From NCBI GenBank assembly GCA_016931955.1, contig JAFGDV010000031.1, forward strand, positions 1 through 48,812: a DNA stretch of 48,812 nucleotides. The letters are read 5' to 3'. Numbering within the stretch: position 1 is the first letter of the stretch; every line of letters starts with the position of its first letter. Shown here piece by piece: positions 1 to 48,812 of the stretch. The notes under the pieces were generated by a model. The model was not told where the DNA came from and searched no databases. It was given only the letters and a program-made list of their open reading frames with translations. Source of the DNA: Candidatus Altiarchaeota archaeon. Its GTDB lineage: Archaea; Altiarchaeota; Altiarchaeia; IMC4; QMZM01. The translations under genes were made by a program, and so were the position numbers.

Positions 1-2
1 CG

Positions 3-1613
3 GAATACTGGAACGCCGTGACAATAAAAGCCCTGAGCAAACGCACTACACCGCAAAAAATACACACAGTAATAACAAACTACTGGACAACACCCGCCGC
101 CGTCGTCCAGCCGGAAGAGAAGGCGGCGATGCCTGAGTGGGGGAAGGTCTGCCCATTCAGGGTGACTCCAATAGGGGATAAAGAGATTCCTGTAGAAGAC
201 CTCATCGCAGTCGACTTCGGACCAGAATACATGAACCTCTTTTTCATAGAAAAAAACGCCCTCGAATACATAAAGAATTCAGAGAAAGCTTATAGAATTA
301 ATACAAGCTGCGACGCACCGCCCTACATAACTTCAGTAGAACCCTCAAACCCAGACACACAACCTACTAAAACAGATTTCGCAGTCATAATCGATGAATC
401 AAGAATCTACGCAGTAAACCGGCAACAGATAGATGGAACAAAAGAGGAAAGCAAACATCCAATAATCTACGTAAGCAGGCAGCAGATGGATGGAACAAAG
501 AATGGAGGTGTCTGCGGCCCGATAATAGTCTACTTAGACGAAGAAACACAAATGCTTTCTGTCAACGGCGGCTGGGGCCGCAGCGAAAGCGGATACATAA
601 ACCCTGACAAAGGAGCCCTGCTGTTGAAGACCGCAGCATTCAGAACAGACGAATTCGCAGAAAGAGCCAGCAGATTACTGCAAGACCACTACCTCTACTA
701 TCCTAACGTATTCAATCCAAGCGTAGAGAAAGCGATAAAATCAATCCCCGAAAACGAGGACAAAGAATCGAAAATAAAAAGGATAATAGAAATCAAAGAA
801 AACCTCTTAAATAGATGGCTGACAACCGAAGAAACCAAAGCCGCCATGCCTTCTGAAGTTGGCGGTGTTGAGAGAGCCTCTTTGCTGCAGGAGATGGGTA
901 AGCCAGAAGTAATGGATGATATTATGGGAATTAAAGGACTGCCTAACACACCAGAAGAGGTCGTAGGCATACTGGAAGAACTATTTCGGGGTGAGGAAAC
1001 CACTACAACGTCCTCAAATCTTTCAAAGATTAACTCAGACATGGAACTGCTGATGGTCCTAAAAAAACACGGCATAATAGACGTAATCGAGATAGTATAC
1101 ACCTCAGATGGAGAAAAAATAGAGCTGAAGAAACTAGAAGCCCTAATAGATGAAGGAAGCAGGATAAACCCAAAGGTCGCAGTCACAGTCAAATTCAACA
1201 ACAAACTCAAAAAAACAGCCGCCATGCCCATAGAGAAGCCTGTTGATGTGGGTTTGCCGTTGGATGGTGGGGTGGATCAGGTTTCGGGGTTCACATATGC
1301 TGATGCTTACAGGTGGTTTATGAAGTCCTACAATTACAATAACATAAATCAGGTCCAGATACTAGAAGCACTAAACAAACTCGCGGCGTTAGGTCTTCTG
1401 ACCAAAGAAGACAATGGAGGGCATCAGAAGATCTACAAGCTACCAGAAGACTACATGGAACAGCTGAAGAAAGCAACAAACTACCTGATGGAGCCACTAG
1501 AAAAAGAAGTGCTCACCATCATAATCCAACAATCCAAGAAGATCATGCCGCCCGGTTTCCTGGACGGAAATGAATGGGCTGTTATGAGGGGGGTGAACGG
1601 CTGGAGAATGTGA
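3..1613 (+). CDS. Hypothetical modular protein, probably the C-terminal part of a larger ORF (frame open at the window edge)
   Basis: Frame is open from nt 3 (GAA TAC TGG AAC GCC GTG...) to TGA at 1611-1613; three (K/T)AAMP motifs; no family recognised. Confidence 0.75.
   Translation, partial: EYWNAVTIKALSKRTTPQKIHTVITNYWTTPAAVVQPEEKAAMPEWGKVCPFRVTPIGDKEIPVEDLIAVDFGPEYMNLFFIEKNALEYIKNSEKAYRINTSCDAPPYITSVEPSNPDTQPTKTDFAVIIDESRIYAVNRQQIDGTKEESKHPIIYVSRQQMDGTKNGGVCGPIIVYLDEETQMLSVNGGWGRSESGYINPDKGALLLKTAAFRTDEFAERASRLLQDHYLYYPNVFNPSVEKAIKSIPENEDKESKIKRIIEIKENLLNRWLTTEETKAAMPSEVGGVERASLLQEMGKPEVMDDIMGIKGLPNTPEEVVGILEELFRGEETTTTSSNLSKINSDMELLMVLKKHGIIDVIEIVYTSDGEKIELKKLEALIDEGSRINPKVAVTVKFNNKLKKTAAMPIEKPVDVGLPLDGGVDQVSGFTYADAYRWFMKSYNYNNINQVQILEALNKLAALGLLTKEDNGGHQKIYKLPEDYMEQLKKATNYLMEPLEKEVLTIIIQQSKKIMPPGFLDGNEWAVMRGVNGWRM
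405..500 (+). repeat. Imperfect intragenic tandem duplication (IYAVNRQQIDGTK / IYVSRQQMDGTK)
   Basis: atctacgcagtaaaccggcaacagatagatggaacaaaa (405-443) vs atctacgtaagcaggcagcagatggatggaacaaag (465-500). Confidence 0.8.
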
Positions 1614-1634
1614 AATATATTCACTTTAGGGGGT

Positions 1635-1710
1635 ATTTAATTAATAAAAGTATAATATTTAATCCAGGGATACGATATTATGTTCAATTACGTGAGATTT
1701 AATTAATAAA
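1635..1710. promoter_or_regulatory. AT-rich promoter region with a 14-bp direct repeat ATTTAATTAATAAA
   Basis: Identical 14-mers at 1635-1648 and 1697-1710 (palindromic core TTAATTAA) upstream of the SPFH gene. Confidence 0.4.
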
Positions 1711-1771
1711 TGCACAATAATAACATACAACAAAAGAATACTTAATAAAACAAAAGACGTAATGATTAACG

Positions 1772-2980
1772 ATGGCACTAATACCAGTAGAGGAAACCGG
1801 GGTGGAAAAAAGCATACTAGAAGAAGCAGAAAGACCGATCGGATTCAGATGGGTCGACCTAGGATACATAATAATATTTGGCATACTGATCATACTATTC
1901 ATATCCCCACCGCAAGACTACAAAACAATAACCATAGAAAACTACGAGATAAGCACCCGACTACTGATACTGCTGGCGATGGTCATATTGTACATACAAA
2001 GAGCCGTCGTAAAACTGGACGAATACCAGAGAGCCGTAGTCAGAAGACTAGGAAAATACAAGGGAGTGTATGGACCCGGCTGGGCCCTCGTGTTCCCGCT
2101 ACTGGAAAATGCAGACACAGTAGATTTAAGGCTGCGTGTATACGCGATAGAACCCCAAGAAGTCGTGACCAGAGACAAAGTAAGGTTTCTGGTATCACCA
2201 GAAGTGTTCATGTACGTCTCAAACCCAAAAGATGCTATACTGAACGTGCAAAACTTCAGGAGAGCCGTCCTAAAATACGTCAATTCCGCGTTAACGCACA
2301 CCTGCGGGAACTCGCCGTCAGACTACATAGTATCGCACATGGACGAGATAACCCACAAACTGGAGGAATCAATACACCACATATCCACTCTACCAGGGAA
2401 AGAATGGGGTATCACGGTGCCCAAGATCGAAATAACTTTCATCAGGTTCCCGGAAAAGGTACAGGACGCAATGCACGAGAAGGTGGCTGCAGAACAGCTG
2501 AAGCTGGCGGCCCACGAAAAAGCGGAAGCCACGAAGATAGAGATAAACGCGATAAGGGAAGCTGGTTCCAAGCTGACAGACCCCGCGATAACATACATGT
2601 ACCTGGAAGCGCTGGATAAGGTAGCCAGGGGAAGGGCGACAAAAATCGTATTACCGTTGGAGGTGTCGAAGATCGCTGAAACCATAACCAGGAGGACCGG
2701 AAAACAGATCGGGGAAATACCTGCAATAAACATACCCCCGGAATTGATCGAAAAATACACTGAATCAATAGACAACTACGAGAAGAGGATAAAAAGCATA
2801 GAAAACCGGCTCAACGTAGGAGGCGACAGAAAACAGTTAACAGAGAAGATAGAAGACTACGAGAAAGAGATAGAACAAAAACCAGAGAAGGAGTTAAGCG
2901 AGTCGGAGAAAGAAAAATACCGGCAAAGAATAAAGGAAATAAAAAATAGGCTGGGGGTTAAAAACAAACAGGGGGATTAA
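1772..2980 (+). CDS. SPFH/band 7 (stomatin/prohibitin-like) membrane protein with C-terminal coiled coil
   Basis: Two N-terminal hydrophobic segments, then YQRAVVRRLGKY..GPG, VDLRLR, PQEVVTRD, WGITV, VQDAM..AAE, YLEAL, TKIVLP. Confidence 0.92.
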   Translation: MALIPVEETGVEKSILEEAERPIGFRWVDLGYIIIFGILIILFISPPQDYKTITIENYEISTRLLILLAMVILYIQRAVVKLDEYQRAVVRRLGKYKGVYGPGWALVFPLLENADTVDLRLRVYAIEPQEVVTRDKVRFLVSPEVFMYVSNPKDAILNVQNFRRAVLKYVNSALTHTCGNSPSDYIVSHMDEITHKLEESIHHISTLPGKEWGITVPKIEITFIRFPEKVQDAMHEKVAAEQLKLAAHEKAEATKIEINAIREAGSKLTDPAITYMYLEALDKVARGRATKIVLPLEVSKIAETITRRTGKQIGEIPAINIPPELIEKYTESIDNYEKRIKSIENRLNVGGDRKQLTEKIEDYEKEIEQKPEKELSESEKEKYRQRIKEIKNRLGVKNKQGD

Positions 2981-2981
2981 G

Positions 2982-3269
2982 ATGGCAGACGAAGACATAG
3001 ACACCCACAACATCTACGTGGACAAGAACGGTAGATTTGTTTGCATCCGCGTAAACCCGAAGCTCTACAGGAAAGACGTCATAATGAGAGCCGCCGACGA
3101 CCTACTGCACAGAGAAAAACCTGAGCTAGACGCGATCATCGACGGCGACCCGGAGACTGAGATATTGGCCAAGTTCATACCAAGGGGTGGGAAAACAAGC
3201 GAAGAAGAACTGCTTAAGATAGCTCACAGATTCAACAGCCTGCTCGTGGCCAGCTGCGGAAAGGGCTGA
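2982..3269 (+). CDS. HxsD-like small protein (resembles His-Xaa-Ser system protein HxsD)
   Basis: VNPKLY..DVIMRAA..IDGDPETEI..F.P..EL..IAHRFNSLL pattern; 1 nt after the SPFH stop. Confidence 0.6.
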   Translation: MADEDIDTHNIYVDKNGRFVCIRVNPKLYRKDVIMRAADDLLHREKPELDAIIDGDPETEILAKFIPRGGKTSEEELLKIAHRFNSLLVASCGKG

Positions 3270-3289
3270 ATTCTATCGACGCATAGAGG

Positions 3290-5062
3290 ATGGACGGATT
3301 CCCCAGTTTTTTTAAGAAAGACGAAGAATGGAGCAAGCTTGGGATAGAGTCTCAGGAACTAGAGAGAATAGTGTCAGAGCTTCTCAAAGAATTCAACGTC
3401 CAATTAAAGGAACTGGAGACCTCGATTGAAACAGATGACATAACAGCAGTCTGCGTCAACGCCTTAGGGGAGGAGACTAAATCACTTGTCAGGGTGAGGT
3501 CATACCGGATCGGTCTAACAGACGAGGACGTCGAAGACCTCTATGAGGATATGCTGGAGACTAAAGCAACCTCTGCGTTATTCATAACGGACTCTCACTT
3601 CACCAAAGAAGCTAAAAAGTTCGCCAAACACGTGCCCATAAGGCTGATGGACGGCGTAGAGCTAGGTAAGGTATTATCTGCGCAGGCACCAGCGAAGGCG
3701 GAATTCTCATTCCTAACAGCGTTTTCAGAAGATGAAGTCGTCAGATACTTCAAGAAATACAGGCTTAAGAAGTTCCTTAGGATAATAGGCACGCACGAAG
3801 GGATAGAGGAAATAGACAAGAGATACATGCCAGTCGGCCACTTCGCAGTCAAGAAGGTGACTAGGGACGTTGAAAAAACAAAGAACATATACGTTGACCT
3901 TTCCAGCGGGAACATCTTCAACATAAGAGGGAACCGGGTAGAGGAGAACAACTTCTTCAAGAAGATACTGGATCTGCCAGAGGAGTCACAGGAACACCTC
4001 CTCGACCTGATAAAGTATGGGAAGCTGAGGCGTAAATACATCGAAGGCAAACCAGTCAACATACTGGAGAAAGAGAATCTGGTTAACGTCGAAGAAAGAG
4101 GCAGGGTCCCAAGTACATTGGATATTATAATGGACGAGATAACGAGCACGGTAAAAATCACCACAAGCGAGGTATCGACGTTAAAACACAAAACACCGGA
4201 AGAAGAGAAAATAAATGTAGAGACGCATGGATACGTAAAGGAGATACTGAATAAGCCAGTAATAGACACATCATATGATCTGAAGCGTTTCATAGAATCT
4301 AGCATAGAAACAAACACTGAATTCGACCCAGACCCAGTGCACTACAACCCAGAGAAGGTGGCCTACGTCTTAGACAACATATACCCTGGAGAAGACATAT
4401 CCTTCGTGGAGATGGCCTATCTACCGTATTACAGATGCAAGTACGTGAGCGAATACGGCGCAGTCAGATTCAAGAAACTATTCACGCCCAGATTTAAGAG
4501 ATTCGTCCCCACATATTCTCCATCCACCTGGATCTATCAGTTCATAGACACCTTCCCGGCAATACCCTACCTGCTCATCGCATTGGCTTATCTCTTGCTG
4601 AACTTGGACAAATGGGATGAAGTGATCCATATACTAGCCGTAGCATTCATATTCATCACAGTTGCTGTGCTAGTGGGGGTCCTGTTGAAGGTCATCTTCA
4701 GGACAGAGAGGAGGATGCCCAGATACGGGAACACCATCATAAGATACGGTTTCCCGTCAATACACGCCCTCACATCCTCTGGAGCAGTGGCTTTCGCCTA
4801 CTTCGTAGACCCGCTTCTGGCGCTGCTTTTGGTACCAATAAGCCTGTTATATATCTACTCCAGACTGAAACTAGGGGTCCACAGCGAAACAGACATCATA
4901 GGGGGATTGATTGTTGGGGTCAGCCTTGGAATACTGTTCGGATTGTATGTGATAGACAAGATCCAACTACCAGACGACTTAAAGATAGTGGAAACAATAC
5001 TGGCGGCCTTATTCTTCATCGTGCCACTGATAGTGACTGTATTCGAGACACAGTACAGGTAA
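3290..5062 (+). CDS. Fusion: degenerate Mrr-like restriction endonuclease domain + central domains + PAP2-family membrane phosphatase
   Basis: N-term ALFITDSHFTKEAKKFA..IRLMDGVEL (Mrr_cat-like); C-term KVIFRTERR, FPSIH, SRLKLGVHSETD (PAP2 motifs C1-C3) within TM helices. Confidence 0.8.
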   Translation: MDGFPSFFKKDEEWSKLGIESQELERIVSELLKEFNVQLKELETSIETDDITAVCVNALGEETKSLVRVRSYRIGLTDEDVEDLYEDMLETKATSALFITDSHFTKEAKKFAKHVPIRLMDGVELGKVLSAQAPAKAEFSFLTAFSEDEVVRYFKKYRLKKFLRIIGTHEGIEEIDKRYMPVGHFAVKKVTRDVEKTKNIYVDLSSGNIFNIRGNRVEENNFFKKILDLPEESQEHLLDLIKYGKLRRKYIEGKPVNILEKENLVNVEERGRVPSTLDIIMDEITSTVKITTSEVSTLKHKTPEEEKINVETHGYVKEILNKPVIDTSYDLKRFIESSIETNTEFDPDPVHYNPEKVAYVLDNIYPGEDISFVEMAYLPYYRCKYVSEYGAVRFKKLFTPRFKRFVPTYSPSTWIYQFIDTFPAIPYLLIALAYLLLNLDKWDEVIHILAVAFIFITVAVLVGVLLKVIFRTERRMPRYGNTIIRYGFPSIHALTSSGAVAFAYFVDPLLALLLVPISLLYIYSRLKLGVHSETDIIGGLIVGVSLGILFGLYVIDKIQLPDDLKIVETILAALFFIVPLIVTVFETQYR

Positions 5063-6148
5063 CTACAGCTTCCTTGGGATTAAGCCAGAAACCAGTGAGT
5101 GATCAGCTAACACAATAGAGAGCATTGCTTCCACTACTGGGACAGCTCGGGGAACAATGCAGGGGTCATGTCTGCCCCCCACCTCTAATACAGTTTCTTT
5201 CATCTTTTCTAGGTCGACTGAAGCCTGCTTTTTACCGATAGAAGAAGTGGGTTTGACCGCGGCTCTGACGACAAGCTGCATACCATTGGATATCCCTCCA
5301 AGAAAGCCACCGCATCTGTTCGTCTCAGTCTGAACCCTGCCGTCCCTCAGAATGAAGGCATCATTCGCCTCAGAGCCCCTCATCCTGGAAAAACCGAAGC
5401 CTGCCCCGAATTCGACGCCCTTCACAGAGGGGATAGACAGCAAGGCCTTCGCAATATCTGCATCCAGTTTATCGAAGACAGGCTCGCCTAAACCAGGAGG
5501 TACGCCGAATGCAACAGCCTCTATTATGCCGCCAACTGAGTCTTTCTCCTGCTTAGCTGCGAGAATTGCTTCCAGCATGTCCTCGCCCCTGGCGGGGGCC
5601 TTGACGGGGCTTGAATCGATCAACTTCCTTAATTTCCCAGGATTGTCTGCTTTGAAGCCTTCTGCCTTGATTCCAGCGATCTCCTTAGAGTAGGCTACTA
5701 CTTCGATCCCGTATTTACTTAAAAGCTTCTTAGCGACTGCGCCGGCTGCGACCCTGGAGGCGGTCTCTCTGCCGCTGGCTCTCCCGCCTCCTCGGAGGTC
5801 GACCCAGCCGAACTTCATCCTCCACGTGTAGTCCGCATGCCCCGGCCTTGGAGTATTCTTCAAGGCCTCATATTTGCTCGAATCCACATCCACGTTTCTG
5901 ATAAGCAGGGATATTGGTGTGCCAGTCGTCCTGCCCTCGAAGACCCCTGAGAGGACTTCCACCCTATCTTCTTCCCTTCTCTCCGAGGCTGTGGGGCTCT
6001 GACCTGGCCTCCTCTTGTCGAGTTCAACCTGTATGTCTTCCCTGGACAACGCTAAGCCCGAGGGGCAGCCGTCTACTACGCAGCCTATTCCGTAGCCGTG
6101 TGATTCCCCAAAGGATGTGACCCTGAAGAATCTACCATATGAGTTCAT
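5063..6148 (-). CDS. aroC: Chorismate synthase
   Basis: GESHG, RPGHAD, GGGRASGRET, GRHDPC motifs. Confidence 0.98.
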   Translation of the reverse strand: MNSYGRFFRVTSFGESHGYGIGCVVDGCPSGLALSREDIQVELDKRRPGQSPTASERREEDRVEVLSGVFEGRTTGTPISLLIRNVDVDSSKYEALKNTPRPGHADYTWRMKFGWVDLRGGGRASGRETASRVAAGAVAKKLLSKYGIEVVAYSKEIAGIKAEGFKADNPGKLRKLIDSSPVKAPARGEDMLEAILAAKQEKDSVGGIIEAVAFGVPPGLGEPVFDKLDADIAKALLSIPSVKGVEFGAGFGFSRMRGSEANDAFILRDGRVQTETNRCGGFLGGISNGMQLVVRAAVKPTSSIGKKQASVDLEKMKETVLEVGGRHDPCIVPRAVPVVEAMLSIVLADHSLVSGLIPRKL

Positions 6149-6184
6149 TTCCTGTTAAATATTCGATTCAAATATATTAACGAC

Positions 6185-7051
6185 ATGATTTCAGAGGATG
6201 CTATAGTGAAAGCAGTGGTCGAACTCATTAGGAAGGCCGAGACCTCGCTTCCAGAAGACGTCGAAAGGGCATTAAAGAAGGCATATGAGAGAGAAGAGAA
6301 TGAATTGGCTAGGATACAGTTGAGGGAGATCCTCAAGAACATAGAATATGCGAGAAAGCACGCTATTACAATATGCCAGGACACCGGCTTGCTGAACTTC
6401 TACGTCAAGATTGGGAATAGGTCCGACATCAGCCAAGAGGCCGTCAGAGACGCTATAATAAAGGCCACAAAGGTCGCGACTGAAGTAATCCCGTTGAGGC
6501 CGAACGTCGTCCACCCTTTAACGAGAGAGAACTCAGGAAATAATACTGGATCAGGAATACCGGAGATAGAATTCGAGGCTATAGGAGGAAACTGCTTGGA
6601 GGTCTCTGTTCTCGTGAAGGGCGCCGGCTCCGAGAACATGTCTAAGTTGAGGATGCTGAATCCCTCGGACGGATTAAGAGGGATAAAGAGGTTCGTCTTG
6701 GAGTCTGTGGCCGAGGCCGGCGGCAATCCCTGTCCTCCAGGGGTTGTCGGCGTAGGTATTGGAGGCTCCTCTAATCTAGCAACTAAGATGGCTAAGAAGG
6801 CTTTACTGCGGAAGGTTGGGGAACGAAATAAAGATATAGTGATTGCTGAACTGGAGACTGAATTGGAGGAGAAGATCAACCGGCTCGGGATTGGAGCCAT
6901 GGGCTTAGGCGGCACGGTAAGCTGTTTAGGAGTTAACATAGAATCCGCCTACTGTCACACTGGAAGCCTCCCAGTGGCAGTGAATCTCGGATGCTGGGCG
7001 ACGAGAAGAGCAATGGTCAATATCACAGAATCAGGGTTTAAACTATCTTAA
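6185..7051 (+). CDS. Class I Fe-S fumarate/tartrate hydratase, alpha subunit
   Basis: ICQDTG, KGAGSEN, GNPCPP, CHTGSLPVAVNLGCWATRR. Confidence 0.93.
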   Translation: MISEDAIVKAVVELIRKAETSLPEDVERALKKAYEREENELARIQLREILKNIEYARKHAITICQDTGLLNFYVKIGNRSDISQEAVRDAIIKATKVATEVIPLRPNVVHPLTRENSGNNTGSGIPEIEFEAIGGNCLEVSVLVKGAGSENMSKLRMLNPSDGLRGIKRFVLESVAEAGGNPCPPGVVGVGIGGSSNLATKMAKKALLRKVGERNKDIVIAELETELEEKINRLGIGAMGLGGTVSCLGVNIESAYCHTGSLPVAVNLGCWATRRAMVNITESGFKLS

Positions 7052-7413
7052 CCTCTTCGGTCGACGTTCTTTGTAGCCATAATGTCTGCTCCAGTTTTCA
7101 GTATGTTTTTCAATACAACGTCTCCTATCTTTATGGGCGCGTCGACTTCTATGTCTGCGATAGCATCCATTACATCAAAGATTCTGTCTTTTGGGATCGG
7201 CTTCGAGGTCTTGACGCTGACCAAAGGCAGGACGCCGTTCCTGACCGATATGAGGGAGGTCAAGCCTCGCTCAGGCGAAAAAAGCTCCCCGCGGACGTAT
7301 TCCATGCCTTGATCGCAGAGGTTTCCATAAATCTCTACAATCTTATCTCCTTCATATTCGACTTCTATCTCGCAGCCGTTAGGGCAGATAATGCATACGA
7401 ATTTCTTCTTCAT
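7048..7413 (-). CDS. DUF1667 CxxC metal-binding subunit of the GlpA-like operon
   Basis: CIICPNGC..GNLC..G, SVKTSKPIPK, APIKIGDV, ATKN. Confidence 0.88.
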   Translation of the reverse strand: MKKKFVCIICPNGCEIEVEYEGDKIVEIYGNLCDQGMEYVRGELFSPERGLTSLISVRNGVLPLVSVKTSKPIPKDRIFDVMDAIADIEVDAPIKIGDVVLKNILKTGADIMATKNVDRRG

Positions 7414-7417
7414 TCTT

Positions 7418-7540
7418 CTACTCTGATAATGCGTTCAGAGGGGTCAGTAGACCCCTCAATACCCGTTGTGGGTGTATGAGGCCTATAGCCTCATTTTCGC
7501 AGCCATTCGGGCAAATAATGCAGATGAATTTCTTCTTCAT
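7418..7540 (-). pseudogene. 40-codon false-start ORF: duplicate of the first 15 codons of the DUF1667 gene followed by three hairpins
   Basis: MKKKFICIICPNGCENEAIGLIHPQRVLRGLLTPLNALSE*; 39/45 nt identical to 7369-7413; ATGA overlap with the upstream gene stop. Confidence 0.75.
7438..7494. repeat. Cluster of three short hairpins
   Basis: GAGGGGTC-agta-GACCCCTC (7438-7457), ACCC-gttgt-GGGT (7461-7473), ATGAGGC-ctata-GCCTCAT (7476-7494). Confidence 0.85.
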
Positions 7541-8769
7541 TCTACTTCGACCCTCAATTCTTTAATGCCCCCCAAGTCCTTGCTCTTCAGGGATAAACGG
7601 ATCATCTCAGACGGCACAGCCCTCGTCTTCAGGATTTTTTTCACGACCTTGCCGCCGTCTTTCACTATGATCTTCTTGTCTCTGCCTGGACAGAATACGC
7701 GAAGAGACAAGGTAACATCTTTTTCTCCGCTGATCCTTTGAGGGAGAACATAGCGGACGCCGTCTCCGGGAATCACGCTGATTTTGCTTTCAGGAAAGCT
7801 TACGCCTTTAGCGTATTCTGCAGCAGATTTTCCGGCGAGCTCGCTCTCCAACGTAACCCAGTCCACTACGTCGTGAACGTGTAAAACGTTGCCGGAGGCG
7901 AATATTCCGGGAACAGAGGTCTGCAGGTATTCGTCCACTACTGCGCCAGCCGTCACAGGATGCAGTTCTATACCGGCTTGCCGAGAAAGCTCGTTCTCCG
8001 GTATCAAGCCAACTGAGAGCAGAAGAGTGTCGCATTCCATCCTTTTCTCGGTTCCAGGTATGGGATTCCATTGTTCGTCGACTTGAGCTATTGTAATAGA
8101 TTCAACCCTCCGCTCTCCCTTGATGTCGACGACGGTATGGCTTAAGTACAGAGGGATATTATAGTCTTCAAGGCATTGAACTATGTTCCTTGAAAGACCG
8201 CTGCTGTAAGGCAGGATTTCTATGACAGCTAGAACACTGGCGCCCTCCAGGGTCAGCCTCCTCGCCATGATCAAGCCAATGTCTCCTGAACCAAGGATTA
8301 CAACCTTTCTTCCGACCATATAGTTCCTCAGATTTATCAGGTTTTGAGCGCATCCTGCAGTGTAGATTCCAGCTGGTCTGTCGCCTGGGACACAGATGTT
8401 CCCTCTAGTGCGTTCGCGACAGCCCATTGCTAGTACGACAGACTTAGCCTTCACCCTCAAAAAGCCCTGAGGACTGCAGACGATAAGCCTTTTATCGTTC
8501 ACTGAGAGGACCATGCTGTTGAGCATGTATGGGATCTTGAGGTTTTCCACTTCATCGATGAAGCGTTGCATGTATTCTGGGCCGGTAAGAGCCTCCTTGA
8601 ATAATTCTATGCCAAAGCCTTCGTGGATGCATTGATTCAATATTCCCCCAAGGCTTTCGTTTCTCTCTATGAGGAGAACATCTACGCCATTCTTTTTCGC
8701 AGACAAGGCCGCTGAAAGCCCGGCTGGTCCACCCCCGATCACCGCTACGTCAACACTTCTCTCATTCAT
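7537..8769 (-). CDS. FAD/NAD(P)-dependent pyridine nucleotide-disulfide oxidoreductase
   Basis: VIGGGPAG, GGILNQCIH.GFG, GCRER, GSGDIGLIMARRL, GNVLHVHD. Confidence 0.92.
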   Translation of the reverse strand: MNERSVDVAVIGGGPAGLSAALSAKKNGVDVLLIERNESLGGILNQCIHEGFGIELFKEALTGPEYMQRFIDEVENLKIPYMLNSMVLSVNDKRLIVCSPQGFLRVKAKSVVLAMGCRERTRGNICVPGDRPAGIYTAGCAQNLINLRNYMVGRKVVILGSGDIGLIMARRLTLEGASVLAVIEILPYSSGLSRNIVQCLEDYNIPLYLSHTVVDIKGERRVESITIAQVDEQWNPIPGTEKRMECDTLLLSVGLIPENELSRQAGIELHPVTAGAVVDEYLQTSVPGIFASGNVLHVHDVVDWVTLESELAGKSAAEYAKGVSFPESKISVIPGDGVRYVLPQRISGEKDVTLSLRVFCPGRDKKIIVKDGGKVVKKILKTRAVPSEMIRLSLKSKDLGGIKELRVEVE

Positions 8770-10229
8770 TTTCTCCTCAGATCCTTCGCCCTTCCAATGA
8801 AGAGCTCAGAGCCCTCACAGTTAAGCCGCAGATCCTTCTCAGTCATACTGTGATGCTCCTCCATGATCTCCACAATCTTCGGCAGACAAAAACCACTTTG
8901 ACATCTGCCCATGCCGGCGCGGCACCTTCTTTTTATTGCATCGATGTTCCTGACCTTGAAGGGATTATCTAAGGCATCCAATACCTCCCTCTCGGTGACA
9001 GACTCACACCTGCAAACGATACGGCCATATGCTGGGTCTTCTTTGATGAGTCTTGCTTTCTCTTCATCTGGGAGCTGATTGAACCCTATTTTGGGCTTCC
9101 TCCTGGGATTGAATTCTTCTTTGGACCTCAGTTCAGTTGAATCACCTACCATAGCGGCGACTTTCTCTGCGATAGCCGGCGCCGCAGTAAGCCCCGGCGA
9201 CTCTATACCTATTAGATTGATGAATCCAGGGGTTTGTGGATCTTCCTCTATGACGAAGTCTGCTGCTTTAGTTGAGCCTGCTGGGGTCAGTTTAGGGCGA
9301 ACTCCGGAGAAGCTTCTGATGAAGTCCATTCTGCTGATCTCTGGTAGAAGCTCCCTTGCTTCATTGTAGAGCTGATCCATCACCTCGCAGGTTGTGGATA
9401 CCTCTGGTTCACATATGTATTCAGCAGAGGGTCCAAGCATTATGTTTCCATGGATTGTAGGTGTTATGTGGACACCTAATCCTCCGACGTCCTTCGGAGG
9501 GACAGGGTATACAAGGTGTTTTATCAGATTCCGTCTATTTTTGTCCAGGATGTGGTATTCACCCCTGCAGGGGTATATCCTGTACTTATCGATACCTACC
9601 ATAGCAGCTATCTTATCAGAGTATAGACCAGCACTGTTAACCACAATCTTTGATCTATAGCTAACTTTGTTCGTCTTCACTGTGAAGTTGTCTTTTTTCT
9701 TTTTTATATCCTCAACCTTGGTTGACAGGATGATTCTCACACCATTGCTGAGGGCGTTTTCCGCCAGAGCAATTGTCAGATCGAAGGGGTCTAGGATCGC
9801 TGAGGATGGGGAGTATAAAGCTGCGAATGCCCGTATGTTGGGCTCTAATCCCTTCACCTCCTCCCCGTCTATTATTTCAAGCCCATGGGTCCCGTTTCGG
9901 TCTCCTGTCTCCTTCAGCTTCCTTAGGTAGGGGATTTCTTCAGCTTTTTTGGCTACAACGAGTTTGCCTACTTCTTCATAGGGAACACCCAGTTCGCTGC
10001 ATAGGGAGGGCAACATACGGTGTCCTTTCACGTTCAATTCAGCCTTCAGGGTTCCGGACTGAACGTAGAAGCCTGCGTGCGCTACGCCAGAGTTTCTGCC
10101 CGAAGTACCCATGCAGACATCGCATTCCTTTTCGAGGAGTATCGTCTTTAGCTCGTATTTTGAGAGCTCCCTTGCAATAGCGCATCCAACAACGCCTCCC
10201 CCTATTATGAGAATATCACACTCCCTCAT
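8766..10229 (-). CDS. GlpA/LhgO-like FAD-dependent oxidoreductase with C-terminal BFD-like [2Fe-2S] domain
   Basis: IIGGGVVG, TSGRNSG..HAG, GIESPGLTAAPAI, VCRCE..RAGMGRCQSGFC. Confidence 0.9.
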   Translation of the reverse strand: MRECDILIIGGGVVGCAIARELSKYELKTILLEKECDVCMGTSGRNSGVAHAGFYVQSGTLKAELNVKGHRMLPSLCSELGVPYEEVGKLVVAKKAEEIPYLRKLKETGDRNGTHGLEIIDGEEVKGLEPNIRAFAALYSPSSAILDPFDLTIALAENALSNGVRIILSTKVEDIKKKKDNFTVKTNKVSYRSKIVVNSAGLYSDKIAAMVGIDKYRIYPCRGEYHILDKNRRNLIKHLVYPVPPKDVGGLGVHITPTIHGNIMLGPSAEYICEPEVSTTCEVMDQLYNEARELLPEISRMDFIRSFSGVRPKLTPAGSTKAADFVIEEDPQTPGFINLIGIESPGLTAAPAIAEKVAAMVGDSTELRSKEEFNPRRKPKIGFNQLPDEEKARLIKEDPAYGRIVCRCESVTEREVLDALDNPFKVRNIDAIKRRCRAGMGRCQSGFCLPKIVEIMEEHHSMTEKDLRLNCEGSELFIGRAKDLRRK

Positions 10230-10280
10230 TTTTTGTCAAAGAAGGATAATATAATTAGGCTTTGAATGATATATTGGAAA

Positions 10281-10835
10281 ATGATCACCTTGAAGACGCC
10301 ATTATCTGAATCAGACATAGAGGGACTGAATGCTGGAGACATCATCCACGTCTCTGGTTTAATCTGCACCGCCAGGGATAAGGCGCACCAGAAAGCCCTC
10401 AAGGAAGATGTTTTCCCGGTCAAAATTGAAGGAGGCATTATATTCCATTCTGGCCCAGTGGTGGAGAGAGAAAACGATAGTTGGAGGATTATCGCGATCG
10501 GGCCTACAACGAGTTCAAGGATGAACGTCCTTGAACCAGAATTCATTGAGAGGTTCAAGGTTAGGGCGATAATCGGCAAAGGAGGCATGAACGAAGAAGT
10601 AAGAGACTCTCTGAAGAAGAACAAAGCAGTCTATCTATCAATGACTGGAGGATGCGCCGCCTCTGCAGCGGAAAAAATCAAGGAGATCACGGGGGTATAT
10701 TGGCTTGAGCTTGGGATCCCAGAGGCTGTGTGGGTCCTACGCGTGGAACACCTCGGTCCGCTGATTGTTTCCATCGACTCGAAAGGCAACAGCCTCTACG
10801 AGAAGGTTGCTGAGAGGGTTAGGAGAAACCTATGA
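10281..10835 (+). CDS. Class I Fe-S fumarate/tartrate hydratase, beta subunit (alternative start 10266)
   Basis: TARDKAH, HSGPV, GPTTSSRM, IGKGGM, ELGIPEAVW, IDSKGNSLY. Confidence 0.93.
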   Translation: MITLKTPLSESDIEGLNAGDIIHVSGLICTARDKAHQKALKEDVFPVKIEGGIIFHSGPVVERENDSWRIIAIGPTTSSRMNVLEPEFIERFKVRAIIGKGGMNEEVRDSLKKNKAVYLSMTGGCAASAAEKIKEITGVYWLELGIPEAVWVLRVEHLGPLIVSIDSKGNSLYEKVAERVRRNL

Positions 10836-10901
10836 AGTAGCTACGTCTTCTGCAGGTATATTTTAATAGCCTACAATAATATCTTAGTCGGGTTGATTTC
10901 C

Positions 10902-12112
10902 ATGATTGATGTAATATTCTTTGCCATTGGGTTGATAATCATCCTCGGCTTCTTCAGCTATCTGTTCTTCGAGAAGACAAAGATACCTGATGTATTGATA
11001 CTCATGTTTGCAGGTATACTTTTAAACCAATCCGTAAGTGCCCTAAGACCAGAGTTATTCATCGAATTCGCGCCGTACTTCGGTGCCCTCGCCCTTCTCA
11101 TAATACTCTTCGACGGCGGGATAAACCTGAGGTTGAAGCAGGTCTTGGAGGAGTTGCCTAAGGCTACAGCTTTCACGTTGTCTGTATTCACCCTGACAGC
11201 TTTTTCTATAATGCTTGTAATAAATCTCTTTTTCGGCTGGAGTATGCTCCACGGTCTCCTCCTTGGTTCGGTAGTCGCTGGGACGAGTTCTGCTATTGTG
11301 ATATCCCTTGTATCAAAGATGCACGTGAGCGAAGATGCAAGGATAGTCCTGACGCTGGAATCGACGCTGACTGACGTATTATGCATTATCTCCACGATAG
11401 CCATAGTCGGCATACCTCCACGGGCTCTGCAGACCTGAGGACTGTAGCCAACAATCTCTTAGGCGCCTTCTCTATCGCTACTCTTGTCGCATTCGTATTT
11501 GGCATAGTATGGATAAGAATCCTTGCAAGATTCCACGATATGCCTTTCGGCTATCTGCTCACTGTAGCAATAACGTTCATGCTCTACGCTACCGTTGAGT
11601 TCACGGGCGGAAATGGTGCAATATCCTCCTTCGTCTTCGGTCTTATACTTGGAAACTTTAGGTACATTGCAAGATTCCTGAGGATAGAAAGCAGCCACAT
11701 CCCAGAAGAGAGAATCCAATCATTTAATAAAGAGGTCTCCTTCTTCGTGAGAACATTCTTCTTCTTATATCTTGGGCTTATATTCGACCCAAGCATCCTA
11801 GATGGGCCAACAATATTCATATCTTTAGCCGTTTTGACTGCGGCGGTTTGTGCACGGCTCTTATCCGTGGCATTTATATCAAGAACACAGGGCCTTGAAA
11901 ACTGCAGCATATTGCTTGTGGCAATGATGCCAAGAGGCCTTGCAGCTGCTGTTTTGGCTTCTTCACTGGAGATAACAGATAGCATAACAGACGTGGATCC
12001 TAAAGTCTTCAGTGCCATAGTCATCATGATCATATTGTTCACCAATGTCATTGCCACTGTAGGATCATTCTCATACGAGAGGAGAAGGCAGAAAAGCTGT
12101 GGTACATCCTAG
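10902..12112 (+). pseudogene. CPA1/NhaP-type cation:proton antiporter split by a -1 frameshift near 11411-11414
   Basis: N-half (IPDVLIL, LIIILFDGG, GTSSAIV, LESTLTDVLCI) and C-half (GNGAISSFVFGL, FFVRTFFFLYLG, MMPRGLAAAVLA) lie in different overlapping frames; true lesion or sequencing error. Confidence 0.8.
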
Positions 12113-12254
12113 AGGGAAGGGAAACAACAAGCTAAAAAAATCTATTCTGTGACAGTTCATCAGCAAGGATGGGAATGCTACGCAGAAATGGTATCCCCTA
12201 ACTGGCTATCCTTCGGCAGACCTCTTAGTGTTATCGTGTTCAGAAGTGGATCCA

Positions 12255-13349
12255 TTATGTTGAGAGAAGCCATGCGAGGAAACCCCCATACAGCAGGATG
12301 AGGAACAATCCTTCAAGCCTAGTTACCTGCCATCTACTTCTCACGAGAACTACGCATAGTATGGAGACGAACACCATGAAGGGAATTATGTTTTCTATGA
12401 TTAGTTTTTGTATCTCGGGTGTTTTTCCAACGCTCAGGGGGTTTATCACCGCCGCCACTCCAATTATCAGGGTCGTGTTTGTTATGCAGCTTCCTATGGC
12501 GTTCCCTATGACCATCTGGCTTAGGCGTTTCCTTGAAGCCTGCAGGGCCACGGATAGTTCCGGCATGGTCGTGCCGAAGCTGACTATGGTTATGCCTACG
12601 ATGCTCGACCCAATACCCAGGATATCTGCTATGTCGACCGCTCCTTCCACGAACCAGTTCGCGCCAAAGTAGATAAGTACGCCGCTGACCGCCATTATGG
12701 CGAATTCGTGCAATTTCGCCGCGTGTTCTCTGAGATTTCTTGCTCTTCTCAGTTCTTCGTTGACCCTGTTAAGCCGCCCTCTTGATTTCAGCACCTTCAT
12801 AGGAAAAAGGCTGACATTCCTCCCCACCTTGATGACGCCCCAGATTATTTCCGCCATTATAGCCAGGCTCCTCTGGGGGGAATCCGGGCTTACCCCCCTC
12901 GTGGATTCCATGACGAAGACGCTGTATAGGAAGGATAGTAGGAGCAGGAGAATTCCCTCAATGAGTTCTATGCTACCGTCTACTGCGAAGTAGTAGAAAA
13001 GTAGTACATAGACTATGAGGGTGAGGCCGTCTCTGTAGATGATGTCTTTCTGCGTGGGGATCGCCACAAAGAAAGAGGCTATACCCAAAAGCAGGGTCAG
13101 ATTTAGTATGTTGCTTCCGAGGACGTTTCCTACGACTATCTGCGTATTCCCTGTGTAGGAGGAGACCATGCCTGTGAACAGTTCGGGCAGCGATGTGCCT
13201 ACGGCAACCAGTGTGAGCCCGATGATAAGCTCTGAGACCCCTAGTATCCTCGCTATTTTTGCAGCAGATTCTACGAACATGTCTGAGCCCTTTACTAGTA
13301 CTACAAGGCCGATGACGAATATCACCGACGACGTAAGCAGTTCTGGCAT
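12255..13349 (-). CDS. Ca2+/Na+ antiporter (YrbG/NCX family)
   Basis: Alpha repeats GTSLPE..GNVLGSN and GTTMPE..GNAIGS. Confidence 0.93.
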   Translation of the reverse strand: MPELLTSSVIFVIGLVVLVKGSDMFVESAAKIARILGVSELIIGLTLVAVGTSLPELFTGMVSSYTGNTQIVVGNVLGSNILNLTLLLGIASFFVAIPTQKDIIYRDGLTLIVYVLLFYYFAVDGSIELIEGILLLLLSFLYSVFVMESTRGVSPDSPQRSLAIMAEIIWGVIKVGRNVSLFPMKVLKSRGRLNRVNEELRRARNLREHAAKLHEFAIMAVSGVLIYFGANWFVEGAVDIADILGIGSSIVGITIVSFGTTMPELSVALQASRKRLSQMVIGNAIGSCITNTTLIIGVAAVINPLSVGKTPEIQKLIIENIIPFMVFVSILCVVLVRSRWQVTRLEGLFLILLYGGFLAWLLST

Positions 13350-13467
13350 GTTAAGTTATTTGGACGTGGTAAATTAAAAGAGATTCGAGGGAGAAATACT
13401 CCGAAAACTTTTCTAGAAGATATTCCTAGATTTCTTATAGATTATTTCTGAGTAATAAAAATCCTCT

Positions 13468-14748
13468 TTAGTTCCTAACAAAGCAGACATCCGCTCCAAG
13501 TCCTTCCATAACCGAAACGAAACCAGGGAAAGAAACATCCATGGACTCCGCTGAATCAATTGTTGTTTCACCCTCAGCGCGTAAGCCGGCGACGGCCAGC
13601 GACATTACTATCCTGTGATCATTCCAGCCAGAGACCTTCGCCCCCTTCAGAGAATCCACCCCATCAATCACTAAACCATCTTTTTTCTCCTGGATTCTGG
13701 CGCCCATCTTCGCAAGCTCAGAAGCTACCGCACGAAGCCTATCGGATTCCTTGAAGCGCAGGTGTGCTACATTCTGTATCAGAGTCCTGCCTTCTGCGAG
13801 CGCGCCGAGAACGGCTGTTATCGGCACAAGGTCTGGTGTGTCCCCCATGTCAAGCTCGACCCCTCTGAGCCCTGATCCAGACAAGACCTTCACCTTATCC
13901 GCTCTGAGGGATATTTCAGCCCCCATCCTCTCAAGGACGTCAATGATGGCCCTGTCTCCCTGCAATGAATCCGATGAAAGGCCTTTTACCGTGACCTCCG
14001 AGCCTGTGAGCGCCGCAGCGGCCAAGATGAATGCAGCAGACGAGTAGTCGCCTTCTATTACATGATCTCTAGCACTGTATCTTTGACCACTGGGGATAAA
14101 GAATCCATCCGCTTCTTTCTCTACAAGGACACCTGATTTCTTCATGCCGTCGACCGTCAGATCAATGTAGGGCTTCGATATGGGGGGTGTGGAAAGCTTT
14201 ACCCGGACGTCTTCTTCTGCAAGGGGTGCTACTATAAGCAGGCCCGAGATGAACTGCGAGCTAACGTCGCCTCTGATACGGCAGACGCCGCCCTTCAGGG
14301 GGCCTTCCACTGTTATAGGCGGCTTGCCTTCCGCTGAAGATGTTTTCACTCCCAGCTCACTGAGTGCGGTGAGCAGCGGCTGCATGGGTCTTTTTCGGAT
14401 GGACTCATCCCCTGTCAAGGTTACTGCGCCAGAACAGAGGGACACTACAGCAGACATGATCCTCAGAGTGGTACCTGAATTTCCAACGTCTATTGTCTTC
14501 TCCGGCAGCCGGGGTCTGCCGCCGACGCCTTCTACACTAAGTTTATTGCCTTCAACTCTAATCCTTGAACCAATGACTTTGCAGGCTTCCACGCTCGCCA
14601 AGGTGTCAGCCGCTATCAGGGCGTTGTCTATCCTAGACCGACCCCCAGCCAGAGACGCCACAATAACAGCCCTATGGGTGAGGCTCTTGCTTGGAGGAGC
14701 AGACACTACACCCCTCAGAACCCCAGCGGGTTTAACCTTCAACTTCAT
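13468..14748 (-). CDS. aroA: 3-phosphoshikimate 1-carboxyvinyltransferase (EPSP synthase)
   Basis: PPSKSLTHR, GNSGTTLR, SSQFISGLL, KESDR, DHRIVM; start re-assigned to MKLKVKP at 14748. Confidence 0.96.
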   Translation of the reverse strand: MKLKVKPAGVLRGVVSAPPSKSLTHRAVIVASLAGGRSRIDNALIAADTLASVEACKVIGSRIRVEGNKLSVEGVGGRPRLPEKTIDVGNSGTTLRIMSAVVSLCSGAVTLTGDESIRKRPMQPLLTALSELGVKTSSAEGKPPITVEGPLKGGVCRIRGDVSSQFISGLLIVAPLAEEDVRVKLSTPPISKPYIDLTVDGMKKSGVLVEKEADGFFIPSGQRYSARDHVIEGDYSSAAFILAAAALTGSEVTVKGLSSDSLQGDRAIIDVLERMGAEISLRADKVKVLSGSGLRGVELDMGDTPDLVPITAVLGALAEGRTLIQNVAHLRFKESDRLRAVASELAKMGARIQEKKDGLVIDGVDSLKGAKVSGWNDHRIVMSLAVAGLRAEGETTIDSAESMDVSFPGFVSVMEGLGADVCFVRN

Positions 14749-14793
14749 CTTATTTATTCCCATATAATAAGTATTATATCTGTACAGGATAAG

Positions 14794-15342
14794 ATGGGTT
14801 TGATGGAGAGTATCTTCTTCGGGAAAAAGATAGAGGTACCAGAGGACGTTAAGAGGGAGTTGATCCCAGGAGAGCAGATCCTCCACTCTGTGAGGCAGGC
14901 GAGGATAGATCAACCGATCACGCCAGACAGCATCATCATCACAACTGAGAGGGTCATGATCCGCCGACCAGACTGGTTCGGGCTTACCGCACGCAACAGA
15001 GACTATCGTTATGATGACATGGGGAATGTAACAGTCCACAGGGGTATCCTGAACGCTACAATCGACGTCAAGATGCGGTTTCTCTCTCACGACCTTGTCC
15101 TGAGTTCTATACCCAAGGAGGAGGCTCCTAAGATAGCCAGCACCATCCAGGAGGGCATAGACGGCAGATTCGAAGGCATAGGTGGGGGAAAGGTTAGGAC
15201 TCGTGAGAGCCCGGATGAAGGTGTTTCAGTGAGCGAAAAAAACGTCGACGAAAAGCTGCTGAGCATCCTCAAATATAGATATGTTAAGGGCGAGATAACC
15301 CGGGAAGAATATGATAGGATGAAGAGGGATATCACTGGGTGA
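14794..15342 (+). CDS. Bacterial PH-domain protein with C-terminal SHOCT domain
   Basis: LIPGEQI, IIITTERV, DYRYDDM..V..GILNATI; C-term ILKYRYVKGEITREEYDRMK. Confidence 0.8.
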   Translation: MGLMESIFFGKKIEVPEDVKRELIPGEQILHSVRQARIDQPITPDSIIITTERVMIRRPDWFGLTARNRDYRYDDMGNVTVHRGILNATIDVKMRFLSHDLVLSSIPKEEAPKIASTIQEGIDGRFEGIGGGKVRTRESPDEGVSVSEKNVDEKLLSILKYRYVKGEITREEYDRMKRDITG

Positions 15343-16432
15343 CCTTTTTCTCCAGTATTCTTTCGACGACGGCTTTCGCTTTTTCCCTTTTCTTCTGGTG
15401 TTCTCTCAGGAAGTCAACAACGAGTTCGGCGCATTTTTTCTTGCATTCCCCGCATATCAGTGAACCGGATCTGCAGTCTCCGTACACCTTTTCCAGTTCA
15501 GAGTCATCATCTATGAGGTGGTACAGCAGGAGATCATAGACCATGCAATCTTCTGGCACGCCGCCCATCTTTTTCTGTTCTTCGGCGGTGGCTCTGCCGC
15601 CGGTCTTAGCCCTCATAACCTTCTCCTTGGCTTCCATAGGCTCGTCTGTGAGCGCGATATATGATCTTGGGTCTGAAGAGCTCATCTTCCCGCCTTGTAG
15701 ACCTCTCATGAATTTATGGTATGTTGAGGATGGAAGAACGAACTTGAATTCTGCCTGGAATCTGGAAGCCAGGTCTCTTGTCAGCCTCAGATGTGGGTCC
15801 TGGTCTGCGCCTACTGGAACAACAGTCGCCCTAGGCCCTCCAAAGGAGAGCAGTTGTGGATGCAGGATGTCTGCTGCCTGCGTTAATACCGAGAGTATTT
15901 TCCCAGTAGAGAGTTCGCCGTATATCCCCTTTAGTTCGTTGAAGGTCACCTTCGCAGAGAGCATGTCCCTCAGCTGATAGTATGGGAGGACGTAGTCTGT
16001 CTGATACCAGAAGTTCACCTCATCGGTCAGACCCAATGCAACATAGTTGGTCAGGTATTCCTCGAGCGCTATCCTCCTCGAGTCCTGGGGGCTTATGCCT
16101 CGCATAAGGTATGCTTCAAGGTCTGCGCTGCATAGGAAGATCTCGGCTCCGAGTTTTTGGTAGTAGATGATCTGTTCCGCGACCATCTTGTGACCGAAGT
16201 GGAATCTTCCGGAAGGCATGAGTCCAGTCATCATCGCAAAGCGTTTCTTTTCTTCTATGGACTGCATGATTCTGCCGAAGTCCCTGTGTCCGAATACGAT
16301 GCCCCTCCGAATGTATCTGTTGTCTGAGAGCTTCTCTCTGAATCTTTCGAATGATTCGATGCCGAATTCATCGAAGAGGTTCCTGTAGTCCTCTACCTCA
16401 TCCAATCCCCAGGGATCGATTCTCTTCTCCAT
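15332..16432 (-). CDS. trpS: Tryptophanyl-tRNA synthetase (archaeal type)
   Basis: IDPW, TGLMPSGRFHFGH, QAADILHPQ, PVGADQDPH, KMSSS, CGECK. Confidence 0.96.
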   Translation of the reverse strand: MEKRIDPWGLDEVEDYRNLFDEFGIESFERFREKLSDNRYIRRGIVFGHRDFGRIMQSIEEKKRFAMMTGLMPSGRFHFGHKMVAEQIIYYQKLGAEIFLCSADLEAYLMRGISPQDSRRIALEEYLTNYVALGLTDEVNFWYQTDYVLPYYQLRDMLSAKVTFNELKGIYGELSTGKILSVLTQAADILHPQLLSFGGPRATVVPVGADQDPHLRLTRDLASRFQAEFKFVLPSSTYHKFMRGLQGGKMSSSDPRSYIALTDEPMEAKEKVMRAKTGGRATAEEQKKMGGVPEDCMVYDLLLYHLIDDDSELEKVYGDCRSGSLICGECKKKCAELVVDFLREHQKKREKAKAVVERILEKKVTQ

Positions 16433-16469
16433 GGTAGAATATTACGAACGATAGGTAATATTTAATGAC

Positions 16470-17291
16470 ATGCCGGCTTCGATTACTCTGAGCGGGGAGG
16501 AGATTAGGAAACTGAGGAAGTATGTAGGAGAACACAGCCTGAAGGAGGTTCCAGTGAAGAGCGAACACGAGCTCTTCAGGGTGAAAGATAAGGGTGTGGA
16601 ATTAATACTCTACAGGTCGGGGAAGCTGGTATATGAAGACAACAAGGAGACAATAAGGGTATTGGATGAAATAATGGAGACCGAAGACTACGACTTTCTA
16701 CTGGGAACGGATGAAGCTGGAAAAGGCGAATGGTACGGTCCGCTCGTGGTGGAATGCGTTGCTTTGAAGCCGTCTGAGGTATCTGCTCTAAGGAAGCTTG
16801 GGGTGAGGGACAGCAAGAAACTGACTAAGAACAAGATACTGGAATTGGGTGAAAAAATTAAGGAACTTGGACTTACAACCAAGCCGCTGATCTTGATGCC
16901 CGAAACCTACAACCAGATCTATGAGAGATTCAAGGCTGAGGGTAAGACATTGAATGACTTGATGGCTTGGGCGCACGCCAGAGCCATAAAGGATCTGCTC
17001 TCCGCTTTGGAATACGACAGGGCTAAGGTGGTCATAGACAGGTTCGACGCCAAGAGGACTGAGTTCAGATTGGGTGGCTTGAACCAAGATAAACTGGACA
17101 TAATACAGAAGACTGGGGGTGAATCAGAGATTCCTGTGGCGGCTGCGAGCGTTTTGGCGAAGTACATCTTCGAGAGAGAGGTTGATTCATTGAACAGAAG
17201 GTTTGGAATAGACCTGCGGAAGATGGAGCCGAAAGAGATTCCAAGGGAGGTTCTGCCCAAGGTCGCAAAGCTCCACTTCAAGAACGTTTAA
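16470..17291 (+). CDS. rnhC: Ribonuclease HIII-type enzyme (N-terminal TBP-like domain + RNase HII fold)
   Basis: LILYRSGKLV N-domain; GTDEAGKGEWYGPL, GVRDSKKL, IDRF, VAAASVLA, KVAKLHFKN. Confidence 0.8.
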   Translation: MPASITLSGEEIRKLRKYVGEHSLKEVPVKSEHELFRVKDKGVELILYRSGKLVYEDNKETIRVLDEIMETEDYDFLLGTDEAGKGEWYGPLVVECVALKPSEVSALRKLGVRDSKKLTKNKILELGEKIKELGLTTKPLILMPETYNQIYERFKAEGKTLNDLMAWAHARAIKDLLSALEYDRAKVVIDRFDAKRTEFRLGGLNQDKLDIIQKTGGESEIPVAAASVLAKYIFEREVDSLNRRFGIDLRKMEPKEIPREVLPKVAKLHFKNV

Positions 17292-17587
17292 CGTCTGCTC
17301 GTCTTCTTCTCATAGCGACTCCACATGGAATCCCATTCCTCGTCCAAGCCTATATTGAACTTGTTCGCAAGCTTAAGTAGCAGATAGAGTAGATCCGTTA
17401 ATTCCTCAGCCAGCTCCTTCCTGTCAAAGCGTTCGTTCTTGTAGCCCTCATAGCGGAGGATTCTCCTGGATATTTCCCCAAGTTCTTCATTCATGTGCAA
17501 TGCTATGTGTGCTGTAGCATCATCAGCCCAGCCGTATTTTTCATCATAGGCGTTTACCTGCTTCTGCAGCTCAGTTAAAGGTTTCAT
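17288..17587 (-). CDS. MazG-like nucleotide pyrophosphohydrolase
   Basis: EELGEI..EELTDLLY..LAN..I.L. Confidence 0.85.
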   Translation of the reverse strand: MKPLTELQKQVNAYDEKYGWADDATAHIALHMNEELGEISRRILRYEGYKNERFDRKELAEELTDLLYLLLKLANKFNIGLDEEWDSMWSRYEKKTSRR

Positions 17588-17606
17588 AGTGGTAATTATT
17601 TAAGAA

Positions 17607-18821
17607 ATGGGTGAGATAAAACCCCCCAAGCTTGAATCCCTTATTGGGATGAACACCTACAGGTCGAAGACGCCGGGTATAGGTGGGGTAATAAAGCAGC
17701 TGCCGGAGGACTTCATCGTGGAGGAGATAACCCCTGAAGGCCGGGTTTTGGAGTTGGACAAGGACTTGGGTTTCGAGGCTGGGGAGAGAAAGGAGTACCT
17801 CCACTTCACCCTCCAGAAGTATAACTGGGATACTCTGAGGGCTGTGAAGGTGCTATCAAATAGACTGCATACCAGTCGGAAGAGGTTCGGCTTCGCCGGA
17901 ACAAAGGATAAGAGGGCATTGACTGCTCAGAGGGTCTCGGTCTGGGATACCACCGTAGAGCAGATGCGCGAGATAAACCTGAAAGACGTGACCTTGAAGG
18001 ATTACTGTTATTGTGATGAGCGCATAAACCTTGGAGGCCTACAAGGCAACCGGTTCACCATCGTGATAAGACGGCTTGGTTTAGGCGAAAAAGAAGTGGA
18101 GGACAGGATTAGATCCATCACAGAAGAACTCAATCAGAGAATACCGAACTACTTTGGAGTGCAGAGGTTCGGCACCGTGAGGCCTATAACCCACCGCGTA
18201 GGTGAGATGATCTTGAGAAGAAACTTCAAAAAAGCGGTGATGGTCTACCTCTCAGAGGTCTATGAGGGGGAAAGCCCGGAAAGCAGTAAAGCCCGGGATT
18301 TTCTGGCGAAGACTGATGATTTCAAGGAAGCCTTGAAGGTGTTCCCCAAACACCTGGGCTACGAGAATTCCATGCTGAATCACCTCGCCAGGACTCCGAC
18401 GGACTATATTGGAGCATTGAGGAGGCTCCCCAAGAAACTCAGATGGATGTTCATTCACGCCTATCAAGCGTACATATTCAATCTAGCACTAAGTGAATAC
18501 ATCAGAGAAGGGACTGAGGTGGAAAGTCTGCCGCTTCCAGGTTACGGGATAGTGTTAGACCAGACCACTGCAGACATCCTCAAGGGAAAAAACATCTCAC
18601 AGGAGGACTTCAATATAAAGGAGATGCCAGAGCTGAGCTCCGAGGGTCTACTAAGGGAGTCGTTCATGGAGGTAAGGGATCTAGAGATACTCTACGCTGG
18701 AGACGACGAACTGAACGATGGATTGAAGAAAGCAGCCATCAGGCTCTCGCTCTCGAAGGGAAGCTACGCTACCTCCGTCTTAAGGGAGATTATGAAGAAC
18801 GAGTACTGGAAAACCAGATGA
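17607..18821 (+). CDS. truD: tRNA pseudouridine(13) synthase
   Basis: EDFIVEE, AGTKDKRALTAQ, GNRFTI, PNYFGVQRFG, HAYQAYIFN, GSYATSVLRE. Confidence 0.96.
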   Translation: MGEIKPPKLESLIGMNTYRSKTPGIGGVIKQLPEDFIVEEITPEGRVLELDKDLGFEAGERKEYLHFTLQKYNWDTLRAVKVLSNRLHTSRKRFGFAGTKDKRALTAQRVSVWDTTVEQMREINLKDVTLKDYCYCDERINLGGLQGNRFTIVIRRLGLGEKEVEDRIRSITEELNQRIPNYFGVQRFGTVRPITHRVGEMILRRNFKKAVMVYLSEVYEGESPESSKARDFLAKTDDFKEALKVFPKHLGYENSMLNHLARTPTDYIGALRRLPKKLRWMFIHAYQAYIFNLALSEYIREGTEVESLPLPGYGIVLDQTTADILKGKNISQEDFNIKEMPELSSEGLLRESFMEVRDLEILYAGDDELNDGLKKAAIRLSLSKGSYATSVLREIMKNEYWKTR

Positions 18822-18865
18822 TGAAATTTATTTAATGCCTTCCCAATTCTATACATAGAAAAAAA

Positions 18866-21040
18866 ATGACTGATAAAAAAGGGCTTGAACTGAAGGTCGC
18901 TGAGGCGCTCCAGAATGACGTTGGTAGGGGCATTGTTAGAATAGACGAGTATTCTATGAGGGCTCTTGAGATCACCTCAGGCGACATCATAGAGATAGAG
19001 GGTGAAAAGAAGACCGCTGCAATAGTCTGGCCCTCGCACATACAGGATAGCAGATTGGGCATCATCAGGATGGACGGGATCCTGAGGCAGAATTCCAGTT
19101 CTTCTCTCGGAGACCGGGTCATGGTGAGAAAGGCCGAGGTCCAAGGCGCTAAGAGGATAATAATGGCGCCTACCAGGCACGAGATAAAATTCGGGGGCGA
19201 CTTCGGAACCCACCTAAGGCAGAGGCTCCTCGGCAGACCGCTGGTTGTGGGGGACACCCTGTCCATAGGCGTCTTGGGCGAAGCCATCCCATTCATGGTG
19301 ATTAAGACCGACCCGAAGGGCGTCGTACAGGTAAGGGATTTCACCGACTTCGAGATAAAGGAGAAGCCGACCATCGTCACAGAGGCCCCAGCTATTAGGT
19401 ACGAAGACATCGGAGGCCTGCGGGAGGAGATTGCGAGGGTAAGGGAGATGGTGGAACTCCCCATGAAGCACCCTGAATTGTTCGAGAAACTGGGCATCAA
19501 GCCCCCTAAGGGCGTTCTGCTCTACGGCCCCCCTGGAACAGGTAAGACGCTTCTGGCTAGGGCTGTAGCAAGCGAGAGCAACGCCTACTTTATTCCGTTG
19601 AACGGTCCAGAGATAATGGATAAATACTACGGCGAATCAGAGAGGAAGCTCAGGGAGATATTCAAGGAGGGGGAAGAGAACGCCCCATCTATCATATTCA
19701 TAGACGAGATAGATTCAATCGCCCCTAAGAGGGAGGACGTCCGAGGCGAGGTTGAGAGGCGTGTTGTAGCACAACTGCTAGCGTTGATGGACGGCCTCGT
19801 CGGCAGAGGCAATGTTATCGTCATCGGCGCAACGAACCGGGAAGACTCCATAGACCCGGCACTCAGACGCCCTGGAAGATTCGACAGAGAGATAGAGATA
19901 GGCGTCCCGGACAGGGAGGGGAGGAAGGAAATCCTCCAGATACACACACGCGGCATGCCCCTCGCAAAAGACGTTAAACTGGATGAGATCTCGAATATCA
20001 CCCACGGCTTCGTGGGCGCGGACCTGGAGGCTTTGACTAGAGAGGCTGCTATGAACGCATTAAAACGTATCCTGCCAAAAATCGACCTGGAGAAGGAAGA
20101 AATACCAGTAGAGATCCTCGAAAGCCTGCGAGTGGAGCGGAGTGACTTCATGAATGCCTTGAAGAGCATCAGCCCGTCGGCGCTTCGCGAGGTCATGGTT
20201 GAGGTCCCAGACGTCAAATGGGGGGACATAGGCGGCTTAGAGAGAATGAAGCAAGAGCTCAGAGAGGCTGTTGAATGGCCTCTGAAGTATCCTGAAGCAT
20301 TCCAGAGGATGGGCATAAGGCCGTCGAAGGCCGTCCTGCTCTACGGGCCTTCAGGATGCGGTAAGACGCTTCTTGCTAAGGCAGCCGCAACGGAATCGGA
20401 AGCAAATCTGATCGCGGTTAAAGGGCCTGAGCTGCTCTCCATGTGGGTCGGTGAATCGGAGAAGGGCGTCAGGGAGATATTCAAGAAGGCCAAACAGACC
20501 GCGCCAACCATCATATTGTTCGATGAAATCGACGCCCTAGCGCCTAGAAGGAGGGGTGACGTGTCTGCAGGATCGCATGTAACCGAGACTGTTGTAAACC
20601 AGATACTTACGGAGATGGACGGCTTAGAAGTCCTGGAAAACGTGATAATCATCGGGGCGACGAACAGGCCCGACATACTCGATCCTTCGCTCCTGAGGCC
20701 GGGCAGATTCGACAGCAAGGTCTTGGTCACCGCCCCAGATAGGGCAGCACGACTGGAGATATTTAGGATACACACTAAGAATATGCCCCTTAAGGGTGTC
20801 GACTTGGAGAATCTTGCAGACAAGTCAGAGGGCTACAGCGGGGCAGACATCGAAGCAGTGTGCAGGGAAGCGGCGCTCATCGCGTTAAGGGATGACATAA
20901 AAGCCGACGAGGTCACTGAAGAACACTTCAGAAACGCCATCAAAAAGATCAAGCCTTCTGTTTCTAAGGAAGACATCAAGAGATATGATGAAGGGATCAT
21001 CACTGAAAAAGAGATGGTTATGTCTCCAGCATACGGCTGA
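18866..21040 (+). CDS. cdc48: CDC48/VAT family AAA+ ATPase
   Basis: N-domain plus two AAA modules ([32 protein letters not shown]); C-term AYG. Confidence 0.97.
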
Positions 21041-21045
21041 AAAAA

Positions 21046-22428
21046 ATGGACCCCACCGAGCTGAGCAAAGCCGTTGACATGAACTCCTCCTATCTAGGGG
21101 TTGATCGTCTGATGTTGATGGAGAACGCCGGCCGGGAGGTGGCAATACACGGCAGAGAATTCAATTCTATCGCAGTATTCGCTGGCTTGGGGAATAATGG
21201 CGGCGACGGTCTGGTCGCTGCCAGACACCTATCCGGGTTGGGGAAGAGGGTTAAGATCTACACCCTTTCCGGTAACCGGAGCAGGGAATGCCAGAAGAAC
21301 TTCGACATAGTAAAGCGAATAGATTCCATCGAAGTCGAGGTTGTAAGGGACTCCCAAGACTGCGGAAAGATCAGCTTGAGTGGATTCGACCTCGTCGTTG
21401 ATTCATTGCTCGGTGTCGGCGTAAGAGGCGAACTCCGGGAACCCATAAAAAGCCTTGTCGACATTATCAACAAAACCAAGGCTCACAAGATCGCAGTAGA
21501 CTGCCCCACCCCCGGAGTGAAAGCAGACCTGACGCTTTCCTTCCATGTCGCGAAAACACCTAACTCCAAGGTAGTCGACATAGGCATCCCCCAGGAGGCG
21601 GAATATTGCTGCGGCCCAGGGGATGTTTTCCTCGCATTGCCTGAAAGACATGGAAGCGAACATAAGGGCGACTTCGGTCGTTTACTGGTTGTGGGGGGCA
21701 GCAAAGACTTTGTGGGAACGCCCACGTTGGTTGGAGAAGCCGCCTTAAGAACTGGGGCTGACCTCGCAGTAATATGCTGTCCCTCCTATGTCGCAGCCAG
21801 GATGCCCTTCAACCCTGACCTGATCATTCATCCACTTGATTCCGAATTATATCTGCAGAAACATGACGTAGACCGTATTCTGGGATTAGACTTCGACTGC
21901 CTTGTTGTTGGAAACGGCCTTGGAACGGAGGAAGAGACCTATTATGCCCTAAAGAAGCTGCTTAAGGGAGTCGATAAACCCATTGTCTTGGATGCTGACG
22001 CATTGAAGCTGATGAAGACTAAACACTTGAAAGAGAACTTTATCCTCACACCCCATGCCAGAGAATTCGAGTTACTCTTCGGCGTGTATCCGGAGGATAG
22101 GAAAGCCGTTGTTGAGGAGTGTGCGAAAAAAACCGGATGCGTGATCCTGCTTAAGGGAGCCGTGGACGTTATATCGGATGGTAGGGAAACGAAACTTAAC
22201 CGTACCGGTAACGCCGGGATGACCGTCGGCGGTACAGGGGACGTGTTAGCCGGCATAGTCGGCGCCTTGGCCTGTAAGGCGGAATCTTTCAGGGCTGCTT
22301 GCGCTGGAGCTTTCCTTTCCGGGCTCTCCGGTGACCTGGCCTATAGGAAACTGGATTACTCATTCACTGCCACGGACTGCATTGAGAGGATTCCTTATGC
22401 GATAAAATTCTGCAGGAGATTCATGTGA
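21046..22428 (+). CDS. nnr: Bifunctional NAD(P)HX epimerase/dehydratase (YjeF/Nnr)
   Basis: LMENAG, GNNGGDG, HKGDFG, DADAL, LTPHAREF, GGTGDVLAG. Confidence 0.94.
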   Translation: MDPTELSKAVDMNSSYLGVDRLMLMENAGREVAIHGREFNSIAVFAGLGNNGGDGLVAARHLSGLGKRVKIYTLSGNRSRECQKNFDIVKRIDSIEVEVVRDSQDCGKISLSGFDLVVDSLLGVGVRGELREPIKSLVDIINKTKAHKIAVDCPTPGVKADLTLSFHVAKTPNSKVVDIGIPQEAEYCCGPGDVFLALPERHGSEHKGDFGRLLVVGGSKDFVGTPTLVGEAALRTGADLAVICCPSYVAARMPFNPDLIIHPLDSELYLQKHDVDRILGLDFDCLVVGNGLGTEEETYYALKKLLKGVDKPIVLDADALKLMKTKHLKENFILTPHAREFELLFGVYPEDRKAVVEECAKKTGCVILLKGAVDVISDGRETKLNRTGNAGMTVGGTGDVLAGIVGALACKAESFRAACAGAFLSGLSGDLAYRKLDYSFTATDCIERIPYAIKFCRRFM

Positions 22429-22838
22429 GAGACAATATCGCGGACTTTGAGGGATTGGCGGAGCACGTGGAGAAGTCTGGGTTGAATTACAGGGAGGCTA
22501 TTTTGGACTTCTATAAGAATCTGGGGGAGAAGAGCGGCTTCACTGTGAGAAGGGATTCTTCCATAATCAGGTATGGCTTGAATCTGGGTAGGATGGATTT
22601 GATCTGGATCGAGCCTAACATAACATTCACGATAGAGTTCGGCAGCCTTGACGAGATACTGAAGCATCTTTGGCGTATCCTGGAGTTCTCTCCTTCCCTG
22701 GCTGTCCTGTTGTTGAGCTCGAAGTCCGGCTGCAAAGCAACTGATGTGCTGAAATTGATAAACAGCTCCCCACTCCTAGAACCGATGAAGAAAAAATTCC
22801 TCATACTCGACCTAACAGAAGAAGAAATAGTGGAATAG
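22425..22838 (+). CDS. Hypothetical protein with PD-(D/E)xK nuclease-like pattern
   Basis: LGEKSGF..GRMDLIW..FTIEF; GTG start overlaps the nnr stop. Confidence 0.6.
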   Translation: MRDNIADFEGLAEHVEKSGLNYREAILDFYKNLGEKSGFTVRRDSSIIRYGLNLGRMDLIWIEPNITFTIEFGSLDEILKHLWRILEFSPSLAVLLLSSKSGCKATDVLKLINSSPLLEPMKKKFLILDLTEEEIVE

Positions 22839-22868
22839 ATTTATAGCCAAAGAGGGGAATAATGTAAC

Positions 22869-23588
22869 ATGAAACAAACATGTTTCTCTTCTCTATTGTT
22901 TCTGGTCTTGATTCTATGCACTACTGTAGTCGCCCAGGAGACTGTTACCAGCAGCTGCAATTGCCTTATAACTCAGTTACTTGAAGTTTTAACTGGTGCC
23001 GTTATCCTGCTTTCGTCGGCGTTTGTTGTATGGCATCTGCTCTCTTTTTATGTTAACCGTAAAAAAGGAGTTGCTGGTGGGACTTCCTTACTAAAGAAAC
23101 TCTTCCTGTATCTGTTGATTACTTTTTTCGTCACCTTAATTGTTTTCGGCATAGTTGGGATTTATATTGGAATAGGCATTGTTCTTCTTGTTGTGGTGAT
23201 TCATCTGGTGCTAATGTTTATATCGGCCCTTATCCCCCTCATATTGCCAATAATATTTGTTTTCATTATTTCCCTGTTGGTTCACAGGTTTATGGGTGAA
23301 AAAGCTTCCAAGATCATGTCTCCATTCCTGATGACGGCTTTTTTACCCCAGCTTATGTTTACATACATCCTCTTACTCTCCTGGGCAGTAACGGGAGAGC
23401 CTTCTCCTTCATTGATCGGGCTTTCGCTAACGCCTGCTTTAATTCAATTCCTGATCCTGAGGATTATGTTGAAGCGAAATACAGAGAACAAACCTGTAAG
23501 TCATCTGATGGCAGTGGCAAGCCTGATTCCAGTCATCACCGGCCTGATATTGATAAACTCAGGAATCTTCGAATGCGTCTGCTTATAG
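22869..23588 (+). CDS. Hypothetical polytopic membrane protein with signal-peptide-like N-terminus
   Basis: Several long hydrophobic stretches; T-rich coding strand; CxC near both ends. Confidence 0.75.
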   Translation: MKQTCFSSLLFLVLILCTTVVAQETVTSSCNCLITQLLEVLTGAVILLSSAFVVWHLLSFYVNRKKGVAGGTSLLKKLFLYLLITFFVTLIVFGIVGIYIGIGIVLLVVVIHLVLMFISALIPLILPIIFVFIISLLVHRFMGEKASKIMSPFLMTAFLPQLMFTYILLLSWAVTGEPSPSLIGLSLTPALIQFLILRIMLKRNTENKPVSHLMAVASLIPVITGLILINSGIFECVCL

Positions 23589-23651
23589 GGATACATCTAG
23601 GGATGAGAATGTGTTAGAATGAAGTGGAATCTATAAGACTGATTTAATAGC

Positions 23652-24209
23652 TCAGATTACCCTGACTTGTTCTATTTCTACTCTTCGTATGGGTGCTATT
23701 TTCTTGATTTCTCGGTATATTTCTGTTCCGAGTTTGCCGAAGAGTGTTGACTGCACGAATTCGTCGAGTTTCGTGTTCTTGTATCTGTCCAGGATCTCTG
23801 TTATCTTAGCCCTCATGTCTTTATCCCGTGAGGTCTGCACTGTCTCATGTGTTACTGCCACGACCTTAATCTGGATCCTCTTGTTTGGTTCGATTTCCAT
23901 CCTCTTCACGTAGTCGATTTTGGTGGAGCCCTTACGGACCTTGGATCTCAGATAGCCAGGATTCACGTTGAATTCCTTGAATCCTGTGTGGGCTTTGTTT
24001 CCTTTAACCTCCTTTATCTCGAATACCAGTTTGAGGTGTTGTTTCGTCTTGTCACCTGTAAGATCCTTCAACGAAACATCTATTGTTCTGCCAATAAGGC
24101 TTTCAGAATCCTTGGAGAAGGTTTCGCCAAGCTCATGGAGGTCGAAGTTCTCCGGTGCGACGATCATGTACTTCTGTTTCTGCTTCCATGCGCTTATTTT
24201 TTTCGCCAT
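23652..24209 (-). CDS. rps3ae: 30S ribosomal protein eS1 (S3Ae)
   Basis: WKQKQKY.IVAP, LIGRT..DLTGD..HLKL.F, YLRSKVRKGSTKID, KKIAPIRRVEI. Confidence 0.95.
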   Translation of the reverse strand: MAKKISAWKQKQKYMIVAPENFDLHELGETFSKDSESLIGRTIDVSLKDLTGDKTKQHLKLVFEIKEVKGNKAHTGFKEFNVNPGYLRSKVRKGSTKIDYVKRMEIEPNKRIQIKVVAVTHETVQTSRDKDMRAKITEILDRYKNTKLDEFVQSTLFGKLGTEIYREIKKIAPIRRVEIEQVRVI

Positions 24210-24212
24210 CTT

Positions 24213-24437
24213 TTATCTTACGATCTTCTCTGCCATCATCTGGCAGCATATTAAGTCATCGAGTGTATTGATTAACGTGTTAATGCTGTTTGATTCTACT
24301 CTTGTGAGTACCTTGTCTTTCTCTTTTTCTGTCCTGATTCTAAGCTCTGGCAGGCTGACGTTGTCGGCGTCGAGTGCTGCTGCAACATTTCCAGCATCCT
24401 TTGATTCGGTCTTCAATACCGCTGTTATCTTCATCAC
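24213..24437 (-). CDS. pcc1: KEOPS complex subunit Pcc1
   Basis: [16 protein letters not shown]; position between rps15 and rps3ae. Confidence 0.8.
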
Positions 24438-24886
24438 ACCATCAACCTCGCCTTCCCCGGCTCATAGCGCCAGTCTTGAGGCAGTCTGCCTTCCACCTTA
24501 TAGTATTTCACAAGCCTTTTGATCTTTGACTCGATTAATTGTAGACCCCTCCTGTTGTGTTTGTCTTTTTTGTGTTGCTCTAGGTGTTTTTGCAGTTTAA
24601 CCGCCTTCTTGATAAGGTTCTGCACGTCTTCCGGTATGTCTGATGCTAGCTTATTTTTGTGCAGAAAATAGGCCACCTTCTTTCCAGTCACATCCTTCAC
24701 ACTGGGTATGCCGTATTGGTCCCTGAGGATTAAACCTACTTTGCTCTGAGAGTTCCCGTCCTTGAAGAGCTTTATTATCAACTCCTCTATCTCTTTTGTG
24801 TCGTAGGTTACCCAGTCAGGCTTCGCCGTTCTATGGGGGTGGGTTGGACCTGATTTACCCTTCCTGCGAGTATGCATTCGAGCCAT
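24434..24886 (-). CDS. rps15: 30S ribosomal protein uS15
   Basis: [44 protein letters not shown]. Confidence 0.98.
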
Positions 24887-24909
24887 TTTATATTACGACA
24901 GTTGTATCT

Positions 24910-24942
24910 TGGCATGGAGGAGACCTGAGTCCGCTCCATCCA
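24910..24942 (-). promoter_or_regulatory. Candidate structured 5' leader of rps15
   Basis: Minus strand TGGATGGAG-cg-GAC-tcag-GTC-tc-CTCCATGCCA hairpin between an AT-rich TATA-like block (~24974-24982) and the ATG. Confidence 0.45.
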
Positions 24943-24983
24943 GAACGAGTATAGTATAATCTATGCGAATTCGTAAATAAAAG

Positions 24984-26369
24984 TCAGTTCTTCAGCTGCT
25001 TTTCAAAGATCTCGTCCACACACCTTAGAAATTCGTCTCTCCGGTCTCTTGGGACGCGAGCTCCTGCGGCTATGTCGTGACCTCCCCCGTCTCCGCCGAA
25101 GGGCTTGCTGCATTCCCTCATCGCGTTTCCTAGGTGTATTCCTCTCCTCACAAGGGACCAGTTCGCCCTAGCAGAAACCTTCAGAAAGCTCGGATCATCC
25201 CGGTCTTCTGCGAACGCCAGCACTGGCTTCCTGGGATCCAGAATCCTTGCACCGTATGCCATACCAGCCACCACCCCTATGATGTTCTCCGTTATAGCCC
25301 CCCTCGAATCGAAGTAGTCGAAATTCCGCATTCTTTCCGTACCCATCCCCTTCAGGTACTCTATGCCCTCCCTGAGCATCCTCCTGTGGTCTTGGAGTAT
25401 GCCTCTCGCCGTCCTCCAGTATTCGTCTCTATCACCCAAGCAGACTTCTACGCCTATCTCCGGCTGCTCCTGTCTGCCGCAGGCATTCAATACCGTTGCG
25501 AACTCTTTGCCGTCCCTCAACTCGGTGCCCTTTTCTTCTTTTAGCAAGGTGTAGACTTCACCTACCATGTCTTGTATAACGAACTCGGGGACATTAGCAT
25601 CCAATAGGAGTATGTATAGGGCCGTTGCAAGCTTCTTCCTCTCCTTGAATGTCAGGTCCACATAGGATTTAAGGTCTCCTTTTTCCCTCGTTAATTCCAT
25701 GCCAAGGTTCTGTAAAAAGGCTATGCAGTTTTCTGGGTTCCCCGTCAGCCCCGGTAGGAATGGGTCTGAGGCGTAAGCCAACATATGGTTTAGCGGCCTG
25801 GATTGTCTCCCGAACAGCCGGAGATCGTGTTTCACCTTCAATGTTCCCTGAGTTACTCCGTCGTCTAGTATAATCCTGTTCAGTGAGTGAAGTCTCCCTT
25901 CAGAGTCCTGCATGTCGCCTACGGCCCCAACTAAGGCGATGTGTGCGTTTTCTTCGTGGCCTAAGGCTTTTGCGACAAAGTACGTCATTCCTGCGCCGCT
26001 CACATCCCGTCCGCCGTCGTATCCATAAAAGTGGGGATTAATCTGTCGTTCGTGTTTTTCCTCTGGTGGATGGTGGTCTATCACATAGAAATCCTCTATC
26101 TCGTTCTCCTTCAGGAGGGTGAGCTGCCCGGAACCCATGTCAGTGAACACTATGGTCTTGTCTGCGTCCACGATTTTTCCTATCGTGGTGGAATCCAATT
26201 GTTTCAGAACGAGGAAGTCGACCTCCTTCCCAAGCTTATGGAATAGGTCCACCATTATCGCGCACGCAGTTATGCCGTCTGCGTCATGGTGGCTGACTAC
26301 GAGGAGATCATCCTCCCTGGAAAGATCCCCTGAAAATCTCTTTATCCGATCCCAAAACGCCTTCTTCAT
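24984..26369 (-). CDS. RecJ-like DHH/DHHA1 phosphoesterase
   Basis: SHHDADG, TDMGSG, IDHH, GAVGDMQ, LNACGR, GGGHDIAAGA. Confidence 0.93.
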   Translation of the reverse strand: MKKAFWDRIKRFSGDLSREDDLLVVSHHDADGITACAIMVDLFHKLGKEVDFLVLKQLDSTTIGKIVDADKTIVFTDMGSGQLTLLKENEIEDFYVIDHHPPEEKHERQINPHFYGYDGGRDVSGAGMTYFVAKALGHEENAHIALVGAVGDMQDSEGRLHSLNRIILDDGVTQGTLKVKHDLRLFGRQSRPLNHMLAYASDPFLPGLTGNPENCIAFLQNLGMELTREKGDLKSYVDLTFKERKKLATALYILLLDANVPEFVIQDMVGEVYTLLKEEKGTELRDGKEFATVLNACGRQEQPEIGVEVCLGDRDEYWRTARGILQDHRRMLREGIEYLKGMGTERMRNFDYFDSRGAITENIIGVVAGMAYGARILDPRKPVLAFAEDRDDPSFLKVSARANWSLVRRGIHLGNAMRECSKPFGGDGGGHDIAAGARVPRDRRDEFLRCVDEIFEKQLKN

Positions 26370-26471
26370 CCTGAAACATTAGATATTGTAATATGTGCTT
26401 ATAACTTGCCTCGGCTAGAATCAGTATTTTATTCTAATCTGCTTTATAGTAGTATAAATATATATGTGTAT

Positions 26472-26915
26472 ATGAAGGGTCAGTCCGCTTCATTCGACAT
26501 GGTGCTCGTGCTTCTAACAATCTCTTTAGCACTGGCTTTTATCTCAGGATTCCTCAACAACTCAGCAGAAGAAACACAAACGCTGAGGGTAAGAGATGAT
26601 TACACTCACAGCCTGCTTGTGAGCATGCTCCGTTGCACAATAAACTCGTCACAGAAGACCTTCTCCGATCTTACGGTAGAGTTCTTCCAGAACGCGTCCC
26701 TGAACCAGACCCTCGGCGGGGAGATAACACAACACATGAACCTTTACGCAGAGGACAGGAAACTTGACTGGGTTGTCTACGCTAATGGAACAAGCCTGCT
26801 CTGGGTCCCTTGGGAGAAGACACTCTCTGGGAAGAAGATCACTTCATCCAGCACTGAATTGCTTTTACCAGACAACGATACTGTAAGGCTTTATTTGTTC
26901 ATCAAATGGGGTTGA
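26472..26915 (+). CDS. Pilin-like protein with class III (prepilin) signal peptide
   Basis: MKG|QSASFD followed by a hydrophobic stretch; adjacent prepilin peptidase. Confidence 0.65.
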   Translation: MKGQSASFDMVLVLLTISLALAFISGFLNNSAEETQTLRVRDDYTHSLLVSMLRCTINSSQKTFSDLTVEFFQNASLNQTLGGEITQHMNLYAEDRKLDWVVYANGTSLLWVPWEKTLSGKKITSSSTELLLPDNDTVRLYLFIKWG

Positions 26916-26916
26916 A

Positions 26917-27774
26917 ATGCTAGGGGTGACGGCTGCAATTACGGGAACACTTACAGCAGTATGCTTTGACCTGAGATACCAGAGGATCCCGAACATGCTT
27001 CTCGGACTCATGTTCTTCTTCTCGTTGCCTGTCGCATTACTTGGGGGTAATATGGTTCCATGGGCTTTAAACGTTACCCTCGCATTCATCCTCTTCTATG
27101 CATTCTGGGCTCTTAGGGTGTGGGCTGCAGGGGACTCAAAGCTATTGATCGCGTTAGCGGCTTTGATACCACAGTACCCGGAAACGGCTTTTCTCCCAAA
27201 ACCCCAATACAGTGGATTCTTCTTCTTGACGGTGGTTATGAATCTCCTCGTAGTCTATCTTGCATACGCATCCGTCTTACTCATAGTGAGGTCTCCGGGA
27301 AAGGCGGCTAGAAACATCACGGTGCCGCTTGCCTTGTCTGCTGTGATCCTATGCCCGGTTCCCAGCATATCAAGGTACTCGTCTTTCTTATTCATAGTCC
27401 TCTCCCTCTACGTCTACCATGAGGCGTCCAGGCTGAGGCTCACGAAGAGGGTAAGAATCACTGAGCTAAAGATAGGAGACAACCTTGCAGAGCGTGTAAT
27501 AGAAAAAGGGGGAATAATTATGAGGGAAAGAGAGGAGCGGGCTTCTTTAACATCACTTCTGAAAGAACTTTTCAGGGGGGAAACAGAGGCTGTGGTGAAA
27601 CCCTCCGCCGCGGGAATTACTGAAGAGGAGAGGGGAAGACTTGTTGGGCTCGTAATAGCTGGGGGTATAGGAGATGAGATAGAGATCTACTCTGGAACAA
27701 TGATGAGTCCCTTGATTCTAATCGCGCTGCTTTTTTCGGTCTTTGCCGGGGACCTGTTTTCTGTCATCCTCTGA
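26917..27774 (+). CDS. A24 prepilin peptidase, EppA-like
   Basis: DLRYQRIPN and AAGDSKLL (GxGD-like aspartates), extra TM helices, ELKIGDNLAE soluble insert. Confidence 0.85.
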   Translation: MLGVTAAITGTLTAVCFDLRYQRIPNMLLGLMFFFSLPVALLGGNMVPWALNVTLAFILFYAFWALRVWAAGDSKLLIALAALIPQYPETAFLPKPQYSGFFFLTVVMNLLVVYLAYASVLLIVRSPGKAARNITVPLALSAVILCPVPSISRYSSFLFIVLSLYVYHEASRLRLTKRVRITELKIGDNLAERVIEKGGIIMREREERASLTSLLKELFRGETEAVVKPSAAGITEEERGRLVGLVIAGGIGDEIEIYSGTMMSPLILIALLFSVFAGDLFSVIL

Positions 27775-28090
27775 AGTCACTGCGTGTTAATGGCTTTATA
27801 TTCCGCTCTTTTCCTATGGGGCTGAGTTTGTCTTTCTCCAGTTTTCTTCCGACTGAAGCCTGAAGCTGTTTAATTCCCTCCCTTCTCTTCTCTATTTCCG
27901 CATCCAGCGAATCTATCTCCCCTTTCATCCTCTGCAGCTCATCATCTAAGAGGATCCTTACCTCCTCTCTTATCTTGTTGTCTATGTATCTGAGCAGGGA
28001 ATCCCAGAACATGGGCAGCACTGTGAGTGAGTAGGAGACTATAAGTGCTATGAATACTATACCACCCGTGAGTAGAAGGACTTCTATCAT
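27764..28090 (-). CDS. Hypothetical membrane-anchored coiled-coil protein
   Basis: N-terminal TM helix then a charged heptad region. Confidence 0.65.
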   Translation of the reverse strand: MIEVLLLTGGIVFIALIVSYSLTVLPMFWDSLLRYIDNKIREEVRILLDDELQRMKGEIDSLDAEIEKRREGIKQLQASVGRKLEKDKLSPIGKERNIKPLTRSDFRG

Positions 28091-28179
28091 TCCTATGGGG
28101 TTCTAAAAATCCCACCCAGTTATATATTACTATAAAGAAATATATAAATCACTATAAATAGTTGTTAAAGAAAGAAGGA

Positions 28180-28896
28180 TTAACCCAAGGCTAACGCCTC
28201 CCTTAAATCAATCCCACCAACATAGAGGGCCTTACCCAAGACAACACCCCATGCACCTGTTTCCTTGATTTTTTCAAGGTCTGCGATGCTTGAGATTCCA
28301 CCAGATACGATGACTGGCATCGCCGTCGATTCCACAACGCACCTTATCCGCTCAAGATTGATACCTTGCATTCTACCCTCTACATCCACATCAGTATAGA
28401 GGAAACCCCACACAAGACCCTCAAGCCTTTCCACAAACTCAGTGGCCTTCAATTCAGTCAACTTCTGCCAGCCGTCTACGACGATCCTGCCCCCCCTAGA
28501 ATCCAACGCCACAATCAACCCATGGGTACCGAATTCCTCACCCAGCCTCCGGATGTTGAAGAAATCCGCCCTATAGTCGTCGAATGCCATCGTCCCCAGA
28601 ATGATCCGATCAATCCCGGAGTCCAGGAGATACTGAGCCCTTTCATAGTCTCGGATGCCCCCACCAAAGTGGACAGGCAGCTTCGTCGTCCTGCAGATCC
28701 TCAAAACAGTATCCAGGTTATCGCCTGTGCCGAGGGCAGCATCCAGGTCGATGACGTGAAGCATCTCGGCTCCAGCCTGCACCCACTCCATCGCTATCTC
28801 CACCGGGTCGCCGAAGAATTCCTCAGTTCCAGGCTCCCCACCAATCAACTGAACACAGTGGTCGTCCATTATATCTATAGCAGGTATGACCTTCAT
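28180..28896 (-). CDS. hisA: ProFAR isomerase
   Basis: VIPAIDI, LHVIDLD, GGGIR, LYTDVDVEG, SGGISS, GKALY. Confidence 0.95.
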   Translation of the reverse strand: MKVIPAIDIMDDHCVQLIGGEPGTEEFFGDPVEIAMEWVQAGAEMLHVIDLDAALGTGDNLDTVLRICRTTKLPVHFGGGIRDYERAQYLLDSGIDRIILGTMAFDDYRADFFNIRRLGEEFGTHGLIVALDSRGGRIVVDGWQKLTELKATEFVERLEGLVWGFLYTDVDVEGRMQGINLERIRCVVESTAMPVIVSGGISSIADLEKIKETGAWGVVLGKALYVGGIDLREALALG

Positions 28897-28982
28897 CTCA
28901 TCCTCCCTCCTTTGATGAGCAAGACGCTTAGCGTCTTTTTGATCAACCTTTTACGAAAAGGTTGCGCGGATATGACCTTCAT
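28893..28982 (-). other. 29-codon false-start uORF duplicating the hisA start and reading through two hairpins
   Basis: MKVISAQPFRKRLIKKTLSVLLIKGGRMR*; ggataagATGAAGGTCATA vs ggatgagATGAAGGTCATA (18/19); its TGA overlaps the hisA ATG. Confidence 0.6.
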
Positions 28983-29063
28983 CTTATCCCTGTTGAATTT
29001 GCCTTAAGGCGAATTCCTCTTTCTTTTCCGTCAACGCTTTTCTTTCGGTAAAGAAAAGGGTTG
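28921..29063. repeat. Hairpin cluster A (four stem-loops)
   Basis: AAGACGC-tta-GCGTCTT; CAACCTTTT-acg-AAAAGGTTG; GAATTTGCCTTAAGGCGAATTC; CAACGCTTTTCTTT-cggt-AAAGAAAAGGGTTG. Confidence 0.85.
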
Positions 29064-29066
29064 CTG

Positions 29067-29819
29067 TTACTCTAATTTAACATAATTCCTTAAAACGCTG
29101 ATGTCTTCGATTTCTATCTCAACAACATCCCCTTCCACAAGAGGGCCGACGCCGGGAACGGTTCCAGTAGCTATGAGGTCTCCTCTTTCAAGCCTCATGA
29201 ATTGGCTGACGAAGCTCACCAGTTTTTCTGGTTTATAGATCATCAACGAGGTCTTGGCGTTCTGCCTGAGTTCGCCGTTGACCTTGCACGTTATCTGCAG
29301 ATCGGATGGGTCAACGTCTGTTTCAATGCATGGGCCGACTGGGCAGAAGGTTGGGAAGCTCTTCGACGCACTCCATTGGATCATCTCTTTTTCTATGTCG
29401 CGAGCTGTTACGTCGTTGACTATGGTGTATCCGAGGATATGTTCCTCTGGCTTTATTATTCTATAGCCTTCTTTCTTGATAACGATTCCGAGTTCGGCTT
29501 CGTGTTCTACCTGGTTTGAATTTTTCGGCAGGATTATGGCCTGTTCGTGAGCCAGTATGGAGTTCCGAGCCTTCAATGTGATAGTGGGTTTCTTGGTGGC
29601 GATCTCCTTCAGTTCGCCCATGTGTGCCCTGTAGTTGAAGCCGACGCAGACTATTTTCTCAGGGTAAACCGGTGGATGAAAGATTATCTCTTCCATGTTG
29701 TAGATTCCTCCAGTCTCTCTCCCAGGATTGAATATGTCTCCTGTGATCTCTTTCACTCCCGCATCATCCAGGATCCCCAGTTTCTCCCCCCCATAAGATT
29801 CAAATCTCACCAATTTCAT
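29067..29819 (-). CDS. Fumarylacetoacetate hydrolase (FAH) family protein
   Basis: KIVCVGFNY, EHEAELG, GYTIVNDVTARD, KSFPTFCPVGP, GDLIATGT. Confidence 0.95.
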   Translation of the reverse strand: MKLVRFESYGGEKLGILDDAGVKEITGDIFNPGRETGGIYNMEEIIFHPPVYPEKIVCVGFNYRAHMGELKEIATKKPTITLKARNSILAHEQAIILPKNSNQVEHEAELGIVIKKEGYRIIKPEEHILGYTIVNDVTARDIEKEMIQWSASKSFPTFCPVGPCIETDVDPSDLQITCKVNGELRQNAKTSLMIYKPEKLVSFVSQFMRLERGDLIATGTVPGVGPLVEGDVVEIEIEDISVLRNYVKLE

Positions 29820-31107
29820 CCTTCAACGCCTCAGATAGACTAGACAAAGCCTCCTCGCCCTGGAGGGGCTTCTTTTGTTTTTTGATTTTCTCGTATATTT
29901 CCATCCTCAGGAGGTTTCTGAACTCCAGATCGAGTTCATGGCATGCCTTATTCAATGCCTTATATGATTCTGAGTCGTATTTCAGGAAACACAGGATTCC
30001 ATCATAGCTGTGAGCCTTCACGTATTCCCTGATCCTCTCCGCCGTCACCTCAATGTATCTTTTTTTTATCTCCTCCGTCTCAAGGCCCTCATCCCAGTCA
30101 TAGGCGTTGAAGGGATACATGTCTTCGAACTCCCTCGGAACAACTCCGGCATTGCTGAGCATGACCTCGTGGATTCTATCCCTGACCTTCAACCTGTTCA
30201 GTTTCTCTATTATCTTTTTATGCGTTTCCGACTCAGAGTACGGCTTCCTATGAGAGCATGGGAGAAACAATATTATCTCCTTGCCCTTCGGGACCTCATA
30301 CCATCTGACAAGATAGTCCTGCCAGACATCAAAATGCGGATGCGTCAAATACTCTTCACCCACACCAGACAATTTCTCCCTTAACTCGGACGGGAACTTG
30401 GGGACAAACCTGAAGGTTTCCACATCAACCCCTATCCTCGGGTCATTCATCCACTTCCCCACTATGTCATAGAACTCGTCCTTGGAGAGGAAACTCCATT
30501 CACCCCTCACCCACATCTTCATAAGCCTGGACATATAGTGAGGTAAGAGGTTTATCAAAACAATGGAATCAGAATACTTTAGTGTGTATTTAACTGAGCT
30601 GTCAAGGCTCTCCTGTACGTCGTCGACGAAAGGGAGATTCACCAGGAGATAGGTTCTAGGCTTCACATCCTTCGACCGCAGCACTTCAACAGCTCGTTCA
30701 AAATCCCTCAGATGAAACCCTTTATTGATTTTATCCAGAATACGGTCGTCGGCAACCTCCAAGCCAATGGCGACCTCAAGCTGCATATCAGAGAACTCCC
30801 CCAATACCCCTGGTGTGATGAATTCCGGGCGCGACTCTACCATCAGCTTCCTTATCCCGGCTTGCCTGCACCTCTCTATGAAGTATCTCCTACCCTCAGC
30901 AGGCATCTGTTGTTCGTCAAAGAAGCTCCCCGAGCCGAAAACCTTTATATGATCAATTTCAGGTTCCAATGTATCGAAAAACAGGTCAAAATAGCGTTTC
31001 ATGTTTTCGGATTCCGGTTTCCTACCCTCTGAGGCACCGTAGCCACAGAATAGACACTTAGACCACTTGCAGCGGCCGAACTTCAGCAGGAATATCTTTT
31101 CCGGCAT
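29800..31107 (-). CDS. Fusion of RaSEA-like radical SAM domain and ArcS/DUF5591-like domain (putative archaeosine synthesis)
   Basis: CKWSKCLFCGY, GSGSFFD, ESRPEFIT, VAIGLE, INKG, TYLL; then LPCSHRKPYSESETH, GVVPREFE.MYP..YD. Confidence 0.8.
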   Translation of the reverse strand: MPEKIFLLKFGRCKWSKCLFCGYGASEGRKPESENMKRYFDLFFDTLEPEIDHIKVFGSGSFFDEQQMPAEGRRYFIERCRQAGIRKLMVESRPEFITPGVLGEFSDMQLEVAIGLEVADDRILDKINKGFHLRDFERAVEVLRSKDVKPRTYLLVNLPFVDDVQESLDSSVKYTLKYSDSIVLINLLPHYMSRLMKMWVRGEWSFLSKDEFYDIVGKWMNDPRIGVDVETFRFVPKFPSELREKLSGVGEEYLTHPHFDVWQDYLVRWYEVPKGKEIILFLPCSHRKPYSESETHKKIIEKLNRLKVRDRIHEVMLSNAGVVPREFEDMYPFNAYDWDEGLETEEIKKRYIEVTAERIREYVKAHSYDGILCFLKYDSESYKALNKACHELDLEFRNLLRMEIYEKIKKQKKPLQGEEALSSLSEALKDEIGEI

Positions 31108-31129
31108 TTTATAAAAAAAAGGGTCAAGC

Positions 31130-33145
31130 CTACTCCCTCACCAGCTTATCTTCTTCTCTAAGGCGCTTAAGTTCTCTCCTAAGAAGCTCTGCCTTCTCCA
31201 TCTCATCAAAATCCTTCATCTTCTTTAAGGCGTCACTCGTCAACGAAAGCTCGACACCGCCCAGAAATTTTGAGTTTACCTTGATGATGCCCTCCTTTTC
31301 CAGCTTCTTAGACCACTGCTTCAGGGTTTCTAGGTCAACGCCCAACTTCTCAGACGCCTTGGCTGCATTGATTTTTTTAACCTTAGTTATCAACGTCTTC
31401 AAATCCTCGGCAGATGGTTTCTTCACTGCAGAAGATTTTTGGGTTATAGGTTCTTCAACAACAGGCTCCTCCTCAACAGGCTCAACAACAGGCTCCTCCT
31501 CAACAGGCTCAACAACAGGCTCCTCCTCAACAGGCTCAACAACAGGCTCCTCGATCTTGGGGAACTTGGGGGTTTCCATTGGAGGCGTTAAACGGGTATC
31601 TTCCCTTTTCTCAAGCTCTTCACTATCCAGTCTCTCCCTTATCTTCCTCAAGTCGGCTTCTTTACGCTCCCTCTCCACTAACTCCCGTTCTCTTCTGGCT
31701 AATTCCTGCTCTCTTTCCGCAAGCTGCAGAGCCATTTCCTTTAACCTCTCCTCACCTTCAACCTCCTTGCCCCACTTAGAGAGTAATTCCTCAACCCTTG
31801 CAGCCTTCTTATCCGCTATCTCCTTCTGCTTAGTAAGATGTTCTTCTCTGCTAGCAAGCGCTTCCTTCTCTGTTTTTATCCGCTGGTCGAGCATTGAAAG
31901 CTCCTTTTCCCGCTCATTAAATATCCTCTCCTTTTCCATCACAGCCTCAACTTCCTTTTGTATATTTCCGCCCCTACTCTGTAGTTCCTCCTTGATCCTG
32001 TTTATCCTCTCCTCTCTGCTATCCAATTCTGGTCTTCTCTGCTCTAGCTCCTCCTTCTCCTTCAAGACCCTTTCTTCCATCTCATAGACTTTTTCTTCCC
32101 TACTCTTAAACTCATCATACTTTTTCTCTATTTTCTTTTCTCTCTCATTCATCTCGCTCTCCCTTTCTGTCAGGATAATGTCACGGCTCTTGATGTCATC
32201 CATCTTCTTTCTCAGAGTTGCTTCCATGCTCCTCAGACGATCCTCGATGGCCTTAAAACTGTTATTTTTTTCCTTCAATTCTCTGGCGCCACTTAAGATT
32301 GTTTCTTGTTTTACGGAAAGTTCTTCCTGTAATGATTTGATTTTTTCCTCCTCAGATAGGAGATTAGATTCCCTCCCCCAGATCTTCTTCTCCATGCTTT
32401 CGAGTTCGAGAATCTTTTGCTCCGAATCCCTTATCTTCTTGCTCCTTTCCTTGAGTTCGGTCTCGGCTGCCTTCAATCTCTTTTCTATATTCATCAACTC
32501 AGATTCTCTGCTGTCAAGCGCCTCCTTTTTAGCCATCAATTTCCCGCTTTCTTCCCTGAGCGCTGCAATATCCTTCTCGGCTTGCTGAATCTTCACCTCT
32601 CTTGCAACCAAACTCTGATGCGCATTTTTCAGGCGCTCCTCAGTCTTCTCCAATTCCTGTTTTTTCTTGATGAACTCATCCTGCCTTCTCTTCAAATCAG
32701 AACTCATAGACTGCAGTTCTGTGTTGAAATTCCGCAGTTCATTCTCCTTTTCGTTGAGCTTTTTTTCTCTAGCATCAAGTTCCAGAACCCTTTTCTCTGA
32801 GTTCTCTATCCTCCTTTTTCTCTCAACTAATTCAGCCTCGGCTGCCTTCAGTTTCTCCTCGAAGTCTTTAAATTCCGCTTCTTTAGTTTCTAGTCTTTTA
32901 TTTCTTTCAAGAAAATTCTTTTCTTTTTCCACCAGTTTGGCTTCCATTTCCTTCAGTATTTCCTTTATCTTCTCTAGTTTCTCTTCTTTCACCCTCAGTT
33001 TGCTCTCAACATCCTTTAAACCGATTTCCTCGCTAAAGAAAAACTGAAGGTCTTCTTCCTTGTCCTTTAACTCTTTCTCCCACTGCTCTAATTCGCTCTG
33101 CCTTCTCTTCAATTCCTCCTGGGTCAGGATTGGTCCACTAGCCAT
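31130..33145 (-). CDS. Long coiled-coil protein with Pro/Val/Glu linker and C-terminal winged-helix-like domain
   Basis: ~500 aa E/K/R heptads, (EEPVVEPVE)n, then KASEKLGVD..KQWSKKLEKEGII. Confidence 0.85.
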   Translation of the reverse strand: MASGPILTQEELKRRQSELEQWEKELKDKEEDLQFFFSEEIGLKDVESKLRVKEEKLEKIKEILKEMEAKLVEKEKNFLERNKRLETKEAEFKDFEEKLKAAEAELVERKRRIENSEKRVLELDAREKKLNEKENELRNFNTELQSMSSDLKRRQDEFIKKKQELEKTEERLKNAHQSLVAREVKIQQAEKDIAALREESGKLMAKKEALDSRESELMNIEKRLKAAETELKERSKKIRDSEQKILELESMEKKIWGRESNLLSEEEKIKSLQEELSVKQETILSGARELKEKNNSFKAIEDRLRSMEATLRKKMDDIKSRDIILTERESEMNEREKKIEKKYDEFKSREEKVYEMEERVLKEKEELEQRRPELDSREERINRIKEELQSRGGNIQKEVEAVMEKERIFNEREKELSMLDQRIKTEKEALASREEHLTKQKEIADKKAARVEELLSKWGKEVEGEERLKEMALQLAEREQELARRERELVERERKEADLRKIRERLDSEELEKREDTRLTPPMETPKFPKIEEPVVEPVEEEPVVEPVEEEPVVEPVEEEPVVEEPITQKSSAVKKPSAEDLKTLITKVKKINAAKASEKLGVDLETLKQWSKKLEKEGIIKVNSKFLGGVELSLTSDALKKMKDFDEMEKAELLRRELKRLREEDKLVRE
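31455..31552. repeat. Perfect 27-bp intragenic tandem repeat, ~3.6 copies
   Basis: Unit tcaacaacaggctcctcctcaacaggc at 31455, 31482, 31509 and partial at 31536. Confidence 0.95.
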
Positions 33146-33207
33146 CTTTTATAAGTATAAGGTATCTATTTTTCTGCTTTGGTTATATATTACTTCTAGG
33201 CAATTAA

Positions 33208-35406
33208 TTATTTCTTGTATTTGCTTTTAATGGTCTCCCTTATATTGGCTGCCTTTTTCTCGCCTATGCCCTCAACGTTCATCAGATCCTTCTTCGGTGC
33301 GTTGATGACGTCGACTACGCTGCCGAATTCCTCAAGCAATCTTTTTGCGAGAACTGCGGAAACGTTCGGCAGAGACTCTATGACGTATCTCTGCCTCTCC
33401 TGCAGGGTTATGGGTTTCTTTTCGCCCCTCAATGGTATCTCCTTTTCCTCGGGCAGCTGCTCCCTCTTCGCGATCAAATACAATATGTGAACTGTGTCGT
33501 ATTCGTCTCTGGAGCGCAGCACATGGATTCCGAAGCTTAATGGCAGCGTTATCAGTGCCCCGCGTATGGCGTTCGCGTGTATGTCTCTCAGGTAATAGAG
33601 GTTTTCCACACCCTCAATTATCATTATGGGTATCTCGAAATTTCTGGCCAGCTCGTTTGCCTGCGACAGCAGACGCTTGTCTATGATCGACTGCAGGAAG
33701 TCCTCTGTTGTCTTCCTTTCAACACACACCCTGTTGCTTAATATGAAGTCTCCGACAGGCAGCTGCCTTATCTCTATTTTTGCCTTCTCCCTGAGGGCCT
33801 TCAGCAGATTGGTACTTCTCTCCCTAGCATCCACGTATATCTTTATTTCCTTCTCTTCGTGGCTGACTGGGGGGCTGTATTTTATGAGGCTCTGCTGTCC
33901 GACGTCTCCCTCAAAGTTGTCCCCCATCTTCTTCACCATGGTCTTCATCTTCCTCTCCTTATGCACGGAGGCCCAATAGTATGCCTCATCCCTGGTCTCC
34001 TTCGCCATGAGCACAATAACCTTGCCCGCGGTGCTTCTCCCGGTTCTGCCTCTCCGCTGTATCGACCTTATCTCTGACGGAATCGGCTCATAGAATACAA
34101 CGACGTCGACCTTTGGTATGTCTATGCCCTCCTCTGCCACGGAAGTGGCGACCAAGGCGGTATATTTTCCGGCCTTGAAGTTTTCCAGGACGCTTATCTG
34201 CTCCTTTTGAGTCATCCCTTTTCTACCGTCCTTGGACGCCTGCCCAATGAATTCCCTGGCAAGGATGTCGCTTTGATTCAGTTTGTTGATTATTTCCTCG
34301 ACGGTATCCCTGTACTGAGTGAACACTATCACCTTCTCCCCCCGGTGTTCTTCCACTATTTCAGCTAGCTTATCCAGTTTTGGGTGTTCAACGCCCTTCA
34401 GATTCAGTTCATGAACACTCTGTGTCAGATAATTCATCCTCGAATCAGAGAAAAGCCGGTCTATGGCCTTAGACTTCTGTTTTCTAAGGCGCTGCAGATA
34501 GTTGTCCAATGACCCTATTCCTTGGGTTTCCAGCAGCTCGAGGGCGTGGCTTATCTTCAGGGCTGACGCAACCAGTGAAGCATTGTTGAATGATTTCTCG
34601 CCTTCAGCTATTTCTTTCCTGATCTCGGACTGCATCTGTAGGAGTGTTTTCTTATTCACTTTCTCTATGCTCGCGCTCTTTAAGTAGCCATTCTTCTTCA
34701 GCTGCCTTAGATCGTCCCTTAGTACAGATTCAATGACCTTCTTCACCTTCTTGAATTCCTCTGGAAGCTCGACCTTCACCCACTCGGTCCTGACCTTCTG
34801 GATGTATGGTCTGACGTCGGCGTCCTCCTCTGTTTTTGCTTCAACCCTCTGTATGAAGAGGCTCTTACATATCTCTTTTACTGTTTCACTGTCCGAGCTC
34901 GGCGAAGCCGTTAAACCCAGTATTAGGGGGTTCTCTGCGGTCTTCATGTATTCTTCAGCGATGTTCACGTATGAGTAGTTCCCAACTGAGCGATGGCATT
35001 CATCCACTATCAGGAGGGAGACGTTCTTCAGTTCCAATCCGCGGAAGATGTCGTTTTCTATCGTCTGCGGGGTCGCGAATATCATCTGACTTTTATTCCA
35101 TAGATCTTTTCTATCCTTGACGGGGTCCATGCCGGTAAGCACTACCGTGTCTTCCACTTTTAGTATTTCGCTGAACTTGCGGTGGTGTTGCACCGCCAGA
35201 GGCCTTGTCGGCGCCAGAAACAGTATCTTCGATTTCTGGAATTCATTCAGGCGGTGTGCTGCTATCATGGCCGCGATGATGGTCTTCCCTAAGCCCGTGG
35301 GTAAGACGATGAGGGTGTTCACATCCAATGCCCTTGAAACAACAGCCTCCTGGTACTTCCTAAGGCTCACGGTCTGCGGTTTAATCAGGGGATGGCTTAC
35401 ATACAT
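33208..35406 (-). CDS. hef: Hef helicase-nuclease (FANCM-like SF2 helicase + ERCC4/XPF nuclease + HhH)
   Basis: LPTGLGKT, DECH, TASP, QRRGRTGR, VDARE, GDF, VERK, GIGEK. Confidence 0.95.
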   Translation of the reverse strand: MYVSHPLIKPQTVSLRKYQEAVVSRALDVNTLIVLPTGLGKTIIAAMIAAHRLNEFQKSKILFLAPTRPLAVQHHRKFSEILKVEDTVVLTGMDPVKDRKDLWNKSQMIFATPQTIENDIFRGLELKNVSLLIVDECHRSVGNYSYVNIAEEYMKTAENPLILGLTASPSSDSETVKEICKSLFIQRVEAKTEEDADVRPYIQKVRTEWVKVELPEEFKKVKKVIESVLRDDLRQLKKNGYLKSASIEKVNKKTLLQMQSEIRKEIAEGEKSFNNASLVASALKISHALELLETQGIGSLDNYLQRLRKQKSKAIDRLFSDSRMNYLTQSVHELNLKGVEHPKLDKLAEIVEEHRGEKVIVFTQYRDTVEEIINKLNQSDILAREFIGQASKDGRKGMTQKEQISVLENFKAGKYTALVATSVAEEGIDIPKVDVVVFYEPIPSEIRSIQRRGRTGRSTAGKVIVLMAKETRDEAYYWASVHKERKMKTMVKKMGDNFEGDVGQQSLIKYSPPVSHEEKEIKIYVDARERSTNLLKALREKAKIEIRQLPVGDFILSNRVCVERKTTEDFLQSIIDKRLLSQANELARNFEIPIMIIEGVENLYYLRDIHANAIRGALITLPLSFGIHVLRSRDEYDTVHILYLIAKREQLPEEKEIPLRGEKKPITLQERQRYVIESLPNVSAVLAKRLLEEFGSVVDVINAPKKDLMNVEGIGEKKAANIRETIKSKYKK

Positions 35407-35451
35407 CTTATATATTTATATATGGAGACAACAATAGATTAATTGCAGAAG

Positions 35452-35964
35452 ATGAAGCTTGCGGAGAAAAACCTGGGCTACTACGCAAGTAACATAAAGC
35501 TGCCCCTGCTCTACTATATTATAGCAGTTATATTAGCCTTCATCGTGGCTTATATCCTCCCCCTCGATTTGGCGTGGCTTTTAGTCCTAGCAGTTTTATT
35601 GTTTGGGCCGATTCTTCTTCCAACATATATCGGATGGTCTACTGTCAGGAAGAGAGGAGGTGCCCTCACCCATGCTGCATTATCTGGTGCATTGCTGGGA
35701 GTGGTCCTATGCTCTATTTTCCTTATACTGATCATCTTATTTGCAGGGATTAGTTTCACTCTTTTTTCTGGGCAATCTGACACGACTGGATTGAGTCCGG
35801 AAACTGCTGAAGTCGTATTCTTGATCGATCAACTGATATACAGGGTCAGCATGGTTATGTTGGGTATCGCTGTTATTGGATTCCCGTTCTATGCTGGAGC
35901 GTACACTGCAATCTCTGTGACATGCGCAGCTCTTGGGGGTTTGATAGCAAAGAAAACGATGTAG
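35452..35964 (+). CDS. Hypothetical membrane protein (about 4-5 TM)
   Basis: Hydrophobic helices with Gly-rich packing motifs. Confidence 0.75.
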   Translation: MKLAEKNLGYYASNIKLPLLYYIIAVILAFIVAYILPLDLAWLLVLAVLLFGPILLPTYIGWSTVRKRGGALTHAALSGALLGVVLCSIFLILIILFAGISFTLFSGQSDTTGLSPETAEVVFLIDQLIYRVSMVMLGIAVIGFPFYAGAYTAISVTCAALGGLIAKKTM

Positions 35965-35967
35965 TCT

Positions 35968-36759
35968 TCAGTAGCTTCCTAGTATCTTGAGGTAGGTTGT
36001 TTTTTCTTTCACTGCGTTCATTACCTTCCCTACTTTTTCGTCTTTGAGCGAGCCTTCGAAGTCAACAAAGAACAGGTATTCTCCGAGTTTTTTCTTTGAG
36101 GGCCTTGATTCTATCTTCGTCAGATTTATTCCGTCGTCTGCGAACTCCTTCAGTGTCTTATATAAGGCTCCGGGCTCGTCCCTTAAGGCGAATATTATCG
36201 AGGTCTTATTCCCTGAACCCTCCCCCTTTGAGATCACGATGAAACGGGTCTGGCTCCTTGCGTCTTCGATGTTCTCTCTCAGGAGCCTTAAGCTGTAGAT
36301 TTCCGCGGCCTCCTTGGGACCGATTGCCGCAGAGTTCCTGAGATTCCTTACCTCCGCCATGGCGGCTGCGGTGCTCTCATGCCTCTGCAGTCTAGCCTCC
36401 GGGAAATTTTCGGATAGAAAACGCTTGCACTGAGCCAGGGCATGTGGGTGCGATATTATCGTCTTAACATCCTTAAAATTCGTGCCCGCTGGGCCTACCA
36501 GACACAATCTTATGTCCATTATCAGTTCCTTCACTATCTTCAAGTCGTATTCTATGAGGGAGTCCATGGTCGTGTTGACGCTTCCCTCAAGGGAGTTCTC
36601 AATCGCCACAACGCCGTATTCTGTTCCAGAATCCACTAGATCGAAGACCTCGTCCACGGTACTGCAGTAGGTGAATTCAGCCTCCTTGAATACCTTTCTT
36701 GCGGCGATCTCGGTGAAGGTCCCCATCGGACCTAAGACACAAACCCTAGTTTTGTTCAT
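35968..36759 (-). CDS. pheA: Prephenate dehydratase with ACT domain
   Basis: LGPMGTFTE, ENSLEGSV, SHPHALAQC, TRF, PGAL, NLTKIESRP. Confidence 0.96.
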   Translation of the reverse strand: MNKTRVCVLGPMGTFTEIAARKVFKEAEFTYCSTVDEVFDLVDSGTEYGVVAIENSLEGSVNTTMDSLIEYDLKIVKELIMDIRLCLVGPAGTNFKDVKTIISHPHALAQCKRFLSENFPEARLQRHESTAAAMAEVRNLRNSAAIGPKEAAEIYSLRLLRENIEDARSQTRFIVISKGEGSGNKTSIIFALRDEPGALYKTLKEFADDGINLTKIESRPSKKKLGEYLFFVDFEGSLKDEKVGKVMNAVKEKTTYLKILGSY

Positions 36760-36997
36760 TTCTACAGTATCTGATTACCTGCTCGAATATGCTCCTGATG
36801 AATCCTCTGTTGAGTTCAGTCGATTCCGTGATCTTGTCCAAGACCTGTTTTTCCCTTCCTAGGTCAGGTATGTCTTTACCCAGTTTCTTCTTTTCTTTCC
36901 CTATCTTCTTCGCTATGTTGACCCGTTCCTCGATAAGCCTCAATATTTCGTTGTCTATTTCATCTATTCTCCTCCTGTGTTCTTCTAGTCCGGGCAT
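36746..36997 (-). CDS. Chorismate mutase type II (alternative start 37009)
   Basis: RRRIDEID..L..ER..IG..K, D..RE..V, IF. Confidence 0.9.
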   Translation of the reverse strand: MPGLEEHRRRIDEIDNEILRLIEERVNIAKKIGKEKKKLGKDIPDLGREKQVLDKITESTELNRGFIRSIFEQVIRYCRNEQN

Positions 36998-38505
36998 TTT
37001 CTGCTCCATTGCTCTACGACGTCGATGTCTTCCCCTCCAACGGCGGTGACTCTCTCCCTGATCTTGACCGTCACTGGCAGCTTTGTTGCTGCCCCCGCAA
37101 TAATGGCTTCTCCGCGGGAGAGGCTTGGCAGGTCCCTCACAATATCCTCTGTGACGCTCTCAACTGACTGGCGGATGTATTCCTGGTCTGCAGGATTCAC
37201 TATCTTCAGTATTATTTGAGTGTTGCACTGGGATAAGACGTCTGCGTCAAGTCTGCTCGGCCGCTGGCTTACGATACATAAGCCGACGCCGAATTTCCTG
37301 CCCTCTCTGGCGATCTTCTTCAGGATGGACCTTGATAGGATCTTTCTGTCCTCTGAGGTCCGGGGGGCGAAGTTGTGCGCTTCCTCCACTATGAGGAAGG
37401 CCGGCACATCGAATCTGCCTTCGCCGTCTTTCACGTAAGCCTTCCTTGCTTCAAAGATCCTCCTGGTGATCGCTGCTATTATCGTCTCCGACAGTCTTTC
37501 ATCAGCATCTGATAGATCTATCACCGTGAGCTGGTTTCCTGCGACAATGTCTTCTATGGGCGTCCCCTTGAGCTCGAATATCGCCAACCTGTTAAGTCTC
37601 TCGATCTTCCTTATCGTGGAACCTATCGTGGTTAAACCAACCCTCTTGGATAGCTCCTTTATGTCGCCTTCGGATATGTTTTCAGCGAGGATGTCTCTGC
37701 CCTCTTTCGCGTCATAGATCAGTCCCATAACATCCTTTATTATGTTGAGATCGTATCTGTCGTAGAATTTTCTTGCAAGCGTTATCACAGCATCTATGAG
37801 GTCCCTCTGCGCCTCCGTCAGGTCCGGTACAAGGTTTATGAAGTCTATCGACCTGAGGGAGGAGGTCTCTATCTTGATCTTGCTGTCCCCTTTCACTCCG
37901 TAGACCTTCGTCTTCGCGTTGCCCATGCTTATGCCCTTGTATTCCCCATGGGGGTCGAATACGACTACTGCGCCCTTCTTCTTCAATAGTTCCTCTATAA
38001 CGACCCCAACGGTATAGCTTTTCCCGGACCCTGTCATCGCAAGAATCGCGCAATGCCTCGAAATCAGGTCATTAACTGAGATGTATACTGGAACGCTCTC
38101 TCTGGTGGATAGTGTTCCTACACAAGCGGCCTTCTTCTCTTCCTGGCGGAGGATTCTCTTCACTATGTCGTCATCCGCGAGGTACACGCTGGAGCCGGGT
38201 TTTATCCCATACCGGGGCATCTCCAAACCGTTGCTGCCCTCGTATCCAAGGACCTTGACTGTTGGGACTGGGTACTCGCCCTCATTCAACAGTATGTCCC
38301 CTAAACGTAGGTCTCGGCCGAATTCGTCCGGAAGCAGTTCATTGGAGATTATGATGTCTTTTATGATCCCCAGGATCTTGTTGCCTGTGACGGATTCATT
38401 GACGACGACGAACTCATCCCTCTTCACGTTTTTTTCCATGCCGTTCTTTATGACGAACCTGAAGCCTCTGAGCGTTGTCGAACCGATAACCTGCCCTATC
38501 TCCAT
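36985..38505 (-). CDS. herA: HerA-family helicase/ATPase (HAS barrel + DUF87)
   Basis: IGQVIG, RHCAILAMTGSGKS, FDPHGEY, EEAHNF, IAREGRKFG, SQRPS, SQCNT. Confidence 0.88.
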   Translation of the reverse strand: MEIGQVIGSTTLRGFRFVIKNGMEKNVKRDEFVVVNESVTGNKILGIIKDIIISNELLPDEFGRDLRLGDILLNEGEYPVPTVKVLGYEGSNGLEMPRYGIKPGSSVYLADDDIVKRILRQEEKKAACVGTLSTRESVPVYISVNDLISRHCAILAMTGSGKSYTVGVVIEELLKKKGAVVVFDPHGEYKGISMGNAKTKVYGVKGDSKIKIETSSLRSIDFINLVPDLTEAQRDLIDAVITLARKFYDRYDLNIIKDVMGLIYDAKEGRDILAENISEGDIKELSKRVGLTTIGSTIRKIERLNRLAIFELKGTPIEDIVAGNQLTVIDLSDADERLSETIIAAITRRIFEARKAYVKDGEGRFDVPAFLIVEEAHNFAPRTSEDRKILSRSILKKIAREGRKFGVGLCIVSQRPSRLDADVLSQCNTQIILKIVNPADQEYIRQSVESVTEDIVRDLPSLSRGEAIIAGAATKLPVTVKIRERVTAVGGEDIDVVEQWSRKCPD

Positions 38506-38544
38506 GATCTTATAGATATAAGGCTTTGTTTCATAAATCATATT

Positions 38545-39054
38545 ATGCCAGAGGTCACCGCTCTCTTAGTGGGTAGGTTTCAGCCCTTCCACAATGGACA
38601 TATGAAGCTCATAGAGCATGTCGCGAATGAGGTCGACTATTTGTTGATAGCCATAGGCAGCTCCCAGGAAAGCCATACCTGGGAGAACCCGTTCTCTGCC
38701 GAAGAGAGGAAGATGATGGTCCAGAAATCGCTCAGGGTATTCAAACGCTATGAGATCTATGAGATACCGGACGTCAACAACGACAGGATCTGGGTTTCTC
38801 ACGTGAAGAGGATTCTTCCGGAATTCGATGTAGTTTATGCTAACAGCGACCGCGAAATCCGCCTGTTCGGGGAAGCCGGCTTCGAGGTCAAATCCACTCC
38901 GTTGTTCAGCAGAGACCTCTACTCTGGGACAGAGATCAGGAGGAGGATCGCCATGGACGAGAAATGGGAGCGACTCGTCCCTCAGGGAACCATAGACGTG
39001 ATTAGGAGCGTGGACGGCATCAGGAGGATCAAGGAGCTGAGCCTTATTTTATAA
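38545..39054 (+). CDS. nadM: Nicotinamide-nucleotide adenylyltransferase
   Basis: GRFQPFHNGH, GSSQESHT.ENPFSAEER, YSGTEIR. Confidence 0.93.
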   Translation: MPEVTALLVGRFQPFHNGHMKLIEHVANEVDYLLIAIGSSQESHTWENPFSAEERKMMVQKSLRVFKRYEIYEIPDVNNDRIWVSHVKRILPEFDVVYANSDREIRLFGEAGFEVKSTPLFSRDLYSGTEIRRRIAMDEKWERLVPQGTIDVIRSVDGIRRIKELSLIL

Positions 39055-39072
39055 TCCATATCATAATATAAC

Positions 39073-39327
39073 ATGGCCGAAAAACAAAAAGTCGGTGAGG
39101 TCTTCACCTACTTCGCAAAGGCCGGTGTCGCAGGTATAACGTTGACCGACGGCTCTCTTAGTGTTGGAGACAACATACTTTTTTTGGGTAATACCACGAA
39201 TTTTCAGCAGACCGTTGAATCCATGCAGATAGAACACAACTCTGTTCATAAGGCGGACCCCGGTCAGTCCATAGGAATGAAGGTGAGGGACAGAGTTAGG
39301 CCTCACGACGCAGTCTACACGGTCTGA
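39073..39327 (+). CDS. Small translation-factor domain II-like beta-barrel protein
   Basis: VGEVFTYF.K.GVA.I, L.VGD.I..G.TT.F.Q.VESMQIEH, G.KV..RVR..D.VY. Confidence 0.8.
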   Translation: MAEKQKVGEVFTYFAKAGVAGITLTDGSLSVGDNILFLGNTTNFQQTVESMQIEHNSVHKADPGQSIGMKVRDRVRPHDAVYTV

Positions 39328-39337
39328 ACTCCGAGAA

Positions 39338-40297
39338 ATGGAAGACAACAGAAGGCTTTGGGTGTGCATAGCATTGCTGGCAGTCCTTAACGTATCCACC
39401 CTCGTCTATCTCCTTCAGTCGCATAGTGCAACAAACAGCGTGCTGGATTCCATCAAGGCTAACATATCCTCACAGGATGACGCCTTTAAATCCTACCGGA
39501 GTCAGCAGAGCGCCGAGATGGACTCACTTGAAGCCAGCATAAGTAATGCCTCCAAGTCCTTAGACGCCAGGGTTTCTGCCTTGGATAGTAGATTTAATCT
39601 CTTCGTGAACGACTTGGATTCTCGAGTGGAGGGTCTTTCTTCGAGGGTTGATTCCTTGGGTGAGGAATCTGAGGAAAAATACGAGTCCTTGACGGGTAAG
39701 ATATCTGGGTTGGAGGATTTGACGAAGGGCGTCGACGTCGAGCAGTTGAAGTATTCCGTCGTCATCGTTATGGTAAACAACGACGTCGTCGCAAGCGGCA
39801 CGATCGTTGACCCTGACGGCTTCGTCGTCACAAACAAGCATGTTGTGGAGGCCATCGGCAGCGAAGACATTATCCGCGTTGAACTCTACAATGGCCGAAA
39901 GTATAGGGCCTCTGTTGTGGCTGAGAGCTCTACGAAGATTGATCTAGCGCTTCTCCGAATCCAGGGCAGCGACCTTGGTCTCTCCTTCCTCGAATTCGAA
40001 GACGTCAGCAACATCAAGACAGGCGATAAGGTCTACGCTATAGGTAACCCATTGGGGCAGGACTTGACGAAGTTCACTGTAACCAATGGCATCATCAGCG
40101 GCTTCCGGGAGGAGAAGAGCGTCTACTATATTCAAACTGATGCAGCCCTTAATCCTGGGAACTCCGGCGGACCCCTAATCAACAACAACGGCAAAGTTGT
40201 AGGCATAGTCAACATGGGCTACATCTATGCTGAAGGATTGAGCTTCGCTATCAGATCAGACATCGTACAACAATTCCTACTAGAAGAAATGCACTAG
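39338..40297 (+). CDS. Membrane-anchored trypsin-like (HtrA-type, no PDZ) serine protease with coiled-coil stalk
   Basis: N-term TM; TNKHVV, DLALL, AIGNP, QTDAALNPGNSGGPL. Confidence 0.92.
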   Translation: MEDNRRLWVCIALLAVLNVSTLVYLLQSHSATNSVLDSIKANISSQDDAFKSYRSQQSAEMDSLEASISNASKSLDARVSALDSRFNLFVNDLDSRVEGLSSRVDSLGEESEEKYESLTGKISGLEDLTKGVDVEQLKYSVVIVMVNNDVVASGTIVDPDGFVVTNKHVVEAIGSEDIIRVELYNGRKYRASVVAESSTKIDLALLRIQGSDLGLSFLEFEDVSNIKTGDKVYAIGNPLGQDLTKFTVTNGIISGFREEKSVYYIQTDAALNPGNSGGPLINNNGKVVGIVNMGYIYAEGLSFAIRSDIVQQFLLEEMH

Positions 40298-40317
40298 AAG
40301 TATTCTCTGAGTCTTTT
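40294..40317 (-). pseudogene. Orphan duplicate of the last 8 codons of the DUF763 gene
   Basis: AAA AGA CTC AGA GAA TAC TTC TAG (KRLREYF*) vs AAA AGA CTC AGA GAC TTT TTA TAA (KRLRDFL*) at 40836-40859. Confidence 0.65.
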
Positions 40318-40318
40318 T

Positions 40319-40834
40319 TTAGGCCCCCAGGTAGACTATTTTTCTGCCAACCATTCTGGCTTCGGGTGTCATCTTGTGCGGTTGGCTGCGTCCGGGTCCC
40401 AAGATGTGTTCCACATCTATTTTACGCGCAGTTAATGCATCTGATATCAGGGAGCGGTGACAGCGCCAGGGAATGGCTTCGGCGCACATCAGAGCAAGTT
40501 TTTTCTTTTTCGCAAGCTCCGGCAGCGTATTCAAGCTTTCTTCGAATTCCTTTGACTGCATGTGGTCTGCGTAGCCGCGAAAAGACGCATTCGTCAAACC
40601 CACATTCACGGAGTCCTTCCTCGCCTTCCGCAACCCACCCAAACCGGCCATATGGAGGTAGTCTACGCCTTTTTCTTTCAGAGCCCTGGGTAATGTTTCC
40701 CTGTTGAACTGGGGATTGTGGCGCGACCACGGGATGCTGCGTACATCAATCACTTCGTCTATTCCGTATTCTTTAAGCAGGCCGATGAAATCTTCTAATG
40801 ACCTGGTCGAATGCCCTATGGTGAATAGTTTCAT
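40319..40834 (-). CDS. DUF488 family protein
   Basis: FTIGHSTR, DVRSIP.SR.NPQFN, LGGLR, ALMCAEA.PWRCHR. Confidence 0.92.
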   Translation of the reverse strand: MKLFTIGHSTRSLEDFIGLLKEYGIDEVIDVRSIPWSRHNPQFNRETLPRALKEKGVDYLHMAGLGGLRKARKDSVNVGLTNASFRGYADHMQSKEFEESLNTLPELAKKKKLALMCAEAIPWRCHRSLISDALTARKIDVEHILGPGRSQPHKMTPEARMVGRKIVYLGA

Positions 40835-40835
40835 C

Positions 40836-41906
40836 TTATAAAAAGTCTCTGAGTCTTTTTATTGCGTATAGTTTTTCTTTCTGGTCTATTCTGGCGGCGT
40901 CTACTGCCTCCTGCAGCGTATTTATCGTGTGGTCGTATGTTTTCCTGTCCACTGGGTAGGGGAAGCCGTCTTTTCCGCCGTGGGCGAAGCTGAACCTTGC
41001 CGGATCCTTCCAGCTTGGTTCGGCTCCGTAGACTATCTCGGATACGAGGGCTAATGCCCTCACCCTCTTGGGGCCTATGCCCTTCAACGCTATGAGTTCC
41101 TCGTAGTTTTGGGGCTGTATCTCGTACGCCTTCCGCAGGACTTCGAAGCCGCCTCTGCCGACGTCTACTTCCAGCACCGGGTGATGGGAGGGCATTATGA
41201 GGGTCTTCTGTTTGCCTTCCCTTAGGTACTGGAGCAGATGCCCTGGGTTATCATTAACTAAGTCGACGCTTGTCTTCCGGGCTTCCTCGCTCTTCCTTGA
41301 GGTCATGTCCAGTGTTTTTTTCTCCAGTCTATCAGAGCATATCCCGGAGTGGGGTTCCTCTACGAAGGATTCCACGTTGTCTGAAAGCCAGTGGTATCTT
41401 CTAGCATAATTCTCATTCATCCCCTGCTGTACTACCGCCCACTCGCCTTCCTCAGTCAGGAAGAAGCTGTGGTGGTACAGTTGGTAGGAGTCCTGGATGC
41501 ATGTATTGTCTACCTTCGCCGAAATCCTGCTCGCATACTTCAGCTCTTCTATCTCCTTTGTAGACAAAGGAAAGACTTCGGCGGCTTTTTCTATCTCTGC
41601 CGGGGTCTTACGAGAAGCAGCTCCTTTGCCGCCTGCTACAATGATCCCTGTTTCTGGGGTGATTGCCATCTTCAGGGCGCCGCAGGCTGTCGTCGTTGTC
41701 CCGGAAGAATGCCAGTCGAAGCCTATCACGCACGTGAAGGCCTGGAACCAATGGGGGTCAGCTATCCTCAGAAGAAATTCCTTTTGACCGTATTCTTGGA
41801 CGATTACTTCAGTGATCGCGGAGGAAAGCCTCACCATCCTGTTGAACAGCCATCTGGGAGCGCGTCCTCCATGCAGTGGCAGATCAGCTGTCCCGGTCTT
41901 CTTCAT
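40836..41906 (-). CDS. DUF763 family protein
   Basis: GTADLPLHGG.APRWLF, DWHSSGTTT, LYHH, VVQQGMN, FAHGGKDG.PYPVD. Confidence 0.92.
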   Translation of the reverse strand: MKKTGTADLPLHGGRAPRWLFNRMVRLSSAITEVIVQEYGQKEFLLRIADPHWFQAFTCVIGFDWHSSGTTTTACGALKMAITPETGIIVAGGKGAASRKTPAEIEKAAEVFPLSTKEIEELKYASRISAKVDNTCIQDSYQLYHHSFFLTEEGEWAVVQQGMNENYARRYHWLSDNVESFVEEPHSGICSDRLEKKTLDMTSRKSEEARKTSVDLVNDNPGHLLQYLREGKQKTLIMPSHHPVLEVDVGRGGFEVLRKAYEIQPQNYEELIALKGIGPKRVRALALVSEIVYGAEPSWKDPARFSFAHGGKDGFPYPVDRKTYDHTINTLQEAVDAARIDQKEKLYAIKRLRDFL

Positions 41907-42574
41907 CTTACAATGTCGAACAGTTCATTTATATCATCTATTTCATGGTCTGCGTTTGATTTTATTGATCTGCCATTGTAACCGTATCTTGCGAAGCAGG
42001 TCTTCATCCCGATCTTTTTAGCGCCTTCGATGTCCCTCTCCAGGTGGTCTCCTATGAAGAGGCATTCCTCCGCCTTCATATCCAGTTCCTCCAGTGCCTT
42101 CTTGAATGGCTCAAGGTTGGGTTTCTTCTTTCCAGTGTCGCTGGATGTTATCACCACGTCAAGTAGGTGGCCTATTTCTAGGGCGGAGATTCTCAACCAG
42201 GCCTGCATCTTCTCGGCGTCTGTCACTATGGCAAGCTTTATCCCCTTCTTGGCGAGTTCTGTTAGCGTCGAGACCACGTGGGGGTAGGGTTTCAGGTAGG
42301 ATATCTTGGTCTTACGGTAGGAGTTTATCCCCGCAGCCATGATGCGGTAGTCCTCTCTACCTAGAACCCTTCTGCTGAATTCCTGGAAGACCTCCTGGTA
42401 TTCTATTCCCTGATCAGAGTATATGTTGAATAATGTCTTTATGGCTTCCTCTTTTTTCATCTCTAAGCCAGAATCGATCATGGCGTCAACTGCATTCTCC
42501 ACGCACATCCGCTTCAACTTCATGAAGTCGATCAAGGTGTTGTCTAAGTCGAAGAGGACTGCTTTGATTGGCAT
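41903..42574 (-). CDS. HAD-superfamily hydrolase (subfamily IA)
   Basis: FDLDNTL, IVTD, KKP, IGDHLERDIEGA. Confidence 0.93.
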   Translation of the reverse strand: MPIKAVLFDLDNTLIDFMKLKRMCVENAVDAMIDSGLEMKKEEAIKTLFNIYSDQGIEYQEVFQEFSRRVLGREDYRIMAAGINSYRKTKISYLKPYPHVVSTLTELAKKGIKLAIVTDAEKMQAWLRISALEIGHLLDVVITSSDTGKKKPNLEPFKKALEELDMKAEECLFIGDHLERDIEGAKKIGMKTCFARYGYNGRSIKSNADHEIDDINELFDIVR

Positions 42575-42575
42575 T

Positions 42576-43235
42576 TTAGTCCATGAAACCCAGTGCTTCG
42601 TCTATTCTTCCGAGTTCTATTCCCGTTGTGCGTGAGCCTGTCACATATCCGTTAGAGTTCGCTATGAGCCCGGATTTCACGAACGGGAAGCCGAAGTTAA
42701 CTGAGCCGGTCAGGCCTTCTACCCTGAATATGCTCGCCAATTCCATCAGTTCGCTTCCGGCGTCCGGGTGAACCAGGAAGCCCTTGTTTGTTGCAACACA
42801 GCAGGCTCCGACTTCTTCATGGCCTGCTATTCCTCCCTGGACGACCTCGACCCCTAAGATATCCCTCACACCCTTTATGTCTGATATCATGGGGCTCACT
42901 AAGGCTGCTTTGTCGTTGCACGCTATGAGGTTCCCAAGGGCTGTGCTCTTGTCCTTGAGCCTGCCTATTGTAGTATCTACATCATTTTCCTTTAGCTTCT
43001 TCTCCAGGAGGGTGGCTTCTTCGTCGGAGATGAAATAGGGTAGGAGGAGACTATTTGAGTTCCCGGCACAGAATAAGCCTATGAGGTTTGTGCCGTAGAG
43101 TGTCGTCTTTATTACTGGAGTGTCTAAGGCCTCGATCTTCGGGAACTTTTTGGATAGTATGGCGTATCTGTCGGAGCACATCCCAAGGAGGCCTATGAAG
43201 TCCTCTCCCTGAACAGAAGTCTGCTGCACATGCAT
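42576..43235 (-). CDS. eif6: Translation initiation factor aIF6
   Basis: GTNLIG..AGNSN, ALGNLI.CND, ATNKG.LVHP, GSVNFG, TTGIELGRI. Confidence 0.93.
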   Translation of the reverse strand: MHVQQTSVQGEDFIGLLGMCSDRYAILSKKFPKIEALDTPVIKTTLYGTNLIGLFCAGNSNSLLLPYFISDEEATLLEKKLKENDVDTTIGRLKDKSTALGNLIACNDKAALVSPMISDIKGVRDILGVEVVQGGIAGHEEVGACCVATNKGFLVHPDAGSELMELASIFRVEGLTGSVNFGFPFVKSGLIANSNGYVTGSRTTGIELGRIDEALGFMD

Positions 43236-43238
43236 TTG

Positions 43239-43481
43239 CTACTCAACCAAGGATGCGATCACCTTATCCTCTTCTTTTATTATCTTGATCCTTATCCTGC
43301 GGGGTGGTTTTTTCACGCCCTTCACCCACAGGGCCTCGTTGATGGAGGGATCAACTCTGACATTGGACAGCTTCAGCTTCCCTGTCAGATACTCCTTGAT
43401 GGTTTTTGTCGCACTGCTGGCTCTCTTCGTCTTCGAGACCCTGAACGCCTCCCTTAGGGGTATGGTGTAGACTTCTTCCAT
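43239..43481 (-). CDS. rpl31e: 50S ribosomal protein eL31
   Basis: YTIPLR, KRA, INEALW.KG..KPPRRIRI. Confidence 0.95.
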   Translation of the reverse strand: MEEVYTIPLREAFRVSKTKRASSATKTIKEYLTGKLKLSNVRVDPSINEALWVKGVKKPPRRIRIKIIKEEDKVIASLVE

Positions 43482-43482
43482 T

Positions 43483-43914
43483 TTATCTTATGTAGTTTCC
43501 AGTGTCTTCTTTCTCCTTGTTTTTGTCCTTCATCGCCACCTTAGGCATCGGTATGGGAGACGGCAGCTGTATCTCCCTCGCCAGTATTACTGTCTCAGTG
43601 ACGCAGTTGAATATTATGAAGTTGTGGATTTCCTCCGCCATATCCAGGGGCAGGTTTTTTTGGCCGCTTTTATCCCATTCTTTGACGGCCTTCTCCATTT
43701 TTTCCTCTGAGTCCTCGACGATCGTTTTCCCTGTGATTTTGACCTCGCCTATGTCTGGCTCGTATTTGCTCTTGAACGTGAATCCTATGGAGAGCCTGCC
43801 TTCAACCCGCTCTACGTCCGTTATGGTGCTGTTGTTGTTGACGGTTATGTAGCCTTGGGGTTCATTGAACTTGTTCGCCTCTATGCTATCGTACCTTACG
43901 CTGATTTTAATCAT
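43483..43914 (-). CDS. Conserved archaeal hypothetical protein (SecB-like fold pattern)
   Basis: I.A.K, VNNNS.I..V, F.F...YEP.IG...I.G, LAREIQLPSPIPMP. Confidence 0.7.
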   Translation of the reverse strand: MIKISVRYDSIEANKFNEPQGYITVNNNSTITDVERVEGRLSIGFTFKSKYEPDIGEVKITGKTIVEDSEEKMEKAVKEWDKSGQKNLPLDMAEEIHNFIIFNCVTETVILAREIQLPSPIPMPKVAMKDKNKEKEDTGNYIR

Positions 43915-43967
43915 GTTTTTACCCCAGACTCAATTATAATAGATAGATTTAGACTTAATAACTAAAG

Positions 43968-44402
43968 ATGACGACTGTGGTCGCAACCGGGGTCTTCACA
44001 ATACTCCATCCAGGGCATGTACTCTACCTGGAGGAGGCCAGGAAGCTTGGCGATAAACTTATCGTGATAGTGGCTAGAGACAGCATGGTTGAGAAGAAGA
44101 AAAACCAGCGGTTTGTCTCGGAGAAGCAGAGGCTCGCCGTCGTTAAAGCGCTGAAGACAGTCGACTCCGCTGTTCTTGGAGACGAGGAAGACATTTTCAA
44201 GCCCATAGAGGAGATCAAACCGGACATCATCGCCCTGGGAAAAGACCAGGACTTCGATGTAGAAGCCCTAGAGAAGGGGCTGCGGGATAGGGGCCTCAAA
44301 GCCAAGATTGTCAGGATCGAGAAATACTGGGATGAGGGCTTGCACAGCTCAAGGCACATAATAGCCAAGATCAAGGAACAGGAGAATGCATCTCAGGGTT
44401 AG
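43968..44402 (+). CDS. ribL: Archaeal FAD synthase (cytidylyltransferase family)
   Basis: ATGVFTILHPGH..YL.EA..LGD.L.VIVARD, PDIIALGKDQ, SS..I. Confidence 0.85.
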   Translation: MTTVVATGVFTILHPGHVLYLEEARKLGDKLIVIVARDSMVEKKKNQRFVSEKQRLAVVKALKTVDSAVLGDEEDIFKPIEEIKPDIIALGKDQDFDVEALEKGLRDRGLKAKIVRIEKYWDEGLHSSRHIIAKIKEQENASQG

Positions 44403-45384
44403 GAGGGAACAAGGTGAGGAAATCCGGAGAAAACTTATTGAGTTGGATTTTTTCGACTACAACAGGCGGATTCTGTCTGAGGGTGGCTTTTTGTTGATCC
44501 CTGTCACCGGAGTTGTTGAGTTAGAGGATTCTGAGTTAGTAGATGTTGTAGGTGAGAAGGTAGCTAGGAGGACCAGATCTCTGAGGGAATCCCTGGAGGG
44601 TAGACTAAACCCTGATGGACTAGGTCTGCTGCCCAGGGCCTTCGACGTTATAGGAGACATAGCAGTCCTGGAACTGCCTGATGAGTTACTGGATAAGAAG
44701 GATGTTGTTTGTGAGGCATTGCTTGAAACGTTCAAGAACATCAAAGTGGTTGCCGTAAAGAAGACCAGGGTTGGAACCGAGTTCCGTACCAGAAGCCTTG
44801 AGATCGCAGCCGGCGAAAACAGGTTGGAGACAATCCATAAGGAACATGGATGCCTTTATAGGTTGAACATTGAATCCGCCTATTTTTCTCCTCGCCTCGG
44901 CTCTGAGAGGCTGAGGGTCGCTTCCCAGGTAAAGGACGGTGAGCGTGTCCTTGTCATGTTCGCAGGAGTCGGGCCTTACCCGATCCTGATAGCTAAGAGA
45001 TCAAATCCTAGGGAAGTGGTTGCTGTAGAGTTGAATCCCAGCGCTTTTGATTATATGAGGGAAAACATCGCCTTGAATAACGTCGACGTCACCCCTATTT
45101 TAGGGGACGCTCGAAATGAAACACAGAAGCTGGGTAAATTCGACAGGATCGTTATGCCTTTACCTAAGGACGCAGGCAGTTTTCTGGATACGGCGCTGCC
45201 TGCGTTAAATAGGAATGGCGTGATACACTTCTACGACTTCTCCTCTGGGGAGCAGGAATCCTCTAGGGGGGTAGAGGAGATTTGCGGAAACCTTGGCTAC
45301 AGGATCAGGGTACTGGATGCCGTGAAATGCGGCTCATACTCTCCTGAACTCTACAGGGTCTGCATCGACTTCCGTGTTGTCTGA
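44386..45384 (+). CDS. trm5: Trm5/Taw2-family SAM-dependent tRNA methyltransferase
   Basis: FDVIGDIA, HKEHGC, YFSPRL..ER, MFAGVGP, ELNP, DRIVMPLP. Confidence 0.88.
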   Translation: MHLRVRREQGEEIRRKLIELDFFDYNRRILSEGGFLLIPVTGVVELEDSELVDVVGEKVARRTRSLRESLEGRLNPDGLGLLPRAFDVIGDIAVLELPDELLDKKDVVCEALLETFKNIKVVAVKKTRVGTEFRTRSLEIAAGENRLETIHKEHGCLYRLNIESAYFSPRLGSERLRVASQVKDGERVLVMFAGVGPYPILIAKRSNPREVVAVELNPSAFDYMRENIALNNVDVTPILGDARNETQKLGKFDRIVMPLPKDAGSFLDTALPALNRNGVIHFYDFSSGEQESSRGVEEICGNLGYRIRVLDAVKCGSYSPELYRVCIDFRVV

Positions 45385-45401
45385 CATTTATATATACATT
45401 G

Positions 45402-45418
45402 TTATAATAATATTATAA
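45402..45418. promoter_or_regulatory. Palindromic operator candidate at the TA operon start
   Basis: TTATAAT-aat-ATTATAA reaching the toxin ATG, downstream of TTTATATA (45388-45395). Confidence 0.45.
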
Positions 45419-45708
45419 TGATCAAAAACCTCTCAGGGAGGAGAATAGTCTGGACAAAACACGCTGCCAAAGAGGTTCTGGAGGATAACTTCAATCCGGC
45501 TCTGATAGAAAAATGCTTGGATAGGATTGCTAAATTCCCAGAATTCAACGAAAACAAAAACAGGGGAGTCACCAAACTGGATGGCAGATATTGCACTCTC
45601 ATCTATGTCAAGATGAAGCTTGGTTTGAAGGTTGTAACTTGCTGGGAAAGCAGCCAAAACGAAATAAAGGAGTACAGAAGGGCTGTTAGAGGATACAAGA
45701 ATAAATGA
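45418..45708 (+). CDS. Putative type II toxin (DUF4258/RelE-like ribonuclease)
   Basis: IVWTKHA..E, short beta-rich core, KVVTCW; small basic protein upstream of an antitoxin-like gene. Confidence 0.6.
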   Translation: MIKNLSGRRIVWTKHAAKEVLEDNFNPALIEKCLDRIAKFPEFNENKNRGVTKLDGRYCTLIYVKMKLGLKVVTCWESSQNEIKEYRRAVRGYKNK

Positions 45709-45709
45709 G

Positions 45710-46063
45710 ATGAAAAAAATGGAAAAACTAAAGTGTGTTTGCGGGGCGAAAGCAGAGAAACTAAAGACTGATTTGGAGTTATTCGATGGAACCATATTGT
45801 TGAAGGATGTGGACGCTTATTACTGCCCAGAATGTAAGGAAGAGATATTAACTACGGATCAGCTGTCTTCGGTCAGGGAGAAATTACGTGGAATTTTGCC
45901 AAATTTTGAAGCCTTCAGCCTCAGGAAGAAGGTAACCCAGCTTGGGAACTCCCTGTCGATCCCCCTCTCCAAAGAGATAACAGAATTCATGCATCTACAA
46001 AAAGGTGGGGAAGTAAAAATCACGGTCAAAAACAGACAACGGCTGATAATCGACGTCTGCTGA
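45710..46063 (+). CDS. Putative antitoxin: YgiT/MqsA-type Zn finger fused to an AbrB/SpoVT DNA-binding domain
   Basis: CVCG..LKDVDAYYCPECKEE then RKKVTQLGNSLSIPLSKEI..LQKGGEV.I. Confidence 0.75.
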   Translation: MKKMEKLKCVCGAKAEKLKTDLELFDGTILLKDVDAYYCPECKEEILTTDQLSSVREKLRGILPNFEAFSLRKKVTQLGNSLSIPLSKEITEFMHLQKGGEVKITVKNRQRLIIDVC

Positions 46064-46071
46064 TTGAGGAT

Positions 46072-46101
46072 AAAGTCTGCGTAGACTTCCAGCTTCTCTA
46101 G
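46072..46101 (+). pseudogene. Orphan duplicate of the last 10 codons of trm5
   Basis: KVCVDFQLL* vs trm5 RVCIDFRVV*; gtctgcgtagacttcc vs gtctgcatcgacttcc; TAG overlaps the rli stop. Confidence 0.7.
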
Positions 46102-47810
46102 CCGATGTAGTAGTATTCTCCGCTCTTCTTTTGTTCTCTATCCTTAACTGAGCCTTCCTTGTTGGCTCTTGGTCTGCCCGTTTCCGGATCGCGTCTGAAT
46201 GTGACGTTCATCTTTTTCAGGAATTGGTTCATCCCTGCCCTCGGGCTAAGGGGCTCTGAAGCCTTTCCGTTAACGCCGGAAACGCCTTCGAAGACCATCA
46301 ATTCATCTGATAGGTAGTCAATCAATAGGATGTCGTGTTCCACTATGAGGACTGAGACCTCGTTGTCTATTGCGAACTTCTTCAGGTATTTACCGAGGGC
46401 CAGCCTCTCTTCGACGTCCAAGTAGGCTGAAGGCTCATCCAGGAGGTATAGGTCTGCTTCCCTTGAAAGACAGTCAACGATAGCCACCTTCTGGAGTTCG
46501 CCGCCGCTTAGCTCATCAACTTTCCTATCAATCATGTGCGTCAGATTGAATCTCTGAACCAGCTCAGGCTTCAGTTTCAACGAGTTCACGGTTACGGGCT
46601 GAGGTCTAATGTACTGCGGCTTATAGGATATCTTCGCCTTCAACCCTACGTCCAAGTTATCCGCTTCTATGTCGCCTGCCAGCATCCTGACGAAGGTCGT
46701 CTTACCTGTGGCGTTAGGCCCCAGTATTCCGAGGATTTCAGGAGCATATAACACACCTGAGTTAATGGACAGCCTGAATCCGTCGTATTCCTTCACCAAA
46801 TCGGGGTAGGATAGTATCTCGTTTAGTTCCTTTTTCTCACTCGGCGGCCTTACCTCAAACCGGATTTCGTCCCTGAATCTGGTGTTCTCCGATCTAAGAA
46901 ATCCGTCAAGGTACTCGTTTATGCCGACTCGGACGCTTTTTATGTTCGATATTATCCCATATGCGCCGGGTTTCCCGTAGATTACGTGCACGTAGTCTGA
47001 CAGGTAATCTAAGACTATCAGGTCATGTTCTACCACGAAAACGTATCTGTCCTTTATTCCTCTGACGGCTTTTGCAACATTCAACCTCTCCCTGACGTCT
47101 AGGTAGCTCGAAGGCTCATCTAGGAGATAGATGCTAGCATCCTTTGTAAGGCATGCTGCTATCGCAAACCTCTGCAGTTCGCCGCCGCTTAACTCGTTAA
47201 CTTCCTTGCCTAAGGCGTTCCTCAGGTTCAGTGTTTCTATGATCTCCTCTAAGTTGCCTAATTCATCACCCTTTTCTAATACACCCCGAACAACGCCTCC
47301 AACGTGTTTAGGAATCGAGTCAACATATTGTGGCTTGTAGACTGCCCTGACCTCCTTGTTCCTCAGCTTCTCCACATAGGATTGTACCTCTTTCCCGCGG
47401 AAGCGCTCGATTATTTCCTCCCAGCCTGCCTCAGCCCCCAGATTCGGCTTCAGTTCGCCTGAGAGGATCTTCATGACTGTGGTCTTACCTATGCCGTTGG
47501 CTCCGACGATGCCAACGACGCCCTCCCGCGGAGTCGGCAGATTATAGAGCCTGAAACCGTTCACACCATACTGGTGTACTGGTCGACCGACTTCTTCTGG
47601 GAGATTGATTATGGTTATAGCACCGAATGGGCATTTTTTCACGCATATGCCGCATCCAGAACACAAGTCCTCAGCGATTACAGGCTTATTCGTTTCCTCG
47701 TCCACTACTATGGTCTCATCGCCGGTCTTAACCCTCGGACATATCCTCACACAGAGGAAGTTGCATTCCTTCGGCTTACAGCGGTCCTTGTTTAAGACTG
47801 CGATCCTCAT
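46098..47810 (-). CDS. rli: Ribosome recycling ATPase ABCE1/RLI
   Basis: Fe-S domain (CKPKECNFLC..CP, CSGCGICVKKCPF), two ABC cassettes (LSGGELQ twice), C-term GRPRANK..DREQK.SGEYYY. Confidence 0.97.
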   Translation of the reverse strand: MRIAVLNKDRCKPKECNFLCVRICPRVKTGDETIVVDEETNKPVIAEDLCSGCGICVKKCPFGAITIINLPEEVGRPVHQYGVNGFRLYNLPTPREGVVGIVGANGIGKTTVMKILSGELKPNLGAEAGWEEIIERFRGKEVQSYVEKLRNKEVRAVYKPQYVDSIPKHVGGVVRGVLEKGDELGNLEEIIETLNLRNALGKEVNELSGGELQRFAIAACLTKDASIYLLDEPSSYLDVRERLNVAKAVRGIKDRYVFVVEHDLIVLDYLSDYVHVIYGKPGAYGIISNIKSVRVGINEYLDGFLRSENTRFRDEIRFEVRPPSEKKELNEILSYPDLVKEYDGFRLSINSGVLYAPEILGILGPNATGKTTFVRMLAGDIEADNLDVGLKAKISYKPQYIRPQPVTVNSLKLKPELVQRFNLTHMIDRKVDELSGGELQKVAIVDCLSREADLYLLDEPSAYLDVEERLALGKYLKKFAIDNEVSVLIVEHDILLIDYLSDELMVFEGVSGVNGKASEPLSPRAGMNQFLKKMNVTFRRDPETGRPRANKEGSVKDREQKKSGEYYYIG

Positions 47811-47811
47811 C

Positions 47812-48441
47812 TCATCCAAAGAACATATTATATGCTTTCTCTATATCGTCCCCCGAACCTATGGAGCCATGACCAGGATAAAGCACATCTATCCCCTCCC
47901 TCCTATGCAAGTCCAAGATCCTTAGAAGCGACTTCTCCAATTCACTCATACTCCCGCCGGAGAGATCGACCCTCCCTATTCCGTCGGCGAAGACCGTATC
48001 CCCAGAAAACAGTGACTTGGATTCTGGCTCATACAGGCAGATGCCTTCTATTGTATGCCCAGGGGTATGCATAATCTCCAACGTCGTTTTTCCCAGATCC
48101 ATCCTCTGTCCGTCAACAAGCCTCACATCTACCTTCATCTTAGGGGCCTCAGCAGAAAACCAATGAGCGAGAAGCCTTTCCTTGTCTCCCTTCTCCAGGA
48201 ATTCAACGCCGAGTTCGTGAACACACAACCTTGCTTTGGTTCTCTCCAAGATCCTCTTATTCCCGCCGACGTGGTCGAAGTGACAGTGCGTGTTTATCAG
48301 AAAATCGACTCCAACACCCAGTTCATCAATCCTCTGTAGGACTGGCCCCGGATTAATGCCTGAATCAATAACCGCTGTTTTCTCCCCAACAACGATATAG
48401 CAGTTGGAGTCGAAGGACTCGCTCAATACGGGATAAATCAT
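47812..48441 (-). CDS. Metallo-beta-lactamase-fold hydrolase (glyoxalase II-like)
   Basis: THCHFDHVGG, HTPGHT, FSGD, YPGHG. Confidence 0.94.
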   Translation of the reverse strand: MIYPVLSESFDSNCYIVVGEKTAVIDSGINPGPVLQRIDELGVGVDFLINTHCHFDHVGGNKRILERTKARLCVHELGVEFLEKGDKERLLAHWFSAEAPKMKVDVRLVDGQRMDLGKTTLEIMHTPGHTIEGICLYEPESKSLFSGDTVFADGIGRVDLSGGSMSELEKSLLRILDLHRREGIDVLYPGHGSIGSGDDIEKAYNMFFG

Positions 48442-48540
48442 GTTAAGGATTAAGGATTCAGGCGATTTAACTTAGCTGAATCACATAGTACTTACAGCAG
48501 CTCTTTCAGTCATAACACCATTACATCACGCCGAGGTTGA

Positions 48541-48720
48541 AGCGACATTCGTCGCTAGCCCTCGCCTTAAACCAAATACCCAACATGCCGAGGTGGCAGA
48601 GCCGTGGGCACCCTTTTCTTAGCAAGAAAAGCGTGCATCAGCAAGACAGCGTTGCTGTCTTGTCTGACTCGAGACCGAAGGTCTCGCTCACGGAAAAGAA
48701 AGATCGCCGCTTAGCGTCGA
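48541..48720. repeat. Hairpin cluster B (multi-branched structure) related to cluster A
   Basis: AGCGAC-attc-GTCGCT; closing stem CCGTGGGC/GCTCACGG enclosing CTTTTCTT-agc-AAGAAAAG, CAAGACAGC-gtt-GCTGTCTTG and GAGACC-gaa-GGTCTC; then TCGCCGC-tta-GCGTCGA. Confidence 0.85.
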
Positions 48721-48727
48721 CAGATAA

Positions 48728-48812
48728 ATCAACAACCACACCCTAAAGGGTGTGGTATGAACTTACAAAGTCGGCAAGTATGAGGCATTCATCTGCGACT
48801 TCAAAGTCGCAG
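48728..48812 (+). mobile_element. Probable miniature non-autonomous IS200/IS605-type element (PATE-like), right boundary at or beyond the window edge
   Basis: ATCAACAACCACACCCTAAAGGGTGTGGTATG left-end-like palindrome and CATTCATCTGCGACTTCAAAGTCGCAG right-end-like palindrome under 40 bp apart, no ORF between. Confidence 0.6.

Follow-up and report, generated by a model that had tools for sequence, protein, structure and literature searches.

Genes and tRNA genes in this archaeal genome have taken up insertions, old and recent, within their first or last 15-100 nt, and each insertion is flanked by a direct duplication of its target (X - insert - X′). In the 48,812-nt stretch of DNA analysed here (the window), four protein-coding genes have this arrangement; judged by Pfam models or relatives, all four are full length. 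The preliminary description had proposed that DNA was inserted at gene termini with the host gene left intact; its four protein cases are all present in the sequence at coordinates that we verified, and the host genes are indeed intact.

Duplicated termini of four protein-coding genes

The start of the DUF1667 gene is a direct repeat of 50 nt at a spacing of 127 nt, and that of hisA a direct repeat of 19 nt with one mismatch at a spacing of 86 nt. The features of these start-type cases are:

7370-7419, minus strand: functional copy of the DUF1667 start repeat, ATG at 7411-7413, continuous with the gene (7048-7413; Pfam DUF1667 match)
7418-7540, minus strand: relay ORF of 40 aa that begins at the spare ATG, crosses the insert and stops 4 nt ahead of the functional ATG
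7420-7496, minus strand: insert between the DUF1667 start copies, 77 nt with two hairpins (7438-7457 and 7476-7494)
7497-7546, minus strand: spare DUF1667 start, ATG at 7538-7540, in overlap with the FAD oxidoreductase stop (gene 7537-8769)
28885-28903, minus strand: functional copy of the hisA start repeat, ATG at 28894-28896 (gene 28180-28896; Pfam His_biosynth match)
28893-28982, minus strand: hisA relay ORF, beginning at the spare ATG, its terminal TGA overlapping the functional ATG
28904-28970, no strand assigned: hisA insert, 67 nt, with a hairpin at 28923-28935, TTGATCAA at 28939-28946 and a hairpin at 28945-28963
28971-28989, minus strand: spare hisA start, ATG at 28980-28982
28990-29066, no strand assigned: extra hairpin modules (28995-29016 and 29032-29063) lying between the spare hisA start and the FAA-hydrolase stop (gene 29067-29819), with a match at C2:29007-29060

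The hisA insert carries a dispersed hairpin module (13 non-self matches), and a search of the genome for a second copy of the 77-nt DUF1667 insert found none. In 5 of 9 relatives the DUF1667 ATG touches or overlaps the stop of the FAD oxidoreductase gene (0-4 nt), and the spare start at 7497-7546 is the ancestral junction with that gene.

The end-type cases enclose cargo genes:

40294-40315, minus strand: spare DUF763 end, its stop at 40294-40296 overlapping that of the convergent trypsin-like protease gene (39338-40297; stop 40295-40297)
40319-40834, minus strand: cargo DUF488 gene between the DUF763 end copies, starting 1 nt past the DUF763 stop, its own stop abutting the spare copy
40836-40857, minus strand: functional DUF763 end, stop at 40836-40838 (gene 40836-41906; Pfam DUF763 match)
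45355-45384, plus strand: functional trm5 end, stop at 45382-45384 (gene 44386-45384)
45385-46071, plus strand: trm5 cargo cassette, an AT-rich promoter-like stretch followed by two small genes (45418-45708 and 45710-46063)
46072-46101, plus strand: spare trm5 end, its stop at 46099-46101 overlapping that of the convergent RLI/ABCE1 gene (46098-47819; stop 46098-46100)

In both cases the spare stop and that of the convergent neighbour overlap within a CTAG. The DUF763 copies match exactly over 15 nt (at 40846 and 40304) around a DUF488 gene that is unique in the genome; DUF488 lies beside DUF763 in 0 of 80 other DUF763 loci. The trm5 cargo genes encode 96 aa (45418-45708) and 117 aa (45710-46063), the latter antitoxin-like by weak matches to a YgiT zinc finger and an antidote-like tail. 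Trm5 and RLI are directly convergent in 4 of 11 relative loci. Of the relatives, G008 carries a different cassette at this junction, G015 has a fragment of an antitoxin there, and in G014 the trm5 end is tandemly duplicated (24 nt) with no insert. Compared with relative G001, the functional trm5 end is alike at 8 of 9 residues and the spare end at 5 of 9; the spare looks like a decayed relic rather than a native allele. As noted at the outset, spare copies keep their codon register, and the empty sites in relatives, seen for one end-type case (trm5/RLI) and one start-type case (FAD oxidoreductase/DUF1667), indicate that they mark the ancestral junction.

Recurrence in the genome, its relatives and tRNA genes

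We matched gene ends to sequence at most 3 kb downstream (score at least 12), with 4865 permuted pairings as control. This stop-anchored test returned 28 of 1623 genes where 3.3 were expected (11 matches are ends of called paralogues, 17 are not), and a start-anchored test with the same score threshold returned 19 of 1603 against 3.5, many of them paralogues; such matches are commoner than in permuted controls at both termini, as had been anticipated. Local direct repeats with a score of at least 16 number about 1000 per kb of spacing where the copies are less than 100 nt apart, versus about 3 per kb at 10-20 kb. In the first 400 kb of a closed, one-contig relative (G026) we observed 10 stop-anchored matches against 2.3 expected. 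Outgroup segments of 400 kb gave no excess in an Aenigmatarchaeota genome (4 vs 4.7 expected) and 8 vs 5.0 in Methanobacterium, where 6 of the 8 are paralogue ends. One 362-aa gene has a spare end both in the genome of the window (G000) and in G026.

The duplicated-terminus pattern is real: it is not chance, because stop-anchored matches number 28 against 3.3 in permuted genes, and not an assembly artefact, because the closed relative shows the excess and an independent contig bridges the trm5 junction. That G000 is a 46-contig metagenome bin (92% complete) fragmented by repeats, that many of its contigs terminate in repeated hairpin modules, and that independent contigs leave the hisA junction unbridged, breaking off at 28959 within the insert, would fit chance matches or chimeric assembly, but this scarcely credible reading is largely refuted by the stop- and start-anchored permutations, by the same pattern in a one-contig genome, by the independent contig that covers 41703-46200 without any difference, and by copies that do not have the long exact overlaps required for mis-joins.

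The fifth suspected case, a tRNA-like 5′ end, stood in part. The fragment is there, next to a hairpin module:

48584-48603, plus strand: spare tRNA-Ser-like 5′ fragment, tRNA position 1 at 48587, matching the 5′ end of the C22 tRNA-Ser and that gene's own spare copy
48608-48636, plus strand: type-A hairpin module abutting the fragment

Its partner tRNA is absent from the window, across which a tRNA call returned no tRNA; the contig ends 208 nt past the fragment, and the partner is expected beyond that end. Modules after 48636, up to 48812, run parallel to C22:268-470.

Genome-wide, a copy of the tRNA 3′ end lies downstream of 7 of 19 tRNAs in G000 (upstream control, 0/19), and a copy of the 5′ end lies upstream of 4 of 19 (control, 0/19). 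Relatives have such copies at 3/22 (3′ end) and 5/22 (5′ end) tRNAs, with controls at 0. The tRNA repeats span the T-loop to the 3′ end, and their inner boundaries fall at the T-loop and D-loop, both of them hairpin loops at the DNA level. Homologous inserts occupy tRNA-Arg, tRNA-Phe and tRNA-Met, beginning within a common trailer hairpin and finishing at the T-loop.

Hairpin modules, inserts and recombinase searches

The type-A module is 45 nt long and gave 18 forward-orientation regex matches in G000, of which 9 were judged true by eye. In 8/8 assessable copies the adjoining 15-mer recurs 90-220 nt away across the module, and in 7/7 classifiable cases the module faces the spare copy. The repeat is found for 5/7 type-A modules of relatives (control, 0/7) and for 7/14 type-B modules (control, 2/14). 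Type A occurs in 18 of 30 relatives and 6 of 7 families, at 80-93% identity (82-100% among the relatives' matches listed). One hairpin module is found at the spare junction of both start- and end-type cases; the two types, which the preliminary description had allowed to differ in mechanism, do share one.

Duplicated repeats range from 14 to about 100 nt. Five short inserts derive from dispersed modules; another five, like both cargo inserts, occur just once in the genome. Most of the larger inserts are toxin-antitoxin cassettes, which form a tandem array of three in C40, and relative G022 has a tandem array of six units. The insert in C37 opens with a hairpin that repeats the end of X almost exactly but inverted, which is a snap-back signature. 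A CCAC linker after the module is common to the tRNA-Ser events and a protein event in C18, and at tRNA junctions the module ends resemble the T-loop; junction microhomology was judged by eye at a handful of junctions. The C13 copies are identical over 47 nt and then continue into a diverged yet homologous tail, and several events with identical copies hold full inserts (C37, C26, tRNA-Arg, tRNA-Phe). Differences between copies predominate on the outer side in 10 events and on the inner side in 5, with 1 tie and 4 identical pairs (82 inner vs 98 outer differences, p = 0.26). They are not concentrated on the terminus side, and the earlier view of the copies as allelic versions, with incoming DNA supplying a replacement terminus, has no statistical support; the trm5 spare, too, looks like a relic.

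No recombinase lies within the window, as first described, and family searches find almost none genome-wide. Pfam-family searches of G000 gave no match to Y1_Tnp, RVT_1, Cas1, the TnpB domain, DDE_Tnp_1, rve, IS110 or resolvase; an unrecognised family could escape them. The sole integrase-like match in G000 is weak and lies on a contig other than that of the window; an integrase-like ORF adjoins tRNA-Cys on C38. A search for Y1 transposases found none in G000 or G001, although G026, where the gene is flanked by hairpins, and G024 have one. Y1 transposases are present in only some of the genomes showing the pattern, and an HUH system, as once suggested, is unlikely as its general cause. With G000 at 92% completeness and its assembly interrupted by repeats, an enzyme could have been missed. 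We found no known transposition system that explains the pattern.

Candidate mechanisms and known systems

Insertion with long target duplication was reportedly described for restriction-modification systems by Nobusato et al. in 2000. In the study of Furuta, Abe and Kobayashi 2010 (PMC2853133), such insertions are bacterial, with repeats of >30 bp and up to ~400 bp; their screen retained no archaeal case, and the authors give the mechanism as unknown and propose that the repeats allow amplification. Both patterns place a selfish cassette without its own transposase between long, variable direct repeats that are drawn from a single-copy target and may overlap a gene 3′ end, and both have an empty site in a related genome; here, in contrast, the host is archaeal, the cargo is toxin-antitoxin cassettes or just 40-200 nt of hairpins, tRNA genes are targeted too at their 5′ and 3′ ends, repeats are as short as 14 nt, and a conserved hairpin module has strict polarity. 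On this comparison, the pattern is best read as an archaeal form of insertion with long target duplication.

The explanation that we tentatively prefer is a polar insertion with long, variable target duplication produced by template switching during host replication or repair, not by a transposase; the range of repeat lengths does not match a fixed transposase stagger. Signs of such switching are the snap-back hairpin of C37, the CCAC linker common to tRNA-Ser and C18 events, the T-loop-like module ends at tRNA junctions and the homologous inserts of tRNA-Arg, tRNA-Phe and tRNA-Met. We infer that DNA synthesis would proceed outward beyond the gene end, switch under the guidance of microhomology to other DNA, copy it as far as a stable hairpin, and switch back 15-100 nt behind the exit point, so that the terminal stretch is copied twice. 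The insert would be a hairpin array copied from dispersed genomic modules, unique hairpin filler, or a small selfish cassette. On this explanation, and with the same reserve, the gene is completed by whichever copy is continuous with its body, and the other stays at the ancestral junction, decaying. Short common sequences (the tRNA T-loop, D-loop and trailer hairpin) may then initiate this double switch in further tRNA genes, and recombination between repeats may yield tandem arrays. Insertions would be seen at termini because, where neighbouring genes overlap, only those with a terminal duplication persist.

FoSTeS/MMBIR, synthesis-dependent microhomology-mediated end joining and rad27/Fen1 duplications are template-switch or flap-derived rearrangements that have been described as rare mutational events, in eukaryotes and in mutants. 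They resemble our cases in their templated insertions between duplications of tens of bases, snap-back hairpins, junction microhomology and independence of a dedicated element enzyme; we know of no description of such processes as a recurrent, lineage-wide shaper of archaeal gene termini and tRNA loci. Some observations sit less easily with template switching. Symmetric repair alone gives no reason for the module end to face the spare copy every time; as a conjecture, this polarity might come from a stalling of outward synthesis where genes meet. Each cargo cassette occurs only once in the genome and was therefore not copied from within it, and some copies of the TTGATCAA module lie elsewhere than at spare copies, and one lies beside a functional tRNA end.

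It is unlikely, though the modules' own properties invite the idea, that they are non-autonomous mobile elements for which an unrecognised structure-specific enzyme nicks the module end and the target, inherently copying 14-100 nt of the latter. Their conservation across families, the duplicated target fragment adjoining nearly every copy, the strict polarity and the T-loop and D-loop boundaries would follow, but half of the short inserts are unique and have no such module, repeat length is highly variable, the non-module end of the insert is undefined, no candidate enzyme was found, and Y1 genes are present in only some pattern-bearing genomes. REP/BIME elements, said to be moved by RAYT (Y1 HUH) transposases (Nunvar et al., 2010, reportedly), are likewise short, dispersed extragenic hairpins in mosaic arrays by gene ends, and the hairpin-flanked Y1 transposase of G026 recalls them. 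Unlike that system, G000 and G001 yielded no Y1 gene, and REP insertion is not, to our knowledge, known to duplicate tens of bases of target.

Homology-facilitated illegitimate recombination, in which DNA of a related archaeon is anchored inside the gene and its far end joined just upstream of the resident terminus, making the functional terminus foreign and the spare native, is possible for the cargo cases and quite unlikely as a general account. It needs no transposase and accommodates cargo inserts that have no copy in the genome, the G008 cassette and G015 antitoxin fragment at one trm5 junction, the shared spare end of the 362-aa gene, and the diverged tail in C13. It is at odds with copy differences that are not concentrated at the terminus, with a functional trm5 end nearer to relatives than the spare, with DUF488 beside DUF763 in none of the 80 loci and with the many events whose copies are identical, and it leaves unexplained why one specific module end always forms the illegitimate joint. 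A mobile ORF in Allomyces mitochondrial atp6 is said to have supplied a foreign replacement C-terminus (reportedly by Paquin, Laforest and Lang in 1994); there too the insertion is at the 3′ end, the original terminus is a downstream relic and the gene is preserved, but that was a single endonuclease-driven event with clearly foreign sequence, whereas our cases involve many loci and no endonuclease ORF.

A two-step origin is improbable. Tandem duplication of a terminus, by slippage or an unprocessed flap, would open a harmless gap in which unrelated DNA later accumulates, as the insert-free duplication in G014 and the heterogeneous inserts might suggest; events with identical copies are already fully filled, however, and strict module polarity is unexplained.

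Site-specific integration by a tyrosine recombinase, the element bringing a replacement terminus, is highly improbable: the inserts of 40-700 nt encode no integrase, a single genome has more than 10 different targets with variable repeat lengths and, by eye, no common core sequence, and G000 has a single weak integrase-like match. What recalls it is the classical integrase pattern of the tRNA repeats, the tandem arrays of cassettes at one site and the ORF by tRNA-Cys. Integrative elements that restore their target with their own copy of its end include those with tRNA-targeting integrases, and phage 21 and e14 in icd. They share with our cases an intact gene whose displaced terminus lies beyond the inserted DNA, tRNA repeats stretching from a loop to the 3′ end and tandem arrays at a single site; the inserts here, in contrast, are tens to hundreds of bases without an integrase, hit many targets per genome and duplicate 5′ ends as well.

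Duplicated termini at protein and tRNA genes of the window

Four protein-coding genes in the window, DUF1667, hisA, DUF763 and trm5, have one terminus present twice, with additional DNA between a functional copy that completes the gene and a spare copy at the ancestral junction; coordinates and repeats bear out the four cases reported in the preliminary description. The repeats are 50, 19, 22 and 30 nt long, respectively, and involve either the gene start (start-type) or the gene end (end-type).

7370-7419 (functional) and 7497-7546 (spare): DUF1667 start repeat, 50 nt, containing the ATG and the first 14 codons
28885-28903 and 28971-28989: hisA start repeat, 19 nt, across the ATG
DUF763 end: last seven codons and stop, second copy 542 nt downstream
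trm5 end: last nine codons and stop, second copy 717 nt downstream
48584-48603: tRNA-Ser-like 5′ fragment, first 17 nt of the gene and 3 leader bases

The upstream FAD oxidoreductase gene ends in a TGA that the spare DUF1667 ATG overlaps, and the 77-nt insert places two hairpins between the repeat copies. The hisA insert consists, in order, of a hairpin, the TTGATCAA motif and a second hairpin. A DUF488 gene exactly fills the gap between the two ends of DUF763, a protein whose best named relatives are from Altiarchaeales bins. The trm5 insert comprises a promoter-like, AT-rich stretch followed by two genes of small size; the first has no family match and the second encodes a YgiT-type zinc finger with a weak antidote-like match. 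At both end-type loci the spare stop and that of the convergent neighbor (a trypsin-like protease gene and RLI/ABCE1) overlap in the palindrome CTAG. The fifth case, a possible tRNA-like 5′ end, held in part: the tRNA-Ser-like fragment is present and is followed by the hairpin modules that lie upstream of tRNA-Ser on contig C22, and the window carries no partner tRNA, which would sit past the contig end. An Rfam scan of the window returned no family at the gathering score.

An ORF of 29-40 codons begins at the spare ATG in each of the 3 start-type protein events. It is stop-free through the hairpin insert and either ends 4 nt short of the functional ATG or forms an ATGA overlap with it. These relay ORFs look like preserved translational coupling.

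Window 7418-7540 (-): relay ORF
Window 28893-28982 (-): relay ORF
G000 (the genome bin of the window) C18:8868-8972 (+): relay ORF

For annotation, spare starts and ends are a source of short false ORFs. The window also holds an AT-rich 23-nt direct repeat, its copies 62 nt apart, at 1635-1719 in the promoter-like gap before gene 1772-2980.

Frequency, assembly support and empty sites

The window makes up contig C2 in full. The genome bin (1.55 Mb, 46 contigs, 92% complete) has a coding density of 91% (n = 1,643 genes, called with a simple in-house caller), and overlap between adjoining genes is common. We compared the 60 nt before the stop of each gene with the 60 nt before each stop that follows on that strand within 3 kb, with the ends of other genes swapped in as a control. 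At a score of at least 12, matches were found for 28 of 1,623 genes versus 3.3 expected. Eleven of these are ends of real neighboring paralogs; the remaining 17 comprise about a dozen clear spare ends, two cases in a larger duplication on contig C23 and three that are weak or distant. The start-anchored test yielded 19 of 1,603 genes versus 3.5 expected, paralogs being the majority and DUF1667 and C18:8868/8969 the clear cases. The claimed recurrence of the pattern thus stands above controls at gene ends and gene starts alike. When gene calls are not used, direct repeats are hundreds-fold denser at spacings below 100 nt than at 10-20 kb. Across 1.55 Mb we count about a dozen protein cases that are clear, plus eleven at tRNAs, enough for the events to be treated statistically.

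The first 400 kb of a one-contig relative (G026, 1.39 Mb) gave 10 matches versus 2.3 expected, and its inserts are likewise arrays of short hairpins. Two outgroup genomes, taken from among the loci of DUF763 relatives, were searched over 400 kb each: an Aenigmatarchaeota genome showed no excess (4 versus 4.7), and a Methanobacterium genome gave 8 versus 5.0 expected, 6 of the 8 being paralog ends. Terminus duplication is not general to archaea; it is seen repeatedly within one order of uncultivated archaea from the subsurface.

The duplication pattern is not an assembly artifact. The run that is the probable source yielded an independent contig spanning 41703-46200 with zero differences, so that the trm5 region is bridged; the hisA junction is not, one independent contig stopping at 28959 inside the repeated module, and no contigs are listed for 29100-41700, the span that holds the DUF763/DUF488 junction. 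In a further run (X2), which contains a relative approximately 90% alike and a small share of the words, one contig (depth 2.7) joins 28897 to 29067. We place little weight on this joint as an empty site for the entire hisA-upstream hairpin region, because it comes from a single contig of 90% likeness in which the letters between the joined positions are unread.

The insertions are the derived state. In 4 of 11 relative loci trm5 and RLI are directly convergent, with stops overlapping or nearly so, and the spare trm5 end of the window matches this junction. In 5 of 9 relatives the DUF1667 ATG overlaps the FAD-oxidoreductase stop or is separated from it by at most 4 nt (spacers of 13, 13, 28 and 121 nt in the other four), and the spare DUF1667 start matches the abutting arrangement. 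The insert is thus absent at both sites in these relatives, which are distant (about 60-70% protein identity), in agreement with the gene-preserving insertion that had been proposed. A nearly gap-free genome gains DNA with its genes unbroken, as the insertion supplies a second copy of the gene end.

The trm5 end is a recurrent site among relatives.

G014 (locus L007): plain 24-nt tandem duplication of the trm5 end, without insert
G015 (locus L004): downstream of trm5, a 19-residue fragment of an antitoxin like that of the window
G008 (locus L005): downstream of trm5, a small cassette of another kind, preceded by a similar AT-rich stretch

A metagenome scan with the trm5 alignment found six loci at 53% identity or more, with RLI beside trm5 in none of them, and yielded neither close strains nor polymorphic sites. 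Elsewhere, a 362-aa gene has a spare end in both orthologs, which come from different families (G000 C4:7875-9064 and G026:385740-387841), with inserts of 101 nt and 1013 nt, respectively.

Cargo, hairpin modules and tRNA genes

The larger inserts of the genome bin are mostly toxin-antitoxin cassettes, and the short inserts are arrays of 8-12-bp hairpins.

C40:6115-8620 (-): gene end, HicAB, spare end, VapBC, spare end, MNT/HEPN, spare end
C38: AbrB/PIN cassette
C24: AbiE cassette

Each cassette on C40 is followed by another copy of the last 8-10 codons of the host gene, with 8 nt separating the fourth end copy from the stop of the convergent gene. Small genes number 0-2 per insert, none with recombinase domains, and both cargo inserts of the window are single-copy in the genome. 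Among ten short inserts tested, five are built from modules dispersed in the genome and five have no other copy there. Dispersed modules are found across the order, and many contigs of the bin terminate in them. The share of intergenic bases within perfect 8-bp-stem hairpins is 4.3% for G000 and 8.1% for G026 versus 0.3-0.4% after shuffling, an enrichment of 14-20 times in each of the two Altiarchaeales sets; the control genomes gave 0.9% (Aenigmatarchaeota) and 4.2% (AT-rich Methanobacterium). We rejected hairpin density as a clean lineage marker, as the absolute density in AT-rich Methanobacterium is similar to that of G000.

A hairpin of roughly 45 nt, denoted type A, has 18 forward-orientation pattern matches in G000, of which 9 were judged true copies by eye and 8 were assessable. 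In all 8, the 15 nt that adjoin a given end of the hairpin, always the same one, are found again across the module at a distance of 90-220 nt. Where the target is identifiable (six tRNA ends, four of them 3′ and two 5′, and one protein start), the copy adjoining the module is the spare copy (7/7). Full-length type A copies in relatives have the repeat in 5 of 7 cases (control 0/7), and copies of a type B module in 7 of 14 (control 2/14). The TTGATCAA module lies at the spare junction in the hisA, C4, C13 and C17 events; it is found elsewhere too, once beside a functional tRNA end. The insert is conserved at one end only, and this strict polarity at a conserved hairpin is a testable mechanistic clue. 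The modules and their relative orientation are common to start- and end-type events, which argues for one mechanism and against the earlier suggestion that the two types need not share one.

A 14-nt motif, TGTAGTGCCTAACT, is present as a direct repeat flanking hairpin modules at four loci; it may resemble the core site of integron attC (GCCTAAC).

G000 C23:102079-102330: TGTAGTGCCTAACT repeat
G000 C28:26209-26357: TGTAGTGCCTAACT repeat
G000 C28:31528-31602: TGTAGTGCCTAACT repeat
G000 C37:22472-22592: TGTAGTGCCTAACT repeat

The tRNA genes of the bin were identified with ARAGORN (n = 19) and searched for copies of their last 16 nt (at least 14 of 16 within 400 nt downstream) and first 15 nt (at least 13 of 15 upstream). 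A 3′ copy lies downstream in 7/19 (upstream control 0) and a 5′ copy upstream in 4/19 (downstream control 0); the corresponding counts at relatives' loci are 3/22 and 5/22, with controls of 0. The 3′ repeats start at the T-loop and extend into the trailer, and the 5′ repeats end in the D-loop or anticodon stem. Stray tRNA fragments thereby gain a concrete explanation. As one and the same tRNA has a spare piece in some genera and lacks it in others, the events are lineage-specific. Control tRNAs had copies in 0/9 cases in Methanobacterium and in 1/6 for each end in Aenigmatarchaeota, and the tRNA form may therefore extend beyond the order. At E ≤ 0.1, Rfam searches of seven tRNA loci returned tRNA plus chance matches only.

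Just 19 tRNA genes were detected in this 92%-complete bin. As many contigs end in repeated modules, tRNA genes have probably been lost at contig ends; for assembly, the modules break contigs and hide tRNA genes. Several of the detected genes have long introns (72-115 nt), and the intron of tRNA-His holds a TTGATCAA hairpin module.

G000 C38:23749-23911: tRNA gene with long intron
G000 C8:44124-44324: tRNA gene with long intron

An Aenigmatarchaeota genome (G042) has two oddities, at 217380-217620 and 342500-342560, concerning tRNA-Pro and tRNA-Thr: the second tRNA-Pro gene has an intron-like 77-nt insert in the T-loop without duplication, and the first 15 nt of tRNA-Thr are repeated 51 nt upstream. 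In the relative G022 (locus L278, G022:C185, about 1930-2950), six tandem units of about 133 nt precede tRNA-Lys. Each unit repeats positions 1-30 of the tRNA and adds a type-A-like hairpin and an AT-rich leader; two subtypes of the unit alternate.

Mechanism of insertion and relation to known systems

Repeat lengths range overall from 14 to about 100 nt. The C37 insert opens with a near-copy, in inverted orientation, of its own repeat's end, and at several junctions a few bases, identified by eye, are common to the module end and the target. Variable repeat length, heterogeneous inserts, the inverted copy on C37 and shared junction bases do not fit a transposase, and the same four features fit a copy-choice process. 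We tentatively favor template switching by the host as the source of the insertions. Synthesis would exit the gene and switch onto other DNA, copying of that DNA would stop past a stable hairpin, and synthesis would resume on the original template behind the departure point. At tRNA genes, a shared trailer hairpin and the universal T-loop would serve as two switch points, which would explain the homologous inserts at tRNA-Arg, tRNA-Phe and tRNA-Met and the observed repeat boundaries. Recombination between repeats would build arrays and could account for those on C40 and before tRNA-Lys in G022. Template-switch features observed are the flanking duplication, the templating of 5 of 10 short inserts, one snap-back hairpin (C37) and microhomology by eye.

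A wider proposal is doubtful: that Altiarchaeales have an undescribed polar form of DNA insertion, in which the 45-nt hairpin module, like the modules related to it, forms the front of the copied DNA and 14-100 nt of target are of necessity copied a second time, without a known transposase, integrase, Cas1 or reverse transcriptase. Such a process would also capture toxin-antitoxin cassettes at gene ends and remodel tRNA loci, with spare 5′ and 3′ pieces beside T-loop and D-loop breakpoints, and may give rise to non-canonical tRNA introns and split tRNA genes. That the hairpin modules are a new kind of mobile DNA is similarly doubtful.

Action of an unrecognized enzyme on the modules, which keep their orientation relative to the repeats, appears unlikely. 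Profile searches of G000 returned no match to Y1_Tnp, RVT_1, Cas1, TnpB domain, DDE_Tnp_1, rve, IS110 or resolvase. The integrase- or HUH-driven system raised in the preliminary description is left with a single weak PF00589 match, on C38, and no Y1 gene in G000; no insert contains an integrase. Homology-anchored uptake of foreign DNA appears about as unlikely. DUF488 adjoins DUF763 in 0 of 80 DUF763 neighborhoods, which offer neither a donor nor synteny for the junction, and the copies show no terminus-side excess of differences. In a test of homology-facilitated illegitimate recombination, the trm5 end was found to carry other cassettes in two relatives. The copies had been read as allelic versions; the candidate signature, differences mainly near the stop codon, was not borne out (82 inner versus 98 outer differing columns, p = 0.26, a rough count in that alignments over-extend on the inner side in some events), and of the two trm5 copies the spare one has decayed further.

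Among described phenomena, insertion with long target duplication comes closest; it is known from bacterial restriction-modification systems, and the published screen retained no archaeal case (PMC2853133). Two features agree with this phenomenon as the Kobayashi laboratory defines it: related genomes lack the insert at the orthologous position, and no transposase or integrase lies in or beside the inserts. Repeats >30 bp are the criterion there; ours span 14 to about 100 nt, several of them below that limit. The known cargo is restriction-modification, whereas here it is toxin-antitoxin-like cassettes, DUF488 or hairpins only. Our cases extend the phenomenon to archaea, toxin-antitoxin cassettes and non-coding hairpins. 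Searches of the literature on Altiarchaeales repeats, hairpins and tRNAs yielded no account of terminus duplications or hairpin modules, and we did not find the pattern described in the literature on MITEs, hairpins and target-site duplication in archaea.

Other systems differ as well. Classical IS and MITE elements have a fixed short duplication and inverted repeats at both ends, in contrast to the variable repeats and one conserved end here. Integrative elements of the tyrosine-recombinase type carry an integrase and a common core at attL/attR, whereas no insert here has an integrase. Integron cassettes require IntI and attC bounds; here there is no IntI-like match, and cassettes are bounded by copies of host-gene ends. 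Cas1-mediated integration (casposon or off-target spacer) needs Cas1, and PF01867 was found in G005 alone among five genomes searched; target-primed reverse transcription needs a reverse transcriptase, and PF00078 had no match in 5/5 genomes. REP/RAYT systems (IS200/IS605-like HUH) need a Y1 transposase; PF01797 had no match in G000 (92% complete) or G001 and is present in G026 (10 matches) and G024, G026 carrying both Y1 and DDE genes.

The sole Phage_integrase match of G000 (C38:51698-52180, E 1.7e-12, in a 441-aa frame) lies beside tRNA-Cys (51049-51124), and this locus may be an integrated element. In G026, a full-length Y1 (HUH) transposase gene at 20420-21260 has short-hairpin arrays on both sides and may represent a REP/RAYT-like system in that relative.
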